A DNA stretch of 63,727 nt, filler included, from Sanchytrium tribonematis (lineage: Eukaryota): the NCBI GenBank assembly GCA_018985235.1. It is 6 parts of 6 records of this genome, joined end to end, with 100 filler letters (N's around TTAATTAATTAA, not from the genome) between each part and the next. Parts side by side here need not be neighbours in the genome. Positions count along the whole stretch, not along the records: positions 6,590 to 13,047 come from JADGIG010000524.1; positions 13,148 to 19,589 come from JADGIG010000525.1; positions 19,690 to 26,122 come from JADGIG010000526.1; positions 26,223 to 32,643 come from JADGIG010000527.1; positions 32,744 to 63,727 come from JADGIG010000051.1; 1 more part is not named here. One strand, 5' to 3'. Made by a program: the position numbers and the translations under genes. Below are positions 1 to 63,727 of this stretch, in pieces. Under the pieces are notes generated by a model. The model saw nothing but the letters and a program-made list of their open reading frames with translations. It searched no databases and had not been told where the DNA came from. The first letter of the stretch is position 1. Each line of letters opens with the position of its first letter.

Positions 1-182
1 GGGGATGATTTACGACCATCTCTTTTATAATATGGATTATCTGCAATATCTGATGCTTCTGTATTGGGTGCTTCATATGTAGGTTGAGATCCTGGTGATG
101 GATATCTGAATGTTTTAGTGCGTACATTGGAATCTAATAGAGTGGGATTGACAGATAATACTTGCTTGATTTTTTTGAACAT
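1..182 (-). CDS. Complex I accessory subunit, fungal 21.3 kDa/NUZM (NDUFA7-like), 5' part; runs off the window
   Basis: Not in the ORF track. Manual translation from ATG 182: MFKKIKQVLSVNPTLLDSNVRTKTFRYPSPGSQPTYEAPNTEASDIADNPYYKRDGRKSS. FRYPSPGS and DIADNPYxKRD match the fungal NUZM signature. Confidence 0.7.
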   Translation of the reverse strand, partial: MFKKIKQVLSVNPTLLDSNVRTKTFRYPSPGSQPTYEAPNTEASDIADNPYYKRDGRKSS

Positions 183-223
183 GTTTGGAGGGGTTTCGAA
201 AAAATATGGATTGATTTTTATTT

Positions 224-988
224 CTAATTACTCAATTTATGTACCGGTTCAGTAGATCGATATTTTCTAATAATTGTTATTACTTCTTTGGCTTCAATGC
301 ACGTAAATGCGACAGATTTTCTTGAAAAGTCAGTAGTTGGATTTCTTTTTAAAGCCCCATGTGTTGTATCTCCACCAAAAATGATTGTATTTCCTTTCAC
401 CATTGGATCTAATATATATGCTTTGTTTGCCAATCCTTCTTTTTGGGAAACCATAGCAAGAGGATGGTCTTTAAGTTCATCTTCTAAATTAATCCAAAAT
501 GTGATTGTGTCGTGAAGAGTTGCGAAATACCCCCTCAAACTTGAATAATCATCTGGCGAATGATACACTTTCGGGAATAATGCTGGAATGTGATATATCC
601 CTAGTGATTGCTGCTTGTCTTTATGCATTTTAGAAGTAGTATCTTTGGATATTTGAAAAGAAGTTGCTTTATAACAAAATACATCCATTTCAAATTTAGA
701 TTTTACGAAAGATTCTAATTTCCTGGTGTACTCAATCAAATTTTCATCATTATTGTAATAAGTTGTGCCACCAATACGCTTTAGATCTTCGACCGTATCT
801 TTATCAAAAACCTCATCAGCGAATTGGAAACCATCATCCTTGAATGTAAATGGTTTGTTTGTTTGTATAGAGCACGAATAAATACTTTCAATTTGTTGAA
901 CATAGTAAGACACGGCACTTTCAGGCTTCTCATATTCTTCTGTAACATCCTTACAATCATGTCCGAATATCAATACATTCCAAAGCAT
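224..988 (-). CDS. AsaB/CmcJ/NvfI-like Fe(II)/2-oxoglutarate oxygenase, short hydrophobic N-terminus (paralog 1)
   Basis: Motifs FTFKDDGFQF, MHKD (HxD), ITFWINL...DHPLA, THGA, RKS in the order typical of this family; N-terminus MLWNVLIFG. Confidence 0.55.
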   Translation of the reverse strand: MLWNVLIFGHDCKDVTEEYEKPESAVSYYVQQIESIYSCSIQTNKPFTFKDDGFQFADEVFDKDTVEDLKRIGGTTYYNNDENLIEYTRKLESFVKSKFEMDVFCYKATSFQISKDTTSKMHKDKQQSLGIYHIPALFPKVYHSPDDYSSLRGYFATLHDTITFWINLEDELKDHPLAMVSQKEGLANKAYILDPMVKGNTIIFGGDTTHGALKRNPTTDFSRKSVAFTCIEAKEVITIIRKYRSTEPVHKLSN

Positions 989-1196
989 GTCAAAATAGTG
1001 GCTGTCTCCTTTTAAAACAAATAAGTGAGTACATCATTTCATTGTACGTCCTTGTGGTTTCAAAATTGTCACACAGGGTGGCACTAAATGTTACAAATTG
1101 CATTGCACATCACACGAGGCAAAACACAAGATTGACAGATTCTTGATTTGTTTGAACATGTTTGGAGGGGTTGTGAAAAAATATTTTGATTGATTT

Positions 1197-2006
1197 TTAT
1201 TTCTCCTCTTGAAACGTATATTGTTCCACTTTAGTAGATTGATGGTTTCTTATGATTGCCATTTCAAACTCATCAGCTTCAATGCATGTAAATGATACAG
1301 ATTTTCTTTCAAAGTCAGTGTTTGGTACTCTTTTCAATGCCCCATGTACTGTCTCTCCACCATAGAAAGCTATAACTTCCCCTTTCTTCATCTTATCAAA
1401 TAGATACGCTCTATTATTAGGTCCCCTTTTAGAAACAAGGGCAAGAGGATGATCTATAATTTCCTCTTCTAAATTAATCCAAAATTGTATTGTAGGTCTG
1501 GCTATCGCAAAGTATCTTTTTAGAAGATCTAAACTTGACTTATATTTTCGCTGTAATATTGGCAGTAATGACATTAGTGTAAGGTCATTCAATTCTACTT
1601 TATCGACGTGCATTTTTGATTCAGTTAATTTTGATTTTTTAAATGTTAATACATCAGTACAAAAAACATCCTTTTTGTATTTGCTTTTTACAAAAGATTC
1701 CAAGTATTTGCTATAAGCAATCGTCTGAGTAAAACTGTTGTAAAAAATGTATTGCTGCTTCACGTTTTTAGCAATCCAATCTATTTTGCTTTCATCAAAT
1801 ACAATTTGCAAAAATTCAAAGCCATCTTTTTCCAATTCAAATTCTTGGGTAGATTGTACTGATGATTCATCTTTAGAGCACGAGTAAATTTCATCAATAG
1901 TCCCCACGTCAATTCCATAGTTTTCGTCATTTTTACTTTCAGGCTTCTCATATTGCTCTGTAACATCGACGCAAACATGTCCAAATATCAATAAATTCCA
2001 AAGCAT
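1197..2006 (-). CDS. AsaB/CmcJ/NvfI-like Fe(II)/2OG oxygenase (paralog 2)
   Basis: FELEKDGFEF, MHVD, IQFWINL...DHPLAL, MKKGEVIAF, VHGA, RKS; colinear with 224..988. Confidence 0.55.
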   Translation of the reverse strand: MLWNLLIFGHVCVDVTEQYEKPESKNDENYGIDVGTIDEIYSCSKDESSVQSTQEFELEKDGFEFLQIVFDESKIDWIAKNVKQQYIFYNSFTQTIAYSKYLESFVKSKYKKDVFCTDVLTFKKSKLTESKMHVDKVELNDLTLMSLLPILQRKYKSSLDLLKRYFAIARPTIQFWINLEEEIIDHPLALVSKRGPNNRAYLFDKMKKGEVIAFYGGETVHGALKRVPNTDFERKSVSFTCIEADEFEMAIIRNHQSTKVEQYTFQEEK

Positions 2007-2154
2007 GTCAAAATAGTTGCTGTCTCCTTTTTAAAACAAATAAGTGAGTACATCAATTCATAGTACGTCCTTGTGGTTTCACAATAGTCGTACAAAATGC
2101 TACACGAGGCAAACACAAAGAATTACAATTATCTCGCAACATTTCATTTATTTT

Positions 2155-3240
2155 TTAATGCGTTGAAGTTCTAAACCATTTTGGCTCTTTCTCTACTACC
2201 ATTTTCCCACCATGTTGCATTTTATCAATAAATCCACCTGTTTCATAGAATCCATATGGATTATATCGATCTGGCTTACTAATCTCATTTAATTGATCTA
2301 AAGAAGCATCAGGGATTTCAAATTCCAATGATTTCATAGTCTGTTCCAATTGATCACTAGAACTAGCACCAATAATGACACTGCTCACAGCTGGTCGCTT
2401 TAGACACCAATTAATGGCGCATTGAACAGGTTCTCTCCCTACTTCCTTTGAAACATGTTTCAATTTCTCCAAAATATCCCAACAATTTTTGTTTTTCAAA
2501 AAGTGGTCATATGTGCCAGTCTTCATTCTACCTTGTAATGATTCTTTAGATTGTTTACCAGTCAAAAATCCACCTGCTAAAGGTGACCATGGCACAATTG
2601 AAATTCCATAATATTTGCACATATCTGCATATTCCAACTCCAAATTACGTTCTACCAAGTTATATTCCATTTGAATACATGCAATACGATCATATCCATG
2701 TTCCATAGCCAATGATTGACATCTACTGACAAACCACGCAGGACAATCTGATAATCCAATATGATTCACTTTCCCACTTTGAATCAACATATCCAATGAT
2801 TTCATGACTTCCTCAGGTGTTGAAATCGTATCCCAAAAGTGTAAATAGAGTAAATCAATATAATCAGTTTGTAAAGACTCTAAAGATCTCTCAAGTGATT
2901 TATACATGCTTTTTCTGCCATTTCCTAAATAATTGATATTATCTTTCAATTTACCAGTGAATTTAGTGGCTACTACCATATCATCACGAATCCCATTCTC
3001 TTTCAAGTATTTTCCAATCACTTGCTCAGATTCCCCATTTGTGTAGAAATTAGCCGTATCAATAAAATTACCATTTGATTTAATGTACGTGTCTAATACG
3101 GAATAAGATGTTTTTTGATCTTTAAACCATGGCACTTGGGTGTTGTTAATGGACATATTCATCGTCCCTAAACAAATTGGAGATACTCTCAAATTAGAGT
3201 TGCCTAGCGTGTAATAATGTTTGTCAATTGCAATAGTCAT
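2155..3240 (-). CDS. Aldo/keto reductase (aryl-alcohol dehydrogenase-like)
   Basis: LGNSNLRVSPICLGTM, NFIDTANFY, VVATKF, TDYIDLLYLHFWD, PWSPLAGGFLTGK. Confidence 0.92.
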   Translation of the reverse strand: MTIAIDKHYYTLGNSNLRVSPICLGTMNMSINNTQVPWFKDQKTSYSVLDTYIKSNGNFIDTANFYTNGESEQVIGKYLKENGIRDDMVVATKFTGKLKDNINYLGNGRKSMYKSLERSLESLQTDYIDLLYLHFWDTISTPEEVMKSLDMLIQSGKVNHIGLSDCPAWFVSRCQSLAMEHGYDRIACIQMEYNLVERNLELEYADMCKYYGISIVPWSPLAGGFLTGKQSKESLQGRMKTGTYDHFLKNKNCWDILEKLKHVSKEVGREPVQCAINWCLKRPAVSSVIIGASSSDQLEQTMKSLEFEIPDASLDQLNEISKPDRYNPYGFYETGGFIDKMQHGGKMVVEKEPKWFRTSTH

Positions 3241-3451
3241 GAAGATATGGGTAAATGCATCATTTATAATGTCATGAGATGTGTTATTGGACCATGTTGC
3301 GCAACGTGGATAGCCTTGATTGGTTTTAAATGGACCATGTGATTTTTAAATGGCATATTGCAATTAGTGAATCATTTGAAGCGACTTGATACTTTGAGAT
3401 GTCATTTGTTGTGATTCATTGTGTTCTTGTATTTGCGTACAAGGGCGTACA

Positions 3452-6400
3452 TTTTTTTTTTCCTGTTTAATGCACCCACTAGTGAACTACGTGACTAGCA
3501 GGTGGTTATTTATTGAATCATCATAATGACGCACAATATTACTTATTTGAGCAATGTCTCTATTCGTAAATTCCTTATTTTCATATGTTGTTTGACCAAG
3601 TAAATTAAAAATGTAATCTAGTGGTTCTCTTTTATCTGCTATATTTATCGTATTTGTTAGATTTCTTTCTAAATGTCTGTCTAATGCTAATGATGCTTCT
3701 TTATCACAGATTTCATTCCAGTGTATTCCCGCGTGACCTTTAATCCATTTTGTGCTCACTTTTATTACATCTGCTAATTTATTATCACGTAACAATGCTA
3801 TTAAATTCACACTTCTCCATGACTTTTTATTGGATTTGATATTTTCAATGATTTGTAGGGAGGATTGATTATCGCAATAAATTGTTGGTTTCCAGTTTTT
3901 GGGCATCATTTGGATTGCCCTGTTGATTGTGTATAATTCTGCATGGGTGGAAGATGCTGTATGATTCTTTGATGATGATGCACATGTAATTTGTTTGATT
4001 TTATTGCCATTTTTAATATATAAAATGCATCCTGCCATGTGTTTTCCCCGAAGTGATGCATCAGTAAATATAGATTCAGATGCAATTTCTGGATGAGTAG
4101 TAACTTCATTTGTTGTATCTGAGCGATTATTTGGGAAATTTGATTGATTTGATGACGATGGCTGGAGTTGAACATGTTTTAAAGTGCAATGAAAAAGATG
4201 CAAATTTGATTTGAATCCAATATTAGCATCACAATCAAAGCAAGGTTGATTTATATGATATAATTGATGAAAAAATAGCCGCTTTAATGGTTTTATGGAC
4301 ATGATGTATCTGGTTTGTTTATGTGGTAAAAATTGCCAATCAAAATCATCTAGATTTTTGGTATTTTCCAGATCGTTGGATTTCCAGCACTTGTGATTAT
4401 GGTATTTATCGTGTAATTTATCCCAACGGTGTTTAAAATGAGTAAAATTGAAAAATCTGTACAATATTTCGCTGTTGAAATATTTTGGTATTCCAGCTGA
4501 TTTCTTCACAAATCCCTTAATCCAGGCATCTATTAGATCTGCTTTGGTTTTTGTATATTTTAATATGCACATTGCATATTCCAGCTTGGGTAATAGAAAG
4601 ACTTTTAGATACAACAATTTGGAAATTATTTGCATTCCCCCCTTGAAATTCCCCACGTATTTTGAATTTTTGATTGCCAATTTGAGATTATCCATTTTGA
4701 TGTTAATAGTCTCCCCCGCACAGATGCCATTGTATTTTATTCGTACACCCAAAAATCTCTCATGTGTTATTGAACATTTCACATTAGCAAAATCATCCAA
4801 ATTAGGTACAAAAGCCCTTCTATGTAGTATTTTAGTCTTGGACGCATTTAGTGATAAACCTATATTATTTAAACATCCATTTAAACGTGATAAAACCCAT
4901 GCTGGATCTACATTCTCAGAAACCACGCATGCCAAGTCATCAGCATACATTTGTATTTGGATGTGCGCATGTCTAAATTCGTTGTTAATATGATAAGCCA
5001 GGAATAATGAGAATATCACAGGACTCAAAGGAGAGCCCTGCAATATTCCATTATGAATTTTAACAAAATGGGATTTTTCACCATAAATCAACAGAGAGAT
5101 GTATTGCTTGAAGATCAACAAGCACATGATTAGGTACAACATGGCAGATTCAATAAATTTAAACAAGAATGATTCTAATTCTCTATGTTTTATCATATCG
5201 AATGCTTTCGACATGTCTCCAAGTATTAGAAAACAGCGCTTTCTTTTGTTCTTATTGCGTCCCTCGTAATAGTGTCTAGTATTAGAATGGATTTGCATCA
5301 CAGCGTCTTCACAGCCAGTACCAAAAGTATAAGCGAATTGATTTGATGCTTTTGGCAACAAATCAATAATTATTGGTTTAAGCAGCTTTTCCAGGATCTT
5401 CTTCAACACACTACTTAGACTGATTGGTCTGTAGTTATCAATTCTATTTGCGGCTCCAGATTTAAAAATTGGCACCACTAAATTCTTATGAAAATAATCA
5501 GGGGTGAAACCAAATTCAAACATTTGATTGTAAAGAAGAGCGAGTAAAGGTGTGACATAATCGATCACTAATTGAAGTGAATCATACAGAATATCATCAT
5601 TTCCTGGTACACGTCTCCTGGGTGCTTTATTTATTATATTTCTAATTTCATCATTTGTGAATTTATGGGTGGTATTTAATTTGGATCTGGCTCGTCTTTT
5701 GACGTAATTTAGATCCATTTTTTGGTGCGTATGAAATCTAGTTGATAATTTATCTACATAGGTATTCTTCTTATCTGGGTTTAAATGATTAATCGTATTT
5801 TTAAATCTGTACATTTTACTGCTAATTATTTTAATTTGACTATTGCGTGGTAAGGCAGCAATTGATTTATACATGGCCTTGAAGTCAAATGTAGTATCTG
5901 GTATTTCTTCTTCAATGGTGTACTGGTCAATAAAATCAATTTCCATTTCATTTCTAATGATTTTCTTCGAGCATTTGGTCATTGTCTGGTTCAATATTGA
6001 TTTGATTTGCTTACAGTATTTGTTTGAAGTGTTGACTATGCTTTGCATTCCATCATCTTGGTCCATGGAGAGCATTGTATTTAGAGTTGTCTGGAAATCA
6101 GGAGAATTCTTATATTTTTTAAAACAATCTGCATATTCTTCTTTGATTTCATCAGTGATAATGTTTGGAATGTACCATGTATTCCTTTTGTTGAGTTGGA
6201 TCACTAATGATTCTGTTGATATCTCCGTGAAAATAGCCAGATGATCACTGATTAATGGTCCAATTTGAGTAGGCCCAATTTTATGAGCAATGGACTCATT
6301 CAACATGATTCCATCAATACATGATCCAGATGATACTCCTAGTCGTGTAATGGGATCTTCCACATCATAGTCATTAATTATGCAGCCTAGATCCGTGTAA

Positions 6401-6489
6401 ACATTATTTATAAAATTCCATTCATTATTATTTCTAATTTGGACCATGCCACAATTATAGTCACCAATCATTAGGAATTTATTAGATGA
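3452..6489 (-). mobile_element. Non-LTR retrotransposon: endonuclease end, reverse transcriptase, CCHC finger, RNase H, short 3' UTR and A10 tail; 5' end cut by contig end
   Basis: ORF 3487..6471: GDYN/IDG/SDH (APE), NYRPISL, DMSKAFD, QGSPLSP, YADD (RT), CFDC..HLFHC, FTDAS/AEL/CDNQS/KGHAGIHWNEICD (RNase H); T10 at 3452-3461 on the plus strand. Confidence 0.92.
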
Positions 6490-6589
6490 NNNNNNNNNNN
6501 NNNNNNNNNNNNNNNNNNNNNNNNNNNNNNNNNTTAATTAATTAANNNNNNNNNNNNNNNNNNNNNNNNNNNNNNNNNNNNNNNNNNNN
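6490..6589. other. Artificial contig linker
   Basis: N44-TTAATTAATTAA-N44, with stops in all six frames. Confidence 0.98.
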
Positions 6590-7114
6590 ATTAAAAATTG
6601 ATTCATAGACCTGACTCGCAATTTGTAGACCAGCTACCATTTGTTTTTGAGCAGAACTTCCCATTAAGTCTATAAAACTGAGTTCAGCATAAAGAGACAT
6701 GGTACATTGATAAAATGTGTTACTTACTTGCCTTTTTTGTAAATTTGAATGTCTCTTTTGCATCTTTTTAATGGACCAGCTAAGTTGCTTCCCTTGAGAG
6801 CAAACTGTTGAGTAATTTCCAATATAATCTTCCCCATTGTAAAAAATCATCTCACTATTTAACACTTCTAAATGCCAACTATCTGTCGAATTCATAATCA
6901 TCCCATAATACAATTTTTTTTCAATATTGGCTAGAGAGACCATTGATTCTGGCTGATTCTCAATATGACCAGTATAATAGCCATCCCCGTATATACTTGG
7001 AAGCAGATTGATTTTTAGATCGTTAATGACAAGGGCATTGTCCACTATATTTAGTTCTTTTAATATCGAATATTTATGAGCATTGTAGCTGGAGCAGACA
7101 GATGTCAACAGCAT
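6590..7114 (-). CDS. ADAM/reprolysin (M12B)-like metalloprotease, N-terminal part (truncated at contig end)
   Basis: MLLTSVCS signal-like start, prodomain-like YYTGHIENQPESMVSL..YYGMI, KR sites, then ASQVYESIFN as in fungal ADAMs. The catalytic HExxH is not in the window. Confidence 0.6.
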
Positions 7115-7446
7115 ATTGAAAGTGACAAATCTGATTTTTCTGTAATTAATTTGATGTTTGCCAATCTCTGATTGGATAACATATACAAGCGCCAAGGAAT
7201 TTTAAATGACACAGGGTTTGGTTTTAACGACTGAAATACCCATATGCCTTTACATTTGATGACTATTCGAGTACAGGCTGGCATTGAATGGAAAAAAGAT
7301 CACTTTGGTATAATATTGTTGATATATTGATGATGTAAATTAAAGAATGTCTTATGCCAATCCGTATCTATATATCTTGATCACATTGATGCCAAAGGAT
7401 AATATATGGACTCTGCTCATGAATCAATTTGGCAAATCTCCGTGTA

Positions 7447-10309
7447 ATGGAAAATCCTTTTGATCAAGTATTGGCAGATTTAAATCAACAAGAAAACATA
7501 TTTTCATTCGATAAGATACACAAAGTTGATCTAGAAATTGATGATTCCATTGAACATAAATTTGGCGACTTTGAGTTAAAGATTGAGGTTGGTGAAAATA
7601 TAGCTATTCATTTGTACTATCTTGGAACCAAAACTTTAGGTGTCCCATTGTTATTTCATTTGTCTTATGCCAGCAAAGAATCGGGGGTTCAACATGGTAG
7701 ATTAAATCCTGTTGATAATAATTTTGGTTACGATAAATTCTGTCTTTTTCAACCAAGTAAGTTGAAATTTGAACTCAGAACAATTAATGACCCAACCAAT
7801 ATTCTTTATGAACAGTTTCAAAATTATCAATCCAGATTAGCAACTGGATGTATTGGATTGAATAATCAAGGTGCTACGTGCTATATGAATAGTTTGTTGC
7901 AATCATTGTACCATACAAACAATTTTAGAAAAAAAGTATATGAAATTGACACTACGCAAGTCAAAGATCCTAAATCTTCTTTGGTCTTAGCACTGCAAAG
8001 GTTATTTTATAAATTGCAACGGTATGACGATGCTGTTGATACAAACGAGTTGACTGCGAGTTTTGGATGGCATCATTACGAGGCTTTTCAACAGCACGAT
8101 ATACAGGAACTATTAAGAGTTATTTCCGACCATATTGAAGAGCACTTGAAAAAACTAGAAAAGCCTAATTTTATAAAATCTATATTTGGAGGAACCTTAA
8201 AGTCGTATATTAAATGTTTAACTATTGATTATACAAGTGAACAATTTAATCCATTTTATGATTTACAATTGCAAATCAAAGAAAATGGTAATTTGGATAA
8301 TGCATTTAAACAATACTTGGTACAAGAAATGCTAGATGGGGAAAACCAGTACTCACATGAAGGTAAAAAGTATGATGCACACAAGGGACTTATGATATAC
8401 GAATTTCCGGAAGTTTTGCATTTGCAATTGATTCGTTTTGAGTATGATTTCCAGCATGATGCTATGATCAAATTAAATGATTACTTTGAATACCCTAATG
8501 AAATGGATGTTTTGCCCTACTTAGACCAAACAAGTCCACAATACGAGCAATACAAAGATATTGGTCTAATTTATGAATTATATGCAGTAATGGTACATTC
8601 TGGTGATGTAAATCATGGCCACTATTATGCTTTTGTCAAGTATGAGAATAAATGGCTCCGTTGCGACGATGAAAGAGTCACTATTGCCTTGAATCAGCAT
8701 GTATTTCAAGATAATTTTGGGTCGCACGATCTAAATACTAGAACCAATAGATATAAGAGAAACACAAATGCTTACATGTTGGTATATTTTCGTAAAAATA
8801 TGCTGGATGAAATAGTTTGTCCAGTAAACGACATTCCAAAACACGTCAAATCACAAGTTGACTTGGAGATGCAACATTATCTCAAAGAAAAAGCGGAACA
8901 AGCACATTTTCAATCTCATGTAACAGTATTATTTTTCAAGCTAAAAGATGTAAAAGAATACAAAGGAGTTGGATTGTTGCAAATATCCCACCCATTTTTA
9001 CCAACCACCCCATACCTTGCCAAAGAAGTCACCAATGAAACCACTTTTGCATCCGTTCTTCAGCAGTTTTCAAACGAGGAATCTGATATGGTTGACGTCA
9101 AACCGTACTACACAATCCAGTACATAAATGGAATATGGAGACCGATTCACCATATATCTGAAAATAATAGTAATAGCGAATTAGGAAGATATTGCGAGCC
9201 CCAAAGCAGGTGTGTTTATATTTTACAGATGGAAGAAACAAGAGACAGCGAGAATGGTCTTTTAATGTTTTTCAAATATTATGATGGTAAAAGTATGTGC
9301 TATTTACATTACGGATATTACAAGTCTGAGACATTTTCTGAAATCATTGAGCAGTTGACCAAAAGATTTGATTTGCCTAGTGGCTTGTCTATTTATGAGG
9401 AGCCTAGAGATTCGGCGATTGATCCTGCAACAATTGTAGGAGAAATAATTGATTCTGATGGAAACGTCTTTGTTTTGAGTCAATTTCCGATTGCTCAGTT
9501 CTTAAATTACCAACAAAGTTTGCTTGAATTACATGTTAGTCACAAAAGCGAAAAAGGCAAAGAATTTAAACAGATTCTAAGTAGCTCTCTAACATATGAT
9601 TCAGTTGCAAATATTATAGGTAAATTTGAAAATTGCGATCCTAGTTTCATTAGGATATATGCTCCAGATTTTGTGAGAAGATCTGATTTTAGACTCATCA
9701 AGCCAAGAATGGAAATTCAGTATGACGTCAGTGACATGAAAATTGAAGAATTTGAACAATACAATGAAGTGGTTGTGACTCAAATTGGCCAAACTATTAA
9801 GCAAATCGTAATATTTATTAATTTAGAAAACCCACAAGCTTATGCTCAAACAAACAGATACTGTCCAAGAAATCTTGAACAAATTAAATTTTCCTGGAGG
9901 TATGGTTTACTCCACTTTGCATGGAGATGTCAAAGCAAGATATCCATCAACCACTTTAATGGAACTTATACCAACATACTTTCATATCCATGTTGACTGT
10001 CGAATGGATGAATGTATCAAAGTGATACATTTTAACGAAAATCCTTCTAACAAGCATAGCATCCCATTTTTCGTACCCTTCCATAAAACATATAAAGATG
10101 TCAAACCCTGGATCCTTAAAAAATTGGGTTTGACTGAATTTGGCAAGATCAAGGTATTTTGGTTAAATGAGGCCTTCACTTCGAAACCAACTCAACGGGA
10201 ACTGGAAGAAAATGATGAATTAACTATGTCAGAGGTAAATTATATCGGTTTAGACCACGTAGAAAAAAGACCTAGTCAATCAACTAACGCGATAAAGATT
10301 AATAAATAA
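7447..10309 (+). CDS. UBP15: Ubiquitin-specific protease USP7/Ubp15; join(7447..9807,9827..10309)
   Basis: GLNNQGATCYMNSLLQ, QHDIQE, HSGDVNHGHYY, C-terminal IGLDH. A 19-nt intron joins the two ORFs in frame. Confidence 0.9.
9808..9826 (+). other. 19-nt spliceosomal intron
   Basis: GTAATATTTATTAATTTAG; removal gives ..KQI|KTHKLMLKQTDTV.., fusing ORFs 7429 and 9842. Confidence 0.88.
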
Positions 10310-10310
10310 T

Positions 10311-11099
10311 TTATTCAATAAATGAGTTGCGAGATAAACTGTTCAATGATTGCATCGATTGCCGCTGCAAAGTTTTCAAATCACTAGTAGTTGAAAGCCT
10401 TCTTAAATCTGGTGCACAGCGGATTTCATTCCATGAGGAAATTGTGTCTGTGGGTGCAACTGGAGAATCTACAGTAGTTTTTTTATTTTGCTTGTATCTT
10501 CTCCACATAACACCAATTAAAAAAACGAGACCTAGTGCCCCGAATACAATCACAAAATAAGCGTAAATTGGAAAATCACTAAGATGAACTGGTGCAGAAT
10601 CACCAGCTAATGTTACTTGATTTATATCAGAACCAAATTCTCCAAAATAAAGGCCGCACGAGTCTTCCAAATAATGTCTATGAAATCTCATAAAGTAGAA
10701 CTGTCTTTGACTTATTGCGAACTGATTCTCCAAGTATCTAGCCAGAGAGTCTTCATAGTGCATTAAACTTTTCATGCAATCTGTACATGGCAGTTTTAAA
10801 GGAGCCAAGGTCTGGTTTGTATAATAGTAAGTTGGCTTGATGTATTCCAAATATGAAACCCAGCACACCTCACCATCAACTTCAGAACATTTTGCATTAT
10901 ACATTCGTATAAGTAATTGAGCTATTTCCTTATTTTGACAAGGTAGAGTGGTTTTTAATTCCTCCTTGCATTTATCTGAACACTGATTTTCAATCTGTTC
11001 AAGACTGCCTTGTATCTCAACCGAGTATTGAAACGTACATTCTGGAGATATTTTCGGGCAATTTTCATTCAGATTTATCACATATGGTTGGGATACCAT
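10311..11099 (-). CDS. Cys-rich single-pass membrane protein, unknown function
   Basis: Cys-rich N-terminal domain, TM segment IYAYFVIVFGALGLVFLIGVMW followed by RRYK. Confidence 0.7.
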   Translation of the reverse strand: MVSQPYVINLNENCPKISPECTFQYSVEIQGSLEQIENQCSDKCKEELKTTLPCQNKEIAQLLIRMYNAKCSEVDGEVCWVSYLEYIKPTYYYTNQTLAPLKLPCTDCMKSLMHYEDSLARYLENQFAISQRQFYFMRFHRHYLEDSCGLYFGEFGSDINQVTLAGDSAPVHLSDFPIYAYFVIVFGALGLVFLIGVMWRRYKQNKKTTVDSPVAPTDTISSWNEIRCAPDLRRLSTTSDLKTLQRQSMQSLNSLSRNSFIE

Positions 11100-11218
11100 A
11101 ATTGGGAGAGTTTCAGATGTATATACTTGGCATTTTGTTACACGTTCGACTTATCATTTCTCGATAATTATTGTTGTTATAAAAGAGCTACAAATTGGGT
11201 CCATCTCTTTCAACTAAA

Positions 11219-11515
11219 TTATTTAACACTATTTATTGCATTTACTGCATAATCGATTTGAATCAGGATTTTATCTCGAATGAATTTATCATTATCACAA
11301 GAAGTGTCATCGTATCTTTCGTTAAGTAACTTTTTTAATTTTTCCATTAATATCAAACCATTTTCTCTTGCTTCTTTAGACATTTCATCGGGATATTTAG
11401 CGCGTTCTATTACACTTCCGTATTGAAAAGCCTTTCCATATGTTGCTTTAACTAGCCAGTTTATATATTGTTTTCTTTCCTCAAAAGGAATTGGATTTTC
11501 ATATAATTTGCTCAT
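11219..11515 (-). CDS. Hypothetical protein, 98 aa
   Basis: ATG-started ORF filling an otherwise empty gap; no recognised motif. Confidence 0.5.
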   Translation of the reverse strand: MSKLYENPIPFEERKQYINWLVKATYGKAFQYGSVIERAKYPDEMSKEARENGLILMEKLKKLLNERYDDTSCDNDKFIRDKILIQIDYAVNAINSVK

Positions 11516-11549
11516 CTTAGAACTAATAAAAAATTATTTATCAATCAAC

Positions 11550-11696
11550 AAATGTATCAGATAAATGGCTAAAATGATGGTTCCAGGATCCCATCCGCGA
11601 ATCCTGGGATTTGTTGTTGTTTCTGACCCTAATATGAATAACGGTGATGACTAAAGTCATTCATTTCAAATTGAATGAGTATGTCATCCTCGCTGT
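11550..11696 (-). ncRNA. Candidate box H/ACA snoRNA
   Basis: Two hairpins (GATGAC/GTCATC with TCATTCA/TGAATGA; TCAGA/TCTGA with CCAGGAT/ATCCTGG) separated by ATATTA (ANANNA), ending ACA-TTT. Confidence 0.4.
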
Positions 11697-11698
11697 AA

Positions 11699-12901
11699 TT
11701 AACATTTTATTTTTAACTCTAAGCAATCCGTAATGCGGATGAAAGCTTTGGACAATTCGTCTTCTGTCAATGCATATGTCCACCTAAACCAGCCAATGTT
11801 CTGGTCCATGAATGCCTGCCCTCTGGGCATATAAACACCAAACTTAATAAGCTCTTTGAACAGTTCCTCTTCTGTAGAAGTAATGTGGTTTGAAAGATTG
11901 ACGTATACAAAAAATCCTCCATCTGGCTCTAAAAATGGAATATCGTAAGCATTTAAAAACGAGACAACTTTTTTCAGGCATTTTTGGCAGTGGAGTTTGT
12001 TATTTTCTAAAAATCGGTCAACTTTTTCAGTCTGTGACAAAAAATTTGTTAAATGAATATCTGCAAATCTGCTAATTGCAGAAAAATAACAAGCATTGTG
12101 CATCATTTTGACCAATTCGACATTAAGTGATCCAAATACACCAACTCTAATGCCATTCATGCAAAAATCTTTGGAAAAGGACCAAACAAAATGGGTCTTC
12201 TCTTTATCTATTATATTGACATATTTTGGATGGAATAAAGAGTAAAATGGTTTATAAGTGGTCAGCCCATATATTTCGTCACTAATTAGATGTAAATTGT
12301 GCATTTTACAAAATTTGATTACATTTAAAATCTCAATTTCCTCGCGAAATTTCCCAGTCGGATTTTCTGGATGGCAAAGTATTACCGCTTTGATTTTGCT
12401 GTATTTTTCAAAGGCAAGTTCAAATTCTGCCATATCAATTTTATAGTTTTTGGTGTGAATGGGAATCACCTTGCACTGCATTCTATACTGTAAGTCTAAT
12501 AAAAAGCCACCATAAAATGGAGTAAAAATAATTACCTCATCATCTACATCGCATAAGGTGAATATCAATTGTTCAATAGTGCTGCCACAGCCATTATGTA
12601 AACTTAAATTTTCACTTTTCCATGTTGTGCTTAAATGACGATTGAATAAGTCTGCAATCAAACCACGTAATTTCTTGCTACCTTGCAACTCGCCGTATTT
12701 AAAGTCATCTGCCTTCATTTCGATGTCAGTAAAATAAGTGCTTAATTCTTGCAATTGGCTGGTGTTTTCAGCAACCCCACAGTTTATAATTCCATCGCGA
12801 TTAGCAATTGAATATGGATTGCTTTGCTGCAAAAGCAGGCCTTTAAGCATAATTGGTAGGTCAGTACGACTTCTCTCAGACCACATTTCAGTTGGTTTCA
12901 A
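11699..12901 (-). CDS. PLP-dependent class I/II aminotransferase, ACC-synthase-like
   Basis: GVAEN, PFYGGF, HPENPTG, LISDEIY, WSFSKDFCMNGIRVG (PLP lysine), GWFR. Confidence 0.88.
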   Translation of the reverse strand: MKPTEMWSERSRTDLPIMLKGLLLQQSNPYSIANRDGIINCGVAENTSQLQELSTYFTDIEMKADDFKYGELQGSKKLRGLIADLFNRHLSTTWKSENLSLHNGCGSTIEQLIFTLCDVDDEVIIFTPFYGGFLLDLQYRMQCKVIPIHTKNYKIDMAEFELAFEKYSKIKAVILCHPENPTGKFREEIEILNVIKFCKMHNLHLISDEIYGLTTYKPFYSLFHPKYVNIIDKEKTHFVWSFSKDFCMNGIRVGVFGSLNVELVKMMHNACYFSAISRFADIHLTNFLSQTEKVDRFLENNKLHCQKCLKKVVSFLNAYDIPFLEPDGGFFVYVNLSNHITSTEEELFKELIKFGVYMPRGQAFMDQNIGWFRWTYALTEDELSKAFIRITDCLELKIKC

Positions 12902-13047
12902 ATATGGACCAATTTTTTTATAAACTGATCCCTGTTTTTATTTTTACTCTTTTACCATTTGACTACTCGCAAATCGCGCATATTCATATAAACAACGCGT
13001 TCACTTGGTCGCACTACCTAACCAAAAAATACTCTAAGAGCATACAT

Positions 13048-13147
13048 NNNNNNNNNNNNNNNNNNNNNNNNNNNNNNNNNNNNNNNNNNNNTTAATTAAT
13101 TAANNNNNNNNNNNNNNNNNNNNNNNNNNNNNNNNNNNNNNNNNNNN
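13048..13147. other. Artificial contig linker
   Basis: N44-TTAATTAATTAA-N44. Confidence 0.98.
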
Positions 13148-13378
13148 AATGTATTTCTTATATCATCTCAATATCCCAAAATGGTTAAAGTAGACATGAA
13201 ATCAAATGATGATAATAGCGGTGTCAGTGAATGGATAAACAATACATTTATGGACGAATTAGAAAATATAAGCATAAGTAATAGCACGGGAGATAAAAGC
13301 GACCTACCGATAAATGTGCGGATAGTGACTCTGGACGACTTTCGCTCTATTAGGGGCAATTGCCTTGAAGGATTTTGA
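13148..13378 (+). CDS. 3' end of a hypothetical gene (partial)
   Basis: Frame open from contig start to TGA 13378, followed by AATAAA. Confidence 0.35.
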   Translation, partial: NVFLISSQYPKMVKVDMKSNDDNSGVSEWINNTFMDELENISISNSTGDKSDLPINVRIVTLDDFRSIRGNCLEGF

Positions 13379-13406
13379 CAGTAAATAAATGGATATACAT
13401 ATTTTA

Positions 13407-14306
13407 TTACCAAAGACCTTCAAATAACTGTCTTGCTTGTTGAATATTGTATTTAACAATAGCTAATTCAATATCATCCTTGACAGCGACAAGAATATAA
13501 GTATTGCTGGTTAAGCAATCTAATATTAGCTTCACCTCGTCACTTTGAATTTCCATTCCTTGAAATTTCGATTGCATCCTGCTACAGGATAGTTTAAATT
13601 GCTTCACGATATTACTCATTTTTTCAAATCTGTGGTGATTTCTGGCTTTATTTGGGAGATGAGTAATCACTAAAAATGTCGTCTTTTCAAACACTATAAT
13701 TTCATGAGCTTTTAATAAATTGTAAAAAGATTCTAAATGTGTTTCTAGTTGATGTATGTTTGGAATGAGACTGATAACGATATTTGACCATGCATGATAC
13801 AAAGATTCATCCCATATAGAAGTCGCGAATAAATCTACCGTCATGTGGTATTCTGAGCTGACGTGCTTTAGGGTCTGCTCATAATGCTGATATTGTGCTT
13901 CTCTTGTATCTGCAGGTAGTAAATCCATTTTATGAACCAAGCAGACGACTTTGGCATGTTTTGAGTATTCATTTAAAGCTTGGAGACATTTGATGTAAAA
14001 ATCTAAATCTTCTTGAAGTTCACTAGATACATCAAAAACGTAAACAAGTACTTGGACATTTCTAAATATCTGATCTCTTTGCGAGGTTAAAAAGTTCTTT
14101 TGAAAATTAGTCTGACCGGCACAATCGAACAAATTAAGCACTAAATTTCCTAATAATCTGACGTTAGAATGCTCTACATCAATTGTTGCACCTAATCTGC
14201 GGGTGTCTTTTGCTAAATAATTGCTGAAAATAATAGATCTCATGGATGTCTTTCCCGCACCACTTTTCCCTAAAAGCAAAAGCTTCCTTTTGACAGTATT
14301 TGCCAT
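13407..14306 (-). CDS. GTR1: Rag GTPase Gtr1/RagA
   Basis: KLLLLGKSGAGKTSMRSIIFSNY, LGATIDVEHS, HKMDL, ATSIWDESLY, HRFEKMSNIVKQFKLSC. Confidence 0.97.
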   Translation of the reverse strand: MANTVKRKLLLLGKSGAGKTSMRSIIFSNYLAKDTRRLGATIDVEHSNVRLLGNLVLNLFDCAGQTNFQKNFLTSQRDQIFRNVQVLVYVFDVSSELQEDLDFYIKCLQALNEYSKHAKVVCLVHKMDLLPADTREAQYQHYEQTLKHVSSEYHMTVDLFATSIWDESLYHAWSNIVISLIPNIHQLETHLESFYNLLKAHEIIVFEKTTFLVITHLPNKARNHHRFEKMSNIVKQFKLSCSRMQSKFQGMEIQSDEVKLILDCLTSNTYILVAVKDDIELAIVKYNIQQARQLFEGLW

Positions 14307-14609
14307 ATCTCCAAAAGTTTGAAAAATAAATAGCTGAATGAGGTATCATGTTAAATATCATTGATGATTTATCAAATATAAATTCCTTCGCATCAGCAAT
14401 GCCATTTGTACATAAAATATTGACCAAAATTTCCAAAAGGCCATGAAAATTTATCTTCAATTAGCTCAGTTTTAGTCAACTCTTGTAAAAATTCAAGCAA
14501 CAGCATCAGAGTCAAGCCAAGTCAGAACTCACAAAGTGCCATTCCAAGAAAAAGTATTTCACATGGAGGAGAAGCATTTGAATCTTGTGAATTACCTAAA
14601 GTCAAAAAT

Positions 14610-15735
14610 TTGAGTGAAAAAAGACCAAAGAACTTTGAAAAGTCCAATTTTGCACATGAACAAAATGTCACCAACTATTTGAGTAGTGCAGCGACTAGCA
14701 ATTTGTCTAATCCAAATGGATTTCCATATTTTGAAGAGTCTCCATTTTCAGCTTTGCATGCCCAACTGGATGATACTAGAAAGAGGAGAGAGGAAAGAGA
14801 TCGAGATTTATTAAAATATGCTTCACAACGCAAAGTGTCCGAGGAAGAGAGCAAAATACTTCATTCAGTAGACATGGATGCATTTTTGAAAGAATGGGAT
14901 GAAGCTAGTACTTTGTTTTAATTTAGGAAGGCCTCCAACACCAACTAAACTCGGAAAGTTGGTTGGAAAAAACAAGCTGCTTAATGCATTGTTGCCATCA
15001 AAGTTATTGAGAACAGTACATGGAGTTCCAGTAGAAGAGGGAGTATTGAAAGAATATGTAGCATATCAAAAAAGAAAAGAAGCTCTTAAAAACGATACAG
15101 CGGTCCCAGTAGTAGAAACCTATGGAAAAGTTTCATTGCTAAAAAATGGATTGCGAAAATTAATTTTCGGTAGCAACAGCGCCAAGGAAACTTCTAAGGT
15201 AGCCAGTGGTTCAGAAAGTAGTTTTTTGTCCGAACGATTAGACTCAGGTCAAATCAAGTGCTCCGATATAAGCAAAATAGGAACTGGAATGGTTTGTAAA
15301 GAATCTGCAAATTTGGAACCCCAAAACAAAGTTCCTTTCTCATCATCGGCAGTTTCTTGTAGCACAAAAAAGTTAAATATGCTAGAAAAGGATGATTCTG
15401 ATGAATCAAAGCCTCTAAGCTCTTCGCACATTAAAAATGTTCGCGACCTTAAAATCAATATTTTTCCTAGAAAAGCAATGTGGAATGCATACAACGGTTT
15501 TCATGATTTTAAAAAATTTAACCCAACCAGAAAAAAGTCGACTGCCCTCTCAAGAGAGTCAGCTTTGGTACTGCATCGACATGCACGAGTATTAATAGGA
15601 CAAGAAATGAAAATTTTGCTTGCAATTCCCATTAACGAATATGATGAAGATATTATACTTTCAGAGGAAAAGATATCGAAATTGGAGCAACTCACAATTT
15701 CTTTTGCCCGCACAGTGTATACAGGCAGAACGTAG
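14610..15735 (+). CDS. Hypothetical protein, two exons split by intron 14908..14926; true start unresolved (frame open back to 14424)
   Basis: A 19-nt intron joins ORFs 14610 and 14899 (..WDEA-R-RPPTPTK..). Confidence 0.55.
14908..14926 (+). other. 19-nt spliceosomal intron
   Basis: GTACTTTGTTTTAATTTAG; frame-restoring and same consensus as the validated introns. Confidence 0.75.
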
Positions 15736-15903
15736 AAAGAAAAGAATCTACCTTTCGAAAAATTCAGCATGTTAACTTTTATTTCAGTAAACTATCGTTT
15801 AATCAACAACGGTGTCGCTATATCCCATAATTTTTCAAGATTTAAGAGCTTGTCTCTATTAACTAGGGTGAGGTACAAACATATGTTCCCCCTCCTTTAA
15901 ACA

Positions 15904-18187
15904 ATGACACAAAAACAGCAATCTAAACAGCAACAAGAAAAGCTGGCAGAAGCAAATGACGTGGTTTACAACATTATTCCTACCACAGATAACAAACCCT
16001 CTGAAATTAAAACAAGTTTACCTCCCAAGTCATTAGACAGACAGCCATCCACAATCTCTACACAATCGGCCATTAAATCGAATGCTCCTGCTTCTAATAG
16101 CAAGCAGGTTCAATTATTTGAAGTTTCCCACGAAACAGCGAACAAAGTCGGTGGAATTTATACTGTTATTCGTACAAAAGCAGCATCAACGTCTAAATTA
16201 TACCCGAATTATACGATGATAGGTATGTTGAATCAGCAACACGCAAGTATGGAGGTAGAACCCAGCGAACCTTTAAATCCCCATATTGAGGCTGCAGTCT
16301 CTAGTATGAAGCAACAAGGCGTCCATATTTTGACGGGAAAATGGCTGATCGATGGTTCCCCGAATGTGATTTTATTCGATTTAGGATCATCATGGCATCG
16401 ATTAAATCAATGGAAACAAGAATTGTGGGATATCGGAAGTATTCCCAGCTATGATCACGATACTGAGCAGAACAATGCGATTGTTTTTGGATTTTTAACA
16501 GCCTGGTTTTTATCAGAATACACCAAAAATGTTACGAATGCAGAGTCTTTATCTAAATTAAACAACAAAAATGCCAAATTTAATCAATCTACAATTGTGC
16601 ATGCTCATGAATGGCTCAGTGGTGTCTGTTTGTTACTTATTAAATCATGGAATCTTCCAGTGAGTACCATTTTCACTACACACGCTACATTGCTTGGTAG
16701 ATATTTGTGCGCTGGACAAGTTGATTTTTACAATCATTTGCAATATTTTAACTGCGATAAAGAAGCAGGACAGCGTCAAATTTATCACCGTTATTGCATC
16801 GAGAGAGCATCCGCACACAATTGTCATGTATTCACAACTGTATCTCACATCACAGCTTATGAATCTGAACACTTATTAAAGCGTAAACCAGATGGCGTAA
16901 CACCAAATGGTTTAAATATTATTAAATTCGCAGCAGTGCATGAATTTCAGAATTTGCATCAGCAAAGCAAATTAAAAATCAACGAGTTCATCAGAGGACA
17001 TTTTCATGGTCATTTAGATTTCGATTTGAATAATACACTCTATTTCTTTACTGCAGGTCGAATGGAATACAGAAACAAAGGTATTGATTTGTATCTTGAG
17101 AGTTTAAGCAGATTAAATTATAAATTACAGCAAGAACAAAAGGAATGGGAGGCACAAAAGAATAGTCAAGCACCACAATCTCCAACAACCTCGACTGCAA
17201 GTCCAGTTAAAACTGTGATTGCATTTATTGTGACATCTGCTCCACATCATTCTTACACTGTGGATGCCATGAAAGGACAGGCTGTTATTCGACAATTGCA
17301 GCAAAGCATTCATGACATACAGAGCAAGATTGGGGACAAATTGCTAGATTTGTGCTTGACAAACAGATTAAATGAATTATCTAACAAGACTGGAGAAGGT
17401 GCAGCAGCCAGTCTTTTGAGTCCAAATGACATGACTATTTTGAAAAGAAGAATTTTGCAATTACAATCTTCTACGCCTCCTGCAGTTACAACGCACAATA
17501 TTGTCAATTCGCATTCTGATGAAATACTTCAAAATATCAGAAGATTGCAATTATTCAATTTGTCTCATGATCGAGTGAAGATAATTTATCATCCGGAATT
17601 TCTCAATGTAAATAGTCCATTGTTCCCAATTGAATATGAGGAATTTGTAAGAGGATGTCATTTGGGTGTATTCCCATCCTTTTATGAGCCATGGGGCTAT
17701 ACACGTAATTCTTTTTCATTTAGCAGCAGAATGCACTGTATTAGGGGTTCCATCGATTACCACCAATTTAAGTGGATTTGGATGCTATATGGATGAAATG
17801 ATTCATGATTGTCCGGAATATGGCATCTTTGTGATGGACAGAAGATTGAAGAGCGTGGAGGAAACCATTAATCAAATGGTGGACTGCATGGTCAAATATT
17901 GCCATTTTAGTCGAAGAGAACGAATTCAACTTCGAAATAGGTGTGAACGATTATCCGATCTGCTAGATTGGAAAGTAATGGGAAAAGAATATGAACGAGC
18001 AAGACAATTAGCCACCAAAAGATTCAATGCAGAATGTGGTTTGGATGAAAGTGAGGAGGAGAGTGACAATGAAAGTAGCAATAGTCCATTATTGCAGCGA
18101 ATTCAAAGTACCACAGAGCTGGGCCAATTAAGCAGACTAAAATTGGATGAGGAACATGCTGATGATATTGTGGTGGAATACAAATAA
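15904..18187 (+). CDS. GSY1: Glycogen synthase (GT3); join(15904..17704,17724..18187)
   Basis: ANKVGGIYTV, HAHEW, GCHLGVFPSFYEPWGYT; splicing restores the invariant GYTPAECT. Confidence 0.97.
17705..17723 (+). other. 19-nt spliceosomal intron
   Basis: GTAATTCTTTTTCATTTAG; ACA C|CA GCA GAA TGC gives TPAEC exactly. Confidence 0.95.
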
Positions 18188-18193
18188 ATTTAT

Positions 18194-19589
18194 TCACCTG
18201 CTGTATATCTGTCTCAAATGATCAATATTTTCATCTTGAATCGGCAAATGCTGGAGCAAATAACAATCAAGTTTTTCTTGATGGTAATTTGCAATTTTGT
18301 TGTTCATGACCACTAATTCAGATGAGTTTTTAAATTGGCTAGTCAAGAAATCATATTCATCATCTGTTAAATCTTCTTTTGCATACTCGACACTAAGCAT
18401 CTCAACGCCATCTGCAATATATTCCAATAAAATGTCTAATGCAATATCATGACTGATTTTATATTTGATACATACGGTACAACTAAATTAGAAATAATTA
18501 CAAAATATGGCGAAAAGAATAGCTCATAAAATCTTTTAAATTTTTTAAAATTCTATCAAAATTGACTTGTATTTGGGGTATATCTAGAAAGAGCCTCAGC
18601 TGAATCGTAAAATATTCCTCCAATCGGTCGACAGACTCACACTGTTGTATAATAAATTCCAAAATGTTGAAATAATTTGACATTGCTTCAGAAGTGACAA
18701 GATTTAAAAGAGTCATATGTTGCCAAGCGTAGCATATTTCAAGTTGAATTTCTGGAGGATATTCTGATAGATATTCTAACAATTGAGCCAGATAATCAAT
18801 GTTAAAATCATTTGGGCGATCTATCAATTTTTCGAAATAAATTGCAATAAATTCAGACTCATGCCCATACATTGTAGCATATTTGGTGAAATAATGAATG
18901 GCTTGTGAATATTCGATTTGATTCAGCTCATCAAGATTAATTATAGACATTGAGAATACAACGAGCTGCAAATGCGCATCATGAAGAGTGGAAACTCTCA
19001 TTAATTGGAAACAACTTTGAATGAATTCCGTAGAATCCAATAATTGATCGAATATTTTGCAACATACGGGATATAAATTAGGTAAATTGCTCGGCTGGTC
19101 TCGCAGATCATAGTGATCACTTAGACACCTTTGAAATACTGATTCTAACTTTATTTCAAATTCATTTAATCTATAAAAATCAAGTAGTGCTTCCAGTTCC
19201 AAATTCGTATTCAAGAAATCAATCTGCAAATTTATGGGTGTTTTGATTTGAAGTGCAACCAGAACCAATAGAAGTTCAGTAGATGGATCTGAAAGACTTT
19301 CGACAAGAGAATTAGAGTCATATGGAATATGATACTGATTTTTAGTGCAGTAATACACCAAACGCGAATAATTTTTGGGGCTGGTTTGAAAGTGAGATAA
19401 AGTATTCTGAATTTTGTTAAAGTATGATGGAGATAGCTGATGATTATGCTGAATCGTATGCAAAATCATATTAGGCAATAACAAGTTTTCGATTTCTACA
19501 AAATGGTTATCTAAAATAGTCTGAAATAAATATGGACTCATATCCAAACACGAATCATCAACTTGGAACTCGTCTAGCTCATTGATATC
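18194..19589 (-). CDS. Helical-repeat (HEAT/importin-like?) protein, partial; intron 18483..18501
   Basis: Frame open from contig end; Leu-rich and helical-looking; the intron joins ORFs 18498..19547 and 18194..18427. Family call is tentative. Confidence 0.55.
18483..18501 (-). other. 19-nt spliceosomal intron
   Basis: GTAATTATTTCTAATTTAG (minus strand); gives ..RHI-F-CTVCIKY..LLEYIADG. Confidence 0.85.
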
Positions 19590-19689
19590 NNNNNNNNNNN
19601 NNNNNNNNNNNNNNNNNNNNNNNNNNNNNNNNNTTAATTAATTAANNNNNNNNNNNNNNNNNNNNNNNNNNNNNNNNNNNNNNNNNNNN
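19590..19689. other. Artificial contig linker
   Basis: N44-TTAATTAATTAA-N44. Confidence 0.98.
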
Positions 19690-19814
19690 GCACGAGAACA
19701 AGTTGGAGGAGATAGAAATGCATCTGAGCTAGTTATTGAGCTGCCTATCACAGCTGCAGTAGCTAATTTCTTCCATCCAACAGGAGTGGCAAATGCAAGT
19801 GGCAATATAAACAT
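19690..19814 (-). CDS. N-terminus of a third subtilisin-array paralog (truncated at contig end)
   Basis: MFILPLAFATPVGWKKLATAAVIGSSITSSDAFLSPPTCSR aligns with the N-terminus of 20029..21162; upstream flank is homologous too. Confidence 0.7.
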
Positions 19815-19906
19815 ACGACATGATACCATGATGTGTTTTTAAAGTCACAAATGACGACAAATTGAATTCATGTGATTTGCAATTTCAAAGACATTGACAC
19901 CATATT

Positions 19907-19953
19907 GTCATTTGATGGGTCATTTGATGGGTCATTTGATGAGTCATCTGATG
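19907..19953. repeat. 12-nt tandem repeat GTCATTTGATGG, about 4 copies
   Basis: gtcatttgatgg gtcatttgatgg gtcatttgatga gtcatctgatg. Confidence 0.85.
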
Positions 19954-20028
19954 TATCCTCACGTCATTAAATCACGACATATGATGTGATTTTAATGCTC
20001 AAGTGGATCCCCAAGTTACAAAATAGAT

Positions 20029-21162
20029 TTATTCGGGAATCGCATTTAAGAATCGATCTGATGCGCCATTTAATCCAATAGGATTAACAGTATGATGTGC
20101 ATTAGCCAATAATTCATAAAATACATCTAATTTACCTGCTCCTAAATATCCAGCAACTGCTCCTGCCACATATGGTGCTGCAAATGAGGTCCCATGAATA
20201 AATTCACGAGTGGGTTGAAATCCAAATATATTGTGATTGAATTTCTGTATGCTACCAGGCGCAAAGATATTCACAGCATTTCCAAAATTAGAATAAAATG
20301 TGATGGTGTTATCTGGATTTACAGCACCCACGACTAGTATACCCGGTATTCTGTTGATTGGATCCGCCATATAACCATCTTTATGCTCATTTCCAGCTGC
20401 TTTGACAATTACAGCTCCTTTTTGTAATAATATCTCAATGAGTCTTTTGACCAATTGAAATCCTTCTAATTCAATATCTGGGCAATCTGATATGTCAAAT
20501 CCAATAGACATATTAATAACCACTGGTTGGTGATGTCTATCCATATCTTCGAGGACATGTCTCAGTGCTTTAGCCAAAGTAGGCATAAAAAATCCACCTT
20601 GATGCATAATTTTAAGCGGAATGATTTCTGCTTCTGGTGCTACCCCAAATTCTTTACTGCCAATAATAGCAGCACAATAAGTACCATGTAAGTGATAATC
20701 CCATGTATCTGTTCGATGTTCGTCTTGTTTTTGAGTAAAATCAATGGCTTTTCCCAAATGTTTAAATGTCGCTTGATTGATAATTCCATTTGTAAATCCA
20801 GAATCAATGACATATGCTTTCACGCCACTGCCTAAATGGGGCGGGAGTGTATTCGCGTGTTGTTCTTCACTTGTTAAATGAGTGAAAATGGTGGAAGTTG
20901 TGATGGCTTTAATGCCCCACTGCATGATATCCAGAACAGCTCTACGGGTCATTTCATTATCACAGACAGCTGTGACACATGTTCTGTATGCTTTCTGATT
21001 GAATAATGGCAGTGTATTGGCACTTAATGCTTGACGGGAACAGAAACCATTAAAAGGTACAGAAGGTACAAATGCATTTGTGCCAGCAAGTGCACCCAAT
21101 GCTGCAGCTTGGGCTGCTTTTTTGAAGCCAGGAATGGCAAATAACAATGGCAACAATATCAT
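20029..21162 (-). CDS. Subtilisin-like S8 serine protease (proteinase K-like) with unusual presequence
   Basis: Triad VIDSG / HGT / GTSFAAP, oxyanion AAGNE; no I9 propeptide apparent. Confidence 0.93.
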   Translation of the reverse strand: MILLPLLFAIPGFKKAAQAAALGALAGTNAFVPSVPFNGFCSRQALSANTLPLFNQKAYRTCVTAVCDNEMTRRAVLDIMQWGIKAITTSTIFTHLTSEEQHANTLPPHLGSGVKAYVIDSGFTNGIINQATFKHLGKAIDFTQKQDEHRTDTWDYHLHGTYCAAIIGSKEFGVAPEAEIIPLKIMHQGGFFMPTLAKALRHVLEDMDRHHQPVVINMSIGFDISDCPDIELEGFQLVKRLIEILLQKGAVIVKAAGNEHKDGYMADPINRIPGILVVGAVNPDNTITFYSNFGNAVNIFAPGSIQKFNHNIFGFQPTREFIHGTSFAAPYVAGAVAGYLGAGKLDVFYELLANAHHTVNPIGLNGASDRFLNAIPE

Positions 21163-21386
21163 GAATGATAAATGGCATCATGATGGATTTTAAAGTGACA
21201 AAATGACGACATTTCCAATTCATGTGATTTGCAATTCAACAATTATGAGCTCATTTTCCTTATCCAATCTCCAGATATGGATCATTTGACAGGCTCCTTA
21301 CATCATCAATTCATGATTTGATTATCCGATAGGGTTATGACGTCATTTTAATGCTCATGTGAATCTCCAAGTTACAAAATATTTAT

Positions 21387-22526
21387 TCACGGTTCTTCTG
21401 CATTTGCATTGACCATAATGGCAGGCGTACCATGCTGATCTTGCACCACATTATGGGTGGCATATTTTAGTAATGTACCAAGTATATCTTGTTGTTTTAT
21501 CCCATTTGATAATAATAATGCAATTATCGCAGCAACACGCGGTGCTGCAAATGACGTACCTACAAGATATTCATCCGTTGTTTTGTATTTAAATAAGCCA
21601 TGCACTGTTTTTCGAACACTACCAGGTCCATTTATCGTAATGGAGGGTCCATAATTTGCAAAATCTAATATTTTATGATTTTGATCTACAGCTCCAACTA
21701 GAATCACACCGGGTATTCTATTAATAGGATCCACTATATAAGCATCTTTCCCTTCATTCCCAGCTGCTTTCACAATAATAACTTGATTTTTCAATAAATC
21801 TTTAATTTGATGTTGCACGATATTTAATCCCTCCAATGCGATATTCGGACAAAGTGACACATCGACACCCAATGACATATTTACAACAACTTTGGCATCC
21901 GGATGATCTTGAATATATTGCTGTATATGCTCTAATGCTCTTGCGACTGCAATATATCCGCCTCTCTTTTTATGAACGACTTTCAAGACATTTACTTGAG
22001 CATGTGGTGCGATTCCGTATTCTTTACTGCCAATTATAGCAGTGCAATACGTGCCATGTCTCATATAATCCCATGTATCTGATATTTCATGATCATCTAA
22101 TCCTGCTGTAAAATCAATGACACGCACTGGATTTATAAATTCACCTGTTAATGCGTTATCAAATCCAGTATCAATGACGAATAAAATCACATCTTCGCCT
22201 TTATGGTTCAATTGGGAATATCGATTTGGTTCATTTTCAATTGCATGGGAAATGGATGGCACTCTGGTTAATCCTAATATGAATAAAGCAGATGCAGAAA
22301 TGCTTTTTAATACCTCTCTACGATTACATGGTCCTGAATTCATTTGACAATTCATCAATGGATGATTTTCTATATTTATTATTCGTGTGCAAGATTGTGC
22401 TGCAGAGGGTATATTAGAACCCATAAATGCACTACTACTAGCAACGAGAGCACCTACTGCAGCAGATTTGATAAGTGGGATGGAATAACGAGTGGCTATT
22501 GTAAATACAATTGAATATAAAATCAT
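21387..22526 (-). CDS. Subtilisin-like S8 serine protease with unusual presequence
   Basis: VIDTG / HGT / GTSFAAP, AAGNE; start taken as MILYSIVF (22526) by alignment to the paralogs. Confidence 0.92.
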   Translation of the reverse strand: MILYSIVFTIATRYSIPLIKSAAVGALVASSSAFMGSNIPSAAQSCTRIINIENHPLMNCQMNSGPCNRREVLKSISASALFILGLTRVPSISHAIENEPNRYSQLNHKGEDVILFVIDTGFDNALTGEFINPVRVIDFTAGLDDHEISDTWDYMRHGTYCTAIIGSKEYGIAPHAQVNVLKVVHKKRGGYIAVARALEHIQQYIQDHPDAKVVVNMSLGVDVSLCPNIALEGLNIVQHQIKDLLKNQVIIVKAAGNEGKDAYIVDPINRIPGVILVGAVDQNHKILDFANYGPSITINGPGSVRKTVHGLFKYKTTDEYLVGTSFAAPRVAAIIALLLSNGIKQQDILGTLLKYATHNVVQDQHGTPAIMVNANAEEP

Positions 22527-22906
22527 GTGCAATGATGTGATTAGAAATGACGACATTAAAATCAATGCGCATGTCATGTGAAGGGTCATTTGTATTTTAT
22601 CGTGTAATCATTGCAAATTGATTTGTCGAATGCACCATGAAATGACGTGATTTTGTAGCACGTGATGCTCCTTGAAAAAAGATACTATCAGTGAGCTGTT
22701 GATTTCAATTTGACTTTCTCAAACTATTTCAGATACCAAATAACTTTAATTAGTAAATGCTCTTTGTTGTTTCTTTTTCGTGCGACAAAGGGGCTTTAGT
22801 CAATTTGAACTGGGGTTCTCTTGAAACGAGAGAGGAACTGTAATTGGGTGATGTTGAGTACAATATGCTCCGTTTAAAATGTGATCAATTCCCCTTTCCA
22901 AACCAA

Positions 22907-23134
22907 ATGTTGCTCATTTCTCTTCTTGCTGCTGTTCCATTAGTTGGAAAAAATGAACCAAATGGCGTCGCATACAAAGTCCCCATCAGTGCTCAGTCTA
23001 CCGCCACGCCAGAAACAACTAAGAAATCACAATGTGGATTTCTGTGCGTGGCCGCTGCTTCATTAGGGGCAAATATAATTTCTATTGGTGCGTTTTTGGG
23101 TTGGCTTGGTTGGTCAATGCAACAACATCGATAA
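22907..23134 (+). CDS. Small secreted or membrane peptide, 75 aa
   Basis: MLLISLLAAVPL signal-like start, hydrophobic C-terminal segment, stop followed by ATAAATAA. Confidence 0.6.
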   Translation: MLLISLLAAVPLVGKNEPNGVAYKVPISAQSTATPETTKKSQCGFLCVAAASLGANIISIGAFLGWLGWSMQQHR

Positions 23135-23250
23135 ATAAATAATGACTTCACTTCATTCTGTATTTCTGATTAATTTGACTGTCGAGTCATACGCTATAGA
23201 TCCCCACTGCAAGAACTTTCATTGCTCAAATCGATTGTGAAATTCAATAT

Positions 23251-24147
23251 TTATTCTGTTGGTCCGACTAATCTCAACATTTCAGTTGCTGTGGGTCTCT
23301 TTACTGGATTACAATGCATCATTCTAGCAGCAGCCAGCATCGCAATGTAATAATGGTGGTAAATCGACTCTTTTTTAAATCCTTCCTTCAAATGTTGAAT
23401 ATGTGACTCTTTAAAACAACTTTCAATCAGATCCTTTTGAAATCCAGATTCAAAAAGACCGTCTTTGTTTGACACTATGTCGGTTGCTAATGCAATGGAT
23501 TTACCAAGTGCAAACATATCCAATTTTTCAGAATCCATTTCGGGAATTGGCAGCTTTCTTGAATAAAAAGCTATTTTCACTTTTGGATCCCAATAATACT
23601 CCGTTCCTACAAATTTGGTGACTTCCTTGTGCATTTTTGACATGTTAAAGTCGATTAATTTGAAGATGCCATTGCAAACAACAATATTATCAAGTTTAAT
23701 GTCTAGATGATAAATGTTATTTTGATGCAAGTACTCCAATGCTTCCAACATTGAATAAATAAACTCTAAAAGAGACTCAATTGCCATTTTACCATTTATG
23801 ACGAAATCAGATAAATCTTCTTGGCAAAATTCTGTCACCAATCCAAATGATTTAATAGATTTGTCTGTTTCTTTAAAAACTGCAAATAGTTTGACAATAT
23901 TGGGATGATCCAACATTTTCATAATCTTTCCTTCATTCAAAATGCTTTTATAATAAGAATAATGCCTAGAATCATTATCTTTAAAGGAGTATTTGGGTGA
24001 GAATTCAATTCTTTTCATAAAATATACTGTATCTTCTATTTTGATTTGCCCATAGCCAGCTCTAACACCTGTTGGCATATTTCCATTCTTTGAATCTTTA
24101 TACTTTAATGTAAATGGGGGCAATACCAAATATGAGATCCATATCAT
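23251..24147 (-). CDS. Ser/Thr protein kinase, divergent, hydrophobic N-terminus
   Basis: GYGQI, MKR, LDHPNIVKL, HLDIKLDN, LIDFN, GTEYY, DMFALG; ATG at 24147 (MIWISYLVL). Confidence 0.85.
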   Translation of the reverse strand: MIWISYLVLPPFTLKYKDSKNGNMPTGVRAGYGQIKIEDTVYFMKRIEFSPKYSFKDNDSRHYSYYKSILNEGKIMKMLDHPNIVKLFAVFKETDKSIKSFGLVTEFCQEDLSDFVINGKMAIESLLEFIYSMLEALEYLHQNNIYHLDIKLDNIVVCNGIFKLIDFNMSKMHKEVTKFVGTEYYWDPKVKIAFYSRKLPIPEMDSEKLDMFALGKSIALATDIVSNKDGLFESGFQKDLIESCFKESHIQHLKEGFKKESIYHHYYIAMLAAARMMHCNPVKRPTATEMLRLVGPTE

Positions 24148-24238
24148 CAAGGGGGTTGAACAGAAAATCACTTTGATTATTTTTTGGGACAGTGATTGGT
24201 GGAAAAACAAATAAATTAATTTGGATTCCCAGGTTGTC

Positions 24239-25120
24239 ATGGTGAACCAAACAATTGAAATTGCCAGTAATCAATCAGAAACAATCAGATCACTTAATTT
24301 GCGTACAAATCATACCATTTCAGAATCCCCATTTGGCACATTATTCAGATCTACTATTTATTTGGCAAATAGTATCTACAATAATCAAATATTTGCAGTC
24401 AAGAAATTCAAAATCGTATCACCTGAACCACAACGCAGTCAAATTATACAAACATGTGAAAATGAAATTAATATTTGGGCAAATTTGCAACATCCCAATC
24501 TTGTGAGGTATTTTGAGAGTGACTGGGTCAATGAGTACATTCTAGTTGCTATGGAATATGTATCTGGATATGAGGGACAGATATCTTTAAAAGATTTATT
24601 AAGAAATCGTGCAAATATTCAAGAAACGTTGATTCAAGATATTACAAAACAAATCTTGTCTGCTTTGTCTTATCTACATGAAAGAGATGTCCATTTACTC
24701 AATTTAAATGCAAGTCATGTATTGTTAAATGGAAATCAAGTGAAACTAATTGGATTTAGTTATAAAAAAATTGGATATTTACAAGAAAATATATTTCATT
24801 CCGTTCAATTATTTAGATCCGAGTACAATTTGGCACCAGAAGTAGCTCAATATGCAATATTCACTAGTAAGGCAGATATATGGTCACTCGGATGTATTAT
24901 TATTCAAATGCTCAAGGGAGAATCACGTCGTACTTCTGAAATCTTATTAGGAAGTCGATTTTATAATTTTAATGAGCATGATTATACGCCTAAATATCCT
25001 GATAAACTATATCCAGAAATCAAAAGTTTACTTGATAAATGTTTGGTGGTTAATTATGAGCAAAGAAGCCCAGCCTCAGAATTATTGGAACATTCTTATT
25101 TGCAACGACAAGACAGATAA
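24239..25120 (+). CDS. STE/MAP3K-like pseudokinase
   Basis: FAVKK, LQHPNLVRY, APE and DIWSLGC retained, but the catalytic loop reads HLLNLNASH (no Asp) and DFG reads IGF. Confidence 0.8.
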   Translation: MVNQTIEIASNQSETIRSLNLRTNHTISESPFGTLFRSTIYLANSIYNNQIFAVKKFKIVSPEPQRSQIIQTCENEINIWANLQHPNLVRYFESDWVNEYILVAMEYVSGYEGQISLKDLLRNRANIQETLIQDITKQILSALSYLHERDVHLLNLNASHVLLNGNQVKLIGFSYKKIGYLQENIFHSVQLFRSEYNLAPEVAQYAIFTSKADIWSLGCIIIQMLKGESRRTSEILLGSRFYNFNEHDYTPKYPDKLYPEIKSLLDKCLVVNYEQRSPASELLEHSYLQRQDR

Positions 25121-25121
25121 T

Positions 25122-26122
25122 TTATTCAATTCCAATTTTAGAGTCTGATTTATGTTTTGGACTTAATTTATGTGCATTTGCTGCTTGTTTGAAATCATTT
25201 ACAAATTCTTCAAATTTACTCAAACTGACATAATGATTGTGATGGCATAATCCTGTTAAAAAGTTATTCTTATGCTCTAATGGCAAACTAAAGTAGTGAT
25301 GTGTCAAGGTGTTTTTTGTTTTTTGAGCATATTTGTAATTTCTGATGCGTTTTGAAATTAATAAATCATTTGCGATTTCATCAAAATTGGAGGTATCTAT
25401 TTGCCATTGTCTAAAGAAATTCAGCAAATTATTTCTCCAATACAATTCTAATTGAACGCCCTTGCCAGACAACTCGGCATAAATTTCATTCAACCACTGA
25501 TTAAATTTCAAGGGATCGATAAATGGATGTAGACCCAACAAATCATTTTTAAAGATAATTCTTTCAGGTTCTGTCAGTGTGGTGTATTTCCACAAAATAG
25601 CTCGTTTGGTGTTATCTGAGAGCTGTGAGAAACTTAAAATCAAGGATTCTTGAAAATCTTTTTTCATTTGAGATTGTTCTTGGCTAATAATCTTCCATTT
25701 AATACAAAATTGTGCAATCTTTTCATCAGGATTATAATTTGGAATAATACTTACTGCATAGAACTCACCAGTTGGCACAAATGCGGGACATAATTCTCTT
25801 AGAAACCTAATTTTGCGATTTGTATCCAGTCTAATATACTTTTGCTTTAAAATATGCATTGCTATATCATTCAAAACGAATCTGTTATCAAGCTCAATCA
25901 TTTCTTTATAAATTAAATCGATATCCAATTCTTCAAATTGCCATTTTTCACAAAATTGTTGGAATCTGTCCTTGAAATACAATTTATGCTCTACATTCTT
26001 CCAATATGCAAATGTTTTTTTGGTGATAAATTTGATGATATCTTTTTCAAATTGGTTTCTCTTTAAATCTGGTAATCTCAAGTATTTTTCAATTAAGAAT
26101 GACTTACAAATGGAAATTGAAG
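25122..26122 (-). CDS. Hypothetical protein with internal helical repeats (partial, open to contig end)
   Basis: Three units of FxxW...KY/HY..L....F...L; frame open up to the linker. Confidence 0.65.
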
Positions 26123-26222
26123 NNNNNNNNNNNNNNNNNNNNNNNNNNNNNNNNNNNNNNNNNNNNTTAATTAATTAANNNNNNNNNNNNNNNNNNNNNN
26201 NNNNNNNNNNNNNNNNNNNNNN
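26123..26222. other. Artificial contig linker
   Basis: N44-TTAATTAATTAA-N44. Confidence 0.98.
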
Positions 26223-26809
26223 TGAAGTTTTGTATGGTTACATCACTTTCATGACGAACCTGTATTGTCACATTAGAATAATCAGTACGTATATGCCATT
26301 GACTGTATCCACTGAAACATTCAAAGGCTGAAACGGCTTTCTCATCTCCACTAATTTCTATGCAGTCTTTTTCAAAGGGCCGAGGGTCACATCTATATCT
26401 GTAAAAATCTGTACTGTTTGTATCAGATTCTTTCTGAGAGCAATTGTAGGATCTTTGATATAAAAAATTACCATCAGCATAGATAGAAATAGTGTTATTT
26501 ATCAACTTGCTTGATGGAATAGATGTTGAAAAACATGTAATTAGGCACCTTGCATTTTAATAAAACACCATACTCGATTGATGATTTAAAGGCGACTTTC
26601 TCTGTTTTATTTCCGCTTATAAATCCAGTAATTTCTGTTCCAGAAAACCAGGATGGTGTAGCAGGCGTAGTCTTTACACATTCATATGGCGTTGTCACGA
26701 TGTATACGACTACAAATATTATAACACCCAGAACTCCAGTAACACCAAGCGCGATTTTAATCCATGATCACTTGGCAGCATTTGCTTTCTCGACAGCTGG
26801 TTGCGTCAT
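26223..26809 (-). pseudogene. Disrupted paralog of 27103..27774
   Basis: MTQPAVEKANAAK then TGA at 26770-26768 (AGA in the intact copy), plus an extra base in the A run near 26530 shifting the frame. Confidence 0.8.
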
Positions 26810-26829
26810 TATATGTGGCTTGGTCTCGT

Positions 26830-27040
26830 GAGTAAAACAGAATCAAATCAAATTGCGGCCAATTGTCTCCTGAAGAAATCGAATCAGTGAACAATGATGC
26901 ATCATGTTCAATTGCTTTGTCTTCGATGGTGTTGTGCTCATTTAGTTTTATCAAATCTTTTGTTTCGTCACTATTTGCTAAAGCAGTTTTTCCTATTAAA
27001 TCTGCAAAGTACATATCCAGGCCCATCAAATGCAACATAG
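26830..27040 (-). pseudogene. Heme-thiolate peroxidase (chloroperoxidase/UPO family) fragment
   Basis: LNEHNTIE..IEHDASL...GDN motif; the PCP heme ligand and C-terminus are absent. Confidence 0.6.
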
Positions 27041-27102
27041 CTTCTTTTAGCTGCTGGACTGCTGGAGTGGAATTCTTTCCTTTTGTTTCAAAAATTTATT
27101 GT

Positions 27103-27774
27103 CTAAATTTCCAAAACTGCTGCGATCAATAAAAGAATCATGGAAATGCTCAACTGGCTTAAATCACCAGCATTCTGGGATATGAAGTTTTGTATGGTTA
27201 CATCACTTTTATGGCGAACCTGAATTGTAGCGTTATTACGAGCAGTATAATTGTCAACTGGAGTATGCCATTGATAGTATCCACCGAAACATTCAAAAGC
27301 TGAAATGGGTTTGTCGTCTCCACTGATCTCTATGCAGTCTTTTTCAAAAGGTTCAGGATCACATCTACTAGTAAACGTATTTGTAGTATTGACTGCATTC
27401 TCGGAGCAATTGTAAGATCTTTGAAATAAAAACTTACCATCAGCATAGATAGAGATAGTGTTATTTTTCAACTTGTCTGGTTGAATAGATGTTGAAAACA
27501 CGTAATTAGGAACTTTACATCTCAATAAAGTACCATATTCAATCGATGAATGAAATACTATTTTTTCCGTTTGATTTTCTCCTATAAATCCAATTATTTC
27601 AGTTCCAGGGAACCAAGATGGTGTAGCAGGCGTATCCTTGACACATTCATATTGTGAAGTCGCGATATATACGACTACAAATATTATAACTCCTAGAACT
27701 CCAGTAACTCCAAGCGAGATTTTAATCCATGATCTCTTGGCAGCCTTTGCTTTCTCGACAGCTGGTTGCGTCAT
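27103..27774 (-). CDS. Cys-containing surface protein with N-terminal TM and hydrophobic C-terminus
   Basis: TM ISLGVTGVLGVIIFVVVYIA, six Cys, several NxS/T sites, C-terminal SISMILLLIAAVLEI. Confidence 0.8.
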   Translation of the reverse strand: MTQPAVEKAKAAKRSWIKISLGVTGVLGVIIFVVVYIATSQYECVKDTPATPSWFPGTEIIGFIGENQTEKIVFHSSIEYGTLLRCKVPNYVFSTSIQPDKLKNNTISIYADGKFLFQRSYNCSENAVNTTNTFTSRCDPEPFEKDCIEISGDDKPISAFECFGGYYQWHTPVDNYTARNNATIQVRHKSDVTIQNFISQNAGDLSQLSISMILLLIAAVLEI

Positions 27775-27861
27775 TTTGTGTGGCTTAATCTTGCGAGTAA
27801 ATTGTTTAAATTAACATAATCAATTCGGAGCCAATCAACCTGCTTTGGCAATCAAATTGTT

Positions 27862-30800
27862 TTAAATTTCAGCTTGTCTATCTTTGCTAATGGTATGTAT
27901 ATCCATTAATTTGATACTTGAAATTAATTCTTTCATTATTGTTTTTAAATTTCCATTGTCAATATCTACAGTAGTGGCAATATTTTGACCAGTGGTATTT
28001 GTCAATGCAACAAATTCAATAAATCTTGTTTTAATGTAAGCAATTTTTAAAATATGGGTAAATTCAATCCCATCATCCTCAGAAACTCTACAAAGGGGAC
28101 CAACCACATCAATTGCAATTACTTTGGAATGAATTGATGTCCATATCAATTGTGATTTTGTGCAATTTGCCGCAGTTTGACAAATGTAGCATTTCTTGAT
28201 AAATTCATTAATATCTAGTTGTAAACCCATACAATAAATGTGGTACTTTAATGAGTTGTAAGAATATATTTTTCGCTCAATTAAGTCAAATGAAAAAAGA
28301 AGTCAAAAAAATGTATCGATTGGGCACAGTAAGTGATGTGGACCCATTGAAGATATTATTCTTGAAAAATTTAAATTTCTAATATTTTTAAATCAATTAT
28401 TAGTTACGATGGAATTTATAAATGGATTAAAAAACATTAATGATGGAACTTTTAAAACGTCAAGAAATTGATATGATGGGATATTAAAAAAATTATCTCG
28501 AACCTAAAGCAGCAACTCAATTAGTTGAAAACGATGATTAATATTTGATCAAATCAGTAGCAAAGCATATTAAAAAAAAATCTCGTACCTAAAGCAGCAA
28601 CACAATTAGTTGAAAACGATGATTAGAAGCAAAGCATATTTATAAAGTTGAAAGCAAATTTTGTCTATGTGCCAGTGGTAAGATTGTATTTGCAAATGAA
28701 ATTGCAATTTAAATAGATGTGGGAACCATAGAAACATTAGCAACCACCAGAGCAAATTGAATGTCAATTTTTTCTGGTTTTAGTGAGAAACTAAATGTTA
28801 AAGTTAGGACCTTCAAAGGTTTATAGCAAGAATTAAAAATTTGATTTTGGAATTTAATGATTGGACCAAATTCGTAAGAAAAACACATATATGCCATTAT
28901 TCGACGTGATCGTTGTACCTCACCTCTAAAGTAAGACTGTTTTGAATATCATCATACTTTCGTTACACGAACTGCTGACCTGCACTACATTTGTTTAACT
29001 CGAAATAAGCTTCATCTCCAAAGAAAAAATTTGTCCCAAAGTGAATTGTTACACACATCTTTGACAAAGAATGGCCAATATACTTACCATATTTAGTTAG
29101 TGCCTTCTCATTGGCATACATTTCCTTCTACATCATGCTGTAATTCATTTCTGACTCATCCAATGCCTTGGAAAATAGTCCAATTAATCGAACATTCTGA
29201 TACAATGTACATCCAATGGCACATGCTGATGCATCCGTATACAAGTCATACTCTCCCATCTCAAAATATTCCAATTTTGTCGATTCTAATAATTCAATTT
29301 GTAGGCATCTTCTGCTGCTTCTGTCCATTCAAATGGCTTCAATGCACATGTCTGACGTATTGGATGGATCACATCTTCAGAATTCAAAATAAATGGGCGT
29401 ACCCAGGACAGCATTCCCAATAATCTTTGACACTCTCTTTTATCAATAGGACTCTTTACTCCTTTTAATTTGATTAAATAACCTAGTTTACACGTATACC
29501 CAGTACAGTCTACTTTAAATCCACAAAATTCAATGCTGGATTGTAATAGTTTGGATTTCTTCCATTTGATATTGAAATTCTTCCATGTTGCAATTTCAAT
29601 GAATTTCTTCACTCTTTGATAAAGTTCTTCAATATTTGTGTCTTTGAGAACCACAGCATCCACAAAAACAGCCTTGTTTTCCATGTCAAATGCATTTGTC
29701 AACTCATATTGGAAAATACCGACACTTTGCTTTAGACCTTGGCCCAAAACAAGCATCAAATATTGACCAAATGGAGTTACTACAGAGGTCAATTTGCCAG
29801 TCTCTGCGCATACTGGAATGTTATAATACCCATCCTTTAAGTCAAATATGGATAAATACCAAAAACCTGCAAATGCTTGTAATTGATCCAGTAACAATGG
29901 TAATAGTTATCCAACATGCACTGTGTATTGGTTCAATCTTCTATAGTCAGTGACACTCCTCCAATCACCATTTCCTTGGGGAACAAATGTCATAATTACC
30001 CCTTCTAACAAAATATTTTGCTTCCATTTCTACTATTTTATCATGAAATATGTCAATATTTGGGGATTTGTGGAATCTCTGTCTCAATTTGGAACTATCT
30101 ACCCGAGGCATAAATTTAATACTCACGGGATTAATATCAGCAGGGCGTGAATAATCATGAACCAACTTCAAGAAATCATTATGGGATCTGTTCTGCACAG
30201 TTTCAATGTTCCATACCAACTTGCAACCCAGCTTTTACTCTAAAATATTCCTCCCAATTATCGGAAGAGACAAATACTCCGAATCCAGCACTAAAAATGG
30301 CTGATCGGATATCAAGACATTGCCAAACTGCACATCCACAGCAGCGTTACCCAGACATGATATAGGTGACCCTCCACCAACCACTTAAGCTGCAGTCTCT
30401 TTCACATCCAATTTTAATAAATCTATCATTTCTCGAGCAAGCGCAGAAGAACCAGCACCAGTGTCAAACAAAACATCACAATCCATTTTATTGAGTTTAA
30501 TCTCGTGGCTGCGTGTGACATTGACCTCATTAATGACACCCAAATTGTTAATCTTCTTTGGTGCTTTTTCCTTTTCTCTCTATCTTTCCTTCTCTCTCTC
30601 TTTCCTTTTACTCCTTGCATTTCTGAAAACTGTGTTGGTGTGTCTTCTCACAATATGGACATCTGCTTGTACTGAATCTTTGTTCACGATATTCACGATT
30701 TGACTTCTCAAATCTCTCAGATGCCATCACAGCGTCTTTCAACTCTCTAAAATCTTTGTAATGGTTCCCAATGACATACTTCTTGGTAGAATAAAGTAGA

Positions 30801-31220
30801 CCATCTACTGTGTGATCTAAAATATCCTTCACACTTAAATTTAGGCTTTTACCGCAAGATTTCATTTTTTAGGTTAACACATCCTCAGAATTCTCTTGCT
30901 TCAAATTGTAAAACTGCTTTAGAGACAGTTTAAAATTGTAATTCTCCTTCAACACAGCCTTTAAAGACTCATAACTCATAACTAATTGGTTTAGCTGCCT
31001 CTGTAATCACTTCTAGTCTCAAATCTGCTGGTAGATACTACAATAAAGCAGTTATTTTTGCTTTTTCTTCTATATCTTCGAACAAATCAAACACACTTGA
31101 TAAACCTGATTCCCAGATTGCAAAATCCATTCTCTCAGGATCAAAAGCAGAATATGGAAATCTTTCCGAAATAGTATTCGGTGGATAATTCATCCCAAAA
31201 TATTCAAAGTTACCAATCAT
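27862..31220 (-). mobile_element. Degenerate Ty3/gypsy LTR retrotransposon (gag-PR-RT-RNH-INT)
   Basis: Fragments in gypsy order: gag knuckle CPYCEKTHQHSFQKC, protease VLFDTGA (~30460), RT DLKDGYY..TPFGQY..FVDA, RNase H LYTDAS, integrase CYICQ..IAIDVVGPL; many stops and frameshifts. Confidence 0.9.
28482..28640. repeat. Imperfect direct repeat, ~58-nt core
   Basis: attaaaaaa..tctcg(a/t)acctaaagcagcaac(t/a)caattagttgaaaacgatgatta occurs at ~28482 and ~28568, each followed by agcaaagcatatt. Confidence 0.8.
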
Positions 31221-32643
31221 TTATTTATCTTCATTCTTCTCGCTTTCCAGCTGCACGTGGATCGTCCAATAGAATCAAGTCATTTGACCAGTCACCAGAT
31301 CCACTCTCTTGTCTCATTCTGAGATGATGGACGTGTTGAATCGCATCATCCAATATCTCAATACCACAGAAACAATTTAATTTAATTGTAAAAACAAATA
31401 ATTAATTAATTTATTATTTTCTTGACATTTTAAAAATATGAAGTTGAACTAACCATCTAATATATTCACTGAAGCCCCTTTGGGAAGTTGAGCTGATAAC
31501 AACTTTATAAATGAAAAATGCTTTGGAACACTCATCTTTGAGAATCAGTATAACACAGTAATGGAAGTAATTGTACCCAAAAGGTTTTGAGACTCGTGGA
31601 ATGGACCTACACAACCATTTACAGAACCAGTAGAGAAATGAAGGTAGTTCTGATGGTTCTGGAATGTGTTCAAAGATGTGATCCAATATCTCCACGGAGA
31701 AGCAGAATATAGTTAATTTTTTCAAATTTGAGTTCCAATTGAATTTACTACGGCTGTTGATATCAATTGATTCTTTAACCAAAAAGGCAACTACAATCAG
31801 ACCCTCCAATTTCGAACTAACTACCGAATTCTAGCACATTGTATATTTGACACGTCGATGTAAAATAATGGAAAAAATTCAGATGAATTAGACTGATAAG
31901 TGTTCCGGAATAACCTGAAGTAGCTCTTATGTAGTCCGAAGAATATGCGAGACACCAGACGAGTTGAATGGTGAGCTCGACAACCACCCAATGGGAGAAG
32001 AGGCAGGGAACTATAAGAAGAACCGTTCACCAGAGAAAAATCATGATCAATGAACAAAATAAACAGTCTAAGCTACTTATCTTTTACGAGGAGTTATAAT
32101 CTCACTCAATAAGCCCTTAAGACAAGCCATGTCGCAGTTTTAAGAGCGGCAAGCAAGGTTGGAGACAGAAAAGGTTACTGTTATGGTCACATTACGAGAT
32201 ATAATACAGACACGCCTGTACTGCCGGGTTTGGTAATACTGATTTCTTTATCCAGCTCTAAGACTTCGAACAAACGAACCAGTTGAACGGAAAGGTGTAT
32301 ATAGACGTAGCCGAGTTGGCTACCGTAGATTTACAACAGTTGATGAAGCGTCAGAACAGAGTTCGCTTTTTTAATAAATTGAGAGTAGGCTTTGATCTGG
32401 TTGGTGATTTGACTTGTCATTGTTTGACTCGAGTCTACAAAATGTGTGTGATTTTAATTATGGTTAAACTCTCGTTGTTATCTTCAACGAGTTTGTACAC
32501 GTTTAAGGAGAAGTTTTTCTTATCAATTTATTTGTAACTGAAGAAGGTTATTGGACAAAATTTATTTGTTTCCAATCTGAGTTATTTATTTGGTATTCTT
32601 TTATTTTTAGTACACGCGTTGTTTCAACAGAAATTTATAAAAG

Positions 32644-32743
32644 NNNNNNNNNNNNNNNNNNNNNNNNNNNNNNNNNNNNNNNNNNNNTTAATTAATTAAN
32701 NNNNNNNNNNNNNNNNNNNNNNNNNNNNNNNNNNNNNNNNNNN
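32644..32743. other. Artificial contig linker
   Basis: N44-TTAATTAATTAA-N44. Confidence 0.98.
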
Positions 32744-33062
32744 CGCTTCGTCGTTTAATTTCCAACTTTGCAAACCGCTTCTCGATTGATTTCGTACTTC
32801 TGAATATATTCGGTCTAACCATAGAGTAGGATGCGACTAATGTGACAATAAATGGGAGCTTAAGTTGATTGTACTTCGAGGCTAAAAAGAAAAAAGGCCA
32901 AGGAAACAAAATTCTCTGCAATTCAGGCACAATACTGTTTCTAAGTTGAAGTCTGTATAGCTTCGCAGCACTTGATTTTGTCTCTTGTCCCAATTTGATG
33001 TAGAGCCCGCCAGCTGACATGAGTCCTCTCATTTTAAGAAAAATGCTGGAAGCTCGCTCCAT
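32744..33062 (-). CDS. Hypothetical protein N-terminus (partial)
   Basis: ATG 22 nt downstream of the ALG6 stop, open to contig end; GGLYIKLGQ recalls ABC1/UbiB kinases but is unsupported otherwise. Confidence 0.35.
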
Positions 33063-33083
33063 ATGTCAACTCCTCAAAATTTA

Positions 33084-34535
33084 TTAAACAGTCTTTCTAT
33101 CTCTATTTGCTTTCAATAACAAAACCAGAGTCGCAAGGCAAATAGTGTTTCCCAAAAAACAAAATGAGTAGATCAGGAGATTGAAAATAAAAGGATATTT
33201 TGCGACAGTAAAAATAGGAAAAGCTTGAAGGATGGCAAACAAAGTGTAAAGATATGGACTGTACACGACATCTATCAAGACCCTGAATCTAATATCTAGT
33301 AATTTAGGTTTGTAAATTACGTAAAATATACAATGCAAGAGTAAAAAGTAATACTTAGAATCATCTAAAACTACAAGCGGAAATATGTTGAACGAAGAAA
33401 CAAAGAGCCACTTATACAAGATGTATTGACTGCTATCTAATCTCATATGCATGAAATTGGCAAAGTATATTATAATAGTGAAAATTGGTAGCATTATTGT
33501 TTTCTCGTGTATGTGATAGCCAAACATGAACCCAATAAAACTAGTAATTGAGCATCCTAATAGTACCTGTTGATTAATAAGTGTTGGATTTTTTAGTTTT
33601 AAGATATTTCTACTCATTTGAAATGAAACTGGGATTGTTAAGAGCAAACACAAAGCAGTACATAATTTCGCTAAAAATTCTTCACTAAATCGACGTCTCC
33701 ATTTAAAAACAACATCGGATATGCACCAAAAATTGCCAAGTTTGTCTTCGTATAATCCCCGATGCACTGGAAAGATACGTTTTACAATTCCTTGTGACTG
33801 TATTCTTAATCCTTCAAGTTTGTCGTCGTAATTGACGATAAAAGGTAAGGTGCACAACATTAATCCGATCAAAGTGGCGCCAGCAAGTGAAATAAGAACT
33901 GTAGACTTCTTTAAGAGACCGTTTTGCTTTAATATTATACAAACATAAGACATTCCTATTGCCGGAGCATATACCAATGCCATTTGTTTGCTCGCAATAC
34001 AAAAAATAAAACTAATAGTACCAATAACATGATTCAGTATACCGTTTTTAGACACACAATATATGCTTAAAATTAAAAAAAGAAACATTAAATTGTTTGG
34101 TTGATAATGTATATAATCAATCAAAAGTAAAATTGGATGACATAAGATAATGACATAATCACTGGACCTAGCGTGGCTAAATCTTCTATTTTTTTTAATT
34201 ATATAAAGCAAAAATAAATCTATCAAAAAAATAAATAGCCTCATTTTAACAACTAACATCTCGTCTTCAGTTCCATGAGCCTCATATGTCTTTGGTAGGG
34301 TTTTTCCATACAAATAGTGTGTGTAGGCGGTCATAGGAGGATAGTCAAGAACCCATTGTGTTGCGGTTTGATTTTGATATATATGATCTTCTGCATGGAA
34401 ATACCATTGCTCAATCGGTAATGCATTGGTCATGTACATCCAATGCCTATGAGCTTGAAAGTCTCCAAACCTTGGAGGATCTTGATACCCAGAATGCGGT
34501 GCGTTAAATGTTAGAAGTCTCAAAAGTAGCTCCAT
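33084..34535 (-). CDS. ALG6: Dol-P-Glc alpha-1,3-glucosyltransferase Alg6
   Basis: PPRFGDFQAHRHWM, WVLDYPP, IDYIHYQ, KQMAL, RIFPVHRGLYEDK, HIHEKTI. Confidence 0.93.
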   Translation of the reverse strand: MELLLRLLTFNAPHSGYQDPPRFGDFQAHRHWMYMTNALPIEQWYFHAEDHIYQNQTATQWVLDYPPMTAYTHYLYGKTLPKTYEAHGTEDEMLVVKMRLFIFLIDLFLLYIIKKNRRFSHARSSDYVIILCHPILLLIDYIHYQPNNLMFLFLILSIYCVSKNGILNHVIGTISFIFCIASKQMALVYAPAIGMSYVCIILKQNGLLKKSTVLISLAGATLIGLMLCTLPFIVNYDDKLEGLRIQSQGIVKRIFPVHRGLYEDKLGNFWCISDVVFKWRRRFSEEFLAKLCTALCLLLTIPVSFQMSRNILKLKNPTLINQQVLLGCSITSFIGFMFGYHIHEKTIMLPIFTIIIYFANFMHMRLDSSQYILYKWLFVSSFNIFPLVVLDDSKYYFLLLHCIFYVIYKPKLLDIRFRVLIDVVYSPYLYTLFAILQAFPIFTVAKYPFIFNLLIYSFCFLGNTICLATLVLLLKANRDRKTV

Positions 34536-34576
34536 GTTCCAACTTTCAAGACTGAAAATTATTTATTAAATTGCTT

Positions 34577-35722
34577 TTATGATTGAATAAAATATATAGC
34601 TGCTGTTAAGGATGCTATTAGAGAAAATGGCGTTACTGTGTAACATAAAGCAGTAAGCGTCGCCATTTCAAGAGGCTTACCAAAAGGATGCTGAATTTGG
34701 GATAAAATCAAATTCATCTGAGCCATTGGCATCAAAGTGGGCAATATTAATACAAATTGCAAAATTTTGTTGCTTTTATCTATTAAATTATGACTGCTTA
34801 TCAACTTAACAAACAAAATTCCAAGAATCGGGCTCAGAATCATCCGCATAAAAATTACTGCACAGATTGGAATATAAACTGATTTTGGAAGATTCTGAGG
34901 AACATTGAAGCCTAGCAATTTTTTGAAAATGCTAAAGTCTGCATACATCAGATTCGCGCCAAATAAACTCAAACTAATTGGGACATATCCGTTTCCAATT
35001 ACTTGAAATGTCTTAAATATGAAATATAAAGCACCAGATGGTTGAACAAATATTTCGTTAAGTGGTTTAGCGAGGCCAAGTATAAGACCGATTGTAATTC
35101 CCAAAATATTGGGATTCAAGACAATTAATTGAAACAATCTATTGTTAAGGATTCTTTTAGTTAATGAAAGAGTGATGGTGGGATCCGCAATTGTAGAGTC
35201 TTCGTGGTTTATAGACTTATAGTCTGATTCGATCCAAAATTGTCCGAAAGTAAATAAAAATGGAATTAAAACCAAAACAAATGCAGTAGTGTATGCAATC
35301 CCTTTGTCTGAATCACCAGGACCAAATGGTTCAGAAGCTCCGACTGATATCAAAATGGCAATTGGAAAATCACTCCAATTTCCAAATGCACAAGAACTTA
35401 AGACTGACTTTTTAAATGTTGACGTGAGAAAGCGCCTTGTTGAAAAAAAGATTATGAGGCCCATTACAATATAATAAACTTGATAAATAAATGCTATAAG
35501 AATGATTGATAAGTAGCTTGCTATATTGCCAATGTTGATTGATATTGCAATCTTAGTTAAAAGTAAGCAAGGAGAAAGGAATTGGATAGCAAGTTTGCCC
35601 AGCTCTTTCATCACAGTCTGATTATAGATCTTCTTCCTTTTTAAAATGACACCCAGTAGAACCATTATAAATATAGTTAAAACTGGTTGAATGGCACCCC
35701 AAATTATAGTGCCAATTAACAT
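34577..35722 (-). CDS. Auxin efflux carrier (AEC/PILS-like) transporter
   Basis: About 10 TM segments; LSPCLLLTKI, FGNWSDFP, G+AY, GNGYVP..GANL, RMILSP. Confidence 0.85.
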   Translation of the reverse strand: MLIGTIIWGAIQPVLTIFIMVLLGVILKRKKIYNQTVMKELGKLAIQFLSPCLLLTKIAISINIGNIASYLSIILIAFIYQVYYIVMGLIIFFSTRRFLTSTFKKSVLSSCAFGNWSDFPIAILISVGASEPFGPGDSDKGIAYTTAFVLVLIPFLFTFGQFWIESDYKSINHEDSTIADPTITLSLTKRILNNRLFQLIVLNPNILGITIGLILGLAKPLNEIFVQPSGALYFIFKTFQVIGNGYVPISLSLFGANLMYADFSIFKKLLGFNVPQNLPKSVYIPICAVIFMRMILSPILGILFVKLISSHNLIDKSNKILQFVLILPTLMPMAQMNLILSQIQHPFGKPLEMATLTALCYTVTPFSLIASLTAAIYFIQS

Positions 35723-35767
35723 TAACGATCCCTGTTTGACATGGGTTTATAAGAATTTATTAATAAC

Positions 35768-36778
35768 TTAAACGTCAAACTCGATGATCATTCCATCATA
35801 AGTAGGCGCCAAGTATAAACCTTCCTTGACAATAGGCAACTGTCTGCAAACATATTTTGCGAACTTTCTATCAAAATTATTGAGCTCGTCTATCATTGTT
35901 ACATTTAAAGGACATTTTGCATGTAAATTATTCTCATGTACCAATTCAATGGTACGGTTATGTCCTAATCGATGAGAGTATCCAACAAACAGGCCGAAAG
36001 AGGTTCCAAATTTTTTAAACTCCTCAATAGCTTGGTGAATGGAAAAATGTGATTTGTGTGGAACCTCATTGAGTGCATCGAGCACAACAATAGGAACATT
36101 CCTTAAATGGTAAGATGTTTGTGGTGGAATGTTGACTGCATCAGAGATATATGCGAATAAATTTTCAAATTTGAATCCATAAGAAATTAGTTCACTCCCA
36201 TCTGGATTGAAGCCATGGTAGACTGGTAAGAAATAAATGTTGTGATTAAAAATGGTTACTTTAGTCAAGGTATTATTTGAGTCGCAAACTTGTTTATCTT
36301 TTTTCTCAGAACAACATTCAATAAATTCTAGTTTTGCCACATCACCTCCTCCAGAAGCTTTTTCTACATCTACTAAATATGGAAATGCACAAGATACAAC
36401 TTTCAAAGTGTCTTTAGAACAATATACAGGTATCTTATTTAAGGCCGTAAATTCTCTCAAGTCATCCAAGCCTAACATTGCGTCTGCGTGTCCATGACTT
36501 AAAAACACAGCATGAATAGTCGTGATATTGTGCAATGAAAAGAATTTTAAAGCAGAATGCCTAAAAGTCTTTCCACAATCTATCAAAATGTTTTTTTCTA
36601 TTCCCTCGTCTTCCAAAGTAACTAAAATTGAAGTGTTGTTGCGAACATCTGGATGATCTGGGTTTATCAAATAATTTTTGCATACGCAACTTAGGTCTTT
36701 ATTACCTAGACATGTTAAATTAGGCACGGATCCACTTGTCCCCGTTCCTAGAAACAAGATGCGCTTGATTTTGCTCAT
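35768..36778 (-). CDS. Metallo-beta-lactamase-fold hydrolase, PhnP-like
   Basis: FLGTGTS, ILIDCGK, SHGHADAMLGLDDLR, AYISD, SHF, YDG. Confidence 0.9.
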   Translation of the reverse strand: MSKIKRILFLGTGTSGSVPNLTCLGNKDLSCVCKNYLINPDHPDVRNNTSILVTLEDEGIEKNILIDCGKTFRHSALKFFSLHNITTIHAVFLSHGHADAMLGLDDLREFTALNKIPVYCSKDTLKVVSCAFPYLVDVEKASGGGDVAKLEFIECCSEKKDKQVCDSNNTLTKVTIFNHNIYFLPVYHGFNPDGSELISYGFKFENLFAYISDAVNIPPQTSYHLRNVPIVVLDALNEVPHKSHFSIHQAIEEFKKFGTSFGLFVGYSHRLGHNRTIELVHENNLHAKCPLNVTMIDELNNFDRKFAKYVCRQLPIVKEGLYLAPTYDGMIIEFDV

Positions 36779-36916
36779 TTTGCAAATTAAGTTTCAGGGA
36801 ATTTGGATTATAGATTAAATTGACAACAGTTGTTGGGAAATATAATTAAAAAACGATTTTTTGCAATATTGCTTCAACTTTTATTACAATGCCAATTTGT
36901 ATCCGTTTCATCGCTA

Positions 36917-38026
36917 ATGGATTTACGAGACTTGATTTTATTTTACTTTTTCATTTCTTGGCTTGCATTTATCTTGTTTTTGAATACAATATTAATTGCA
37001 AAGAGAAAGACTTTATTTTTCAAATTCAGGGGACCTTTTTTAATATTGATATACAATCTATGTGCCCTAGCCACATTCCTATCTTATTTTTTATTTGATG
37101 ATTTGATTGACTTTATAGTACCCGGCTTCTTTATTGGTCTTGATTTTGGTATTATTCTGCTTAGAAATACATCAATACTTGCTCAGCAGCTTCACAGCCA
37201 TTTTCATGTTTACAAGGAATTTGAATTGGAACTACATTCGTTAAAATTGAAACTCAAAAGAGATTACTTCGAACAAAATGCTTGGATTTTAGAATATAGG
37301 ATCTACTATGTGCTTTCAATTGTAATTCCGTTTGTTGCGACAATTTTTTACGTATTTCTTAATCGACAAGGCCACGAATATATATTTACGTGCGATGGGC
37401 TTTTTGAATGCACCTGGACAATCAATTGCTTCTTCGTAATTATTGTTGTATTTAACGAACTTTTTTTAAGAGACTTTCAAGACTTTTACAAGATTAACTT
37501 TGAGTCACGTAATTTGTTTCTCGTGCTATTGGTGCACTACCTTTTTGTATATATTCAACCTTATATGACACTTGGAAGATTCACTCTGATATGTTGCCAT
37601 TTCATTTTGATTGCAATCCGCCAAGTTTTTTTAGTGGCTGTTCCAATTTTTCAATATTCTTTGCAAAACTTTGAAAAAATTGGAAAAGAATCTGTTGTAC
37701 CTGATAGTCTGGAATATCAAAGAATAATGACTTCTTATCTTAGAGTAAGATACTGCGTACAATACTATTTGTTCATTGTAGCTGTAGAACACTTCAAAAA
37801 AGAGTTCTCGGTCATCACGAAAGCAACAGGAAAAAGGCTTTTCAAAAAATTTCTGAATGATCAATCACTGCATTATCTTGACGATATTCCTTTTAAAATA
37901 ATTGCCATTTGCGATGAATTGCTAGAAGCTGAGATGATTTTGAATTCTTTTGACGACGTTGTAGCATATATTGAGAATAATATTTTAAGTCAAGTCTCGA
38001 AATCTACAATTAATTTTAACAACTAG
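36917..38026 (+). CDS. Multi-TM receptor-like protein with C-terminal RGS-like domain (7TM-RGS/GprK-like)
   Basis: 6-7 hydrophobic segments (FRGPFL after TM1), then YL..RYCVQYYLFIVAVEHFKK...LFKKFLNDQSLHYL resembling an RGS box. Confidence 0.65.
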   Translation: MDLRDLILFYFFISWLAFILFLNTILIAKRKTLFFKFRGPFLILIYNLCALATFLSYFLFDDLIDFIVPGFFIGLDFGIILLRNTSILAQQLHSHFHVYKEFELELHSLKLKLKRDYFEQNAWILEYRIYYVLSIVIPFVATIFYVFLNRQGHEYIFTCDGLFECTWTINCFFVIIVVFNELFLRDFQDFYKINFESRNLFLVLLVHYLFVYIQPYMTLGRFTLICCHFILIAIRQVFLVAVPIFQYSLQNFEKIGKESVVPDSLEYQRIMTSYLRVRYCVQYYLFIVAVEHFKKEFSVITKATGKRLFKKFLNDQSLHYLDDIPFKIIAICDELLEAEMILNSFDDVVAYIENNILSQVSKSTINFNN

Positions 38027-39276
38027 TAGCGAATAAATGTAGCCTTATCTTCAAAGTTATTCATATTCCATGTCCTTGGTTTGATGACCCAGCTATCTTG
38101 AAGAACTGGTGTCAAACTGGGAATCATTTTAATTCTTTCAAAATCAAAAATATTGCATTTAAATCTTGAAAATCCATCAATATTATATTTTCGAGTGTTT
38201 ACACCTTTTCCAATTAGTTTAATATTTTCAATTTTCGTTCCAAATTGAGAAGGAATTTTTAAGAATCCGAATGGCCATTGCCAGACCAAATTGCGGACCT
38301 TCTCAGGAAATCTTAAAACGTCATCCGATATAATTATTAGTTTGTCAATTTCACACTGCAAAGGGGACAAGTCCAAACGATATTTGTAAGGGCAATCCGA
38401 TCCTATTTTCATATCACTTTCAAATCTTTCAACAATATTGATAGCAACAAAGTATTGTTGCACCATAACTTCGTTTATCCCGAATTCCAAAGTTAGTTTA
38501 TCAAACCTAGAATTATTTAGCGTATTGTACAAATTATCACAATCAACGTGATTTCGAATGTAAAAGTTTGTAAAAGGGTAATATCCAATGGAATAATCCG
38601 ACGAGTGAAATAGTAAATAAATCGATAAAGCATATCTTGTCGGAGTTTCTCTGGCATTGATTCCTACTTTGTACTTCAATAACGTTCGAGATGGGAGATT
38701 TACTTTAGGGATCTCAGAAATTGGATCCGTAAAAAGGTTTCCTATCGTCAGATCTTCAAGTCGTTCTAGTGCAAGCAACGATTTGTACATATTGTATAAG
38801 TCAAGGTGGGTCAGGTAAGTTGATTTTATATGGATATTTAATTTTGTCAAATGGAAACCAAAAATAATTGGGAAACATTCTTTGAGAAGCAAATCTGTGT
38901 AATCTAATCTAGTTTGTAAAGTAAAATTTGAGCAATTGGTTTTTAGAGAATATTTAATGGGCATTTCAACAATAATTTCTAAATTCTTAACCGTTTTGCA
39001 ATTCAATGGGGATAAATCAATAGAACCATTTCTAAGATTTATAATAATATTTGCATCTGGGACCCAGTCTAACGCCTTTATCAAATTGTTCAAATCGCGC
39101 TCTTCCCAAATTATGATATGAAGATGTCGAACATAAATTCCGATAGACTCGAATTCGATATTATCTTGAAAATATATCCGATTGTATTTAATATCCGGAT
39201 ATAAACTTCCTCTCATTACCTTCAAAATACTTTCTCGAATCTCTTCCACATTATCGTATAGGATTCTCAGAATCAT
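38023..39276 (-). CDS. Hypothetical protein (possibly degenerate LRR)
   Basis: 417-aa ORF with LxxLxI-like spacing; shares the CTAG stop overlap with the convergent gene. Confidence 0.65.
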   Translation of the reverse strand: MILRILYDNVEEIRESILKVMRGSLYPDIKYNRIYFQDNIEFESIGIYVRHLHIIIWEERDLNNLIKALDWVPDANIIINLRNGSIDLSPLNCKTVKNLEIIVEMPIKYSLKTNCSNFTLQTRLDYTDLLLKECFPIIFGFHLTKLNIHIKSTYLTHLDLYNMYKSLLALERLEDLTIGNLFTDPISEIPKVNLPSRTLLKYKVGINARETPTRYALSIYLLFHSSDYSIGYYPFTNFYIRNHVDCDNLYNTLNNSRFDKLTLEFGINEVMVQQYFVAINIVERFESDMKIGSDCPYKYRLDLSPLQCEIDKLIIISDDVLRFPEKVRNLVWQWPFGFLKIPSQFGTKIENIKLIGKGVNTRKYNIDGFSRFKCNIFDFERIKMIPSLTPVLQDSWVIKPRTWNMNNFEDKATFIRY

Positions 39277-39329
39277 AGAGATTCTTCAGTTTCAACTTTA
39301 AGTTCTCCTTCAGAAGTCTAGATTTTTGA

Positions 39330-40556
39330 ATGAATGATCAGATTTATCTACGTTCACTTGGTATCAACAAAATACATGATGTTGTCGATCATTTGATACC
39401 AAATTACAATGTTAGCAAGGAATTGAGACAACATACAGGATGCGTGAACACGGTCCAATTCAACAAATCCGGCGATTTAATGGTTAGTGGATCCGACGAT
39501 AAGTATATATGCTTGTGGGATGGATTTTCTTTCGAGTTAAAAGAGAAAATATTTACAAATCACGGTCACAATATCTTTTCTGCAGTTTTGCTGGAAAATG
39601 GTGAAGGAGTTCTAAGTTGTTGTGCCAAAGGCGATGTTAAGCTATCGAATTTCAGTGGGGATAGCACGCAAATATACAACCATCAAAATGACATGGCATA
39701 CCAAATTGAACTGGTCGATAGAAACACATTTATGAGTTGCGGAGAAAATGGAATTATAATGACATATGATTTGCGAGAAGCCCATTATGGGGCATCGGTT
39801 TTGGTAGATTCTCATAAGGTCTATAATTTTGAAAAAACTGTACACCAGGCGTCTCATAAAAACACGATGACAGGAATTCCAAGTATGTCAATGAAGAACG
39901 ATATTTATTTTGCAGCCGCCTTTAACGACGATTTTGTTAGGACGTTTGATCGTAGATGGGCTGAAATTTCAATTAATGCTTACTGTCCTGATAAATTCAA
40001 TCCTTATAGTGCTACCAAAGATTCGACTATTATTAAAAGTCGGTTACATATGACTAGCAAAATCACAAGCTGCCAATACGATCCCCATGGGAACGGAAGT
40101 TTGGTTATAAGCTATGGCGGAAATTGCGTGTATGTTATAGATCCTGACCAAGATTTCACTGGCGATAATTACTTTAAAACAAACATTTCGGCAAAATGCC
40201 TCTCTGGACATTTGAATAGAAGAACTATGATTAAAGAAACTTCATTTTTAGGTAATAGTTCTCGCTACGTTATGAGTGGAAGTGATGATGGCAGATTATA
40301 CATTTGGGATCTCGATACGGAAAAAATTGTGAATTGCTTTGAAGCTGACGACGATGTTGTGAACTGTACAGTATCACACCCTTTTATACCCTGCATTGTA
40401 CTAAGTGGAATTGACAATAGTATAAAAGTTTGTTTCCCGGAGCACGAATCGTTTGATGAAGCGCAATTTGAGGAATATCTGGGAAATAGAGAAATTTCTG
40501 AAACCATGGCTTTAAGACTCCCACTGGATCGTCTAATGATGAGTACTTCATTTTGA
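39330..40556 (+). CDS. WD40 protein, DCAF6/DCAF8-like
   Basis: HTGCVNTVQFN..MVSGSDD, HGHNIFS, GHLNRRTMIKE, YVMSGSDDG, VVNC..HP, SGID. Confidence 0.88.
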   Translation: MNDQIYLRSLGINKIHDVVDHLIPNYNVSKELRQHTGCVNTVQFNKSGDLMVSGSDDKYICLWDGFSFELKEKIFTNHGHNIFSAVLLENGEGVLSCCAKGDVKLSNFSGDSTQIYNHQNDMAYQIELVDRNTFMSCGENGIIMTYDLREAHYGASVLVDSHKVYNFEKTVHQASHKNTMTGIPSMSMKNDIYFAAAFNDDFVRTFDRRWAEISINAYCPDKFNPYSATKDSTIIKSRLHMTSKITSCQYDPHGNGSLVISYGGNCVYVIDPDQDFTGDNYFKTNISAKCLSGHLNRRTMIKETSFLGNSSRYVMSGSDDGRLYIWDLDTEKIVNCFEADDDVVNCTVSHPFIPCIVLSGIDNSIKVCFPEHESFDEAQFEEYLGNREISETMALRLPLDRLMMSTSF

Positions 40557-40663
40557 CTTAGTTCTGAGACAAGGTGGATTTGATGTTACGGACGAAGATT
40601 ACGAGTCTGATTAGAAAGAAAATAAAGTGAAATTCCAGATAGGATTATTTTTTCTAACAAAAG

Positions 40664-41279
40664 ATGAATATTTTTGCACCAAGAAAGACACCCCAAGAAA
40701 TTCTCAGGCAACACAAGCGATCGATTGACAGAGCAGTCAGGGATATTGACCGTGAGAGATCGAAACTGGAGCAGCAAGAGAAAAAATTGCAAGCTGATAT
40801 AAAAATTATGGCAAAACAAAATATGAATGCATGTAAAATAATGGCAAAAGATATTATAAAAACACGGCATCATATAACTAAACTATACGAGATGAGAACT
40901 CAAATGCAGGCTGTAGGATTAAAGATACAGACTCTCAGTAGTAATGCTCAGATGGCAGAAGCAATGAAAGGAGTTTCTAATACCATGAAAGTAATGAACA
41001 AACGCATGCAACTGCCTCAAATAGCTAAAATCATGCAGCAATTTGAGCAAGAAAGTGAAATTCTTGATATGAAACAAGAGATGATGAACGACAATTTTGA
41101 AGACATGAATGAGGAGGAGGAAGACGAGACAGACGAGCTTGTACAACAGGTTTTAGATGAAATCGGAATAGGAGTTTCCACATCTGTAGCTTTAATTAAT
41201 TTAGGCACCAGTAGCTCCTAACTCGCAGCAAGCTGTAGATTCAGATTTAGAAAAGAGGCTCGAGCAGCTTAGGAAATAA
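40664..41279 (+). CDS. VPS2: ESCRT-III subunit Vps2/CHMP2A; join(40664..41185,41205..41279)
   Basis: Snf7-family core (QQVLDEIGI); splicing restores the C-terminal MIM1 motif DLEKRLEQLRK. Confidence 0.95.
41186..41204 (+). other. 19-nt spliceosomal intron
   Basis: GTAGCTTTAATTAATTTAG, phase 0. Confidence 0.92.
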
Positions 41280-41375
41280 AATACCTCGAAATAAAAATTC
41301 CAACTAACAATAGATGATTTGCTGTCTAATTTTTTAATTTAAATAAAAGCTTGATTGGCGACTTTTGAAACTTTG

Positions 41376-42077
41376 ATGTACGATGGTTCTGCTTACGATA
41401 TATTAGGAGCCCTACAACTTGTGGTATACCTATGTGTTCTCGCTGCATATATTGGTGCTTTTAGGTGGGAGCAGTTAAGATTTATGAAGCAAAACAAATT
41501 AATTAACTTTCCAAATCTGCCTTTGCTTGGCGTTATTATCTTATATGTTCCAGTTATAGCATGTACTTGGGCCCGAGATGTCGAAGTTGTAATCAGTGAA
41601 ATATCTGTTTCATCGTTTGTTATGGAGATGATCTGGTTATATTCTGTTTGCTATTTTTTGATTCAATTGTTAAAGTTTTCTAATCAGCATCAAAGGAAAC
41701 ATCTATTTTTACTAGCTTCTTGTACCTTGGGCCCTCTTTTGATTTTGTCTTTGTGTTTTTTTGGATTATTTCCCATAGAAAAAATCCAAGGAAATTCCTC
41801 GGTTCAAGGTTACGTGGAGTTTTTACGAATTTCACTTTATTGCAATTTTTGCATTCATATGATTTTATTTGTGATACTTTATTACCCTTTTATCAAAAAG
41901 CACACAGTATTATGGAGTCTTTGCGCCTTAGCCTTAATTTTGACCATTGTTTGCGCATCTTTATATTCCGTATTTCCAATACAAGAGCTTCACATATTTG
42001 TAACCACTCTTTGGCTCATGATAGTCATTATTCATGGGTTTATTATTACAGACTTTACACGTCGAATTTACAAATAA
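41376..42077 (+). CDS. About 7-TM membrane protein, unknown function
   Basis: About seven hydrophobic segments; first ATG at 41376. Confidence 0.65.
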   Translation: MYDGSAYDILGALQLVVYLCVLAAYIGAFRWEQLRFMKQNKLINFPNLPLLGVIILYVPVIACTWARDVEVVISEISVSSFVMEMIWLYSVCYFLIQLLKFSNQHQRKHLFLLASCTLGPLLILSLCFFGLFPIEKIQGNSSVQGYVEFLRISLYCNFCIHMILFVILYYPFIKKHTVLWSLCALALILTIVCASLYSVFPIQELHIFVTTLWLMIVIIHGFIITDFTRRIYK

Positions 42078-42102
42078 AAAATAAAAATCATATTTTTCTG
42101 AC

Positions 42103-43150
42103 ATGATTATAAAACTTGGATCTCAGAAATTTGAGCCTGAATATGTTGAAAACAATGACGATGTTTGGCGAATAACAGACAAACTGACTGTAGAAAAGGG
42201 AGACAAATCCTATGAAGTAAACAGTGTAGACTATGGTGATAAAATTTATTTTGGCAATGATATGAAATTGTACCATAGCAAACCTATTCAATACACAAAA
42301 GTTGATTTGACAGCACTGAAGGAATCTATTGACACGGCAACGGATATTGTAGACAAGAGAAAACTAGCAACTGCTTTGCAAGTGCAATATATTGGTATTC
42401 CAAATCTTGATGCAGCTACTCCATTGGATGATATATATTACAGAGATATGCATGTATTTACTTTATTCAAAAGTGAACTACTAGCTGGAGCTTGTATTGG
42501 AATTGAACAATTAAACAAAAATGAAGACAAAGACAACTTGGAATTGTTTGGTTCGACTTTCAGAATTTGTCACTTTTTTATTCTTAAGCCTTTTCAAAAT
42601 ATGGGGCTTGGGCGGCAACTATACGCTGAAGTCAAAAAATTCGTTAATGAAAACTTTGATAGACTTTGTGTTGAGGATCCAAATGAGTTATTCTGTAACT
42701 TAAGAGATCATTGTGACTTGAGAGAAGTACAGGAAAGCGGTGGCTTGTCCGCTTTACTAAATAGGGCCGATGGGGAGTCATCGAAAAGATCCAAATTGGA
42801 CCCCATCTCATTCGTGGGCAAATTCAATGGAATTCGAAATTATATCTCAAAGTTGCAATCGAAATTCCGATTATCTCCAGTAATTTATACTAACGAAGGA
42901 TCAGTCAGTTAGAGTGTACGAGATGACCATTTTAGATGAGCTTTCTTTCGGAATGGAAAACAAATTTGATTTATTACAAAACTTTGAAGTTATGTCGAAA
43001 TTTATGGAAATGTTGGCTGATCGAATTCAGACTCAAAACCAAACAACAGAGGTATTACTGCCAGTTGAGCAGGACCAAAATCAAAGTTTACAACAGACAA
43101 GTTTGCTAAGAGTGCAAGATTACCTAGATGTATTAAATAAAATGAGATGA
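42103..43150 (+). CDS. HAT1: Histone acetyltransferase Hat1; join(42103..42879,42899..43150)
   Basis: RICHFFILKPFQNMGLGRQLY, VEDPNELF..LRD..DL; the splice gives KFRLSPDQSVRVYEM. Confidence 0.88.
42880..42898 (+). other. 19-nt spliceosomal intron with TACTAAC branch point
   Basis: GTAATTTATACTAACGAAG, phase 0. Confidence 0.92.
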
Positions 43151-43370
43151 TTTGCCTCTTTTTTCGTAAAGAAACAATAGAATGCATCTTCATAGCGAAA
43201 AGAGATGTTTCTGAGCAACGGGAACGAGAACTACAAAATGTACTTCAAGATATGTTGCCGAATTTGTGTCGAGGGAAACCTCCTTAAATTTTGTTTTGTT
43301 CCCAAAATTATTCCTAATTGGATGGAAACACGTGATGGGGGTATAAAAAGAAATTAATCCCCAAAAACTT

Positions 43371-43557
43371 AAGACCGTACTGTACAGGATACATGTATAG
43401 TTAATATCTAGTGTTTAGTCATCTGACTAGGTACCTTGATCAGCTCAGAAGGTGATATTTTCGTTGTAGAGAAGAGGGACAACTGCATTTAGCAATGGAT
43501 GATCTTGCTCGTAGTCGTATGACATTGAGCATCTCTACAACGGTATCTGATGAGTTG
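43371..43557 (+). ncRNA. U3 snoRNA
   Basis: 5' AAGAC..TACT..GGAT..TATAG (GAC/A'/A boxes), terminal stem CAGCTCA/TGAGTTG, box C' GGTGA, 11-bp central stem CGTTGTAGAGA/TCTCTACAACG, box B-like AGAGGGA, box C GATGA, box D CTGA; TATAAAA about 29 nt upstream. Confidence 0.78.
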
Positions 43558-43950
43558 CCCTAATATGTTTTTGTTTTGTTTTATAATAACTCCGATTTTC
43601 TATCTTTAGAGGACGTCGCCTTATCTTAGGTTACGTTGTCTTACATCTCCAAAATTAGTGCAATTTTTCAAATTGTATAACTTTTCAGTATACTTCTCTT
43701 TCCTTTCATGGGATCATCCCCAACTTATTATTAATTTCGCCAGACCACACAATATTTTTAGCCATGATCACATGGACCGTCGCAATACTCAAACGCCGTG
43801 ACCCTTTAAAGTCTATAATCAAATGCGTGTCTATTTCAAGTTGCCTCAAGAAGACAATAAGTTTTATTTAATAAATCATTTAAAAAGTTGTACAAATCAA
43901 TACATTTGCATCTCTAGATCATGAGTTGTCATTTCATTATTTTGTGTTCC

Positions 43951-44120
43951 CTGTACATAGTCATACGTAATATACGTATACGAATTATCACATCCAAACC
44001 CAACATTGTACTTAAAGGAACCAATAACGTGCAAGGCGAAACACCATACGTGACGTTGTACGGCGTCGTGATTGGTACACGTGAGTATGAATTCTAGGGG
44101 TAAAGTGCTATAAAAATAAA
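43951..44120 (+). promoter_or_regulatory. Putative promoter: six ACGT cores, CCAAT boxes and TATA
   Basis: ACGT at 43965, 43974, 44027, 44048, 44053 and 44079; CCAAT 44021, ATTGG 44071; TATAAAA 44109. Confidence 0.45.
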
Positions 44121-44151
44121 GCAGCCCATCCAGGCCAAAAAGTATCACAAC

Positions 44152-45546
44152 ATGTTAAGTCAACTCGACAGAATTGAATTGTACAAACCAGGCAAAGACT
44201 GGTATAAGTTATGCTCCCAATTTGGACAATTTCATGGTAGTGTTTTTATCTGTCAAAACTGTTCTTGTCAATATGCCAATGTCAAAAGGACAGTGATAAA
44301 TCATTTACTGAAGCACTGTCTGCGAGGAGAACAGCAGAAATTTTTGGTAATGGAGCTTGTTAAAATTGGGGATACCTCAAAATATGTCAATGATTGGTTC
44401 GAAAAGCTACAACGCGGTGAGCTTAAAAAGTTTCAAATTAATTTAAACGAAGTCGAGTGGCCAGCCATTAAGCCAGCTATCCCTGCTATACCAATCAATC
44501 GCATGCAGAGATTAGACTCCAAGTTTGATTTGAGTGGAGAAACCAATTTTGAAAGCCGGTTATCGAAAATCAATACTAATTTATCATATAGTATTCCCAG
44601 ACAAGAAGAAACTCCTACTTGTGATAACATTCCATCGCAGAAGTCGACTGAGTCTGAGGTCGATGATCAAAATGAAATGCAACAGGAAAATCAACCAGAA
44701 GAGGATGACGAGGATCAACTTATGACTCCCAAACCCAGCCCTGAGTTGGATCAAGTCAAAAAGATCAAGTCAAACAAAACCATGGGACCTCGCAACCAGC
44801 CACCGGCATGGAAAATTGTCAGTACTCAGTATGGATCTTTCACTCCTATGAATCAGACTGAAAAGAAGACTTCTAGAAGAAGATTTTGGTACACATGTAC
44901 TGCTTGTCAAGCCAGAATGACAGAAAACAAGACAGGCATTACTAACCATTTATTAAAATCGTGTTTAAGCATTGACACTGAAACAAAGCGCAAAATTTTG
45001 GATTTATTATTAAGTTTTGGAGAAGATGCTCCATACATTTTGAAAATGAAAAGTATCAATAATGATAAGGTACATAATGCTGGAAGATCAGCTAGAAGAG
45101 GTAGCCGGCAGTCATCCGCTGGCATTTTGAGAGGCTCACAAAAGCGTGATGTCAAATCGCCCTTTGGAGATCAGATGCAAAGAAAAGTCAATCATTCTAT
45201 ATTTAAAACTGACTTTTCTAGACATCCTACTTATTTTCCTAAGTGGCAAGAAAATTTAATGGATCATCAAACATTGAATGCATTGGAACATTTTCCTCAG
45301 TTCCAAAATTTACCTAAACCTATGTCTTGTGACTCATCATTTAAAGATGACAGCTCTTTTTTGGCTTTGAGCAGTTTTGCAGAGTTGTTATCTAACAAAT
45401 TACAAGAAAGCAGTATTGAACCAGATTTAAATGCTGTCAAGGCAGAATTAATTGAGCGTAAACATATATTGGATTCTCAATTTAAAAATCTAAACAAATT
45501 AGAACGATTATCGAAAGTCTCTAATTTGATGTTAGAATTCGCTTGA
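44152..45546 (+). CDS. Protein with two BED-like zinc fingers, putative transcription factor
   Basis: W...FICQNC..VINHLLKHC and W...YTCTAC..ITNHLLKSC separated by an acidic disordered linker. Confidence 0.7.
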   Translation: MLSQLDRIELYKPGKDWYKLCSQFGQFHGSVFICQNCSCQYANVKRTVINHLLKHCLRGEQQKFLVMELVKIGDTSKYVNDWFEKLQRGELKKFQINLNEVEWPAIKPAIPAIPINRMQRLDSKFDLSGETNFESRLSKINTNLSYSIPRQEETPTCDNIPSQKSTESEVDDQNEMQQENQPEEDDEDQLMTPKPSPELDQVKKIKSNKTMGPRNQPPAWKIVSTQYGSFTPMNQTEKKTSRRRFWYTCTACQARMTENKTGITNHLLKSCLSIDTETKRKILDLLLSFGEDAPYILKMKSINNDKVHNAGRSARRGSRQSSAGILRGSQKRDVKSPFGDQMQRKVNHSIFKTDFSRHPTYFPKWQENLMDHQTLNALEHFPQFQNLPKPMSCDSSFKDDSSFLALSSFAELLSNKLQESSIEPDLNAVKAELIERKHILDSQFKNLNKLERLSKVSNLMLEFA

Positions 45547-45563
45547 ATAAATCTGTATATTGT

Positions 45564-47474
45564 TTATTTTGGGGCAACATTGTCCACAAAATTCGACCAC
45601 GCAAATGAACCGCTTTTTATAGACGAAATGGATTCGCTTTTACTGTCCAATTTCTTTAGACTATGATTTGATTTCGTCTGACCATAAATTTTGTGGTTTA
45701 ATGCTTTATTTGAGTCACTTGAATGAGATTTGAGGGACTTGGGTTCTGAAGGATTTTTCGCCTTTAATAAATTTAAAAAGGATATATCTAAGTCGCTATT
45801 CCTGCTTGAGGGAGCAGATTTTTGAATTCCAATAGACTCGACTCTTGCATTTAGAGATTGGGTAGATTCGAGCTTTGGGATTGGGTCCAAAGAATGATTT
45901 CTAGTGGACCCAGTTACTCTAGATCGTGATTTTTGTTTATCCTCGGAAGGCGAATCTTCAAAATCATCGTTATACTTCTGAATTATGGAAAAGCTTTTCT
46001 CATGATTCGAATTTGATTTTGACAAAGAAGAGGCGTTTTCAATTTTGGGTTTGGATGATACAATGGCACTCTTGATGGCAGATAAAGAATTTTTGGATTC
46101 AGACTGAGATTTTTTCACATTAGAATTTAGTATGACGCTGCTCGAAGAAGCATATATGTCTACAATTTCATTAGCAAGATTCAAATTATTTTCTTTAGAA
46201 GTTGATGGACTTTTTATGCTACTTAGAGTTGAGCTATTTGAAGTTGATGTTGACTCTCTGATTGATTTGGATTTTGATTTTCTAAATGAGCCGGAAACAT
46301 TTGTAGTGTTGTAGCTCCCATTTTCAACAAATTGACGTGTGGGCGATTCATAAGGTTCGGGGCCATCCAGATATTTTGATTTTTCAATATATTTTTGATA
46401 CAAGGTTTTTTTACTGTCAATCATTTTCGTCTGGGTAGATTTGTGACGAGACTTCATTGGCGGAATTTTTGACTCGCGAACAAGAGGTGTCTCATTTGAG
46501 ACTAAACGATTTAAGCCATTTAGCAAAGTCTCTAAATTTTCGGTTAAATCCCGTAAGGAGTCTTCTCTACCTTTAAGTTGATTCACGAACACTAAGGCTT
46601 TGTGCAACTCCTCTAATTGTAGTTGAAAATCGACTTCGACATTTGAAATACCAAAAGCAGTCATATCCACTTCTTCTGGTTTTAATTCTCTAGGAGGCGC
46701 TGTAACTGGTCGTTCCTTGGTATCAAAGTACATATAGGGTAGCTTCAAATGTAAATTATTTCTTGTGTTATGCCAAGGTGATATTAATTGATCAAACGAT
46801 TTATATTTTTTCCTTAAACTCGTCATTTTCTTAATTTCCTCTAAATTTGATTCGTTTATAAAGTTATTTTTTACATTGATGTGACTACATCCAATATTGT
46901 CTGACAGATAGGTGATGATTATTCTCAAAGAGTGATTTGTCAATCCACAATTTTCAAGGTCCCATTTTTTAACTTCTTTTCTTCCAGACAAATAATTCAA
47001 CATATATTTGAGCCCAATATCCCTGATATCATTTCCATTTAAAGATATGCGAGAAAATGGTTGGTCAGATTTTAGTAATAAATGTACAAGATGCTGAATC
47101 CCTTCGTATCCAATGTGACAGGCAGATAAGTTTAAAACTTGCAATTGGCTCAAATCATTGTATTGCATTAACAAAGAGTTGCCTAATTTTGTATGCGGTA
47201 AAGACAGCAATTGTAAATTCTTCGTTACCACTATTTTTTCTATTTGGTTTAATAGTTTCGAGGTCAATGTGGTCCCACATATTTCCAAGGCAGTGACATG
47301 ATCCATTCGACTGAGCAATTTTTTAATTAAATTATGAACATTTTGTTGAGATTTTTCATTTAATTCAACAGGGTTCAAATAAACGCATATTCCTTCATAT
47401 CGATTCAAATCCTCGGTGATTTTATTAAAATCTTTTTTCTGATTCAAATGTAATGGTATAATCAAGGTTTCCAT
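45564..47474 (-). CDS. RI-like LRR plus coiled-coil protein, CEP78-like
   Basis: LNLSACHIG, ISLNGNDIRDIGL, WDLENCGLT, INVKNNFI, then coiled coil and Ser-rich tail. Confidence 0.6.
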   Translation of the reverse strand: METLIIPLHLNQKKDFNKITEDLNRYEGICVYLNPVELNEKSQQNVHNLIKKLLSRMDHVTALEICGTTLTSKLLNQIEKIVVTKNLQLLSLPHTKLGNSLLMQYNDLSQLQVLNLSACHIGYEGIQHLVHLLLKSDQPFSRISLNGNDIRDIGLKYMLNYLSGRKEVKKWDLENCGLTNHSLRIIITYLSDNIGCSHINVKNNFINESNLEEIKKMTSLRKKYKSFDQLISPWHNTRNNLHLKLPYMYFDTKERPVTAPPRELKPEEVDMTAFGISNVEVDFQLQLEELHKALVFVNQLKGREDSLRDLTENLETLLNGLNRLVSNETPLVRESKIPPMKSRHKSTQTKMIDSKKTLYQKYIEKSKYLDGPEPYESPTRQFVENGSYNTTNVSGSFRKSKSKSIRESTSTSNSSTLSSIKSPSTSKENNLNLANEIVDIYASSSSVILNSNVKKSQSESKNSLSAIKSAIVSSKPKIENASSLSKSNSNHEKSFSIIQKYNDDFEDSPSEDKQKSRSRVTGSTRNHSLDPIPKLESTQSLNARVESIGIQKSAPSSRNSDLDISFLNLLKAKNPSEPKSLKSHSSDSNKALNHKIYGQTKSNHSLKKLDSKSESISSIKSGSFAWSNFVDNVAPK

Positions 47475-47491
47475 AATATTTTGGCCTAATC

Positions 47492-48664
47492 ATGATTTTA
47501 AGGAGTTTAGCTATGGTTCAAATTTACTATCTTACAAATTCCGAGATCAACTACAACGATTTGGCAGTACCCATTGAAAGCTTGAAAGTACTTGACAATC
47601 ACATTTTATTAGCTGAAGCAAATGAAGTTCACCTAGATGGTGAAAATGGACGAGTCAATCATTATATGGATAAAGCAAAGCATTTGATAAATAGCTACAA
47701 AAATTACAAACACGCACTCTGTATTTATTTATTTTGCTGCCAAAATACGGAGCGTAAAAAATGGAAATTAGCATGTATGTGCAACATATCGTACTTATAC
47801 ACAGAACTACAGGATTTTACAGAGGCTAAAAGGGTAGCTAAAAAAGCATATGATATGGAAAAATCGCATTACAAGGCTCTGATACGGCTGTGTTCTATTG
47901 CAGAACGCCAGGGAGATTTGACGGAAATGATAAAAATTTGCGAACTCGGGCTACAAAATCCAGATGAAAATGCTCAATTATATTTTTCCAAAAAGTTGAA
48001 AGAATCCCAAAATGCAGTTCAGAGAGACGAAAAACAAAAGCTACGCATGGGAAAGCTTTTTAATGATGTTTTATTTGATCATCCCTCAATCGACACAATC
48101 GAGGGTTTTACCTTATTATTTTATAAAGACTTGCGTGCAAATGAGAATATTATATTTGAAGAAAGCACACGAACCTTTGAAGTTGCTAAGTCATACAAAA
48201 AAAGTGCATTTGAAAATTGCATTCGAATGAGTTCCACTTTTAGGAAAGTGCAATCTGCACACAGAGAAGACGAAATTCAGGTATACATGGTATACGGAAT
48301 GTTGCTAGAAGACTTTTATAGAAGGGAAATGATTGTGTCAGTCACAGATGACAAATTTGCTTTACCAATACCAAGAAACTTCAGAATTGAACCTAGTTGC
48401 CCAAATATGGATATTCAAGTCTCGGAAATGCTGCTCAAAAATATATTCAAATATTTTTTTAATTTATTTCAATTCCAATATAGAAATGAACAAACTGTTA
48501 CTAATGTGTTAAGGAATTATCGTACTCCATTGATGGCAACGTTATATCAAGATTATGATGACGTAGAGGTTATTCAAAAGGCACTGTACGAACTCGTAAC
48601 CTACAACATGTTGGATATGTACAAATACAAAGAAGTTGTTTATTTCAAAGCAAGAGATTCATAA
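47492..48664 (+). CDS. TPR-containing protein
   Basis: CNISYLY...AKKAYDMEKSHYKALIR TPR pattern. Confidence 0.7.
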   Translation: MILRSLAMVQIYYLTNSEINYNDLAVPIESLKVLDNHILLAEANEVHLDGENGRVNHYMDKAKHLINSYKNYKHALCIYLFCCQNTERKKWKLACMCNISYLYTELQDFTEAKRVAKKAYDMEKSHYKALIRLCSIAERQGDLTEMIKICELGLQNPDENAQLYFSKKLKESQNAVQRDEKQKLRMGKLFNDVLFDHPSIDTIEGFTLLFYKDLRANENIIFEESTRTFEVAKSYKKSAFENCIRMSSTFRKVQSAHREDEIQVYMVYGMLLEDFYRREMIVSVTDDKFALPIPRNFRIEPSCPNMDIQVSEMLLKNIFKYFFNLFQFQYRNEQTVTNVLRNYRTPLMATLYQDYDDVEVIQKALYELVTYNMLDMYKYKEVVYFKARDS

Positions 48665-48688
48665 TAAATTTTGTTACTGAAACATTTT

Positions 48689-50307
48689 ATGAGCAAAGAA
48701 AAACTGATAATATTTGACACAACATTACGAGATGGCGAGCAGAGCCCAGGAGTCACCTTGGATACACAGGAAAAGATTAAAATAGCTAAACAATTAAGTA
48801 TTTTGGGCGTTGATGTTTGCGAGGCTGGATTTCCTGTGGCAAGTGTTGGGGATTTTGAGAGTGTCAAATCCATTGCAACCATAGTGGGAAACATAAATGA
48901 TGGCAGAAAGGAACCTATGATCATATGTGCATTGGCCAGGGCAACAAATAAGGATATCGAAACTGCTGCGAAAGCAATAGAACCAGCAAAAAATAAGCGG
49001 ATTCACACGTTTTTGGCAACTTCCGATCTGCATCTAAAATACAAGCTTAAAATCTCCAGGGAGGAATGCATTACTAAGGCGGTAAATGCAGTCAAATTGG
49101 CAAAGTCTTTTGTCAATGATGTTGAATTTAGCTGCGAAGATGCTGCCAGATCTGACAGGCACTTCTTATGTCAGGTGATACAAGAAGTAATTAAAGCAGG
49201 TGCTACTACCTTGAACATCCCCGACACCGTTGGCTATATGCAGCCAGAACAGTATGGAAGTCTTATCAAATACTTAATCGATAATACGCTTGGTAGTGAA
49301 AATGTGATTTGGAGTAATTTAATTCTTACGTAGGCACACACTGTCATAATGATTTAGGACTAGCGACGGCTAACACCTTGGCTGGAGTCAATAATGGTGC
49401 CAGGCAAGTTGAAGTCACGATTAATGGGATAGGTGAGCGGGCTGGAAACACTTCATTGGAAGAAATCGCCATGACCCTTTATGTTCATGAGAAATCCTCT
49501 CAAGTCTATACCGACATTGTTAAAAATGAGATTTATAAAACAAGTCAATTGGTCAAAAATTTTACAGGAATGGTAATACAGCCAAACAAAGCGATTGTTG
49601 GTAAAAATGCTTTTGCCCACGAATCAGGAATACACCAGGATGGTGTTCTCAAAAATGCAGAGACTTATGAGATTATAAATCCAGAGATAGTTGGAATTCC
49701 TAAAAACAGTATTGTTTTAGGAAAACATTCTGGTAGAAACGCCTTGAAGAGCAGAGTTGCAGAACTGGGGTTTATTTTGAAAGATATTGAACTCGATGAG
49801 ATTTTCAAGACGTTTAAGAAACTTGCGGACTCTAAGAAGAACATTACCGACGATGATCTCATTTCTATACTTACCGGCGAAGAGACGTCAAAACAATTTT
49901 ATGAATTAAAATCGCTGCAAATTGTAGCTGGAACGTCTGCACTGGCCACGGTTTCAGTTGAAATTTTGAAAGAAAATGAACAAGAAGCAATAGCAGATGC
50001 AGCAGTTTCTAGAAACGGTGCATTAAGTGCGATATTTAGCTGTTTAGATCGCATAGTCGCATCTGATAATATAGTAGTGACATTAGATCATTACCAAGTT
50101 ACCAGTGTCACCGAAGGCGGTGACAGTATAGGGCAAGTTAGTGTTAAAGTAAGATCCCAAGTAAACGAAAAATCAGTAGTTATTGGAGGGCATGCGAATG
50201 ATGTGGACGTCTTAATTGCCTCTGCAAAAGCATATCTTAAAGCATTGTCACGGGTCAAATTGGCCAACGGACGTAATGAGACCCGGGATACTTCGAGCGA
50301 AATTTAG
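48689..50307 (+). CDS. leuA: 2-isopropylmalate synthase, bacterial/plant LeuA type; join(48689..49313,49334..50307)
   Basis: [21 protein letters not shown], spliced [32 protein letters not shown], regulatory domain. Confidence 0.95.
49314..49333 (+). other. 20-nt spliceosomal intron
   Basis: GTAATTTAATTCTTACGTAG; TGG A|GC ACA CAC TGT CAT restores WSTHCH. Confidence 0.93.
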
Positions 50308-50343
50308 TAAATTCTATTCATATAATTTGCAACAATAGGAGTA

Positions 50344-50805
50344 ATGTCAACTACATGCAGACGGCGACTCTTGCAAGACTTTAAAAAGATACAAAAAGAA
50401 CCCGTTGTGGGAATAAACGCGACGCCCGACCCAAATAATATATTGATGTGGAATGCATTTATAGTGGGACCGGAAGACACAATTTTTCATCAAGGTATAT
50501 TTAAATTACGTCTGGAATTTGACGAAACTTATCCTCAAAAAGCACCCAAGGTCTCTTTTGTTACTAAAATTTACCATCCGAATGTTTATGACAATGGTGC
50601 GCTGTGTCTCGATATTATACAAACAAGGTGGAGTCCCAGTTACGATGTCCAATCTATTTTGACCAGTGTGCAGTCCCTATTAAACGACCCTAATCCAAAT
50701 AGTCCCGCCAATGCCGAAGCAGCTAGATTATTTCAAGACAACAGACCCGAATACGACCGGAAAGTCAGAGAGTGTGTCGAGAATTCCTGGCTACAGGATG
50801 AATAA
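50344..50805 (+). CDS. RAD6: Ubiquitin-conjugating enzyme Rad6/UBC2
   Basis: [36 protein letters not shown]. Confidence 0.95.
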
Positions 50806-50917
50806 TTTATTTTGAAATAAAATGCCGTACTATTTAGGGTTTACATATTTCGAGCAATTAAGACATGCGTCTTCGCTTTTTCGACCAAAAGTATATCGAT
50901 GACGTCGGGTATCAATC

Positions 50918-51193
50918 ATGTCAAATTTAACTACTACTACTTTGACCACAGATCCTGTCACTTTAACAACGACCACCATGACCCCAACAACTACTAAGTC
51001 TGTGGAGAGTGATACTTTGACCTTTTCAGTTGTCTCGACGATGAAAACGACAGTGATAACAAAAAGTGATGGAGCAACAAGTATCAGTCAAGTGTACGAA
51101 ACATTTACTGTGAGTTACCCGCGACCTATAGCTGTTGCTGGAGCTTCAAAAATGTCAACTTTTATGGTAATCTTGTTGTTTATGTTTGTTTAA
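50918..51193 (+). CDS. Small Thr-rich protein with hydrophobic C-terminus
   Basis: Thr-rich, ends GASKMSTFMVILLFMFV; stop followed by TAAA. Confidence 0.55.
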   Translation: MSNLTTTTLTTDPVTLTTTTMTPTTTKSVESDTLTFSVVSTMKTTVITKSDGATSISQVYETFTVSYPRPIAVAGASKMSTFMVILLFMFV

Positions 51194-51228
51194 TAAAATA
51201 TAGTCTTCAATTTTAGGGGATCTCCTCG

Positions 51229-52590
51229 ATGTCAATTCAAATATACAGCGCTCAACAATACTGTAAATTCGATTCTACTAAACCTATTCAAATTATGGAT
51301 GGGAAAAGAATGACATCGTATCAGCCAGGTTCGGACGTGGTTGACGCGATTTTGGTCAAATCGTTGAAAGCCAAACAACCTTACTATTTGGCCATTTGTA
51401 CGAAGCACGCTATATTGTTATTTAATGGAGAGACTGTCATAAAGCAAATTAAAGAAAACGTAACCAAATTGACTACTTTTGAAAATACTATAGTTGGAAT
51501 TAGTTCTCAAAAATGCGTTCATTGGAATTATGATTTGGATACAACTAACACGTATGAAGTAGACATCGAAGGAGAGATTAACAGCATCTCTTTAGCGAAT
51601 GATCGCCTTATAATAGGGACTTCTAGATTGTCAATATTTTCTTTAAATAGTTTGCAATTATTGGCTTCAACCTCCAAGTCAGACCACAGCATTGATTTTA
51701 TTTCAAATATGGGTGATTACGTATTTGCGGCTTCTTCATCAAGCAACGCAATCAATGTTTACAAGTTAAAAAAAGATAAGCGAAAGAATAAGAAACTCAT
51801 GCTACTGGACACTGTTTTTGTCGATCAAAATATACAGAATATGTCAATATTTAACGGATGGATGACGCTCACGCATGATAGCTCATTTTCTTTAATTGAA
51901 TTAGGAGAGGAATTAATTAAAAAGGGTACCACAATTTTAAATCAAAAAGTAGATGTTGCTTTGTGCGATTTAGACAAAAATGGAAACCTCACTGCGCACC
52001 TATTTATTAAGCCATTTTCAAGCTACTTTTGTTACGACATGAAAGACTTCCCTCGCGAGATTGAGTTGTCCAATGACGAGATGCAGCAAGAACTCGCAGT
52101 GCCTAAAATTGCAATTATGGATCAATTAGAACCTACATTGGGTGATCTGATCCCGGATATTGAACCTCAAAACGAAACTGAGATTTTACTTGAAAGCACA
52201 CAGACCGAATTGACCCCACTTTTGCTTCAAGCTATTAAAGGTCATGATCAAGCATTACTTGAGACATGTCTGCAGTCTGGTAGAAAAACCGCTAAGAAGG
52301 CGCTTAAAAGTCTTAGCCCCCCTGCAGTCACGGAACTCATTCACTTATTAAATGAGCGAATGCAAAAACAAATGACCGAGACTGTTATGGAATGGATTGA
52401 GGATCTTCTTGTATTTCACGGATCTTTGATTCGAAGTGGCCCTGCTATGAAAGATATTTATGCGTTGGAAGCACTTATAAGTGAAAAGTCTCAAAATTAT
52501 CAGCAACTTATGGATGTGTGTTCACAGCTTGAACTGGCTCTAGCTTTAAATGATAACATTACTGCATCTGATGATGAAATGGAAATGTAA
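51229..52590 (+). CDS. UTP5: Utp5/WDR43-like SSU processome protein
   Basis: Beta-propeller-like N-terminus, EPTLGD, Utp12-type domain LLQAIKGHDQALLETCL...WIEDLLVFHG. Confidence 0.75.
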   Translation: MSIQIYSAQQYCKFDSTKPIQIMDGKRMTSYQPGSDVVDAILVKSLKAKQPYYLAICTKHAILLFNGETVIKQIKENVTKLTTFENTIVGISSQKCVHWNYDLDTTNTYEVDIEGEINSISLANDRLIIGTSRLSIFSLNSLQLLASTSKSDHSIDFISNMGDYVFAASSSSNAINVYKLKKDKRKNKKLMLLDTVFVDQNIQNMSIFNGWMTLTHDSSFSLIELGEELIKKGTTILNQKVDVALCDLDKNGNLTAHLFIKPFSSYFCYDMKDFPREIELSNDEMQQELAVPKIAIMDQLEPTLGDLIPDIEPQNETEILLESTQTELTPLLLQAIKGHDQALLETCLQSGRKTAKKALKSLSPPAVTELIHLLNERMQKQMTETVMEWIEDLLVFHGSLIRSGPAMKDIYALEALISEKSQNYQQLMDVCSQLELALALNDNITASDDEMEM

Positions 52591-52601
52591 TAAACTAGTT
52601 T

Positions 52602-52886
52602 TTAATTTATTGCTGACGAATATAACTTTAGACTTTCGTCCATTGATCCCGAGTAATCAAAAACATGAACTTCATCAACTTCAACTTGCAATTGAGAATT
52701 AACTGTACCCTCTACTTGAATAATTCTATCGGTTGGAAAATCTCTGCCCTTTAGAGTAACAATTCCACTACCTTCCTTTAATATAGCATATCCATTTTTG
52801 TTTTCATCGATTGTACCTACCAAAGCCACATTCTTACCGACAAACTCATTCAATCCTGTACTTGCAATTCTTGTCGCTACAACCAT
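52602..52886 (-). CDS. Replication protein A small subunit (RPA3-like OB fold)
   Basis: RIASTGLNEFVGKNVALVG..IIQVEGTV; ATG 52886. Confidence 0.65.
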   Translation of the reverse strand: MVVATRIASTGLNEFVGKNVALVGTIDENKNGYAILKEGSGIVTLKGRDFPTDRIIQVEGTVNSQLQVEVDEVHVFDYSGSMDESLKLYSSAIN

Positions 52887-52972
52887 CAAATAGACTCCTT
52901 GTAACAATTGCAACTTCGAATGAGGTACAATCAAACAACACAGCAAATACCTCGTGACCGGAAAAGAGAAAA

Positions 52973-54624
52973 ATGGTAAGTTTTGAATGTGATGACATAC
53001 CTACATTCTCTGATTGAATGATGAGTACTAGACTCCTGATTCGCACAACTCATGTAGATTGAAATTATATTATGACTTTACGTTCTTCTCAAAAGCAATA
53101 ATTATAATAAATTAAACCTAATTACTTTTCAGAATAATGAACTCCTTGAAATGGTAGAAGACAATTCTACAGCTGCAGAATCTGCAAAGCAGTTGGGAAA
53201 TAAATATTTTAAAGAAAAGCACTATGACAAGGCCATTAATGCATATACGGAAGCCATCAAAATTGAAGAGCGACCAGCTTTTTATTGTAACAGAGCAATG
53301 GCAAATTTTCACTTGGAGTATTATGGCCAAACAATTAGTGACGCAAACTCGGCAATATTACTAGACGACAAATTTTTCAAGGCCTTCTACAGGAGAGGCT
53401 GTGCATACGTACAGTTATTAAAATTTGATGAAGCTATTAAAGATTTTAAATTAGTTTACACAAATACAAAAGATCCAAATGCCTATCAGCACTTGGTATC
53501 ATGCGACAAAATCATTAAGCAAAGAAAATTTGAAGAAGCCATTAGAGTAGAGGAAACAAACCCATTCGACAAAGAGGATTGGAAGCAGATGATCGTTAGC
53601 GATTACTCTGGTCCGTCGGTCGATGCGGAATTTAGTATTGAGCTGGTGTACAAGTGTGCAGAATATATGAAAGAAAAAAGTCTGCATAGAAAACTTCTAA
53701 TGAGGATATTAGTTCAATGCTACGAAGCATTCAGATGTCTAGACTCAATTGTAGATATCAAAGTCCCTAAAAATGGACTCTTGACGATTTGTGGTGATAC
53801 TCACGGGCAATATTTTGATGTTCTGAATATATTCGGGAAATACGGGTGGCCTAGTGAGTCCCACTATTATCTGTTTAATGGAGATTTTGTGGACAGAGGG
53901 TCATGGTCTGTTGAGGTAATTACCTTGCTTTTGCTTATCAAATGCGCTTTACCCAACAGCATCTATTTGACCAGAGGAAACCATGAGACTAATGACATGA
54001 ATAAGGTTTATGGATTTGAAGGTGAAGTGAAAGCAAAATACTCTTCCTCTTTATTTCCATACTTCACAGAAATTTTTAATGCCTTACCTCTAGGTTTTCT
54101 AATTGAGAACAGAATATTTGTTTGTCATGGTGGTTTGTGCAGCGAAACTCCTGATATTGACAGTTTAAGAAAAATCAATAGATTTAAACAACCACAGCAA
54201 GGATTTTTCACTGAACTCTTATGGAGTGATCCTTGTGATGCCGATGGCGTAAATCCAAGTAAAAGAGGTGCCGGAATTAGCTTTGGTTCAGATATAACTA
54301 AATCTTTTTGCGAAAAGAACGCAGTAGAACTTGTCATTCGATCGCACGAAGTGAAGGAAGAAGGTTTTGAGATTGCACACAACGGAAAATGTATAACGAT
54401 TTTCAGCGCACCAAATTATTGCGATCAAATGGTATTTTTAATTGATATAGGGTAACAAAGGAGCGGTAATTCATTTTTCTTTCTCCGAGACGCCAAAGGT
54501 TGAGCCTAAAGCCAACTTGGGTATCGTTGGTGGAATGAATGGGTGGATTGATCAGTTTTTAGCCGTTCCTCATCCTAATGTCAAGCCTATGGCATATGCT
54601 GGTGGATTTGGACAAATGCAATAA
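52973..54624 (+). CDS. PPT1: Ser/Thr protein phosphatase 5; probable join(52973..52975,53133..54431,54451..54624)
   Basis: TPRs plus GDTHGQ, GDFVDRG, RGNHE, SAPNYC; splice restores CDQMGNKGA and VPHPNVKPMAY. The ATG-only first exon is inferred; ATG 53151 is the alternative start. Confidence 0.93.
52976..53132 (+). other. 157-nt snoRNA-hosting intron (predicted)
   Basis: ATG|GTAAGT ... CCTAAT TACTTTTCAG|AAT AAT GAA CTC CTT GAA ATG, in frame with PP5. Confidence 0.6.
52985..53042 (+). ncRNA. Box C/D snoRNA, double guide
   Basis: C GTGATGA 52989, D' CTGA 53010, C' ATGATGA 53018, D CTGA 53036, terminal GAA/TTC stem; guides TACCTACATT and TAGACTC are complementary to conserved LSU rRNA segments. 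Confidence 0.85.
54432..54450 (+). other. 19-nt spliceosomal intron
   Basis: GTATTTTTAATTGATATAG, phase 0. Confidence 0.95.
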
Positions 54625-54646
54625 ATTTATTTTTTGGCTGAGACAA

Positions 54647-55781
54647 ATGGGTATCAAATCCCTAACGAAAGTTTTGACAGAACACGCACCAAATGCGACC
54701 AAACTTAAGCCAATAAAATCCTACTTTAGCAGAAAAGTTGCGATAGACTGCAGCATGTGGATTTATCAATTTTTGGTTGCCGTTCGAACCGGAGGCAATA
54801 ACATGCAAGATAGCGAAGGAAATACAACGAGTCATTTAATCGGATTGTATTATAGGACAATAAGAATGCTGGAAAATGGAATTGAGCCTGTTTTTGTTTT
54901 TGACGGAAAACCACCAGATCTCAAGTCCGTTGAATTAAACAAACGAAAAGCAAATAGAGATAAGGCAGAAAAGGATCTGCAGAAAGCGAAAGATGAAGGT
55001 AACGCAGAAGACGAGGAAAAGTTTAATCGCAGATTGACTAAAGTCACTCCTGAACATAATGCCGAATGTCAAAAGCTGTTGACTTTGATGGGAGTTCCTT
55101 TTATTATTGCACCATGTGAAGCCGAAGCTCAGGCTGCAGAACTTGCAAAAAAGGGGAAAGTTTTTGCTGTAGGTACAGAGGATGCCGATACACTCTGTTT
55201 CGCAACTCCAGTCTTATTAAGAAATCTAAGTGCCGCTGATAACAAAAAACTCGATATTAAAGAAATTACTTTATCCACCATTTTAGAGGATATGAATTTA
55301 ACTCAATCTCAATTTATTGACCTTTGCATTTTGTTGGGATGTGATTATTTAGAGTCGATTAAAGGACTGGGGCCTAAATCGGCTATGAATTTGATAAAAA
55401 AGTATGGAAGTATAGACAAGATCGTAGAGGCTAAAGCTTCTGACAAAAATGGAAAAGGTCTCAAATTTGATATTCCTGAAGTTTGGGATTATCAACAAGC
55501 GAGAGAACTGTTTATCAACCATCCAGTCATACCAGCCGAAGACGTTGATTTTAAATGGATCGACCCTGATGAACAAGGCTTAGTAGATTACCTTGTGACT
55601 GAGAAAAACTTCAGGTAATTTTCTTTAAATTAGCGAGGATCGAATCCGGAATGGTGTAGCAAAAATCCGTAAGACTAGAACAAAAGGAAAGCAAGGTAGA
55701 CTTGATGATTTTTTCAAATTTTCAAGTGCCAAAAGGTCTACAAATGAAAATTCTAACCCTGTCAAAAAAGTTAAAAAATAA
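54647..55781 (+). CDS. FEN1: Flap endonuclease 1; join(54647..55614,55634..55781)
   Basis: MGIKSL, AIDCSM, FDGKPP, EAEAQ, LLGCDY; second exon has FSEDRI and the PIP box QGRLDDFF. Confidence 0.97.
55615..55633 (+). other. 19-nt spliceosomal intron
   Basis: GTAATTTTCTTTAAATTAG, phase 2. Confidence 0.95.
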
Positions 55782-55795
55782 ACTAACTTTGTTTA

Positions 55796-58090
55796 TTACT
55801 CAAGCTTTGATTCGGCTTCAATTCTGTATCTCGTGTATTCACACAAATCGTCTACATATTTAGTCTGCTTGGAGTGAATTTCGCTCAGGCTTTCCACCAA
55901 TTCCCTTTTGCATAACGATATATAATATTTCACACCCTCCATTGCCATTTTATACTCATTAATAATGGGCAAAATGTTTGCTTCTAGTGTTTGTATAAGC
56001 TTTTCAGATGGTGTTGGCGTTTTTTTCTTATCTACTTTTTTAGGTCGCAACGAATTGATATAAGCAAAAAAACTGGCTTCTAATTCATTTTGCAGCAAAA
56101 TGTCTTCAAAATGGTCAAATTTTAATTGACCTATCATTCCACCCTCGAATGCTTTTTGGAGCTCCTCAAAAAAGCTATTTAGACTTAAATTAAAAGCAAA
56201 TGTACAATTGCAATACTTGAAATATAAATTCTTCAAGTCAATTTCAATTTTGCTGTGCCATTTATGAGACAGAAGAGAATCAACATTATCTTGGTTGTCA
56301 TTTCTATAAAAATCTACTTGTTTCCACATTCCAATAAAAACCAAATTAAATTTGTTTTGATAAAATGATTTAAATTCGGAACTAAGTCTCTCGGAAATAT
56401 CATGCTGATTAAATTCGATTTTAAGCAATTCATAGTTTGCCTCTAAATTATATTTCCTTTGAAATTTGGATAATATATTATATTTACAACTCTCAACATA
56501 AGATTTCAGGCCCAAGTAAAATGCCTCTAAATCCTTTGCAAATTCCGCCAAAGAAGAACTTTGCTGAATTATAATTACATTGTAAGCATCATGAAATTCA
56601 TCGATAATTGGTGCGTCTAATTGCTTTTCTAAATTTACCGAAAAGATGGGAGTAGGTTGATGATTTCTACTTTCACATATGGAGTATTTTGAGTCGATAA
56701 GCACATTATTTCGCTTTACTGTTTCCTCAGGAGAATCAGTCTTAGGGATGTGTATTAAAAATTGAAGTGGTACTTCTGTATTCAATGCTTTACATCTAAG
56801 GCAAAACTCCTGGAAGATTTTAGATGCAATGACGCCCAGGGTTTCTTTTTCATTTAAATTACAGTCTATTATATTAAATGGCGCAGTCCAGTCAATTTCT
56901 GATAATTCAAATTCTCTTGCGTTCGAAACTTCTACAAAATAGAAAATTTGACACAAATGATTAAAGGATTCGACAACGTATGGTATGGAATTGAATAATG
57001 AAATTGCTTTTTCATGGTTTTTTAAAAGTTGAAAATTTGGATGACGCTTAAACAAACCGAATTTATCCATTAGAGAATTGACATTATTCCCGGTAATTGA
57101 CTTAAATCTTCTTCTCGTTTCACTTTGAAAAATAACATTTGATTTCATCAAATTATCAATTTGTAGCAAGGACATCTCGATGCACTCAAAAATCATGCAC
57201 TTTAGACTAGAGCCCAAGTTTTTATAAAATATAGATTTCAAGGCATCCGAGGAGTTTGCTTTTGGCAACGAATTATGGAAAAAATCCATAGAAAGTTTCT
57301 CTGCTATTAAATTTTGTCTCTTGGAGAAATCAATCTCTTTATCCATAATGTAATTGGACCATATCCGCTTCTGGTTCTCAGACTCCTTATACTGCTGCGC
57401 TAAAAAAGCTTCAATTGTTGTCTTTTCCTCAAGAATGTGGATCTTATCTTCATCAATAAAAGAACTCTTTATAAAATTATCTATCTGTTGATCTAAAAGC
57501 ATCTTGAAATCCCTAACAATCAAATCTTGCAGTGAATTGATTTGATTCTGTGGGACGAGAGTTTTGGCTTCGATACCTTGAGTTTTTGAATCTGTCCTCT
57601 CCAAAATTGGAGTTCCCTCGTTACTTTCTAATAAAGAAGACTGACTCGCATATTTATCAATAATTTTATCCAGGTTGGTCATAGTGTCGATTTCCTTTTG
57701 AATAGTTTTAACATCGAGATTTTCTCTTGATATTATTTCAGGTAATTTCAGTTTCGTCCCAAATTTTAAAATTTTTTTCACATCATTGCTGAAGACGTGT
57801 TGCTTAAAATTAAAATTTTTTTGATTGAGTCCATCCGATATCTCAAATGTCACTTCGACGTTGCTTATTGAATCCAATAAATTTCTATATTCGATTTCAT
57901 CCTGTTTTAAAATTGCGGCAACCTGTTTGGGAGAAATATAAATTTGGACACCTGCAAGTAATCTGGAGATTTTGCTCCAATTTGCAATTCTTTCATCCAG
58001 AGTAGGTCTAGAGCTAAGATTTAATGAAAATCCTTTATTTTTCAAACAATCTTCAATTTCTAATCCAGAAATTTGAGAAAAGTCCAACAT
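55796..58090 (-). CDS. Large hypothetical protein, possibly a divergent SPEF2/CPC1-like protein (CH-like N-terminus)
   Basis: 764-aa ORF; RIANWSKISRLLAGVQI resembles the CH-domain helix of flagellar proteins. Family call is weak. Confidence 0.5.
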   Translation of the reverse strand: MLDFSQISGLEIEDCLKNKGFSLNLSSRPTLDERIANWSKISRLLAGVQIYISPKQVAAILKQDEIEYRNLLDSISNVEVTFEISDGLNQKNFNFKQHVFSNDVKKILKFGTKLKLPEIISRENLDVKTIQKEIDTMTNLDKIIDKYASQSSLLESNEGTPILERTDSKTQGIEAKTLVPQNQINSLQDLIVRDFKMLLDQQIDNFIKSSFIDEDKIHILEEKTTIEAFLAQQYKESENQKRIWSNYIMDKEIDFSKRQNLIAEKLSMDFFHNSLPKANSSDALKSIFYKNLGSSLKCMIFECIEMSLLQIDNLMKSNVIFQSETRRRFKSITGNNVNSLMDKFGLFKRHPNFQLLKNHEKAISLFNSIPYVVESFNHLCQIFYFVEVSNAREFELSEIDWTAPFNIIDCNLNEKETLGVIASKIFQEFCLRCKALNTEVPLQFLIHIPKTDSPEETVKRNNVLIDSKYSICESRNHQPTPIFSVNLEKQLDAPIIDEFHDAYNVIIIQQSSSLAEFAKDLEAFYLGLKSYVESCKYNILSKFQRKYNLEANYELLKIEFNQHDISERLSSEFKSFYQNKFNLVFIGMWKQVDFYRNDNQDNVDSLLSHKWHSKIEIDLKNLYFKYCNCTFAFNLSLNSFFEELQKAFEGGMIGQLKFDHFEDILLQNELEASFFAYINSLRPKKVDKKKTPTPSEKLIQTLEANILPIINEYKMAMEGVKYYISLCKRELVESLSEIHSKQTKYVDDLCEYTRYRIEAESKLE

Positions 58091-58095
58091 TGGCC

Positions 58096-58977
58096 TTAAT
58101 CAAAAAATATAATATTTTGAAATCTGCGCATCAAAGATTTTGGAATCAAATCTATGTAGTTGGTTGCACCTATTACAATTATTTTGCCTCGCCCTCTGTC
58201 TTTCAACTTATCGAGTTCTGCATGCAATTGCCATAAAATTTTACAAATATAGTTTTCATCTGAACCAAAAATGACATCAAGCTCGTCAATAAATATAAAT
58301 ATACAATCACTACCTACATTAAATAATCTAGACAGCGCTCTCTCGCCTTCTCCGACATGCGACTTCAATATATCTTGAATTTGCACATTGATAAAAGTAG
58401 GACTACCTCCAATAGCTACAATTTCTTGTAAATATGCCCTAGCCATCATAGTTTTACCTTTTCCGGGAAGACCATGAAATATAATGCTCTCAAACGAATT
58501 CTTACTTTTATAAATATTCATAAGTTGTGTTTTTACAGTTTCACGGCCAATAACAGAGTTGAAATTGATACTTTTAATAGGATCGACTAGACTACTCGCG
58601 TCATCCTCAGATATGGAGCTTTTTTTAAAATATTGCAACATAAAATTGTATACTTTTGATCTGTCTGTTGCAAACGCAATAATTTTAATTTTGTTCTCCT
58701 GAGCATACTCGAAAGCTATTGCTAATTGCTTGAGCTCGTGAATGGAAGAATCGTGATGAAAATCTTCTAAATGTCGAATATACAACACTTTGCCGTGTTT
58801 CTTCGCGTACGCAAATACTGCACGGATCCCATGAATTGCATTATTAAAGTAAGTTTTAAGAAGTCCCAAGCTGAGAATTACGCAGTCTTCTTTTTTCATA
58901 AACTTGTCAATTTTTTCGCAATTGCCATATACAATTAAGTTTTCCAGTGGTGGAAAAGTCAGTTTATTAGTTTCCAT
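58096..58977 (-). CDS. Divergent AAA+ ATPase (one degenerate and one intact module)
   Basis: Walker A GLPGKGKT, VGEGE, Walker B FIFIDELD, IGATN..LMRRF. Confidence 0.85.
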   Translation of the reverse strand: METNKLTFPPLENLIVYGNCEKIDKFMKKEDCVILSLGLLKTYFNNAIHGIRAVFAYAKKHGKVLYIRHLEDFHHDSSIHELKQLAIAFEYAQENKIKIIAFATDRSKVYNFMLQYFKKSSISEDDASSLVDPIKSINFNSVIGRETVKTQLMNIYKSKNSFESIIFHGLPGKGKTMMARAYLQEIVAIGGSPTFINVQIQDILKSHVGEGERALSRLFNVGSDCIFIFIDELDVIFGSDENYICKILWQLHAELDKLKDRGRGKIIVIGATNYIDLIPKSLMRRFQNIIFFD

Positions 58978-59015
58978 GAAAATTCCCCTTTTTTATGAAA
59001 ATTTTCATTAAAGTG

Positions 59016-59726
59016 CTAATTTATTATCGAAATGCCTAATTCATGCAGTGAAGGAATCAGCCAAGATTTAAATTTGGAATTGCAGCAATCAATCGGACTT
59101 AGCCCATTGTTATTACGACTGTGAATAGATTTTCCGAAATTTGCGGCAAGATACACCACAACTTCTCCATTACTCAATTCACATGCGAGATGTATAGGCA
59201 GGTTCCCCTCAGAATCTTTCAACTGTTTTGCTCCTCTGCTACATAACAATTCAACCATAGCTCTATTTCCAACGCTGCTACACCTATGAAGTGGTGATTG
59301 TTGATATTTATCAACTGCATTTATCAAATCTGGTTTATTGTCCAGTAGCAACTGCGCAATTGGTATAGAGCCTTTAGATGCAGCAAAATGAAGAGCCGAT
59401 TGACCTGTTTTTGAAGTTTTACCTAAATCAACCTTGCAATTGTATGTTAATAATTGAACAATTTCAAGATTTGTGGTTGCGCACGATAATAAAAATGGAG
59501 TAAATCCACCATCATCAGAAACATCTGCTAGAGATATATCGATTTTGCTTAGAATAAATTGTACAATTTTCGTGTGCATTCCGACCACAGCCCAATGCAA
59601 AGCGGTCCTACCGTCTAAATCCTTTAGTTCTAGTTGATCCGAAAGCTTTTCTACTTTATGAAAATGTCCTAGGAAGGCAGCTTCAAAAATTCCACCGAAT
59701 TTGTTATCATTTGAGATTTGAGTCAT
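59016..59726 (-). CDS. Ankyrin-repeat protein, Nas6/gankyrin-like
   Basis: DGRTALHWA, DDGGFTP, GQSALHFAASK, QSPLHR, DSEGNLPIHLAC. Confidence 0.8.
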   Translation of the reverse strand: MTQISNDNKFGGIFEAAFLGHFHKVEKLSDQLELKDLDGRTALHWAVVGMHTKIVQFILSKIDISLADVSDDGGFTPFLLSCATTNLEIVQLLTYNCKVDLGKTSKTGQSALHFAASKGSIPIAQLLLDNKPDLINAVDKYQQSPLHRCSSVGNRAMVELLCSRGAKQLKDSEGNLPIHLACELSNGEVVVYLAANFGKSIHSRNNNGLSPIDCCNSKFKSWLIPSLHELGISIIN

Positions 59727-59757
59727 TACAGAAACAAAGGAGTTGATTTACTTAAAA

Positions 59758-60807
59758 TTATGCTATCTTGACTCTGTCATTTTGAACATTGTATGAGCAA
59801 TTCACTAATTCGATTTTCACCGAGGAATTTTGCTTCAAAATCTCATTGATATAATTATCAAAATATAAGGCTGAGATATTTTCAAATCGAATTTGTCTCG
59901 CAGAGCATCTGATCAAGTACGAAATAACATTATCGGATAAAACTATTGCATTTTTGGTTTTATCTCCGACGAAAGTTATTGATTTTAAACTTTTGCCCTG
60001 AGCTGTGCAACTTTCAACAAATGTATTTAACAAGTTTGGCTCTACAGTAGATGAGTTTAGTGGCAATCTGATTGACTGCAGCGTGTAATACTTGATTCTT
60101 CTCAGTATGTTAAGCAAAGTATCATTAGAAATGGATTGTGATGCCAAGTCTACGTCATCTTTTGAAAAATCTATCAGTCCATTGTATTTTGGATTTGTAA
60201 TGATGTACTGCTTTCCAATTTCTTTGATCAGGTCAACTTTTGAATCAAGTTCCGCTTTGAGTTGTGTAAACCCATTATTTAAGCCTTGGACGTCGTCGTT
60301 GAAGTCTAAAAAGTACCCGTCATGAAGTCTTAATTGCATTTTAAATGCATTGATCTCTTTCTGTTGTTCTATAACTAATTGCATCAATTTTTCAACCAAA
60401 AAATCTGCGGTTACAGCACAAACATGATCTTTCACTTTTTGTTTTGTTCCTTCTACTTTGCAACCAAACAAAAATTTTGGGCATTTTACCACTGAAAATT
60501 CGCAAATTTTTAAATGTTCTGTTAAATCCTTTCTCTTACAGGATTTGGAGCACCCACTTGACCAATTAGTACAGAAAACTTCCATGTCACCCAACTGAGC
60601 AGCAAGGTTTTCATCAACTACCGCATTGCTAGGCTTGCAATCTTTACAGAAAACTTTCCACTCTACCACAAATGGCACATCGCAAGTCTCCTTACATTTA
60701 GAACAAGACAAAGATGAATCTGGTCTCTTTAAATAAAAATAGTTTTTGCTTTTAAAAACTTGGGATTCTTCATTTTCCTCTTCTGAGTCACCATGATAAA
60801 TCCCCAT
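59758..60807 (-). CDS. RING-like plus TRAF zinc finger and coiled-coil protein
   Basis: CSKC..FCKDC, VFCTN..GC..HLKICEF..CP..GC..H.C; start MGIYHG at 60807. Confidence 0.75.
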   Translation of the reverse strand: MGIYHGDSEEENEESQVFKSKNYFYLKRPDSSLSCSKCKETCDVPFVVEWKVFCKDCKPSNAVVDENLAAQLGDMEVFCTNWSSGCSKSCKRKDLTEHLKICEFSVVKCPKFLFGCKVEGTKQKVKDHVCAVTADFLVEKLMQLVIEQQKEINAFKMQLRLHDGYFLDFNDDVQGLNNGFTQLKAELDSKVDLIKEIGKQYIITNPKYNGLIDFSKDDVDLASQSISNDTLLNILRRIKYYTLQSIRLPLNSSTVEPNLLNTFVESCTAQGKSLKSITFVGDKTKNAIVLSDNVISYLIRCSARQIRFENISALYFDNYINEILKQNSSVKIELVNCSYNVQNDRVKIA

Positions 60808-60843
60808 TCTTGGCCTTTTTAAATTTGAAATTAGGATAAAACA

Positions 60844-61686
60844 ATGCTCAAATTGCAGCGCGACATTGAAAAGCAAATAAAATGCAATCATATTATTTAT
60901 TATGAGCAGCGCCCTTGCTCATATTACGTTAATTCTGCTCAATGGCACAACGACAATCATTCAGAATTCGAGAATATTGAAAAAATTGAAAATTACAGAA
61001 GGGGATATCTGCTGTACATAAATATCAACTACTGCATTGGATCTTTTACAAGAGTATCGTACAAATCGTTCTTAAGCACTTCTTTTTCAGTGGAAGAAAG
61101 CACGGGCCTAAATTTATTACATCAAAAACGCATCCAGTATGTTTATAAGATTTTATCCAACTTCTTTTTCGGAGATGTGAAGCTCACGGTGGGAGAGTTG
61201 ACGAAATCGGATATCGGAGTCTCTACAATGAAGCAATTTGAATGGTGCAATGATGAATTTCAAGATTTGAAGGAAAAATGCACAATGATTTCGACAAAAA
61301 GAACTCAGCCAGTGAATTTTAAAATCGATTCAATTTATATAAGTTACTCCTATGCTAGGCTAAATAGAATTAATGAATACATCATATCGTGCGAGTCAAA
61401 TTCTCTTGATTTGTCGCTGGCTGACGATGATAGTCGAGTACTTATTCACATATTATGTTCATACGAATTCTATCTAGATAATTTCGTGGAAAAGAGAGAC
61501 CCTTACTTTTTGTTTGTTTACTGCCAAAAGTTGTCCCGAACTGTTGGCAAAGTACACAAATCTCTTAGAGTCAAAAATACGCACGAAAATCTCAAAATGT
61601 TTCGAAGCTACTTGTTTAGCCATTCCTTGCGCATATTGGATGAGCTTTTTACAGTTTTGGAATTCCAAAAAATTACTGAAATCTAA
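60844..61686 (+). CDS. DALR anticodon-binding-domain protein (DALRD3/ArgRS C-terminal-like)
   Basis: YISYSYARLNRI, DPYFLFVY..L...LRVK..R..L; no ArgRS catalytic HIGH motif visible. Confidence 0.7.
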   Translation: MLKLQRDIEKQIKCNHIIYYEQRPCSYYVNSAQWHNDNHSEFENIEKIENYRRGYLLYININYCIGSFTRVSYKSFLSTSFSVEESTGLNLLHQKRIQYVYKILSNFFFGDVKLTVGELTKSDIGVSTMKQFEWCNDEFQDLKEKCTMISTKRTQPVNFKIDSIYISYSYARLNRINEYIISCESNSLDLSLADDDSRVLIHILCSYEFYLDNFVEKRDPYFLFVYCQKLSRTVGKVHKSLRVKNTHENLKMFRSYLFSHSLRILDELFTVLEFQKITEI

Positions 61687-63727
61687 TGCTCGACATTCTG
61701 AAGAACAAGGTCCCTTAATGACAGGTAACAAGAACTCTCCATGGCGAACATCAATTGCTCCCATTTATCCCTAATCTCTGTGTTTATAGTATTTTTTAAG
61801 GAAGGTATGTCCTGCAGCATAGAGAGAATCATAACATAGAGCTCCGTAAATTCGCTGGAAGTTGATGCCAATTTTGCAATGCTCAGTAATCTCATTGTGC
61901 GTTTGTCATTCTTCTCTTTCACCAATGATGATTTTCGACTCTGAGGGGCGCTATTTAGCTCAATATCCGTACTCAAATTTAAATTGGAGCTAGAATTTCG
62001 ACGAAGTTGTCCACTTTCATAGTCTATAGGCCATTTGAAATTAACATGTAGAATTTTGAATGTTTCGAGATCCATAGGGAGCTTGAGATAATCTTTGTGC
62101 TGAAGGACATAAGATTTGGCATTTTCACCCGCCAACTGAATAGTCTCAAACAGATCTGCGTATTGCTTTCGGCTGTATAGCAAATGACAATGTCTGTCGA
62201 ATAAATCATTAACATTATGAAACCTTGTGAAGTAATCCACAAATTCATACTTGTACCGGTCTGCAACCATATCAACAATGTGAGTTGAGTCTAAATAAAT
62301 AAGGAAAACCTCCGATTTTGTTAATATATTCAAGTATTTCTCTACTTAATTGCATGTCCCTCACATCCAGAGCACCTTTTAGAAGTTCAATACAGTCATT
62401 TTCCTGAAAACTATTATCATTTTGGCTTAAAACTAAATAACAACTTGCTGTTCTGTACTTTTGAAGATTTAGACATTTTCTTAAAATTGAGTCGGGATCT
62501 TCTTCAACAATATCAAATAAGTCTTTCCAATAAACGCTTTCCATTTTGCGTGCCACTTTTGCAAGCACATCATAAAAATTGGAATAATATTTCAGAACAC
62601 GAACTAGCATTTTTAAATATTGACTGTCATCGGTTTCCCTACTTTTTTCCCAAAAGTATGAAAATATTATTTCTAAATAAACTTCATACTGCGGGTCGGT
62701 CTTAAAATGGTCCAGATAGGCTTGAAGAAGTTCTTGTTTTTTCATGTTAATGCATAATTGAAAGGCAAAAATATGCAAAAAGGGCTGTGTTTTACTTGCA
62801 AACTTGATGTATGGCGCGTCATCATGAAAAACACGACTAGCCTCTAACTCAATAATTAATAATAGACCCTTTTGAATATCGACTGCTACTGGTAATGAAT
62901 GAACGTTGTAATTAACCTGAAAATCAAATGGCGTTTTATCAATCATACAAAATATTTTAACATGCCCAGGGCCCAGCAAAACAAAGCAATGTGAGAATAA
63001 ATCTGTGAAAATTGGAAAATAACTCAATCCTAGAAGAGAATATTTGTAGTCAATTTGGAAAGTTTTTTTCAATGTCGTAATTTTATCGACTTCCTCCACC
63101 TTGTACACCATACATGCTATCTTGTCGTAAGTACTCATCACTCCGGACAAGCTACTAGAGGAAATATTGTTCAAAACGAAGCCCGTTAGATTTTTAAAAG
63201 GAAGATCAAGCTCAAATAAATATTCGATATGTTTCAATCCGTCAAAACTATAAGCTGCTACTGTCCCTTGCTCTTCATTTTTCCCAAAAAAATACAAGTA
63301 TGGCTTAATATAATCCAGTCGCTGGGCAGGATATCCAATCCTTATCCTAGGAACACTTTCTAGATTTATTTCCTGACTAAAGTCTAATACAGTGACAAAC
63401 TGTTCGGAATAATGATTCTTTACAGTCGTGATTAAGCATATCAGGCAGTTATTGACAAAAACAATGGAATCTATCGTAGTGGAACTACCATCCTTAAAGT
63501 CTATTTCTTGCCAAACGACTTGAGCTTTGCTAAAAATATGAATTTTAGTCAGTCTTGTTAAAAAGAGTAAGTCTTTGGTGTTCAATATATTAACAGCGGA
63601 AAATTTCTCCAAAGTAAAACCAGTAGGATAGCTCAATGGTATAAAATGACAACCGCCAGGAATACTGAAAGGTTGAGAGACCGTGGTTGCTATGTGTAAT
63701 TGATGTCTAGTTAGTAAGCATGGAAAC
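61683..63727 (-). CDS. RIC1: RIC1 (Rab6/Ypt6 GEF subunit), partial; intron 62291..62309
   Basis: ARKMESVYWKDLF...TASCYLVLSQN matches the RIC1 domain; frame is open to the window end. Confidence 0.8.
62291..62309 (-). other. 19-nt spliceosomal intron
   Basis: GTTTTCCTTATTTATTTAG (minus strand); gives ..NKIG-D-STHIVDM.. joining the two ORFs. Confidence 0.85.

Follow-up and report, generated by a model that had tools for sequence, protein, structure and literature searches.

Short segments that begin with GT, end with AG and interrupt otherwise open reading frames raise the question of whether a fungal nuclear genome carries spliceosomal introns of only 19 or 20 nucleotides. The window analysed is 63,727 nt of DNA from Sanchytrium tribonematis (assembly GCA_018985235.1), in which six contigs are joined end to end by N44-TTAATTAATTAA-N44 linkers that are not genomic. 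A sequence-only reading had listed ten such segments on three separate contigs, nine of 19 nt and one of 20 nt (49314). All ten were recovered at those positions and lengths, the removal of each joins two open frames, and the distribution over three contigs was borne out. An eleventh segment (40543-40561), absent from that list, was detected here, giving ten of 19 nt and one of 20 nt (Table 1). The GT and AG ends and the restoration of the frame on removal hold in 11 of 11. The segments lie on contig 2 (9808), contig 3 (14908, 17705, 18483) and contig 6 (all others), 11 in 63 kb, or about 0.2-0.3 per gene. We conclude that they are very probably U2-type spliceosomal introns of near-fixed length, removed from mRNA, in the nuclear genome of a sanchytrid-like fungus.

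Table 1. Intron-like GT...AG segments in the window (slashes mark junctions or split codons).
Position	Strand	Length (nt)	Phase	Gene	Junction and evidence
9808..9826	+	19	0	USP7-type ubiquitin hydrolase (GTAATATTTATTAATTTAG)	joins 795 + 160 codons; yTnAy at -9..-5
14908..14926	+	19	1	no family assignment, 14424-15735	joins 161 + 268 codons; branch motif present
17705..17723	+	19	1	glycogen synthase	GYT/P/AEC; Pfam PF05693 profile 485, split codon, 487
18483..18501	-	19	2	no family assignment, 19589-18197, 5' end lost at contig end	joins 362 + 95 codons; branch CTAAT; bridged by DNA contig, 0 gaps
40543..40561	+	19	1	WD40 gene, close to 3' end	bridged by DNA contig, 0 gaps
41186..41204	+	19	0	Vps2/CHMP2 (Snf7 family)	ahead of final 24 codons; bridged by DNA contig, 0 gaps
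42880..42898	+	19	0	weak GNAT match as sole family sign (GTAATTTATACTAACGAAG)	joins 265 + 83 codons; contains TACTAAC; bridged by DNA contig, 0 gaps
49314..49333	+	20	1	2-isopropylmalate synthase LeuA	12-residue junction motif; HMGL-like profile 184 then 192 over junction
54432..54450	+	19	0	protein phosphatase 5 (PP5)	CDQM/GNKG; bridged by DNA contig, 0 gaps
55615..55633	+	19	2	FEN1	ahead of C-terminal tail; bridged by DNA contig, 0 gaps
62291..62309	-	19	1	RIC1-domain gene (GTTTTCCTTATTTATTTAG)	joins 472 + 201 codons; weakest 5' site (GTT)

The proposal that this is a nuclear, fungus-like genome was supported by protein matches. The sanchytrid Amoeboradix gromovi is the top named match for glycogen synthase (63% identity), LeuA (71%, 533 aligned columns) and PP5 (72%). 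Judged by the matches of these three genes, the source is a sanchytrid-like fungus.

The segments share a common layout: a 5' hexamer, a spacer of 4 nt (5 nt in the 20-nt case), a yTnAy-like motif with an invariant A at -6, two further bases, and AG. The 5' site follows GTA(A/C/T)TT, with GTAATT in 5/11, and position +5 is T or C in every segment and G in none. T at -8 and A at -6 are present in 11/11, and yTnAy occupies -9..-5 in 10/11, the exception being FEN1 with TTAAA; in four segments TAATTT stands immediately ahead of AG. In the 20-nt segment the A stays at -6 and the additional base sits 5' of the branch motif. Since the branch motif and the non-G +5 were outside the criteria by which the segments had been selected, they count as support for introns. 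Among the 323 GT-N15-AG 19-mers on both strands of the window, frame restoration and the branch motif coincide in 8 (Fisher p = 8e-12). When all GT..AG lengths between 12 and 100 nt were scanned, frame-restoring segments with the branch motif came up nine times at 19 nt, once at 20 nt and 0-3 times at each other length, mostly with the same acceptors as the 19/20-nt cases. Half-site matrices with free spacing of 15-60 nt, built from the nine 19-nt cases of the sequence-only reading, gave 8 matches at 19 nt and 0-2 at any other length, and 40543 was the top match outside the set used to build them. Against the intron reading, the loose 19-nt pattern taken as a whole shows no enrichment: the window has 12 matches where 7.6 are expected, and 13 shuffles in 100 give at least as many. 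Stop-free in-frame introns (18 or 21 nt) and those that lie less than about 15 codons from a start codon would go unseen in these scans, so "near-fixed" describes the length of detectable introns. Within that scope, the segments show all the sequence features of U2-type introns of near-fixed length.

Comparison with homologous proteins places the excised stretch with single-base or near single-base precision in glycogen synthase, LeuA, FEN1 and PP5, and more loosely in USP7. Spliced glycogen synthase aligns without gaps to seven homologs and spliced LeuA to six. Homologs of PP5 show CDQMGNKGA across the junction; its exon 1 ends at the equivalent of residue 461 of PDB chain 7obe_A, and exon 2 contains AVPHPNVKPMAYA. 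In FEN1, exon 1 runs to the counterpart of human residue 316 and exon 2 resumes at 318, with the split codon S as 317, and exon 2 aligns to the PCNA-binding peptide of entry 1u7b_B. Pfam profiles give a consistent domain order across the junction in three genes: UCH and USP7_ICP0_bdg lie upstream and USP7_C2 downstream in the USP7-type gene, the RIC1 profile match reaches 160/176 at the final residue before the junction, and in Vps2 the Snf7 profile match runs to 156/171, four residues short of it. The claim that conserved motifs fix several junctions stood for glycogen synthase, the 12-residue LeuA motif, PP5 and FEN1 (F/S/EDRI and QGRLDDFF). It was not confirmed for the Vps2 MIM1, where a PDB search with the 24-residue last exon, whose terminus is DSDLEKRLEQLRK, returned no match; as a candidate MIM1 this exon does fit the motif. 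The segments at 14908, 18483, 40543 and 42880 (4/11) are placed by frame restoration and motif, without a homolog spanning the junction. At 40543, splicing would change the protein end from ...LMMSTSF-stop to ...LMM-I-LRQGGFDVTDEDYESD-stop, with a last exon of 16 codons.

If these are spliceosomal introns, the 5' hexamer would be recognised through pairing with U1/U6, and U2 would pair with yUnAy so that the putative branch-point A at -6 bulges. The acceptor would be the AG three bases past that A. Total length would then be the sum of two stretches, a minimal one of 13-14 nt between 5' site and branch and a constant one of 5 nt between branch and intron end. Model spliceosomes do not accept a 5' site so close to the branch: 13 nt is far below their limit, which counts against this reading. 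A modified spliceosome, as the sequence-only reading proposed, may be involved. An Rfam scan detected no snRNA in the window.

The strongest competing explanation, which we consider unlikely, is that the introns are real but poorly spliced or often retained, either as decaying remnants of the kind seen in microsporidia or as a source of C-terminally truncated isoforms. Nine of the eleven segments lie at or beyond 70% of the open frame (upstream codons over total codons), and several stand just ahead of C-terminal tails (the FEN1 tail aligned to the PCNA-binding peptide, the last 24 residues of Vps2, the PP5 C-terminus), a position from which retention would yield truncated rather than null proteins. 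Precedents exist: very short microsporidian introns are cited as inefficiently spliced (PMC13644364) and mikrocytid introns of 16 and 17 nt as spliced at 63% and 37% (PMC10245619). However, retention in glycogen synthase, LeuA and USP7 would cost 150-320 conserved residues, and splice signals are well preserved in 11/11.

Far less probable is skipping without a spliceosome, by translational bypassing, programmed frameshifting or DNA-level excision resembling that of ciliate internal eliminated sequences. All that speaks for it is the bare need to ignore a short segment when the protein is read, and short bypass elements exist elsewhere (phage T4 gene 60, yeast mitochondrial byps). The GT...AG ends and the yUnAy at a constant distance are nevertheless signals of splicing, not of bypassing; flanks inspected by eye carry no matched take-off and landing codons, and the DNA contigs carry the segments at undiminished depth and include no joined, segment-free form.

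These Logan contigs, which come from a DNA run and have depths of about 80-280, bridge eight of the eleven sites with 0 gaps, although the assembly may have been built from this very run, so that it is not fully independent. The contig comparison covered nine sites, all but 9808 and 62291; of the nine, 49314, where the contig starts 4 nt before the intron, does not count as bridged under a 31-letter rule. The glycogen synthase site is spanned by a contig of 3159 nt. Assembly indels that would make the frames continuous were looked for at the eight bridged sites and none was present; the sole indel listed in the DNA contigs is 1 nt at 52933, outside every intron. At 14908 a minor-haplotype contig differs from the window at 14877, 14905, 14930 and 14958 but shows neither difference nor indel inside the segment. 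One neighbouring frame break, in the AAA ATPase ORFs at about 58096, could not be resolved by any GT..AG segment. Least probable of all is an origin as artefacts or lesions, whether indels from assembly or amplification or pseudogene insertions that shift the frame: the assembly is fragmented and the AAA ATPase case means that some breaks may be errors, but the bridged sites and the unaltered 14908 segment argue against it, random 19-nt insertions would not all share GT, AG, the -8 T and the -6 A, and the flanking exons seem to be under constraint (36 synonymous against 18 non-synonymous allelic differences; 15 of 17 synonymous in LeuA exon 1).

With U2-type introns as the preferred reading, related genomes indicate how stable individual introns are. 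The Amoeboradix gromovi ORFs for glycogen synthase and LeuA read straight through the intron sites of the window, and the LeuA ORFs of the three closest relatives are unbroken at the site. Conversely, the four closest PP5 relatives, Amoeboradix gromovi included, share a reading-frame break missing from the window: their ORFs end RGNHET[NT] and then G, as GIFI-stop, GILKLT-stop, GLVCSC.. and GRLN-stop. Such ends are as would be expected for a phase-1 G/GT... intron missing from the window, and the Amoeboradix gromovi tail, G-I-L-K-L-T-stop, would force Y-T-N-A-C at the branch position and, with TAG as the stop, imply a 20-nt intron. On this reading, intron presence is unlike that of Amoeboradix gromovi in 3/3 genes compared. 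We infer that the tiny-intron trait is common to the sanchytrid clade and that single introns are gained or lost fast between species.

The expectation that gene finders would mis-model such genes is borne out by the organism's public proteins, which are ORF-based and cut at the segments in three genes. The public glycogen synthase ORF has 630 aa against 754 aa when spliced, a loss of about 125 residues; LeuA is in pieces, one of 278 aa, and the PP5 ORF has 434 aa.

Introns of this size class have been described in few lineages, and our literature searches turned up no paper about the introns of sanchytrids. The sequence-only reading had named chlorarachniophyte nucleomorphs and heterotrich ciliates; its list was incomplete, lacking the mikrocytids (16-17 nt, PMC10245619) and Blastocystis, for which one paper gives a 19-nt median (PMC12817076). 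The heterotrich Stentor coeruleus (15-16 nt) is alike in near-fixed length, GT-AG ends, high AT content and a branch A at -6, which is position 10 of its 15-nt introns (PMC9505925). The commonest Stentor form begins GUAAUU, the start also found in 5/11 here (PMC9505925). These likenesses in branch position and 5' start speak for the intron reading. Its introns are four bases shorter, number thousands in an intron-rich ciliate macronuclear genome of an unrelated lineage, and have a weak branch consensus, whereas yTnAy is present in 10/11 here (PMC9505925). Chlorarachniophyte nucleomorphs (18-21 nt) are alike in length class, narrow size range and extreme genome compaction, but a nucleomorph is the relic nucleus of a green-algal endosymbiont with >800 introns in about 300 genes, not a free fungal nuclear genome (PMC10245619). 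Mikrocytos mackini (16-17 nt) is alike as a gene-dense parasite with few introns (224 in 179 genes) of uniform length and conserved sequence. Mikrocytids are Rhizaria, however, with introns two to three bases shorter than here, and their introns are reported only in gene-expression and cell-cycle genes, whereas here metabolic enzymes (glycogen synthase, LeuA) also carry them (PMC10245619). Microsporidia are alike as Holomycota with compact parasite genomes and few introns with strong signals, and TAAYTT, within the Encephalitozoon cuniculi branch motif CTAAYTT, matches the TAATTT of 4/11 here (PMC2483917).

The segments described here are likely the shortest introns so far seen in fungi. Known microsporidian introns measure at least 23 nt; they are longer than those of the window, and no single fixed length is reported for them. 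That tiny introns arose independently in this lineage, as the sequence-only reading proposed, is plausible from its phylogenetic position, and the novelty is a new lineage for a phenomenon known from ciliates, nucleomorphs and mikrocytids. A wider picture seems to us about evenly poised between right and wrong: a sanchytrid clade whose length-measured 19-20-nt introns number some two thousand and are shorter than any others in fungi and their opisthokont relatives, with a Stentor-like -6 branch geometry and GUAAUU start, with fast turnover, overlooked because public proteomes are plain ORF calls, and with a 3' bias ahead of C-terminal partner-binding tails that lets retention yield truncated isoforms.

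The introns would place a fungal lineage among the few that have introns below 21 nt, and the -6 branch position common to Stentor hints at a shared lower limit set by spliceosome geometry. Close species in which an identical site does or does not carry an intron would make a useful system for the study of intron gain and loss. If the whole proteome is affected as the three genes are, gene counts, orthology calls and long-branch phylogenomics of the phylum could be distorted.

The sequence-only reading had listed ten GT-AG segments, nine of 19 nt and one of 20 nt, as introns whose removal restores a reading frame. All ten are present with these lengths at the positions tabulated below, and excision joins two open frames at 10/10. 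A positional matrix trained on the nine 19-nt segments was used to score 323 GT..AG 19-mers; the training nine all rank within the ten best, and the remaining one is a new eleventh segment at the 3' end of a WD40 gene. Splicing there yields a 17-residue acidic tail in place of a 4-residue dead end.

Positions of the eleven segments and of other features of the window
Position	Strand	Feature	Observation	Logan contigs across site
9808 (start)		19-nt segment, USP7	expected domains on correct sides of junction	outside comparison
14908 (start)		19-nt segment	frames and motif only	bridged
17705 (start)		19-nt segment, glycogen synthase	homolog alignment	bridged
18483 (start)		19-nt segment	frames and motif only	bridged
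40543-40561	+	19-nt segment, WD40	frames and motif only	bridged
41186 (start)		19-nt segment, Vps2	expected domains on correct sides of junction	bridged
42880 (start)		19-nt segment	frames and motif only	bridged
49314 (start)		20-nt segment, LeuA	homolog alignment	contig begins 4 nt before site
54432 (start)		19-nt segment, PP5	homolog alignment	bridged
55615 (start)		19-nt segment, FEN1	homolog alignment	bridged
62291 (start)		19-nt segment, RIC1	expected domains on correct sides of junction	outside comparison
1-6489, 6590-13047, 13148-19589, 19690-26122, 26223-32643, 32744-63727		six contigs	linkers N44-TTAATTAATTAA-N44	
3487-6471	-	reverse transcriptase plus RNase H ORF	994 aa, intact	
26223-32643		contig with RT fragments	decayed fragments only	
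43150-44100		probably a repeat	long ORFs lacking, the one such long stretch in the 31-kb contig; DNA-run contigs broken, depth up to ~268, loose end from 43564	
47474-50344		extreme gene packing	convergent and divergent neighbours just 17 nt apart at 47474/47492; 6 nt from stop at 48664 to LeuA start at 48671	
48671-50307	+	LeuA	short type, ~535 aa	
54451-54550	+	PP5 insertion	~15 residues after GNKG vs all aligned homologs	
55796-58977	-	AAA ATPase ORF (58977-58096) and 763-aa ORF	stop directly after AAA core; second ORF begins 5 nt past it in another frame; no AAA lid in Pfam	

Several junctions had been placed on conserved protein motifs, and comparison with known proteins bears this out for glycogen synthase, LeuA, FEN1 and PP5. 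Spliced glycogen synthase aligns without gaps to seven homologs across its GYT|PAEC junction, with Pfam profile position 485 ending exon 1, 487 opening exon 2 and the split codon supplying 486; spliced LeuA is likewise gapless against six homologs. Human FEN1 residue 316 ends exon 1 and residue 318 opens exon 2, within which the QGRLDDFF stretch is found; the FEN1 peptide entry 1u7b_B was also matched. PP5 exon 1 ends in CDQM (residue 461 of 7obe_A) and exon 2 contains AVPHPNVKPMAYA, with CDQMGNKGA in homologs. The MIM1 label given to Vps2 is consistent with that motif and received no confirmation from the tools used, a PDB search with the last exon being empty. A PDB search with USP7 exon 2 gave no match, and the last part of its exon 1 matched only spuriously.

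Nine of the 11 introns lie at or beyond at least 70% of the open frame (upstream codons/total), and in FEN1, Vps2, PP5 and WD40 the intron stands just before a short C-terminal tail. This 3' placement is opposite to the 5' intron bias of intron-poor yeasts.

Half-site matrices trained on the initially listed cases (5' six bases and 3' nine bases, spacing free from 15 to 60 nt) gave eight matches at 19 nt and zero to two at each other length. A matrix-free test considered all GT..AG segments of 12-100 nt on both strands, combining long-frame rescue with the branch-like motif yTnAy at -9..-5, counted back from the intron 3' end; both features were found together in nine segments of 19 nt, one of 20 nt and zero to three at each other length. 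The off-length cases mostly pair an upstream GT with the acceptor of a 19- or 20-nt case, and the independent ones include +7444 and -13345, rejected below, and +4431, +4474 and -28276, which lie inside retroelement regions. At 19 nt, the branch motif occurs in 8/10 frame-restoring segments versus 4/313 non-restoring ones (Fisher p = 8e-12). The loose 19-nt pattern by itself is not enriched (12 found vs 7.6 expected); the special feature is the location of the matches. The observation is real and beyond chance. The detectable set (n = 11) would miss stop-free in-frame introns and introns directly after a start codon, and a brute-force list of all ORF-joining GT..AG segments was dropped as too noisy.

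Other candidates were rejected. The 19-mer at +16366 falls within the uninterrupted glycogen synthase ORF, a candidate at -53010 is intergenic with stops following, a 25-nt segment at +7444 opens into a short dead frame, and a segment of 66 or 84 nt at -13345 lies beyond the RagA stop. PP5 is complete without the ~155-nt ATG|GTAAGT...CAG segment upstream of it, and half-site matches of 18, 20, 21 and 22 nt (-57448, +53414, +21577 and -61108) are low-scoring.

The 11 segments share a common anatomy. The 5' end reads GT, then A (10/11), any base, T or C (11/11, never G) and T (9/11). A spacer of 4 nt, or 5 nt in the 20-nt case, precedes the branch motif, which reads yTnAy in 10/11; every segment has its T at -8 and its A at -6. 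Any base may stand at -4, and a T at -3 (10/11) leads into the AG. The extra base of the 20-nt segment is upstream of the branch motif, which keeps the branch-to-end distance constant. The missing G at +5 predicts a corresponding change in the U1 5' end, or less dependence on it. Since the original listing relied on GT, AG and frame, the presence of the branch motif is independent evidence. Judged from sequence, the segments are very likely spliceosomal introns. They would represent a minimal U2-type intron of 5' site, branch site and acceptor AG, with a yUnAy branch site predicted at a distance of 13-14 nt from the 5' end; the acceptor AG would stand three bases past the branch A.

Assembly indels that interrupt otherwise continuous ORFs were the alternative raised at the outset. 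For 48600-56000, one DNA run and no RNA run were listed among public data, and the assembly may itself derive from this DNA run. Logan contigs of the run cross eight sites with zero gaps and no joined form, at a summed depth of ~80-280. The same contigs reveal a second haplotype in 13866-19263 and 45810-54982, where it accounts for roughly 25-40% of the depth, so that the sequenced material comprises two alleles or strains. Its single-base differences are clustered, with many in exons (36 synonymous, 18 non-synonymous); those in second exons are few, too few for a frame-switch test. Around 14908 the haplotype has two variant bases to the left of the segment and two to the right, with none listed inside it. 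One 1-nt deletion variant, at 52933, lies outside long ORFs.

Amoeboradix gromovi (EukProt EP00835) is the best named relative for 3/3 proteins tested: its glycogen synthase is 63% identical, its LeuA 71% (over the columns aligned) and its PP5 72%; identity to ordinary fungi is ~50-56%. On these protein matches, we read the organism as a sanchytrid-like fungus distinct from A. gromovi. LeuA has its nearest matches beyond the sanchytrid-like relatives in the aphelid Amoeboaphelidium occidentale and in Chloroflexota MAGs (~50-54% identity), which hints at a bacterial-type enzyme common to aphelids and sanchytrids.

Intron presence seems to differ at 3/3 genes compared. The glycogen synthase and LeuA introns are absent in A. 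gromovi, and the LeuA intron is also absent in two further relatives (77% and 67% identity). Another glycogen synthase relative ends ...EPWYFTN, approximately three codons before the window's site, which suggests a nearby intron there. In PP5, the four closest relatives, A. gromovi included, lose homology at the same residue: after RGNHET[NT] each has a G and then a brief unrelated tail, whereas the window's frame continues uninterrupted (HETNDMNKVYGFE). Their Gly would be the codon made by an exon G plus the intron GT. The A. gromovi tail, GILKLT-stop, would force Y-T-N-A-C at the branch position, and by the genetic code that intron would be 20 nt if the stop is TAG; the predicted segment is GT-ATH-YTN-AAR-YTN-ACN-TAG, placed right behind base one of the Asp codon in HETN-D. 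A protein search with the PP5 stretch DMNK..CDQM returned nothing above 59% identity and none of the relatives' second ORF pieces. In JGI metagenomes, the 80 loci retained for glycogen synthase exon 1 are 46-58% identical to it, so the scan yielded no DNA of a close relative. Taken together, the relatives' ORF breaks and the window's introns make ORF-breaking tiny introns seem a trait of the clade.

The window (GC ~31-37%) carries eukaryotic genes packed very densely, with 7-50 nt separating many neighbours; Rfam and tRNA scans of it gave no match. The intact RT/RNase H ORF and the RT fragments indicate that retroelements persist despite the very compact genome. Near 58096, where the frame of the AAA ATPase breaks, a tiny intron was rejected, as no GT..AG segment joins the two ORFs; a 3' half-motif (TTGATTAAG) is nearby, with no GT 19-20 nt upstream. 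The two ORFs may be separate genes, or the break may come from a non-canonical intron or a genuine frameshift.

Comparable architecture is known elsewhere. The 15-nt introns of Stentor likewise have their branch A at -6, and GUAAUU is a common 5' end among them (PMC9505925, in part). Intron-poor lineages converge on strong branch motifs at a fixed distance from the 3' site, and the E. cuniculi branch motif is CTAAYTT (PMC2483917, in part); here, TAATTT precedes AG in 4/11 segments. Literature searches on ultrashort or tiny introns turned up ciliates, nucleomorphs, mikrocytids, myxozoans, dicyemids and microsporidia, and no sanchytrid; searches on sanchytrids and introns, supplements aside, yielded no paper discussing nuclear introns of sanchytrids. 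The sanchytrid genome paper derived its proteins from TransDecoder ORFs on contigs and, in the portion of its text available, has the word 'intron' once, within a reference title (PMC8371127). The EukProt versions of the window's own ORFs are plain ORF calls. The tiny introns extend a known phenomenon to a further lineage, and they directly concern the public ORF-derived proteins of S. tribonematis, since they cut three of those proteins.

Follow-up and report, generated by a model that had tools for sequence, protein, structure and literature searches.

The array and its enzymes

Three tandem S8 (subtilisin) paralogs lie on the minus strand of one contig (positions 19,690-26,122) of the window, the 63,727-nt stretch of Sanchytrium tribonematis DNA analysed here, in which contigs are joined by N44-TTAATTAATTAA-N44 linkers. 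They are p2 (22,526-21,387), p1 (21,162-20,029) and p3 (19,814 to <19,690), and mapping of their ORFs confirms the three-gene array described in an earlier note on this DNA. Gene p2 encodes a 379 AA I9-less protease of the proteinase-K type, counted from an ATG with promoter support (a second in-frame ATG lies upstream at 22,589), and p1 an I9-less S8 protease of 377 AA. Only the first 41 codons of p3 (19,690-19,814) are present, the left edge of the array being the end of the contig, next to the artificial linker at 19,590-19,689, and not the end of a gene; a 483-nt contig of run X1 continues p3 in frame into an S8 start resembling that of p1, about 115 codons past the ATG in this loose end as translated by eye. 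The 10-nt motif TGTCGTCATT has only three copies in the 63.7-kb window, one before each paralog ATG on the minus strand: at 22,546-22,555 (29 nt before p2), 21,202-21,211 (49 nt before p1) and 19,850-19,859 (45 nt before p3). It is a promoter motif common to the three genes, and its spacing backs the earlier choice of ATG for all of them.

The catalytic residues are intact in both complete paralogs (D120/H159/N258/S326 in p1, D119/H157/N257/S325 in p2), the oxyanion Asn being present along with the triads already reported. By sequence, p1 and p2 are S8A, proteinase K-type subtilisins with predicted proteolytic activity. They share with proteinase K the fold and catalytic residues (probability 99.9%), about 30% identity and the position of the WGLxRI arm. 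Unlike proteinase K, they and their relatives have no I9 domain; their leader consists of a signal and a basic disordered stretch, with or without a second signal and with or without RR, and they carry GTSF and VKxAGN variants, as do the proteins of Paraphysoderma. Membership in the mycosins was rejected (TIGR03921 at 78-93 bits against a cut-off of 279). A Pfam search at E<=0.1 detected only the S8 domain in p1, p2 and P0002, with no I9 (PF05922) in these or in 7 other proteins of the clade. In an AlphaFold model of p1, driven by canonical homologues, residues 25-73 have pLDDT <50 (a model from only 3 sequences was poor, at pLDDT 57), and a profile alignment begins at the catalytic domain. 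The absence of the propeptide is thus borne out, and the divergent I9 fold that had been named beforehand as a refutation was found by neither Pfam nor AlphaFold. In the ESM Atlas, P0073 fell into generic S8 clusters only, with structure alignments beginning at residues 22-28, and residues 1-100 of p2 gave no usable match. The S8 domains of the clade also carry fewer N-glycosylation sequons (1.4 versus 2.7) and cysteines (1.1 versus 3.4) than a comparison set that is mostly unlabelled and likely bacterial (8 versus 179 domains).

Both p1 and p2 fall within an I9-less clade (support 100/99), in which the members with a name carry the label S. tribonematis. The yellow-green alga Tribonema serves as culture host for sanchytrids (PMC8371127), and the premise of a parasite of algae therefore stands. 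The labelled proteins were rejected as support from independent species: two run X1 loose ends of similar depth, translated by eye, give exactly P0072. Counts across the paralogs are non-independent, reflecting shared ancestry and probably one genome. The clade joins S8 proteins of Paraphysoderma (Blastocladiomycota) against 17 others with support 95/90, and the two share rare motifs, the GTSF and VKxAGN variants among them, one motif occurring in only those 2 of 179 others. Two scans of metagenome contigs by pattern showed no relative (0/230 and 0/204 matches). Word-based homologue searches left out the known members p1 and P0072, so blanks in them do not mean absence.

The leader and its twin-arginine segment

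All of the leader pieces quoted in the earlier note are present in p1, p2 and p3 at the positions given there. Leader 1 of p1 (residues 1-9, 21,136-21,162) is short and hydrophobic (8-residue hydropathy 2.85), a predicted parasite secretion signal, and is followed by a basic, Ala-rich second signal-like segment (10-30, 21,073-21,135; hydropathy 1.51) ending in A↓F. The corresponding parts of p2 are at 22,500-22,526 (1-9) and 22,428-22,499 (10-33, also with an A↓F end), while in p3 both lie within residues 1-32 (19,719-19,814), again with A↓F. The ASAFind matrix was applied alone, and two hydrophobic segments precede the site; the matrix/transit scores are 8.19/5.26 for p1, 7.58/4.32 for p2 and 6.97/3.93 for p3 (the last on a shortened window). 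All three thus have one of F, W, Y or L at +1 of an ASAFAP-like site together with a transit score >2, of which F at +1 by itself supplies 3.25. Shuffling gave p values of 0.0016, 0.011 and 0.16 for p1, p2 and p3. Matrix scores >=6.0 also occur in 7/48 other window ORFs and 11/61 other S8 proteins, so the AF site alone is weak evidence. At >=6.9, a level reached by the best site in all seven paralogs probably of this genome, the background is 1/48 other window ORFs and 8/61 other S8 proteins, and the best site of the four environmental relatives scores <=5.3 in every case. In P0143 the site is A↓Y followed by VP, and the ASAFAP motif tolerates Y for F at +1 (PMC4329603). The predicted conservation of AF in further paralogs was therefore found as AF/AY, an aromatic residue at +1 occurring in every paralog of the genome and in none of the environmental relatives; the best matrix site of P0002 and of P0143 does not fall where a second signal ends, and the aligned position in P0002 reads G↓L.

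The four-part leader did not hold as a family trait. The leaders of p1, p2, p3, P0002 and P0072 have a second hydrophobic segment (hydropathy 1.4-2.1), which the four environmental leaders lack (<=0.7); the second Ala-rich signal is present in 5/11 leaders. Leave-one-out leader profiles scored only 13-19 bits, and an 11-member profile, searched against 541 window frames for the leader on other cargo, matched only p1, p2 and p3 (next E 0.4).

The transit-like stretch occupies residues 31-71 of p1 (20,950-21,072; predicted disordered at pLDDT 33-35, with 3 K/R, 2 D/E and 3 Cys) and 34-67 of p2 (22,326-22,427; net charge 0, 3 Cys). In all 10 leaders examined, 34-56 aa with K/R >= D/E lie between the signal and the WG arm, the first 20 positions containing at most one acidic residue; among the genome paralogs, net charge runs from 0 to +5, S+T from 6 to 22%, and 2-3 cysteines are conserved. 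The stretch is thus acid-poor, as claimed, but its transit-like character is less clear: net charge is only +1 in p1 and 0 in p2, and S+T is 15%, against 32% (with <1% acidic residues) for diatom transit peptides (PMC3774753), and a net positive charge is required for plastid import (PMC4329603). The conserved cysteines, too, are unlike what the sequences of true transit peptides would lead one to expect.

In p1, residues 72-87 (20,902-20,949) take in a Tat-like motif, T-RR-AVL, and the WG arm, overlapping the N-terminal arm of the mature domain; in p2, N-RR-EVLK is followed by 13 uncharged residues, a degenerate WG arm and SHA (68-95, 22,242-22,325), making this putative signal the best Tat-like one in the family. 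Of 50 ORFs in the window (16,847 aa in total), only p1 and p2 match a TatFind-like rule coded for this analysis, and 0/63 other S8 proteins match it at residues 40-130. RR-x-(V/I/T)-(L/I), never with KR, occurs in 7/10 leaders at 16-43% leader identity, while a similar motif lies <=20 residues from the WG arm in only 1/128 canonical S8 proteins. RR is therefore conserved in further paralogs, and the conservation that had been set in advance for AF and RR is largely present. The basic residue at WG+4 of the ancestral WGLxRI arm, Arg or Lys in 118/128 canonical S8 proteins and 3/3 RR-less members, is replaced by a hydrophobic one in 6/7 RR members versus 0/3 RR-less ones; local hydropathy is +0.3 to +1.4 in RR members (6/7 computed) versus -1.0 to -1.5 where Arg/Lys is kept, and the Trp of the arm is lost in 3/7 RR members. 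A Kex2 site would not need this correlated gain in hydrophobicity after RR.

The uncharged stretch reaches >=13 residues in 5/7 RR members (13, 13, 18, 15 and 15; 10 in P0072 and 11 in P0143) and overlaps the N-terminal arm of the catalytic domain. The proposed xHA end is present in p1 (QHA) and p2 (SHA) but not in the other 5/7 RR members, and an A-x-A thylakoid peptidase site is not conserved among them. Nor does the catalytic domain begin right after xHA: the RR-to-xHA segment aligns with the WGLxRI arm of the mature proteinase-K-type domain, and AlphaFold folds p1 residues 81-110 together with the domain (pLDDT 86-90), so that what was taken for a separate Tat hydrophobic region is a remodelled N-terminal arm. 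Tat-signal HMMs, which are bacterial models, gave no match in Pfam or, at E<=10, in NCBIfam. Gain and loss of RR on the tree require 2 changes, with 30% of bootstrap trees giving 1, and RR may have had a single origin. A bacterial Tat protein acquired by transfer was rejected, since RR is preceded by a signal and sits 52-84 residues from the N-terminus, and the named relatives closest to these proteins are fungal.

A putative address for the host plastid

We favour, with a probability of roughly 0.55, the reading that these I9-less subtilisins are effector proteases of the sanchytrid parasite targeted to the plastid of its algal host, the leader mimicking the host's plastid address and allowing import into the alga's complex plastid after secretion. 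The short hydrophobic leader would take the protein into the parasite secretory pathway, and an aromatic-first (A↓F or A↓Y) transit-like peptide would then be exposed in the host ER lumen. In the nested model of the earlier note, the weakly hydrophobic second signal would be read by a post-translational Sec route of the host; alternatively, the parasite itself might cut at A↓F, with membrane traffic bringing the protein to the host ER lumen. We know of no route from the rhizoid to the host ER. SELMA/TOC/TIC of the host would move the protease into the stroma, and without its I9 chaperone it would plausibly stay unfolded and inactive until then. There, the hydrophobic former WGLxRI arm of the RR members could act as a Tat signal or an uncleaved anchor, while RR-less members would remain stromal; degradation of photosynthetic proteins might serve to harvest nitrogen or to damp ROS defence by the plastid. 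The xanthophyte Vaucheria has tatC in its plastid genome (PMC2765969 Table 1), and tripartite presequences are the norm for lumen proteins of these algae (PMC7056318). The thylakoid/Tat step as a whole is somewhat less probable than an even chance. More tentative still is a modular, host-tuned scheme of an early-diverging fungal parasite, in which an ancestral signal plus transit mimic, as in the four environmental relatives, where it would suit green-algal plastids, would later have gained a twin-arginine thylakoid signal from the protease's own arm, the xanthophyte parasite also acquiring an ER signal that is nested in the leader and bears the ASAFAP Phe; the protein would thus cross five host membranes to the thylakoid lumen, with targeting replacing propeptide control.

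Alternative readings and known parallels

The most serious alternative, though on balance an unlikely one, is that these are ordinary secreted digestive proteases whose shrunken, Cys-containing pro-domain is removed by Kex2 at RR, leaving a hydrophobic arm at the new N-terminus to bind membranes or substrate, with A↓F as no more than the point where signal peptidase cuts a long signal peptide. A published table scores Kex2 as present in the two named, sequenced sanchytrids (PMC8371127 supplement file 8), and disorder before RR combined with Kex2 in the genome gives these proteins the pattern of K2PP effectors, in which a disordered pro-domain terminates in KR, RR or LxxR (PMC8528282). RR after a disordered stretch is the canonical Kex2 site, and L-N-R-R of P0002 fits LxxR; such a cut would strip the address before secretion. 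S-K-R sites lie upstream of the arm in the sister Paraphysoderma proteins and in Rhizopus P0003, RRxVL aligns with the position of the I9 C-terminal strand, the model of p1 has the WG arm folded, an oxidising secretory route would suit the conserved Cys pairs, and S8 signal peptides often contain AF sites (the 11/61 scoring >=6). Unlike these proteins, K2PP effectors carry no expectation of hydrophobic residues after RR, of an invariant RR or of an aromatic residue after the signal, and Kex2 processing does not explain why two hydrophobic residues are conserved after RR, why KR is absent in 7/7, why the loss of WG+4 Arg/Lys is correlated, why Trp is lost in 3/7, why RR-less members, with no RR or KR pair just before the arm, have a basic and acid-poor linker, or why an aromatic +1 is confined to the genome paralogs.

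Quite improbable is delivery to the host but not to the thylakoid, that is to the stroma, periplastid space, host ER or host mitochondrion, with the RR-hydrophobic helix a mere anchor. Mitochondrial presequences are also basic and acid-poor, and the linkers are compatible with them; the thylakoid-peptidase site is not conserved, and the p2 linker has no net positive charge of the kind needed for plastid import (PMC4329603). Against this stand the aromatic +1 after A-x-A, a plastid-specific feature, and RR-x-hydrophobic-hydrophobic with its uncharged stretch, a Tat pattern. The resemblance of the leader to host presequences would also fit algal contamination, or capture of the gene or leader from the host by horizontal transfer, which we consider very improbable indeed. 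Contig GC is 0.345 and GC3 0.22-0.25 (0.21-0.34 for the leaders alone), matching the fungal housekeeping genes of the window (GC3 0.29-0.34); run X1 depth is even across the contig, and the S8 tree, with its Paraphysoderma grouping and shared rare motifs, likewise sides with a fungal origin, so that contamination, named in advance as a refutation, is disfavoured. The RR segment, moreover, lines up with the arm that belongs to the fungal enzyme itself, which suggests that it was remodelled where it stood.

For the favoured reading of plastid-targeted proteases there are precedents. Melampsora CTP1-3 and Puccinia Pst_12806 are secreted proteins of rust fungi that reach the chloroplast with a signal peptide and a transit-peptide mimic, and Fusarium FgTPP1 is a secreted fungal protease found partly in the stroma. 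These enter the two-membrane plastids of land plants from the cytosol, whereas the putative sanchytrid address resembles a four-membrane plastid presequence with a twin-arginine element. With the bipartite (ASAFAP) and tripartite lumen presequences of ochrophytes it shares the A-x-A↓aromatic site, an acid-poor linker of 34-50 aa and a second signal with RR, but it differs in its extra hydrophobic front leader, lower Ser/Thr, conserved Cys and an RR signal with no conserved AxA end, and in being encoded by a plastid-less fungus. Pseudomonas HopN1, a protease acting on the photosystem II protein PsbQ, offers a functional parallel to the role suggested here, though it is a bacterial cysteine protease with type III delivery and a non-cleavable transit peptide.

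Transit-peptide mimicry by effectors entering two-membrane plant chloroplasts is thus already known. A search of literature listings and abstracts, mostly from outside the subscription journals, found no pathogen protein described as entering a four-membrane plastid by the ASAFAP route or thylakoids by a Tat signal, and no account of these sanchytrid S8 genes. Because the family naturally includes members with RR and members lacking it, some with the second signal and some not, the hypothesis is directly testable. If it is true, a protein of foreign origin can, after its release, get into the import chain of a complex plastid, with consequences for the question whether such import has to be co-translational; a targeting signal would have evolved from part of an enzyme's own fold; and these proteases would be the first candidate effector class for the zoosporic parasites behind crashes of algal populations and cultures.

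Array, gene starts and relatives

The DNA of the window is AT-rich, gene-dense and of fungal type. The three S8 (subtilisin-type) paralogs lie head to tail on the minus strand of a 6.4-kb contig (19690-26122): p2 at 22526-21387, p1 at 21162-20029, and p3 from 19814 to the contig end. Artificial linkers of the form N44-TTAATTAATTAA-N44, at 19590-19689 and also at 6490, 13048, 26123 and 32644, separate contigs that are unrelated to each other, so the order of genes on either side of a linker is meaningless. A contig of run X1, which has its own contigs and depth, extends p3 in frame, with an S8 start resembling that of p1 after about 115 codons; at 19905-19945, a short tandem repeat in the p1-p3 interval, run X1 has a contig that is 12 nt shorter. 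The start codons chosen in the earlier note are preferred over an upstream ATG of p2, on the placement of a 10-nt motif that has three copies in the whole window, each 29-49 nt before one of the three ATGs. The blocks CACATGA, TGTCGTCATT and CATCAT are conserved ahead of all three genes (19850-19880, 21202-21232 and 22546-22580), and loose ends of run X1 at 21198 and 22593 lead to further genes elsewhere with the same promoter; this could possibly mark an infection regulon. Divergent from p2 is a 75-codon plus-strand ORF (22907-23134) whose product is hydrophobic over a short N-terminal stretch and again in a C-terminal segment, possibly a small membrane or secreted protein, and a back-to-back divergent pair of protein kinase genes (23251-25120) adjoins the array. 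The minus-strand regions 3487-6471 and 27862-29756 hold a long ORF in which motifs of reverse transcriptase and RNase H can be made out by eye (non-LTR-like), as well as short gypsy-like fragments.

The top homologues, P0002, P0072, P0074, P0085 and P0143, carry the EukProt label Sanchytrium tribonematis. Since two X1 loose ends, translated by eye, give exactly P0072 at a depth similar to the contig's, they probably represent paralogs of a single genome rather than independent species. P0143 and P0085 are neighbouring ORFs of one contig that jointly span one S8 gene, with an intron, frameshift or assembly error between them. The clade also takes in four environmental proteins, P0073, P0222, P0079 and P0084, along with two cluster mates. 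It has support of 100/99 in a 31-row tree of the S8 domain only and groups there with Paraphysoderma (Blastocladiomycota) and a single long branch that carries no label, to the exclusion of 17 others (95/90). Its neighbours are unchanged in a FastTree of 181 S8 domains, whose rows are mostly unlabelled and leave out labelled algal S8. Rare motifs are common to the clade and Paraphysoderma, and the contig's GC and GC3 agree with the window's housekeeping genes. On tree position, motifs and composition, algal contamination, a check named in the earlier note, is rejected: the genes group with fungal ones. Other S8 proteins ranking close to the clade, P0075, P0150 (Quaeritorhiza), P0141 and P0125 (Paraphysoderma), have long prodomains; Pfam found no I9, the usual S8 propeptide, in the three scanned (P0141, P0125, P0150). 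Both are genera of zoosporic fungi that parasitise algae, with literature support for Paraphysoderma.

Catalytic domain and leader

The catalytic Asp, His and Ser are intact in p1 and p2, as previously read, and so is Asn; the fold resembles proteinase K and subtilisin. The claim that I9 is missing also holds, as Pfam matches S8 only and AlphaFold (109-sequence alignment) models the p1 domain confidently (mean pLDDT 82) and gives residues 25-73 no fold; the leader is therefore not a divergent I9. By catalytic domain p1 and p2 are assigned to the S8A proteases, but without the I9 feature.

A short hydrophobic stretch opens all 11 leaders, and because several other window ORFs start similarly, the lineage plausibly uses it as a signal peptide. 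Two paralogous minus-strand genes (224-988 and 1197-2006) encode very short hydrophobic N-termini; a Pfam search of their products gave no match, and they are a candidate lineage-specific secreted family. The second, Ala-rich signal proposed earlier stands behind a Pro/basic linker in p1, p2, p3, P0002 and P0072 (hydropathy 1.4-2.1) and is weak in P0074 and P0143, but a hydropathy check found it in none of the four environmental leaders. By the ASAFind matrix of PMC4329603 (Table S2), applied to the first 45 residues and taking the best site, all seven genome paralogs score at least 6.9 and all four environmental relatives at most 5.3, a bare A|F pair being already worth about 5.5; as background, one ORF in the 48 others of the window and eight proteins in a set of 61 other S8 reach 6.9. 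The top site lies away from the end of the second signal in P0002 and P0143, where the aligned site is G|L and A|Y, respectively.

The transit-like stretch that follows is 34-56 residues long; its first 20 positions hold 0-1 acidic residues, and over its length K/R are no fewer than D/E in any of the 10 leaders examined. P0074 and the environmental proteins carry a strongly basic version, p1 (+1) and p2 (0) a weak one. Its Ser/Thr content is below that of the diatom transit peptides compared (PMC3774753), and its two to three conserved Cys are not accounted for by the mimicry model.

Twin arginines, Tat and Kex2

The motif RR-x-(V/I/T)-(L/I) is kept in 7 of 10 leaders at leader identities of 16-43% (p1, p2, P0002, P0072, P0143, P0073 and P0222) but missing from P0074, P0079 and P0084; in p3 the region falls outside the visible sequence. 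Among 50 window ORFs a TatFind-like rule picks out p1 and p2 alone, and it has no hit in a set of 63 other S8 proteins; bacterial Tat-signal HMMs gave no match. The hydrophobic stretch had been taken for a separate Tat signal before the domain. This needs correction: in alignment the segment is homologous to the WGLxRI arm that opens mature proteinase K, the arm is modelled as folded in p1, and between arm and catalytic Asp no gap is needed to align p2 with a fungal PrB-type enzyme. The xHA end is confined to p1 and p2 among the seven RR members, 13 uncharged residues follow RR in only five, and the leader fails the AxA feature of cleavable Tat signals.

The arm has nevertheless changed along with RR: its Arg/Lys, which 118 of the 128 canonical enzymes and all three RR-less members retain, is hydrophobic in six of the seven RR members, and its Trp is lost in three. 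A Tat h-region requires this hydrophobic change and a Kex2 site does not. The tree is compatible with a single RR origin without demonstrating one. The chief objection to a plastid address is that Kex2, which a published table (PMC8371127, supplement file 8) gives as present in the two sanchytrids, could strip it by cleavage. A Kex2-processed pro-domain is also the main rival reading, less likely than the plastid address; RR or LxxR behind disorder is the Kex2 signature described in PMC8528282. Use of thylakoid Tat by the RR subgroup, with the signal either cleaved off or kept as an anchor, is a tentative proposal, overall less likely than not; tatC is encoded in a xanthophyte plastid genome (PMC2765969 Table 1).

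Possible routes to the host plastid

Two routes beyond the outer membrane would fit. Weakly hydrophobic signals tend to go through the post-translational Sec62/63 route. In the nested route of the earlier note, the host ER would recognise such a second signal; alternatively, the parasite itself would cleave A|F, vesicle traffic would bring the protein to the host ER lumen, and SELMA would there recognise the exposed phenylalanine. Relatives without the second signal also have no aromatic site, and keep the signal and basic stretch with or without RR; this pattern speaks slightly for a module acquired to suit a four-membrane plastid.

Sanchytrids sit with the body on the alga and the rhizoid inside; the culture host is the yellow-green alga Tribonema, and Ulothrix is also listed for one species (PMC8371127). 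In the literature listings and abstracts searched, neither these genes nor an effector address of this kind turned up, and the PMC5462543 passages gave no detail particular to xanthophytes. The proposed working principle is that described for the transit-peptide mimics of rust fungi (PMC7966814, PMC7168614) and the Fusarium protease FgTPP1 (bioRxiv 2024.08.30.610543), whereas the sanchytrid address looks like the tripartite ochrophyte type (PMC7056318). The anatomy, conservation and ancestry of the leader are observed, and we infer all the trafficking steps. The leader is real and unusual, and its predicted cellular role, with a probability of about 0.55, is that of a host-plastid address on secreted effector proteases.

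Follow-up and report, generated by a model that had tools for sequence, protein, structure and literature searches.

Introduction

Of the systems described so far, those closest to the introns analyzed here are found in two heterotrichs and in one fungus. The introns of Stentor and Blepharisma are 15-16 nt long (PMC9505925, PMC13685798), the branch-point A of Stentor occupies position 10 of the 15-nt introns and position 11 of the 16-nt ones, and neither Slu7 nor Prp18 was detected in Stentor (PMC9505925). In Yarrowia lipolytica, the TACTAAC is followed by 2 nt and then by the AG, so that -6 is the position of the branch A (Irimia and Roy 2008, PMC2483917); the same survey gives WCTRAYN as the branch consensus of intron-poor eukaryotes. 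Very short introns are likewise reported from chlorarachniophyte nucleomorphs (18-21 nt) and Mikrocytos (16-17 nt) (PMC10245619), and from myxobolids and dicyemids, with medians of 22-27 nt (22 in the myxobolids; PMC13644364). An A at -6 that is fused to the AG was thus already known from Stentor, Blepharisma, and Yarrowia.

The sanchytrids are fungi that parasitize algae, and Amoeboradix gromovi belongs to the same phylum, the Sanchytriomycota. No report of sanchytrid introns was encountered in the open-access literature searched; in the article texts of PMC8371127 and PMC10459994 the word "intron" occurs only in the title of a reference. Here, we analyze a window of 63,727 nt from Sanchytrium tribonematis (assembly GCA_018985235.1; six parts joined end to end), a gene-dense eukaryotic sequence of 33-37% GC that uses the standard code and contains 48 ORFs of at least 150 aa. 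A preliminary description of this window had proposed ten tiny introns with a Stentor-like branch point locked at -6, and did not mention the fungal precedent of Yarrowia. Judged from its sequence, we put the probability at roughly 0.78 that such pieces are U2-type spliceosomal introns near their working minimum, with the branch at -6 and the first AG as acceptor.

Results

Eleven Probable Introns and the Genes That Carry Them

The HAT1-like acetyltransferase gene (plus strand) can serve as an example. Its exon 1 (42103-42879) matches the GNAT profile (E = 2e-4) and a chytrid HAT1 (E = 1.9e-4), its exon 2 (42899-43150) has 83 codons, and between them lies a phase 0 intron of 19 nt (42880-42898) that ends in AAG. 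Exon 1 matches its counterparts in four close relatives at 56-60%, and in all four the homology stops at LSP, followed by V (GTN). The read-through tail of the A. gromovi record can be decoded as an intron of 20 nt and, behind it, the beginning of the window's exon 2 (score 48, against -9 for the next decoding), which identifies the acceptor as the AAG at 42898 and not the CAG located 6 nt downstream, so that the latter is bypassed.

Frame is restored to the exact base in this gene, in FEN1, in glycogen synthase, and in 2-isopropylmalate synthase (LeuA), and on the donor side in protein phosphatase 5 (PP5). Excision of the 19-nt FEN1 intron (55615-55633, plus strand) restores the conserved C-terminal part of the protein. 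The 19-nt glycogen synthase intron (17705-17723, plus strand; acceptor TAG) separates exons that meet at Pfam position 486 and abut without a gap, collinear with solved synthase structures; the CAGs that lie 3 and 6 nt past the TAG are bypassed, and introns of 22 or 25 nt ending there would remove residues. The LeuA intron (49314-49333, plus strand) is the only one of 20 nt; its exons join at residues 208/209 of 3rmj, and the additional base sits 5' of the A, which is still at -6. The best structure matches of this gene (48689-50307, plus strand) are short LeuA-type enzymes, bacterial and plant. In PP5 (19-nt intron, 54432-54450, plus strand) homology stops at the donor and exon 2 matches the PP5 C-terminus. 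Between the junction and the C-terminal motif, this exon (54451-54621, plus strand) exceeds the solved PP5 chains by about 15 residues, and no convincing second intron was found within it.

The remaining junctions, all of 19-nt introns, are placed by the joining of ORFs and by the motif rather than by base-exact homology. In USP7 (9808-9826, plus strand), USP7 domains lie on either side; a PDB search with the junction gave no match, and homology does not fix it to the base. In the Vps2/CHMP2 gene of the Snf7 family (41186-41204, plus strand), a PDB search with exon 2 was also without a match, and we take this exon to resemble the CHMP2 C-terminus. The intron of a WD40 gene (40543-40561, plus strand; exon 2 of 17 codons), which the preliminary description had not listed, has T-8 and A-6, ends in TGACTTAG, and was retrieved by a motif-blind scan (see below) with a held-out profile score of 10.6. 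The RIC1 intron (62291-62309, minus strand) has a GTT donor; the RIC1 profile slightly favors the proposed junction (101.1 bits versus 100.1 unspliced), and the related record P0129 breaks at the matching site. Two genes are without a known family, Atlas searches with them having yielded no usable one; their introns are at 18483-18501 (minus strand) and 14908-14926 (plus strand). The latter is the weakest of the eleven and may not be an intron: the ORF upstream has no start and the ORF downstream has its own ATG. The upstream ORF (14348-14907, plus strand) comprises about 160 codons with coding-like usage and has no in-frame ATG before its last 11 codons; the X1 contigs show no indel over it. 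The X1 contig that crosses 14908-14926 has four second alleles, all outside the intron, and over 13866-19263 and 45810-57717 second alleles are clustered at about one-third of the depth.

The window also contains a long, LINE-like RT-RNase H ORF (3487-7201, minus strand) and, at 27862-31830 (minus strand), RT fragments belonging to a broken element of the LTR type. A stretch at 5694-5712 has the motif and was rejected as an intron because it is antisense within a retroelement. Three tandem pairs of paralogues, encoding uncharacterized proteins (224-2030), subtilases (20029-22607), and small membrane-anchored proteins (26167-27810), all on the minus strand, are free of any called tiny intron.

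Alternatively, the pieces could stem from indels in the assembly, from the decay of the genes, or from ribosomal frameshifting at sites that resemble a 3n+1 insert: 19 nt amounts to six codons plus a shift of one base, and the case for introns is built on DNA and homology. Yet seven of the sites (beginning at 41186, 42880, 54432, 55615, 14908, 17705, and 18501) are spanned gap-free and without an indel by X1 DNA contigs, a run that is possibly the source of the window itself and hence not independent; matching breaks occur in up to four other species; and a frameshift would add six residues inside invariant motifs, which are gap-free once the piece is spliced out. We regard this explanation as highly improbable.

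As to the class of intron, removal of a GT..AG piece restores a conserved frame, and the branch motif is complementary to the GUAGUA of U2, as expected of the U2 type. U12-type introns have an RTATCCTT donor and a TCCTTAAC branch, and that donor matches none of the eleven. The HAC1-type intron of fungi is also about 20 nt long, but has non-GT-AG ends in twin hairpins and occurs in one bZIP gene; Ire1-dependent splicing of this kind does not agree with GT..AG ends that recur in eleven genes, which are unrelated and include no bZIP. The introns fall into the class with a fixed branch-to-AG distance (the Yarrowia, Trichomonas, Giardia, and Stentor type), the A being at -6 in 11/11 with no pyrimidine tract after it.

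Sequence Signals of the Introns

All ten introns of the preliminary description are indeed present at ORF breaks, nine of 19 nt and one of 20 nt, and each has the T at -8 and the A at -6 that had been claimed. The worn donor, reduced to GT(A), was equally borne out (A at +3 in 9/10, G at +5 in 0/10), and so was the lack of room for a pyrimidine tract between the branch and the AG: only three bases (-5 to -3) are available in all 11 introns. Among the other GT..AG 19/20-mers of the window, a decoy set that includes the eleventh intron at 40543-40561, both T-8 and A-6 occur in 47 of 610 (Fisher p = 2e-11), and in 9 of 72 when the decoys are AT-rich (Fisher p = 4e-8). Given the introns' own base composition, the joint probability of the two bases is 3e-8, or 5e-6 for any pair of positions; because the introns are U-rich, T-8 taken alone is modest (p = 0.005).

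As a check against cherry-picking, ORF-joining pieces of 14-30 nt were collected by a scan that was blind to the 3' motif. Of its 48 rows, eight were of 19 nt and all eight had T-8/A-6; it retrieved 8/10 of the introns proposed earlier plus the unlisted one at 40543-40561. A profile trained on the ten introns places the eleven at the top of 4,449 GT..AG stretches of 16-30 nt, and in leave-one-out scoring 8/10 of the training introns reach at least 5. When the same profile was used to search for introns of 3n length, this score was attained by 1/287 18-mers and 0/317 21-mers, compared with 11/322 19-mers; of the 75 rows of 17-24 nt that have T-8/A-6, 12 are in-frame and stop-free, and 3n introns may be among them. 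The earlier remark that no length is a multiple of 3 is accurate, and it follows from the fact that 10/11 introns share a single length.

The consensus of the eleven, the whole set from 64 kb, reads GT-A-n-T-T, a U-rich body, and Y-T-n-A-Y-n-T-AG. A pyrimidine is found at -9 in every intron and at -5 in 10/11, and T makes up 52/81 of the bases between +4 and -9. Position +5 is T in 10/11 and never G, for which an altered ACAGA box of U6 could account; at -3, ten introns have T and one has A, and C does not occur.

The Likely Branch Point

In 10/11 introns, no register scores higher against the canonical branch motif than -6. Pairing of the U2 GUAGUA with Y-T-n-A-Y at -9 to -5, scored against the canonical motif, from which the organism's own U2 may differ, amounts to 4-6 of 6 positions including wobble in 10/11 introns and to 3 in FEN1. 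Searches of the window for Rfam families and for tRNAs gave no match, and no snRNA was found within it. The HAT1-like intron does contain the full TACTAAC that had been described (42888-42894, plus strand), with 6/6 Watson-Crick matches in its best register and a putative branch A at 42893, that is, at -6. An A is also present at -7 in 6/11 introns and, in FEN1, an A at -5 pairs better than that at -6 (4 versus 3), so that branching could be displaced by one base in certain introns.

These additional As lend themselves to another reading, according to which the introns are real and the branch is not fixed: the T-n-A would be an acceptor signal read by a U2AF-type factor, comparable to the TTTCAG of C. 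elegans, and any nearby A would branch. Most introns have further As at -7, -10, or -12, other registers score as well as -6 in LeuA and PP5 and better in FEN1, and the A. gromovi annotation includes both U2AF35 and U2AF65. Against this, the A at -6 is the sole A between -12 and -3 in the glycogen synthase intron, the complete TACTAAC of the HAT1-like intron sits in exactly the -6 register, and the T and the A are spaced as in the universal branch motif. A floating branch is therefore quite unlikely, and T-8/A-6 likely represents an ordinary U2 branch motif that has been pressed onto the AG. The motif's fit to that register agrees with the branch at -6 proposed earlier, which is most likely.

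Corresponding Probable Introns in Relatives

The FEN1 of the window is 71% identical to A. gromovi P0004, 72-73% identical to two further proteins, and at most 59% identical to any other of the matches listed. In a tree of 23 rows picked from 120 matches, which shows the clade and not its placement, these four proteins form one long-branched clade with a support of 100/100. The relatives' records break at the window's sites in 2/3 cases for FEN1, 4/4 for the HAT1-like gene, and 1/1 cluster for RIC1, and three of the read-through records decode as 20-nt introns. For FEN1, P0004 and P0002 each have a unique 20-nt decoding at the same site (scores of 57 versus 3 and 91 versus 20) that forces an A at both -7 and -6; P0003 is uninterrupted, either because the intron is absent or because the record is spliced. 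Overall, the A at -6 is forced in 2/3 of the decoded introns and allowed in the third.

The RIC1 relative P0129 is different. If its donor is common with that of the window, an intron of 15-22 nt is impossible; a length of 23 nt is compatible and forces both T-8 and A-6, 27-28 nt or longer may also apply, and 14 nt is implausible. With this intron outside the 19-20-nt range, the clade would have no single fixed length; lengths are 19-20 nt throughout the 64-kb window, and one relative has at least one longer intron. Several lengths fit the short read-through tails of P0123 (19/20 or 15), P0124 (18, 22, or 23), and P0125 (19/20), with longer ones possible. If the stop of the I/L-I-stop tails of P0123, P0124, and P0129 is the acceptor TAG, these tails would fit introns of 15, 18, and 23 nt, in which T-8/A-6 is forced; they are compatible with other lengths as well.

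The public protein records of the window's FEN1, HAT1-like, PP5, LeuA, WD40, and USP7 genes are all unspliced. The published sanchytrid proteomes were obtained with TransDecoder on contigs (PMC8371127); genes called as plain ORFs in this manner yield records that run into the introns, and intron-bearing genes are consequently truncated.

No sanchytrid DNA was found with a HAT1-like alignment in JGI metagenomes, GTDB, and IMG/VR, and a scan with a FEN1 alignment retrieved 80 loci, none above 56% identity and none from a sanchytrid. An intron at the FEN1 site was seen in none of the 71 junctions located (62 continuous by pattern, 7 by eye, and 2 that stop a few codons later; 9 were not located). 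These loci are biased to transcripts and intron-free copies, and this result is a weak hint from sequence comparison that the position is not widely common to other lineages.

Length, Acceptor Choice, and Proposed Mechanism

The chosen AG is the first one past the -6 A in 11/11 introns, and a ruler is consequently indistinguishable from the choice of the first AG at minimal distance. The preliminary description had favored a ruler defined by a lariat loop of about 14 nt. Its 3' half stands, the tail being fixed at 5 nt; the loop, in contrast, is 14, 15, or perhaps 18 nt. Position +14, the branch base expected from counting, is T both in the window's 20-nt intron and in the A. gromovi 20-nt HAT1-like intron, so that the extra length enters the loop and the anchor is the 3' end rather than a count from the donor.

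A strict version of this idea would have a remodelled spliceosome locate the branch A by counting about 14 nt from the 5' G, locate the AG by counting 5 nt more, and largely ignore sequence. The exact 19-nt length of 10/11 introns and a donor whose information is merely GT(A) speak for such a double measurement. The T at +14 in two introns speaks against it, as do the 20-nt introns of relatives and a RIC1 intron that would need 23 nt or more, unless it had an implausible 14; furthermore, sequence counts too (T-8, Y-9, and Y-5). We judge it unlikely.

Under the preferred reading, that of U2-type introns near their working minimum, U2 would pair with the short Y-U-n-A-Y motif and bulge the A at -6, which would form a lariat with a loop of 14-15 nt and a tail of 5 nt. 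The first AG, five bases past the branch, would be taken as acceptor and would dock without Slu7 and Prp18, and recognition would occur across the intron by means of the bare GT(A), the U-rich body, and the branch motif. A U-tract upstream of the branch may play a role in recognition, since the body is U-rich and U2AF65 is annotated in A. gromovi. The narrow length would most likely result from a deletion pressure that steric limits brought to a halt, and not from a protein devoted to measuring; a model of erosion to a floor accounts for narrow lengths without any measuring factor (PMC10245619).

Position within Genes

The final 30% of the coding sequence holds nine of the 11 introns (KS p = 0.003). 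This excess has a binomial p of 6e-4 for a cut-off that was picked post hoc, and in three genes the start is uncertain. No strong 5' candidates emerged from a position-blind scan with the profile, which weak ones would escape. Intron-poor genomes are usually 5'-biased. A 3' bias, if it holds, contradicts the reverse-transcription model of intron loss.

Splicing Factors

The A. gromovi eggNOG annotation table, searched with identifiers that we take to denote the factors concerned, lists 14 of the 18 splicing factors sought: Prp8, SF3B1, SF3a60, SF3a66, BBP, U2AF35, U2AF65, U1-70K, Prp16, Prp17, Isy1, Cwc22, Cwc25, and DBR1. Slu7, Prp18, U1C, and K12850 are missing from this table, which covers about half of the proteins and derives from genes called without introns. 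In yeast, one study describes Slu7 and Prp18 as dispensable when the distance from branch to acceptor is 7 nt (PMC3683925); C. merolae is also without both, despite long branch-to-acceptor distances (PMC10158995). A tie between the loss of Slu7/Prp18 and the short tail is a lead.

Discussion

The comparison with Stentor made in the preliminary description is apt in its geometry, the conserved A being at -6 there as here (PMC9505925). The likeness includes a near-fixed length, a GTA donor, an AU-rich body, a 5-nt tail, and the presence of a tiny intron in about one-fifth of the genes; Slu7 and Prp18 are undetected in Stentor and unannotated in A. gromovi. The differences are that the window's introns are 19-20 nt long with a loop of 14-15 nt, whereas the heterotrich loop is 10-11 nt, that their Y-T-n-A-Y motif is clearer, that the lineage is unrelated, and that they lean toward the 3' end of genes whereas those of Stentor lean toward the 5' end.

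Yarrowia resembles the window in being fungal and in lacking a 3' pyrimidine tract, and its layout is identical to that of the HAT1-like intron; but its introns, at a median of 204 nt, are long and have a strong branch consensus, while those of the window are tiny, with a bare donor and a weak consensus (full TACTAAC in 1/11). Encephalitozoon cuniculi is another reduced parasite of fungal lineage, with introns of about 25 nt and a TAAYTT near their 3' end (PMC6349667, PMC2483917); its introns are longer than those of the window, number a few dozen per genome, and have strong GTAAGT donors, and the first set described was strongly 5'-biased. Nucleomorphs, Mikrocytos, myxobolids, and dicyemids share with the window a narrow range of lengths, which those accounts put down to erosion to a functional floor. 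The myxobolid donor is likewise reduced to GTa, but there the conserved As track the 5' end as length grows, whereas the A of the window tracks the 3' end.

What is new here is the sanchytrid lineage, the length of 19-20 nt, the 3' bias, and the absence of annotated Slu7 and Prp18 in A. gromovi. The sanchytrid introns are probably the shortest known in fungi. A more ambitious proposal, which we offer tentatively and consider somewhat doubtful, is that minimal introns arose independently in the sanchytrids, with a modal length (19 nt) below any other in fungi and animals, that the acceptor is set at a fixed 5 nt from the branch owing to the loss of Slu7 and Prp18, a solution also adopted by Stentor, and that introns are kept near the 3' end of genes, in contrast to other intron-poor genomes. 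Scaled from 11 introns per 63.7 kb to 11 Mb, a rough figure that assumes a typical window, there would be about 1,900 introns per genome.

With the sanchytrids, one more phylum of fungi would join the small number of lineages whose spliceosomal introns are at the lower limit of size. With lengths of 19, 20, and perhaps 23 nt and a seemingly fixed tail, the clade offers a natural test of whether such introns are measured or eroded, and of whether short tails permit the loss of Slu7 and Prp18. If the reading of 3'-retained introns is true, many published sanchytrid proteins lack their C-termini, and such truncated records affect the counts of gene losses and orphan genes in this phylum.
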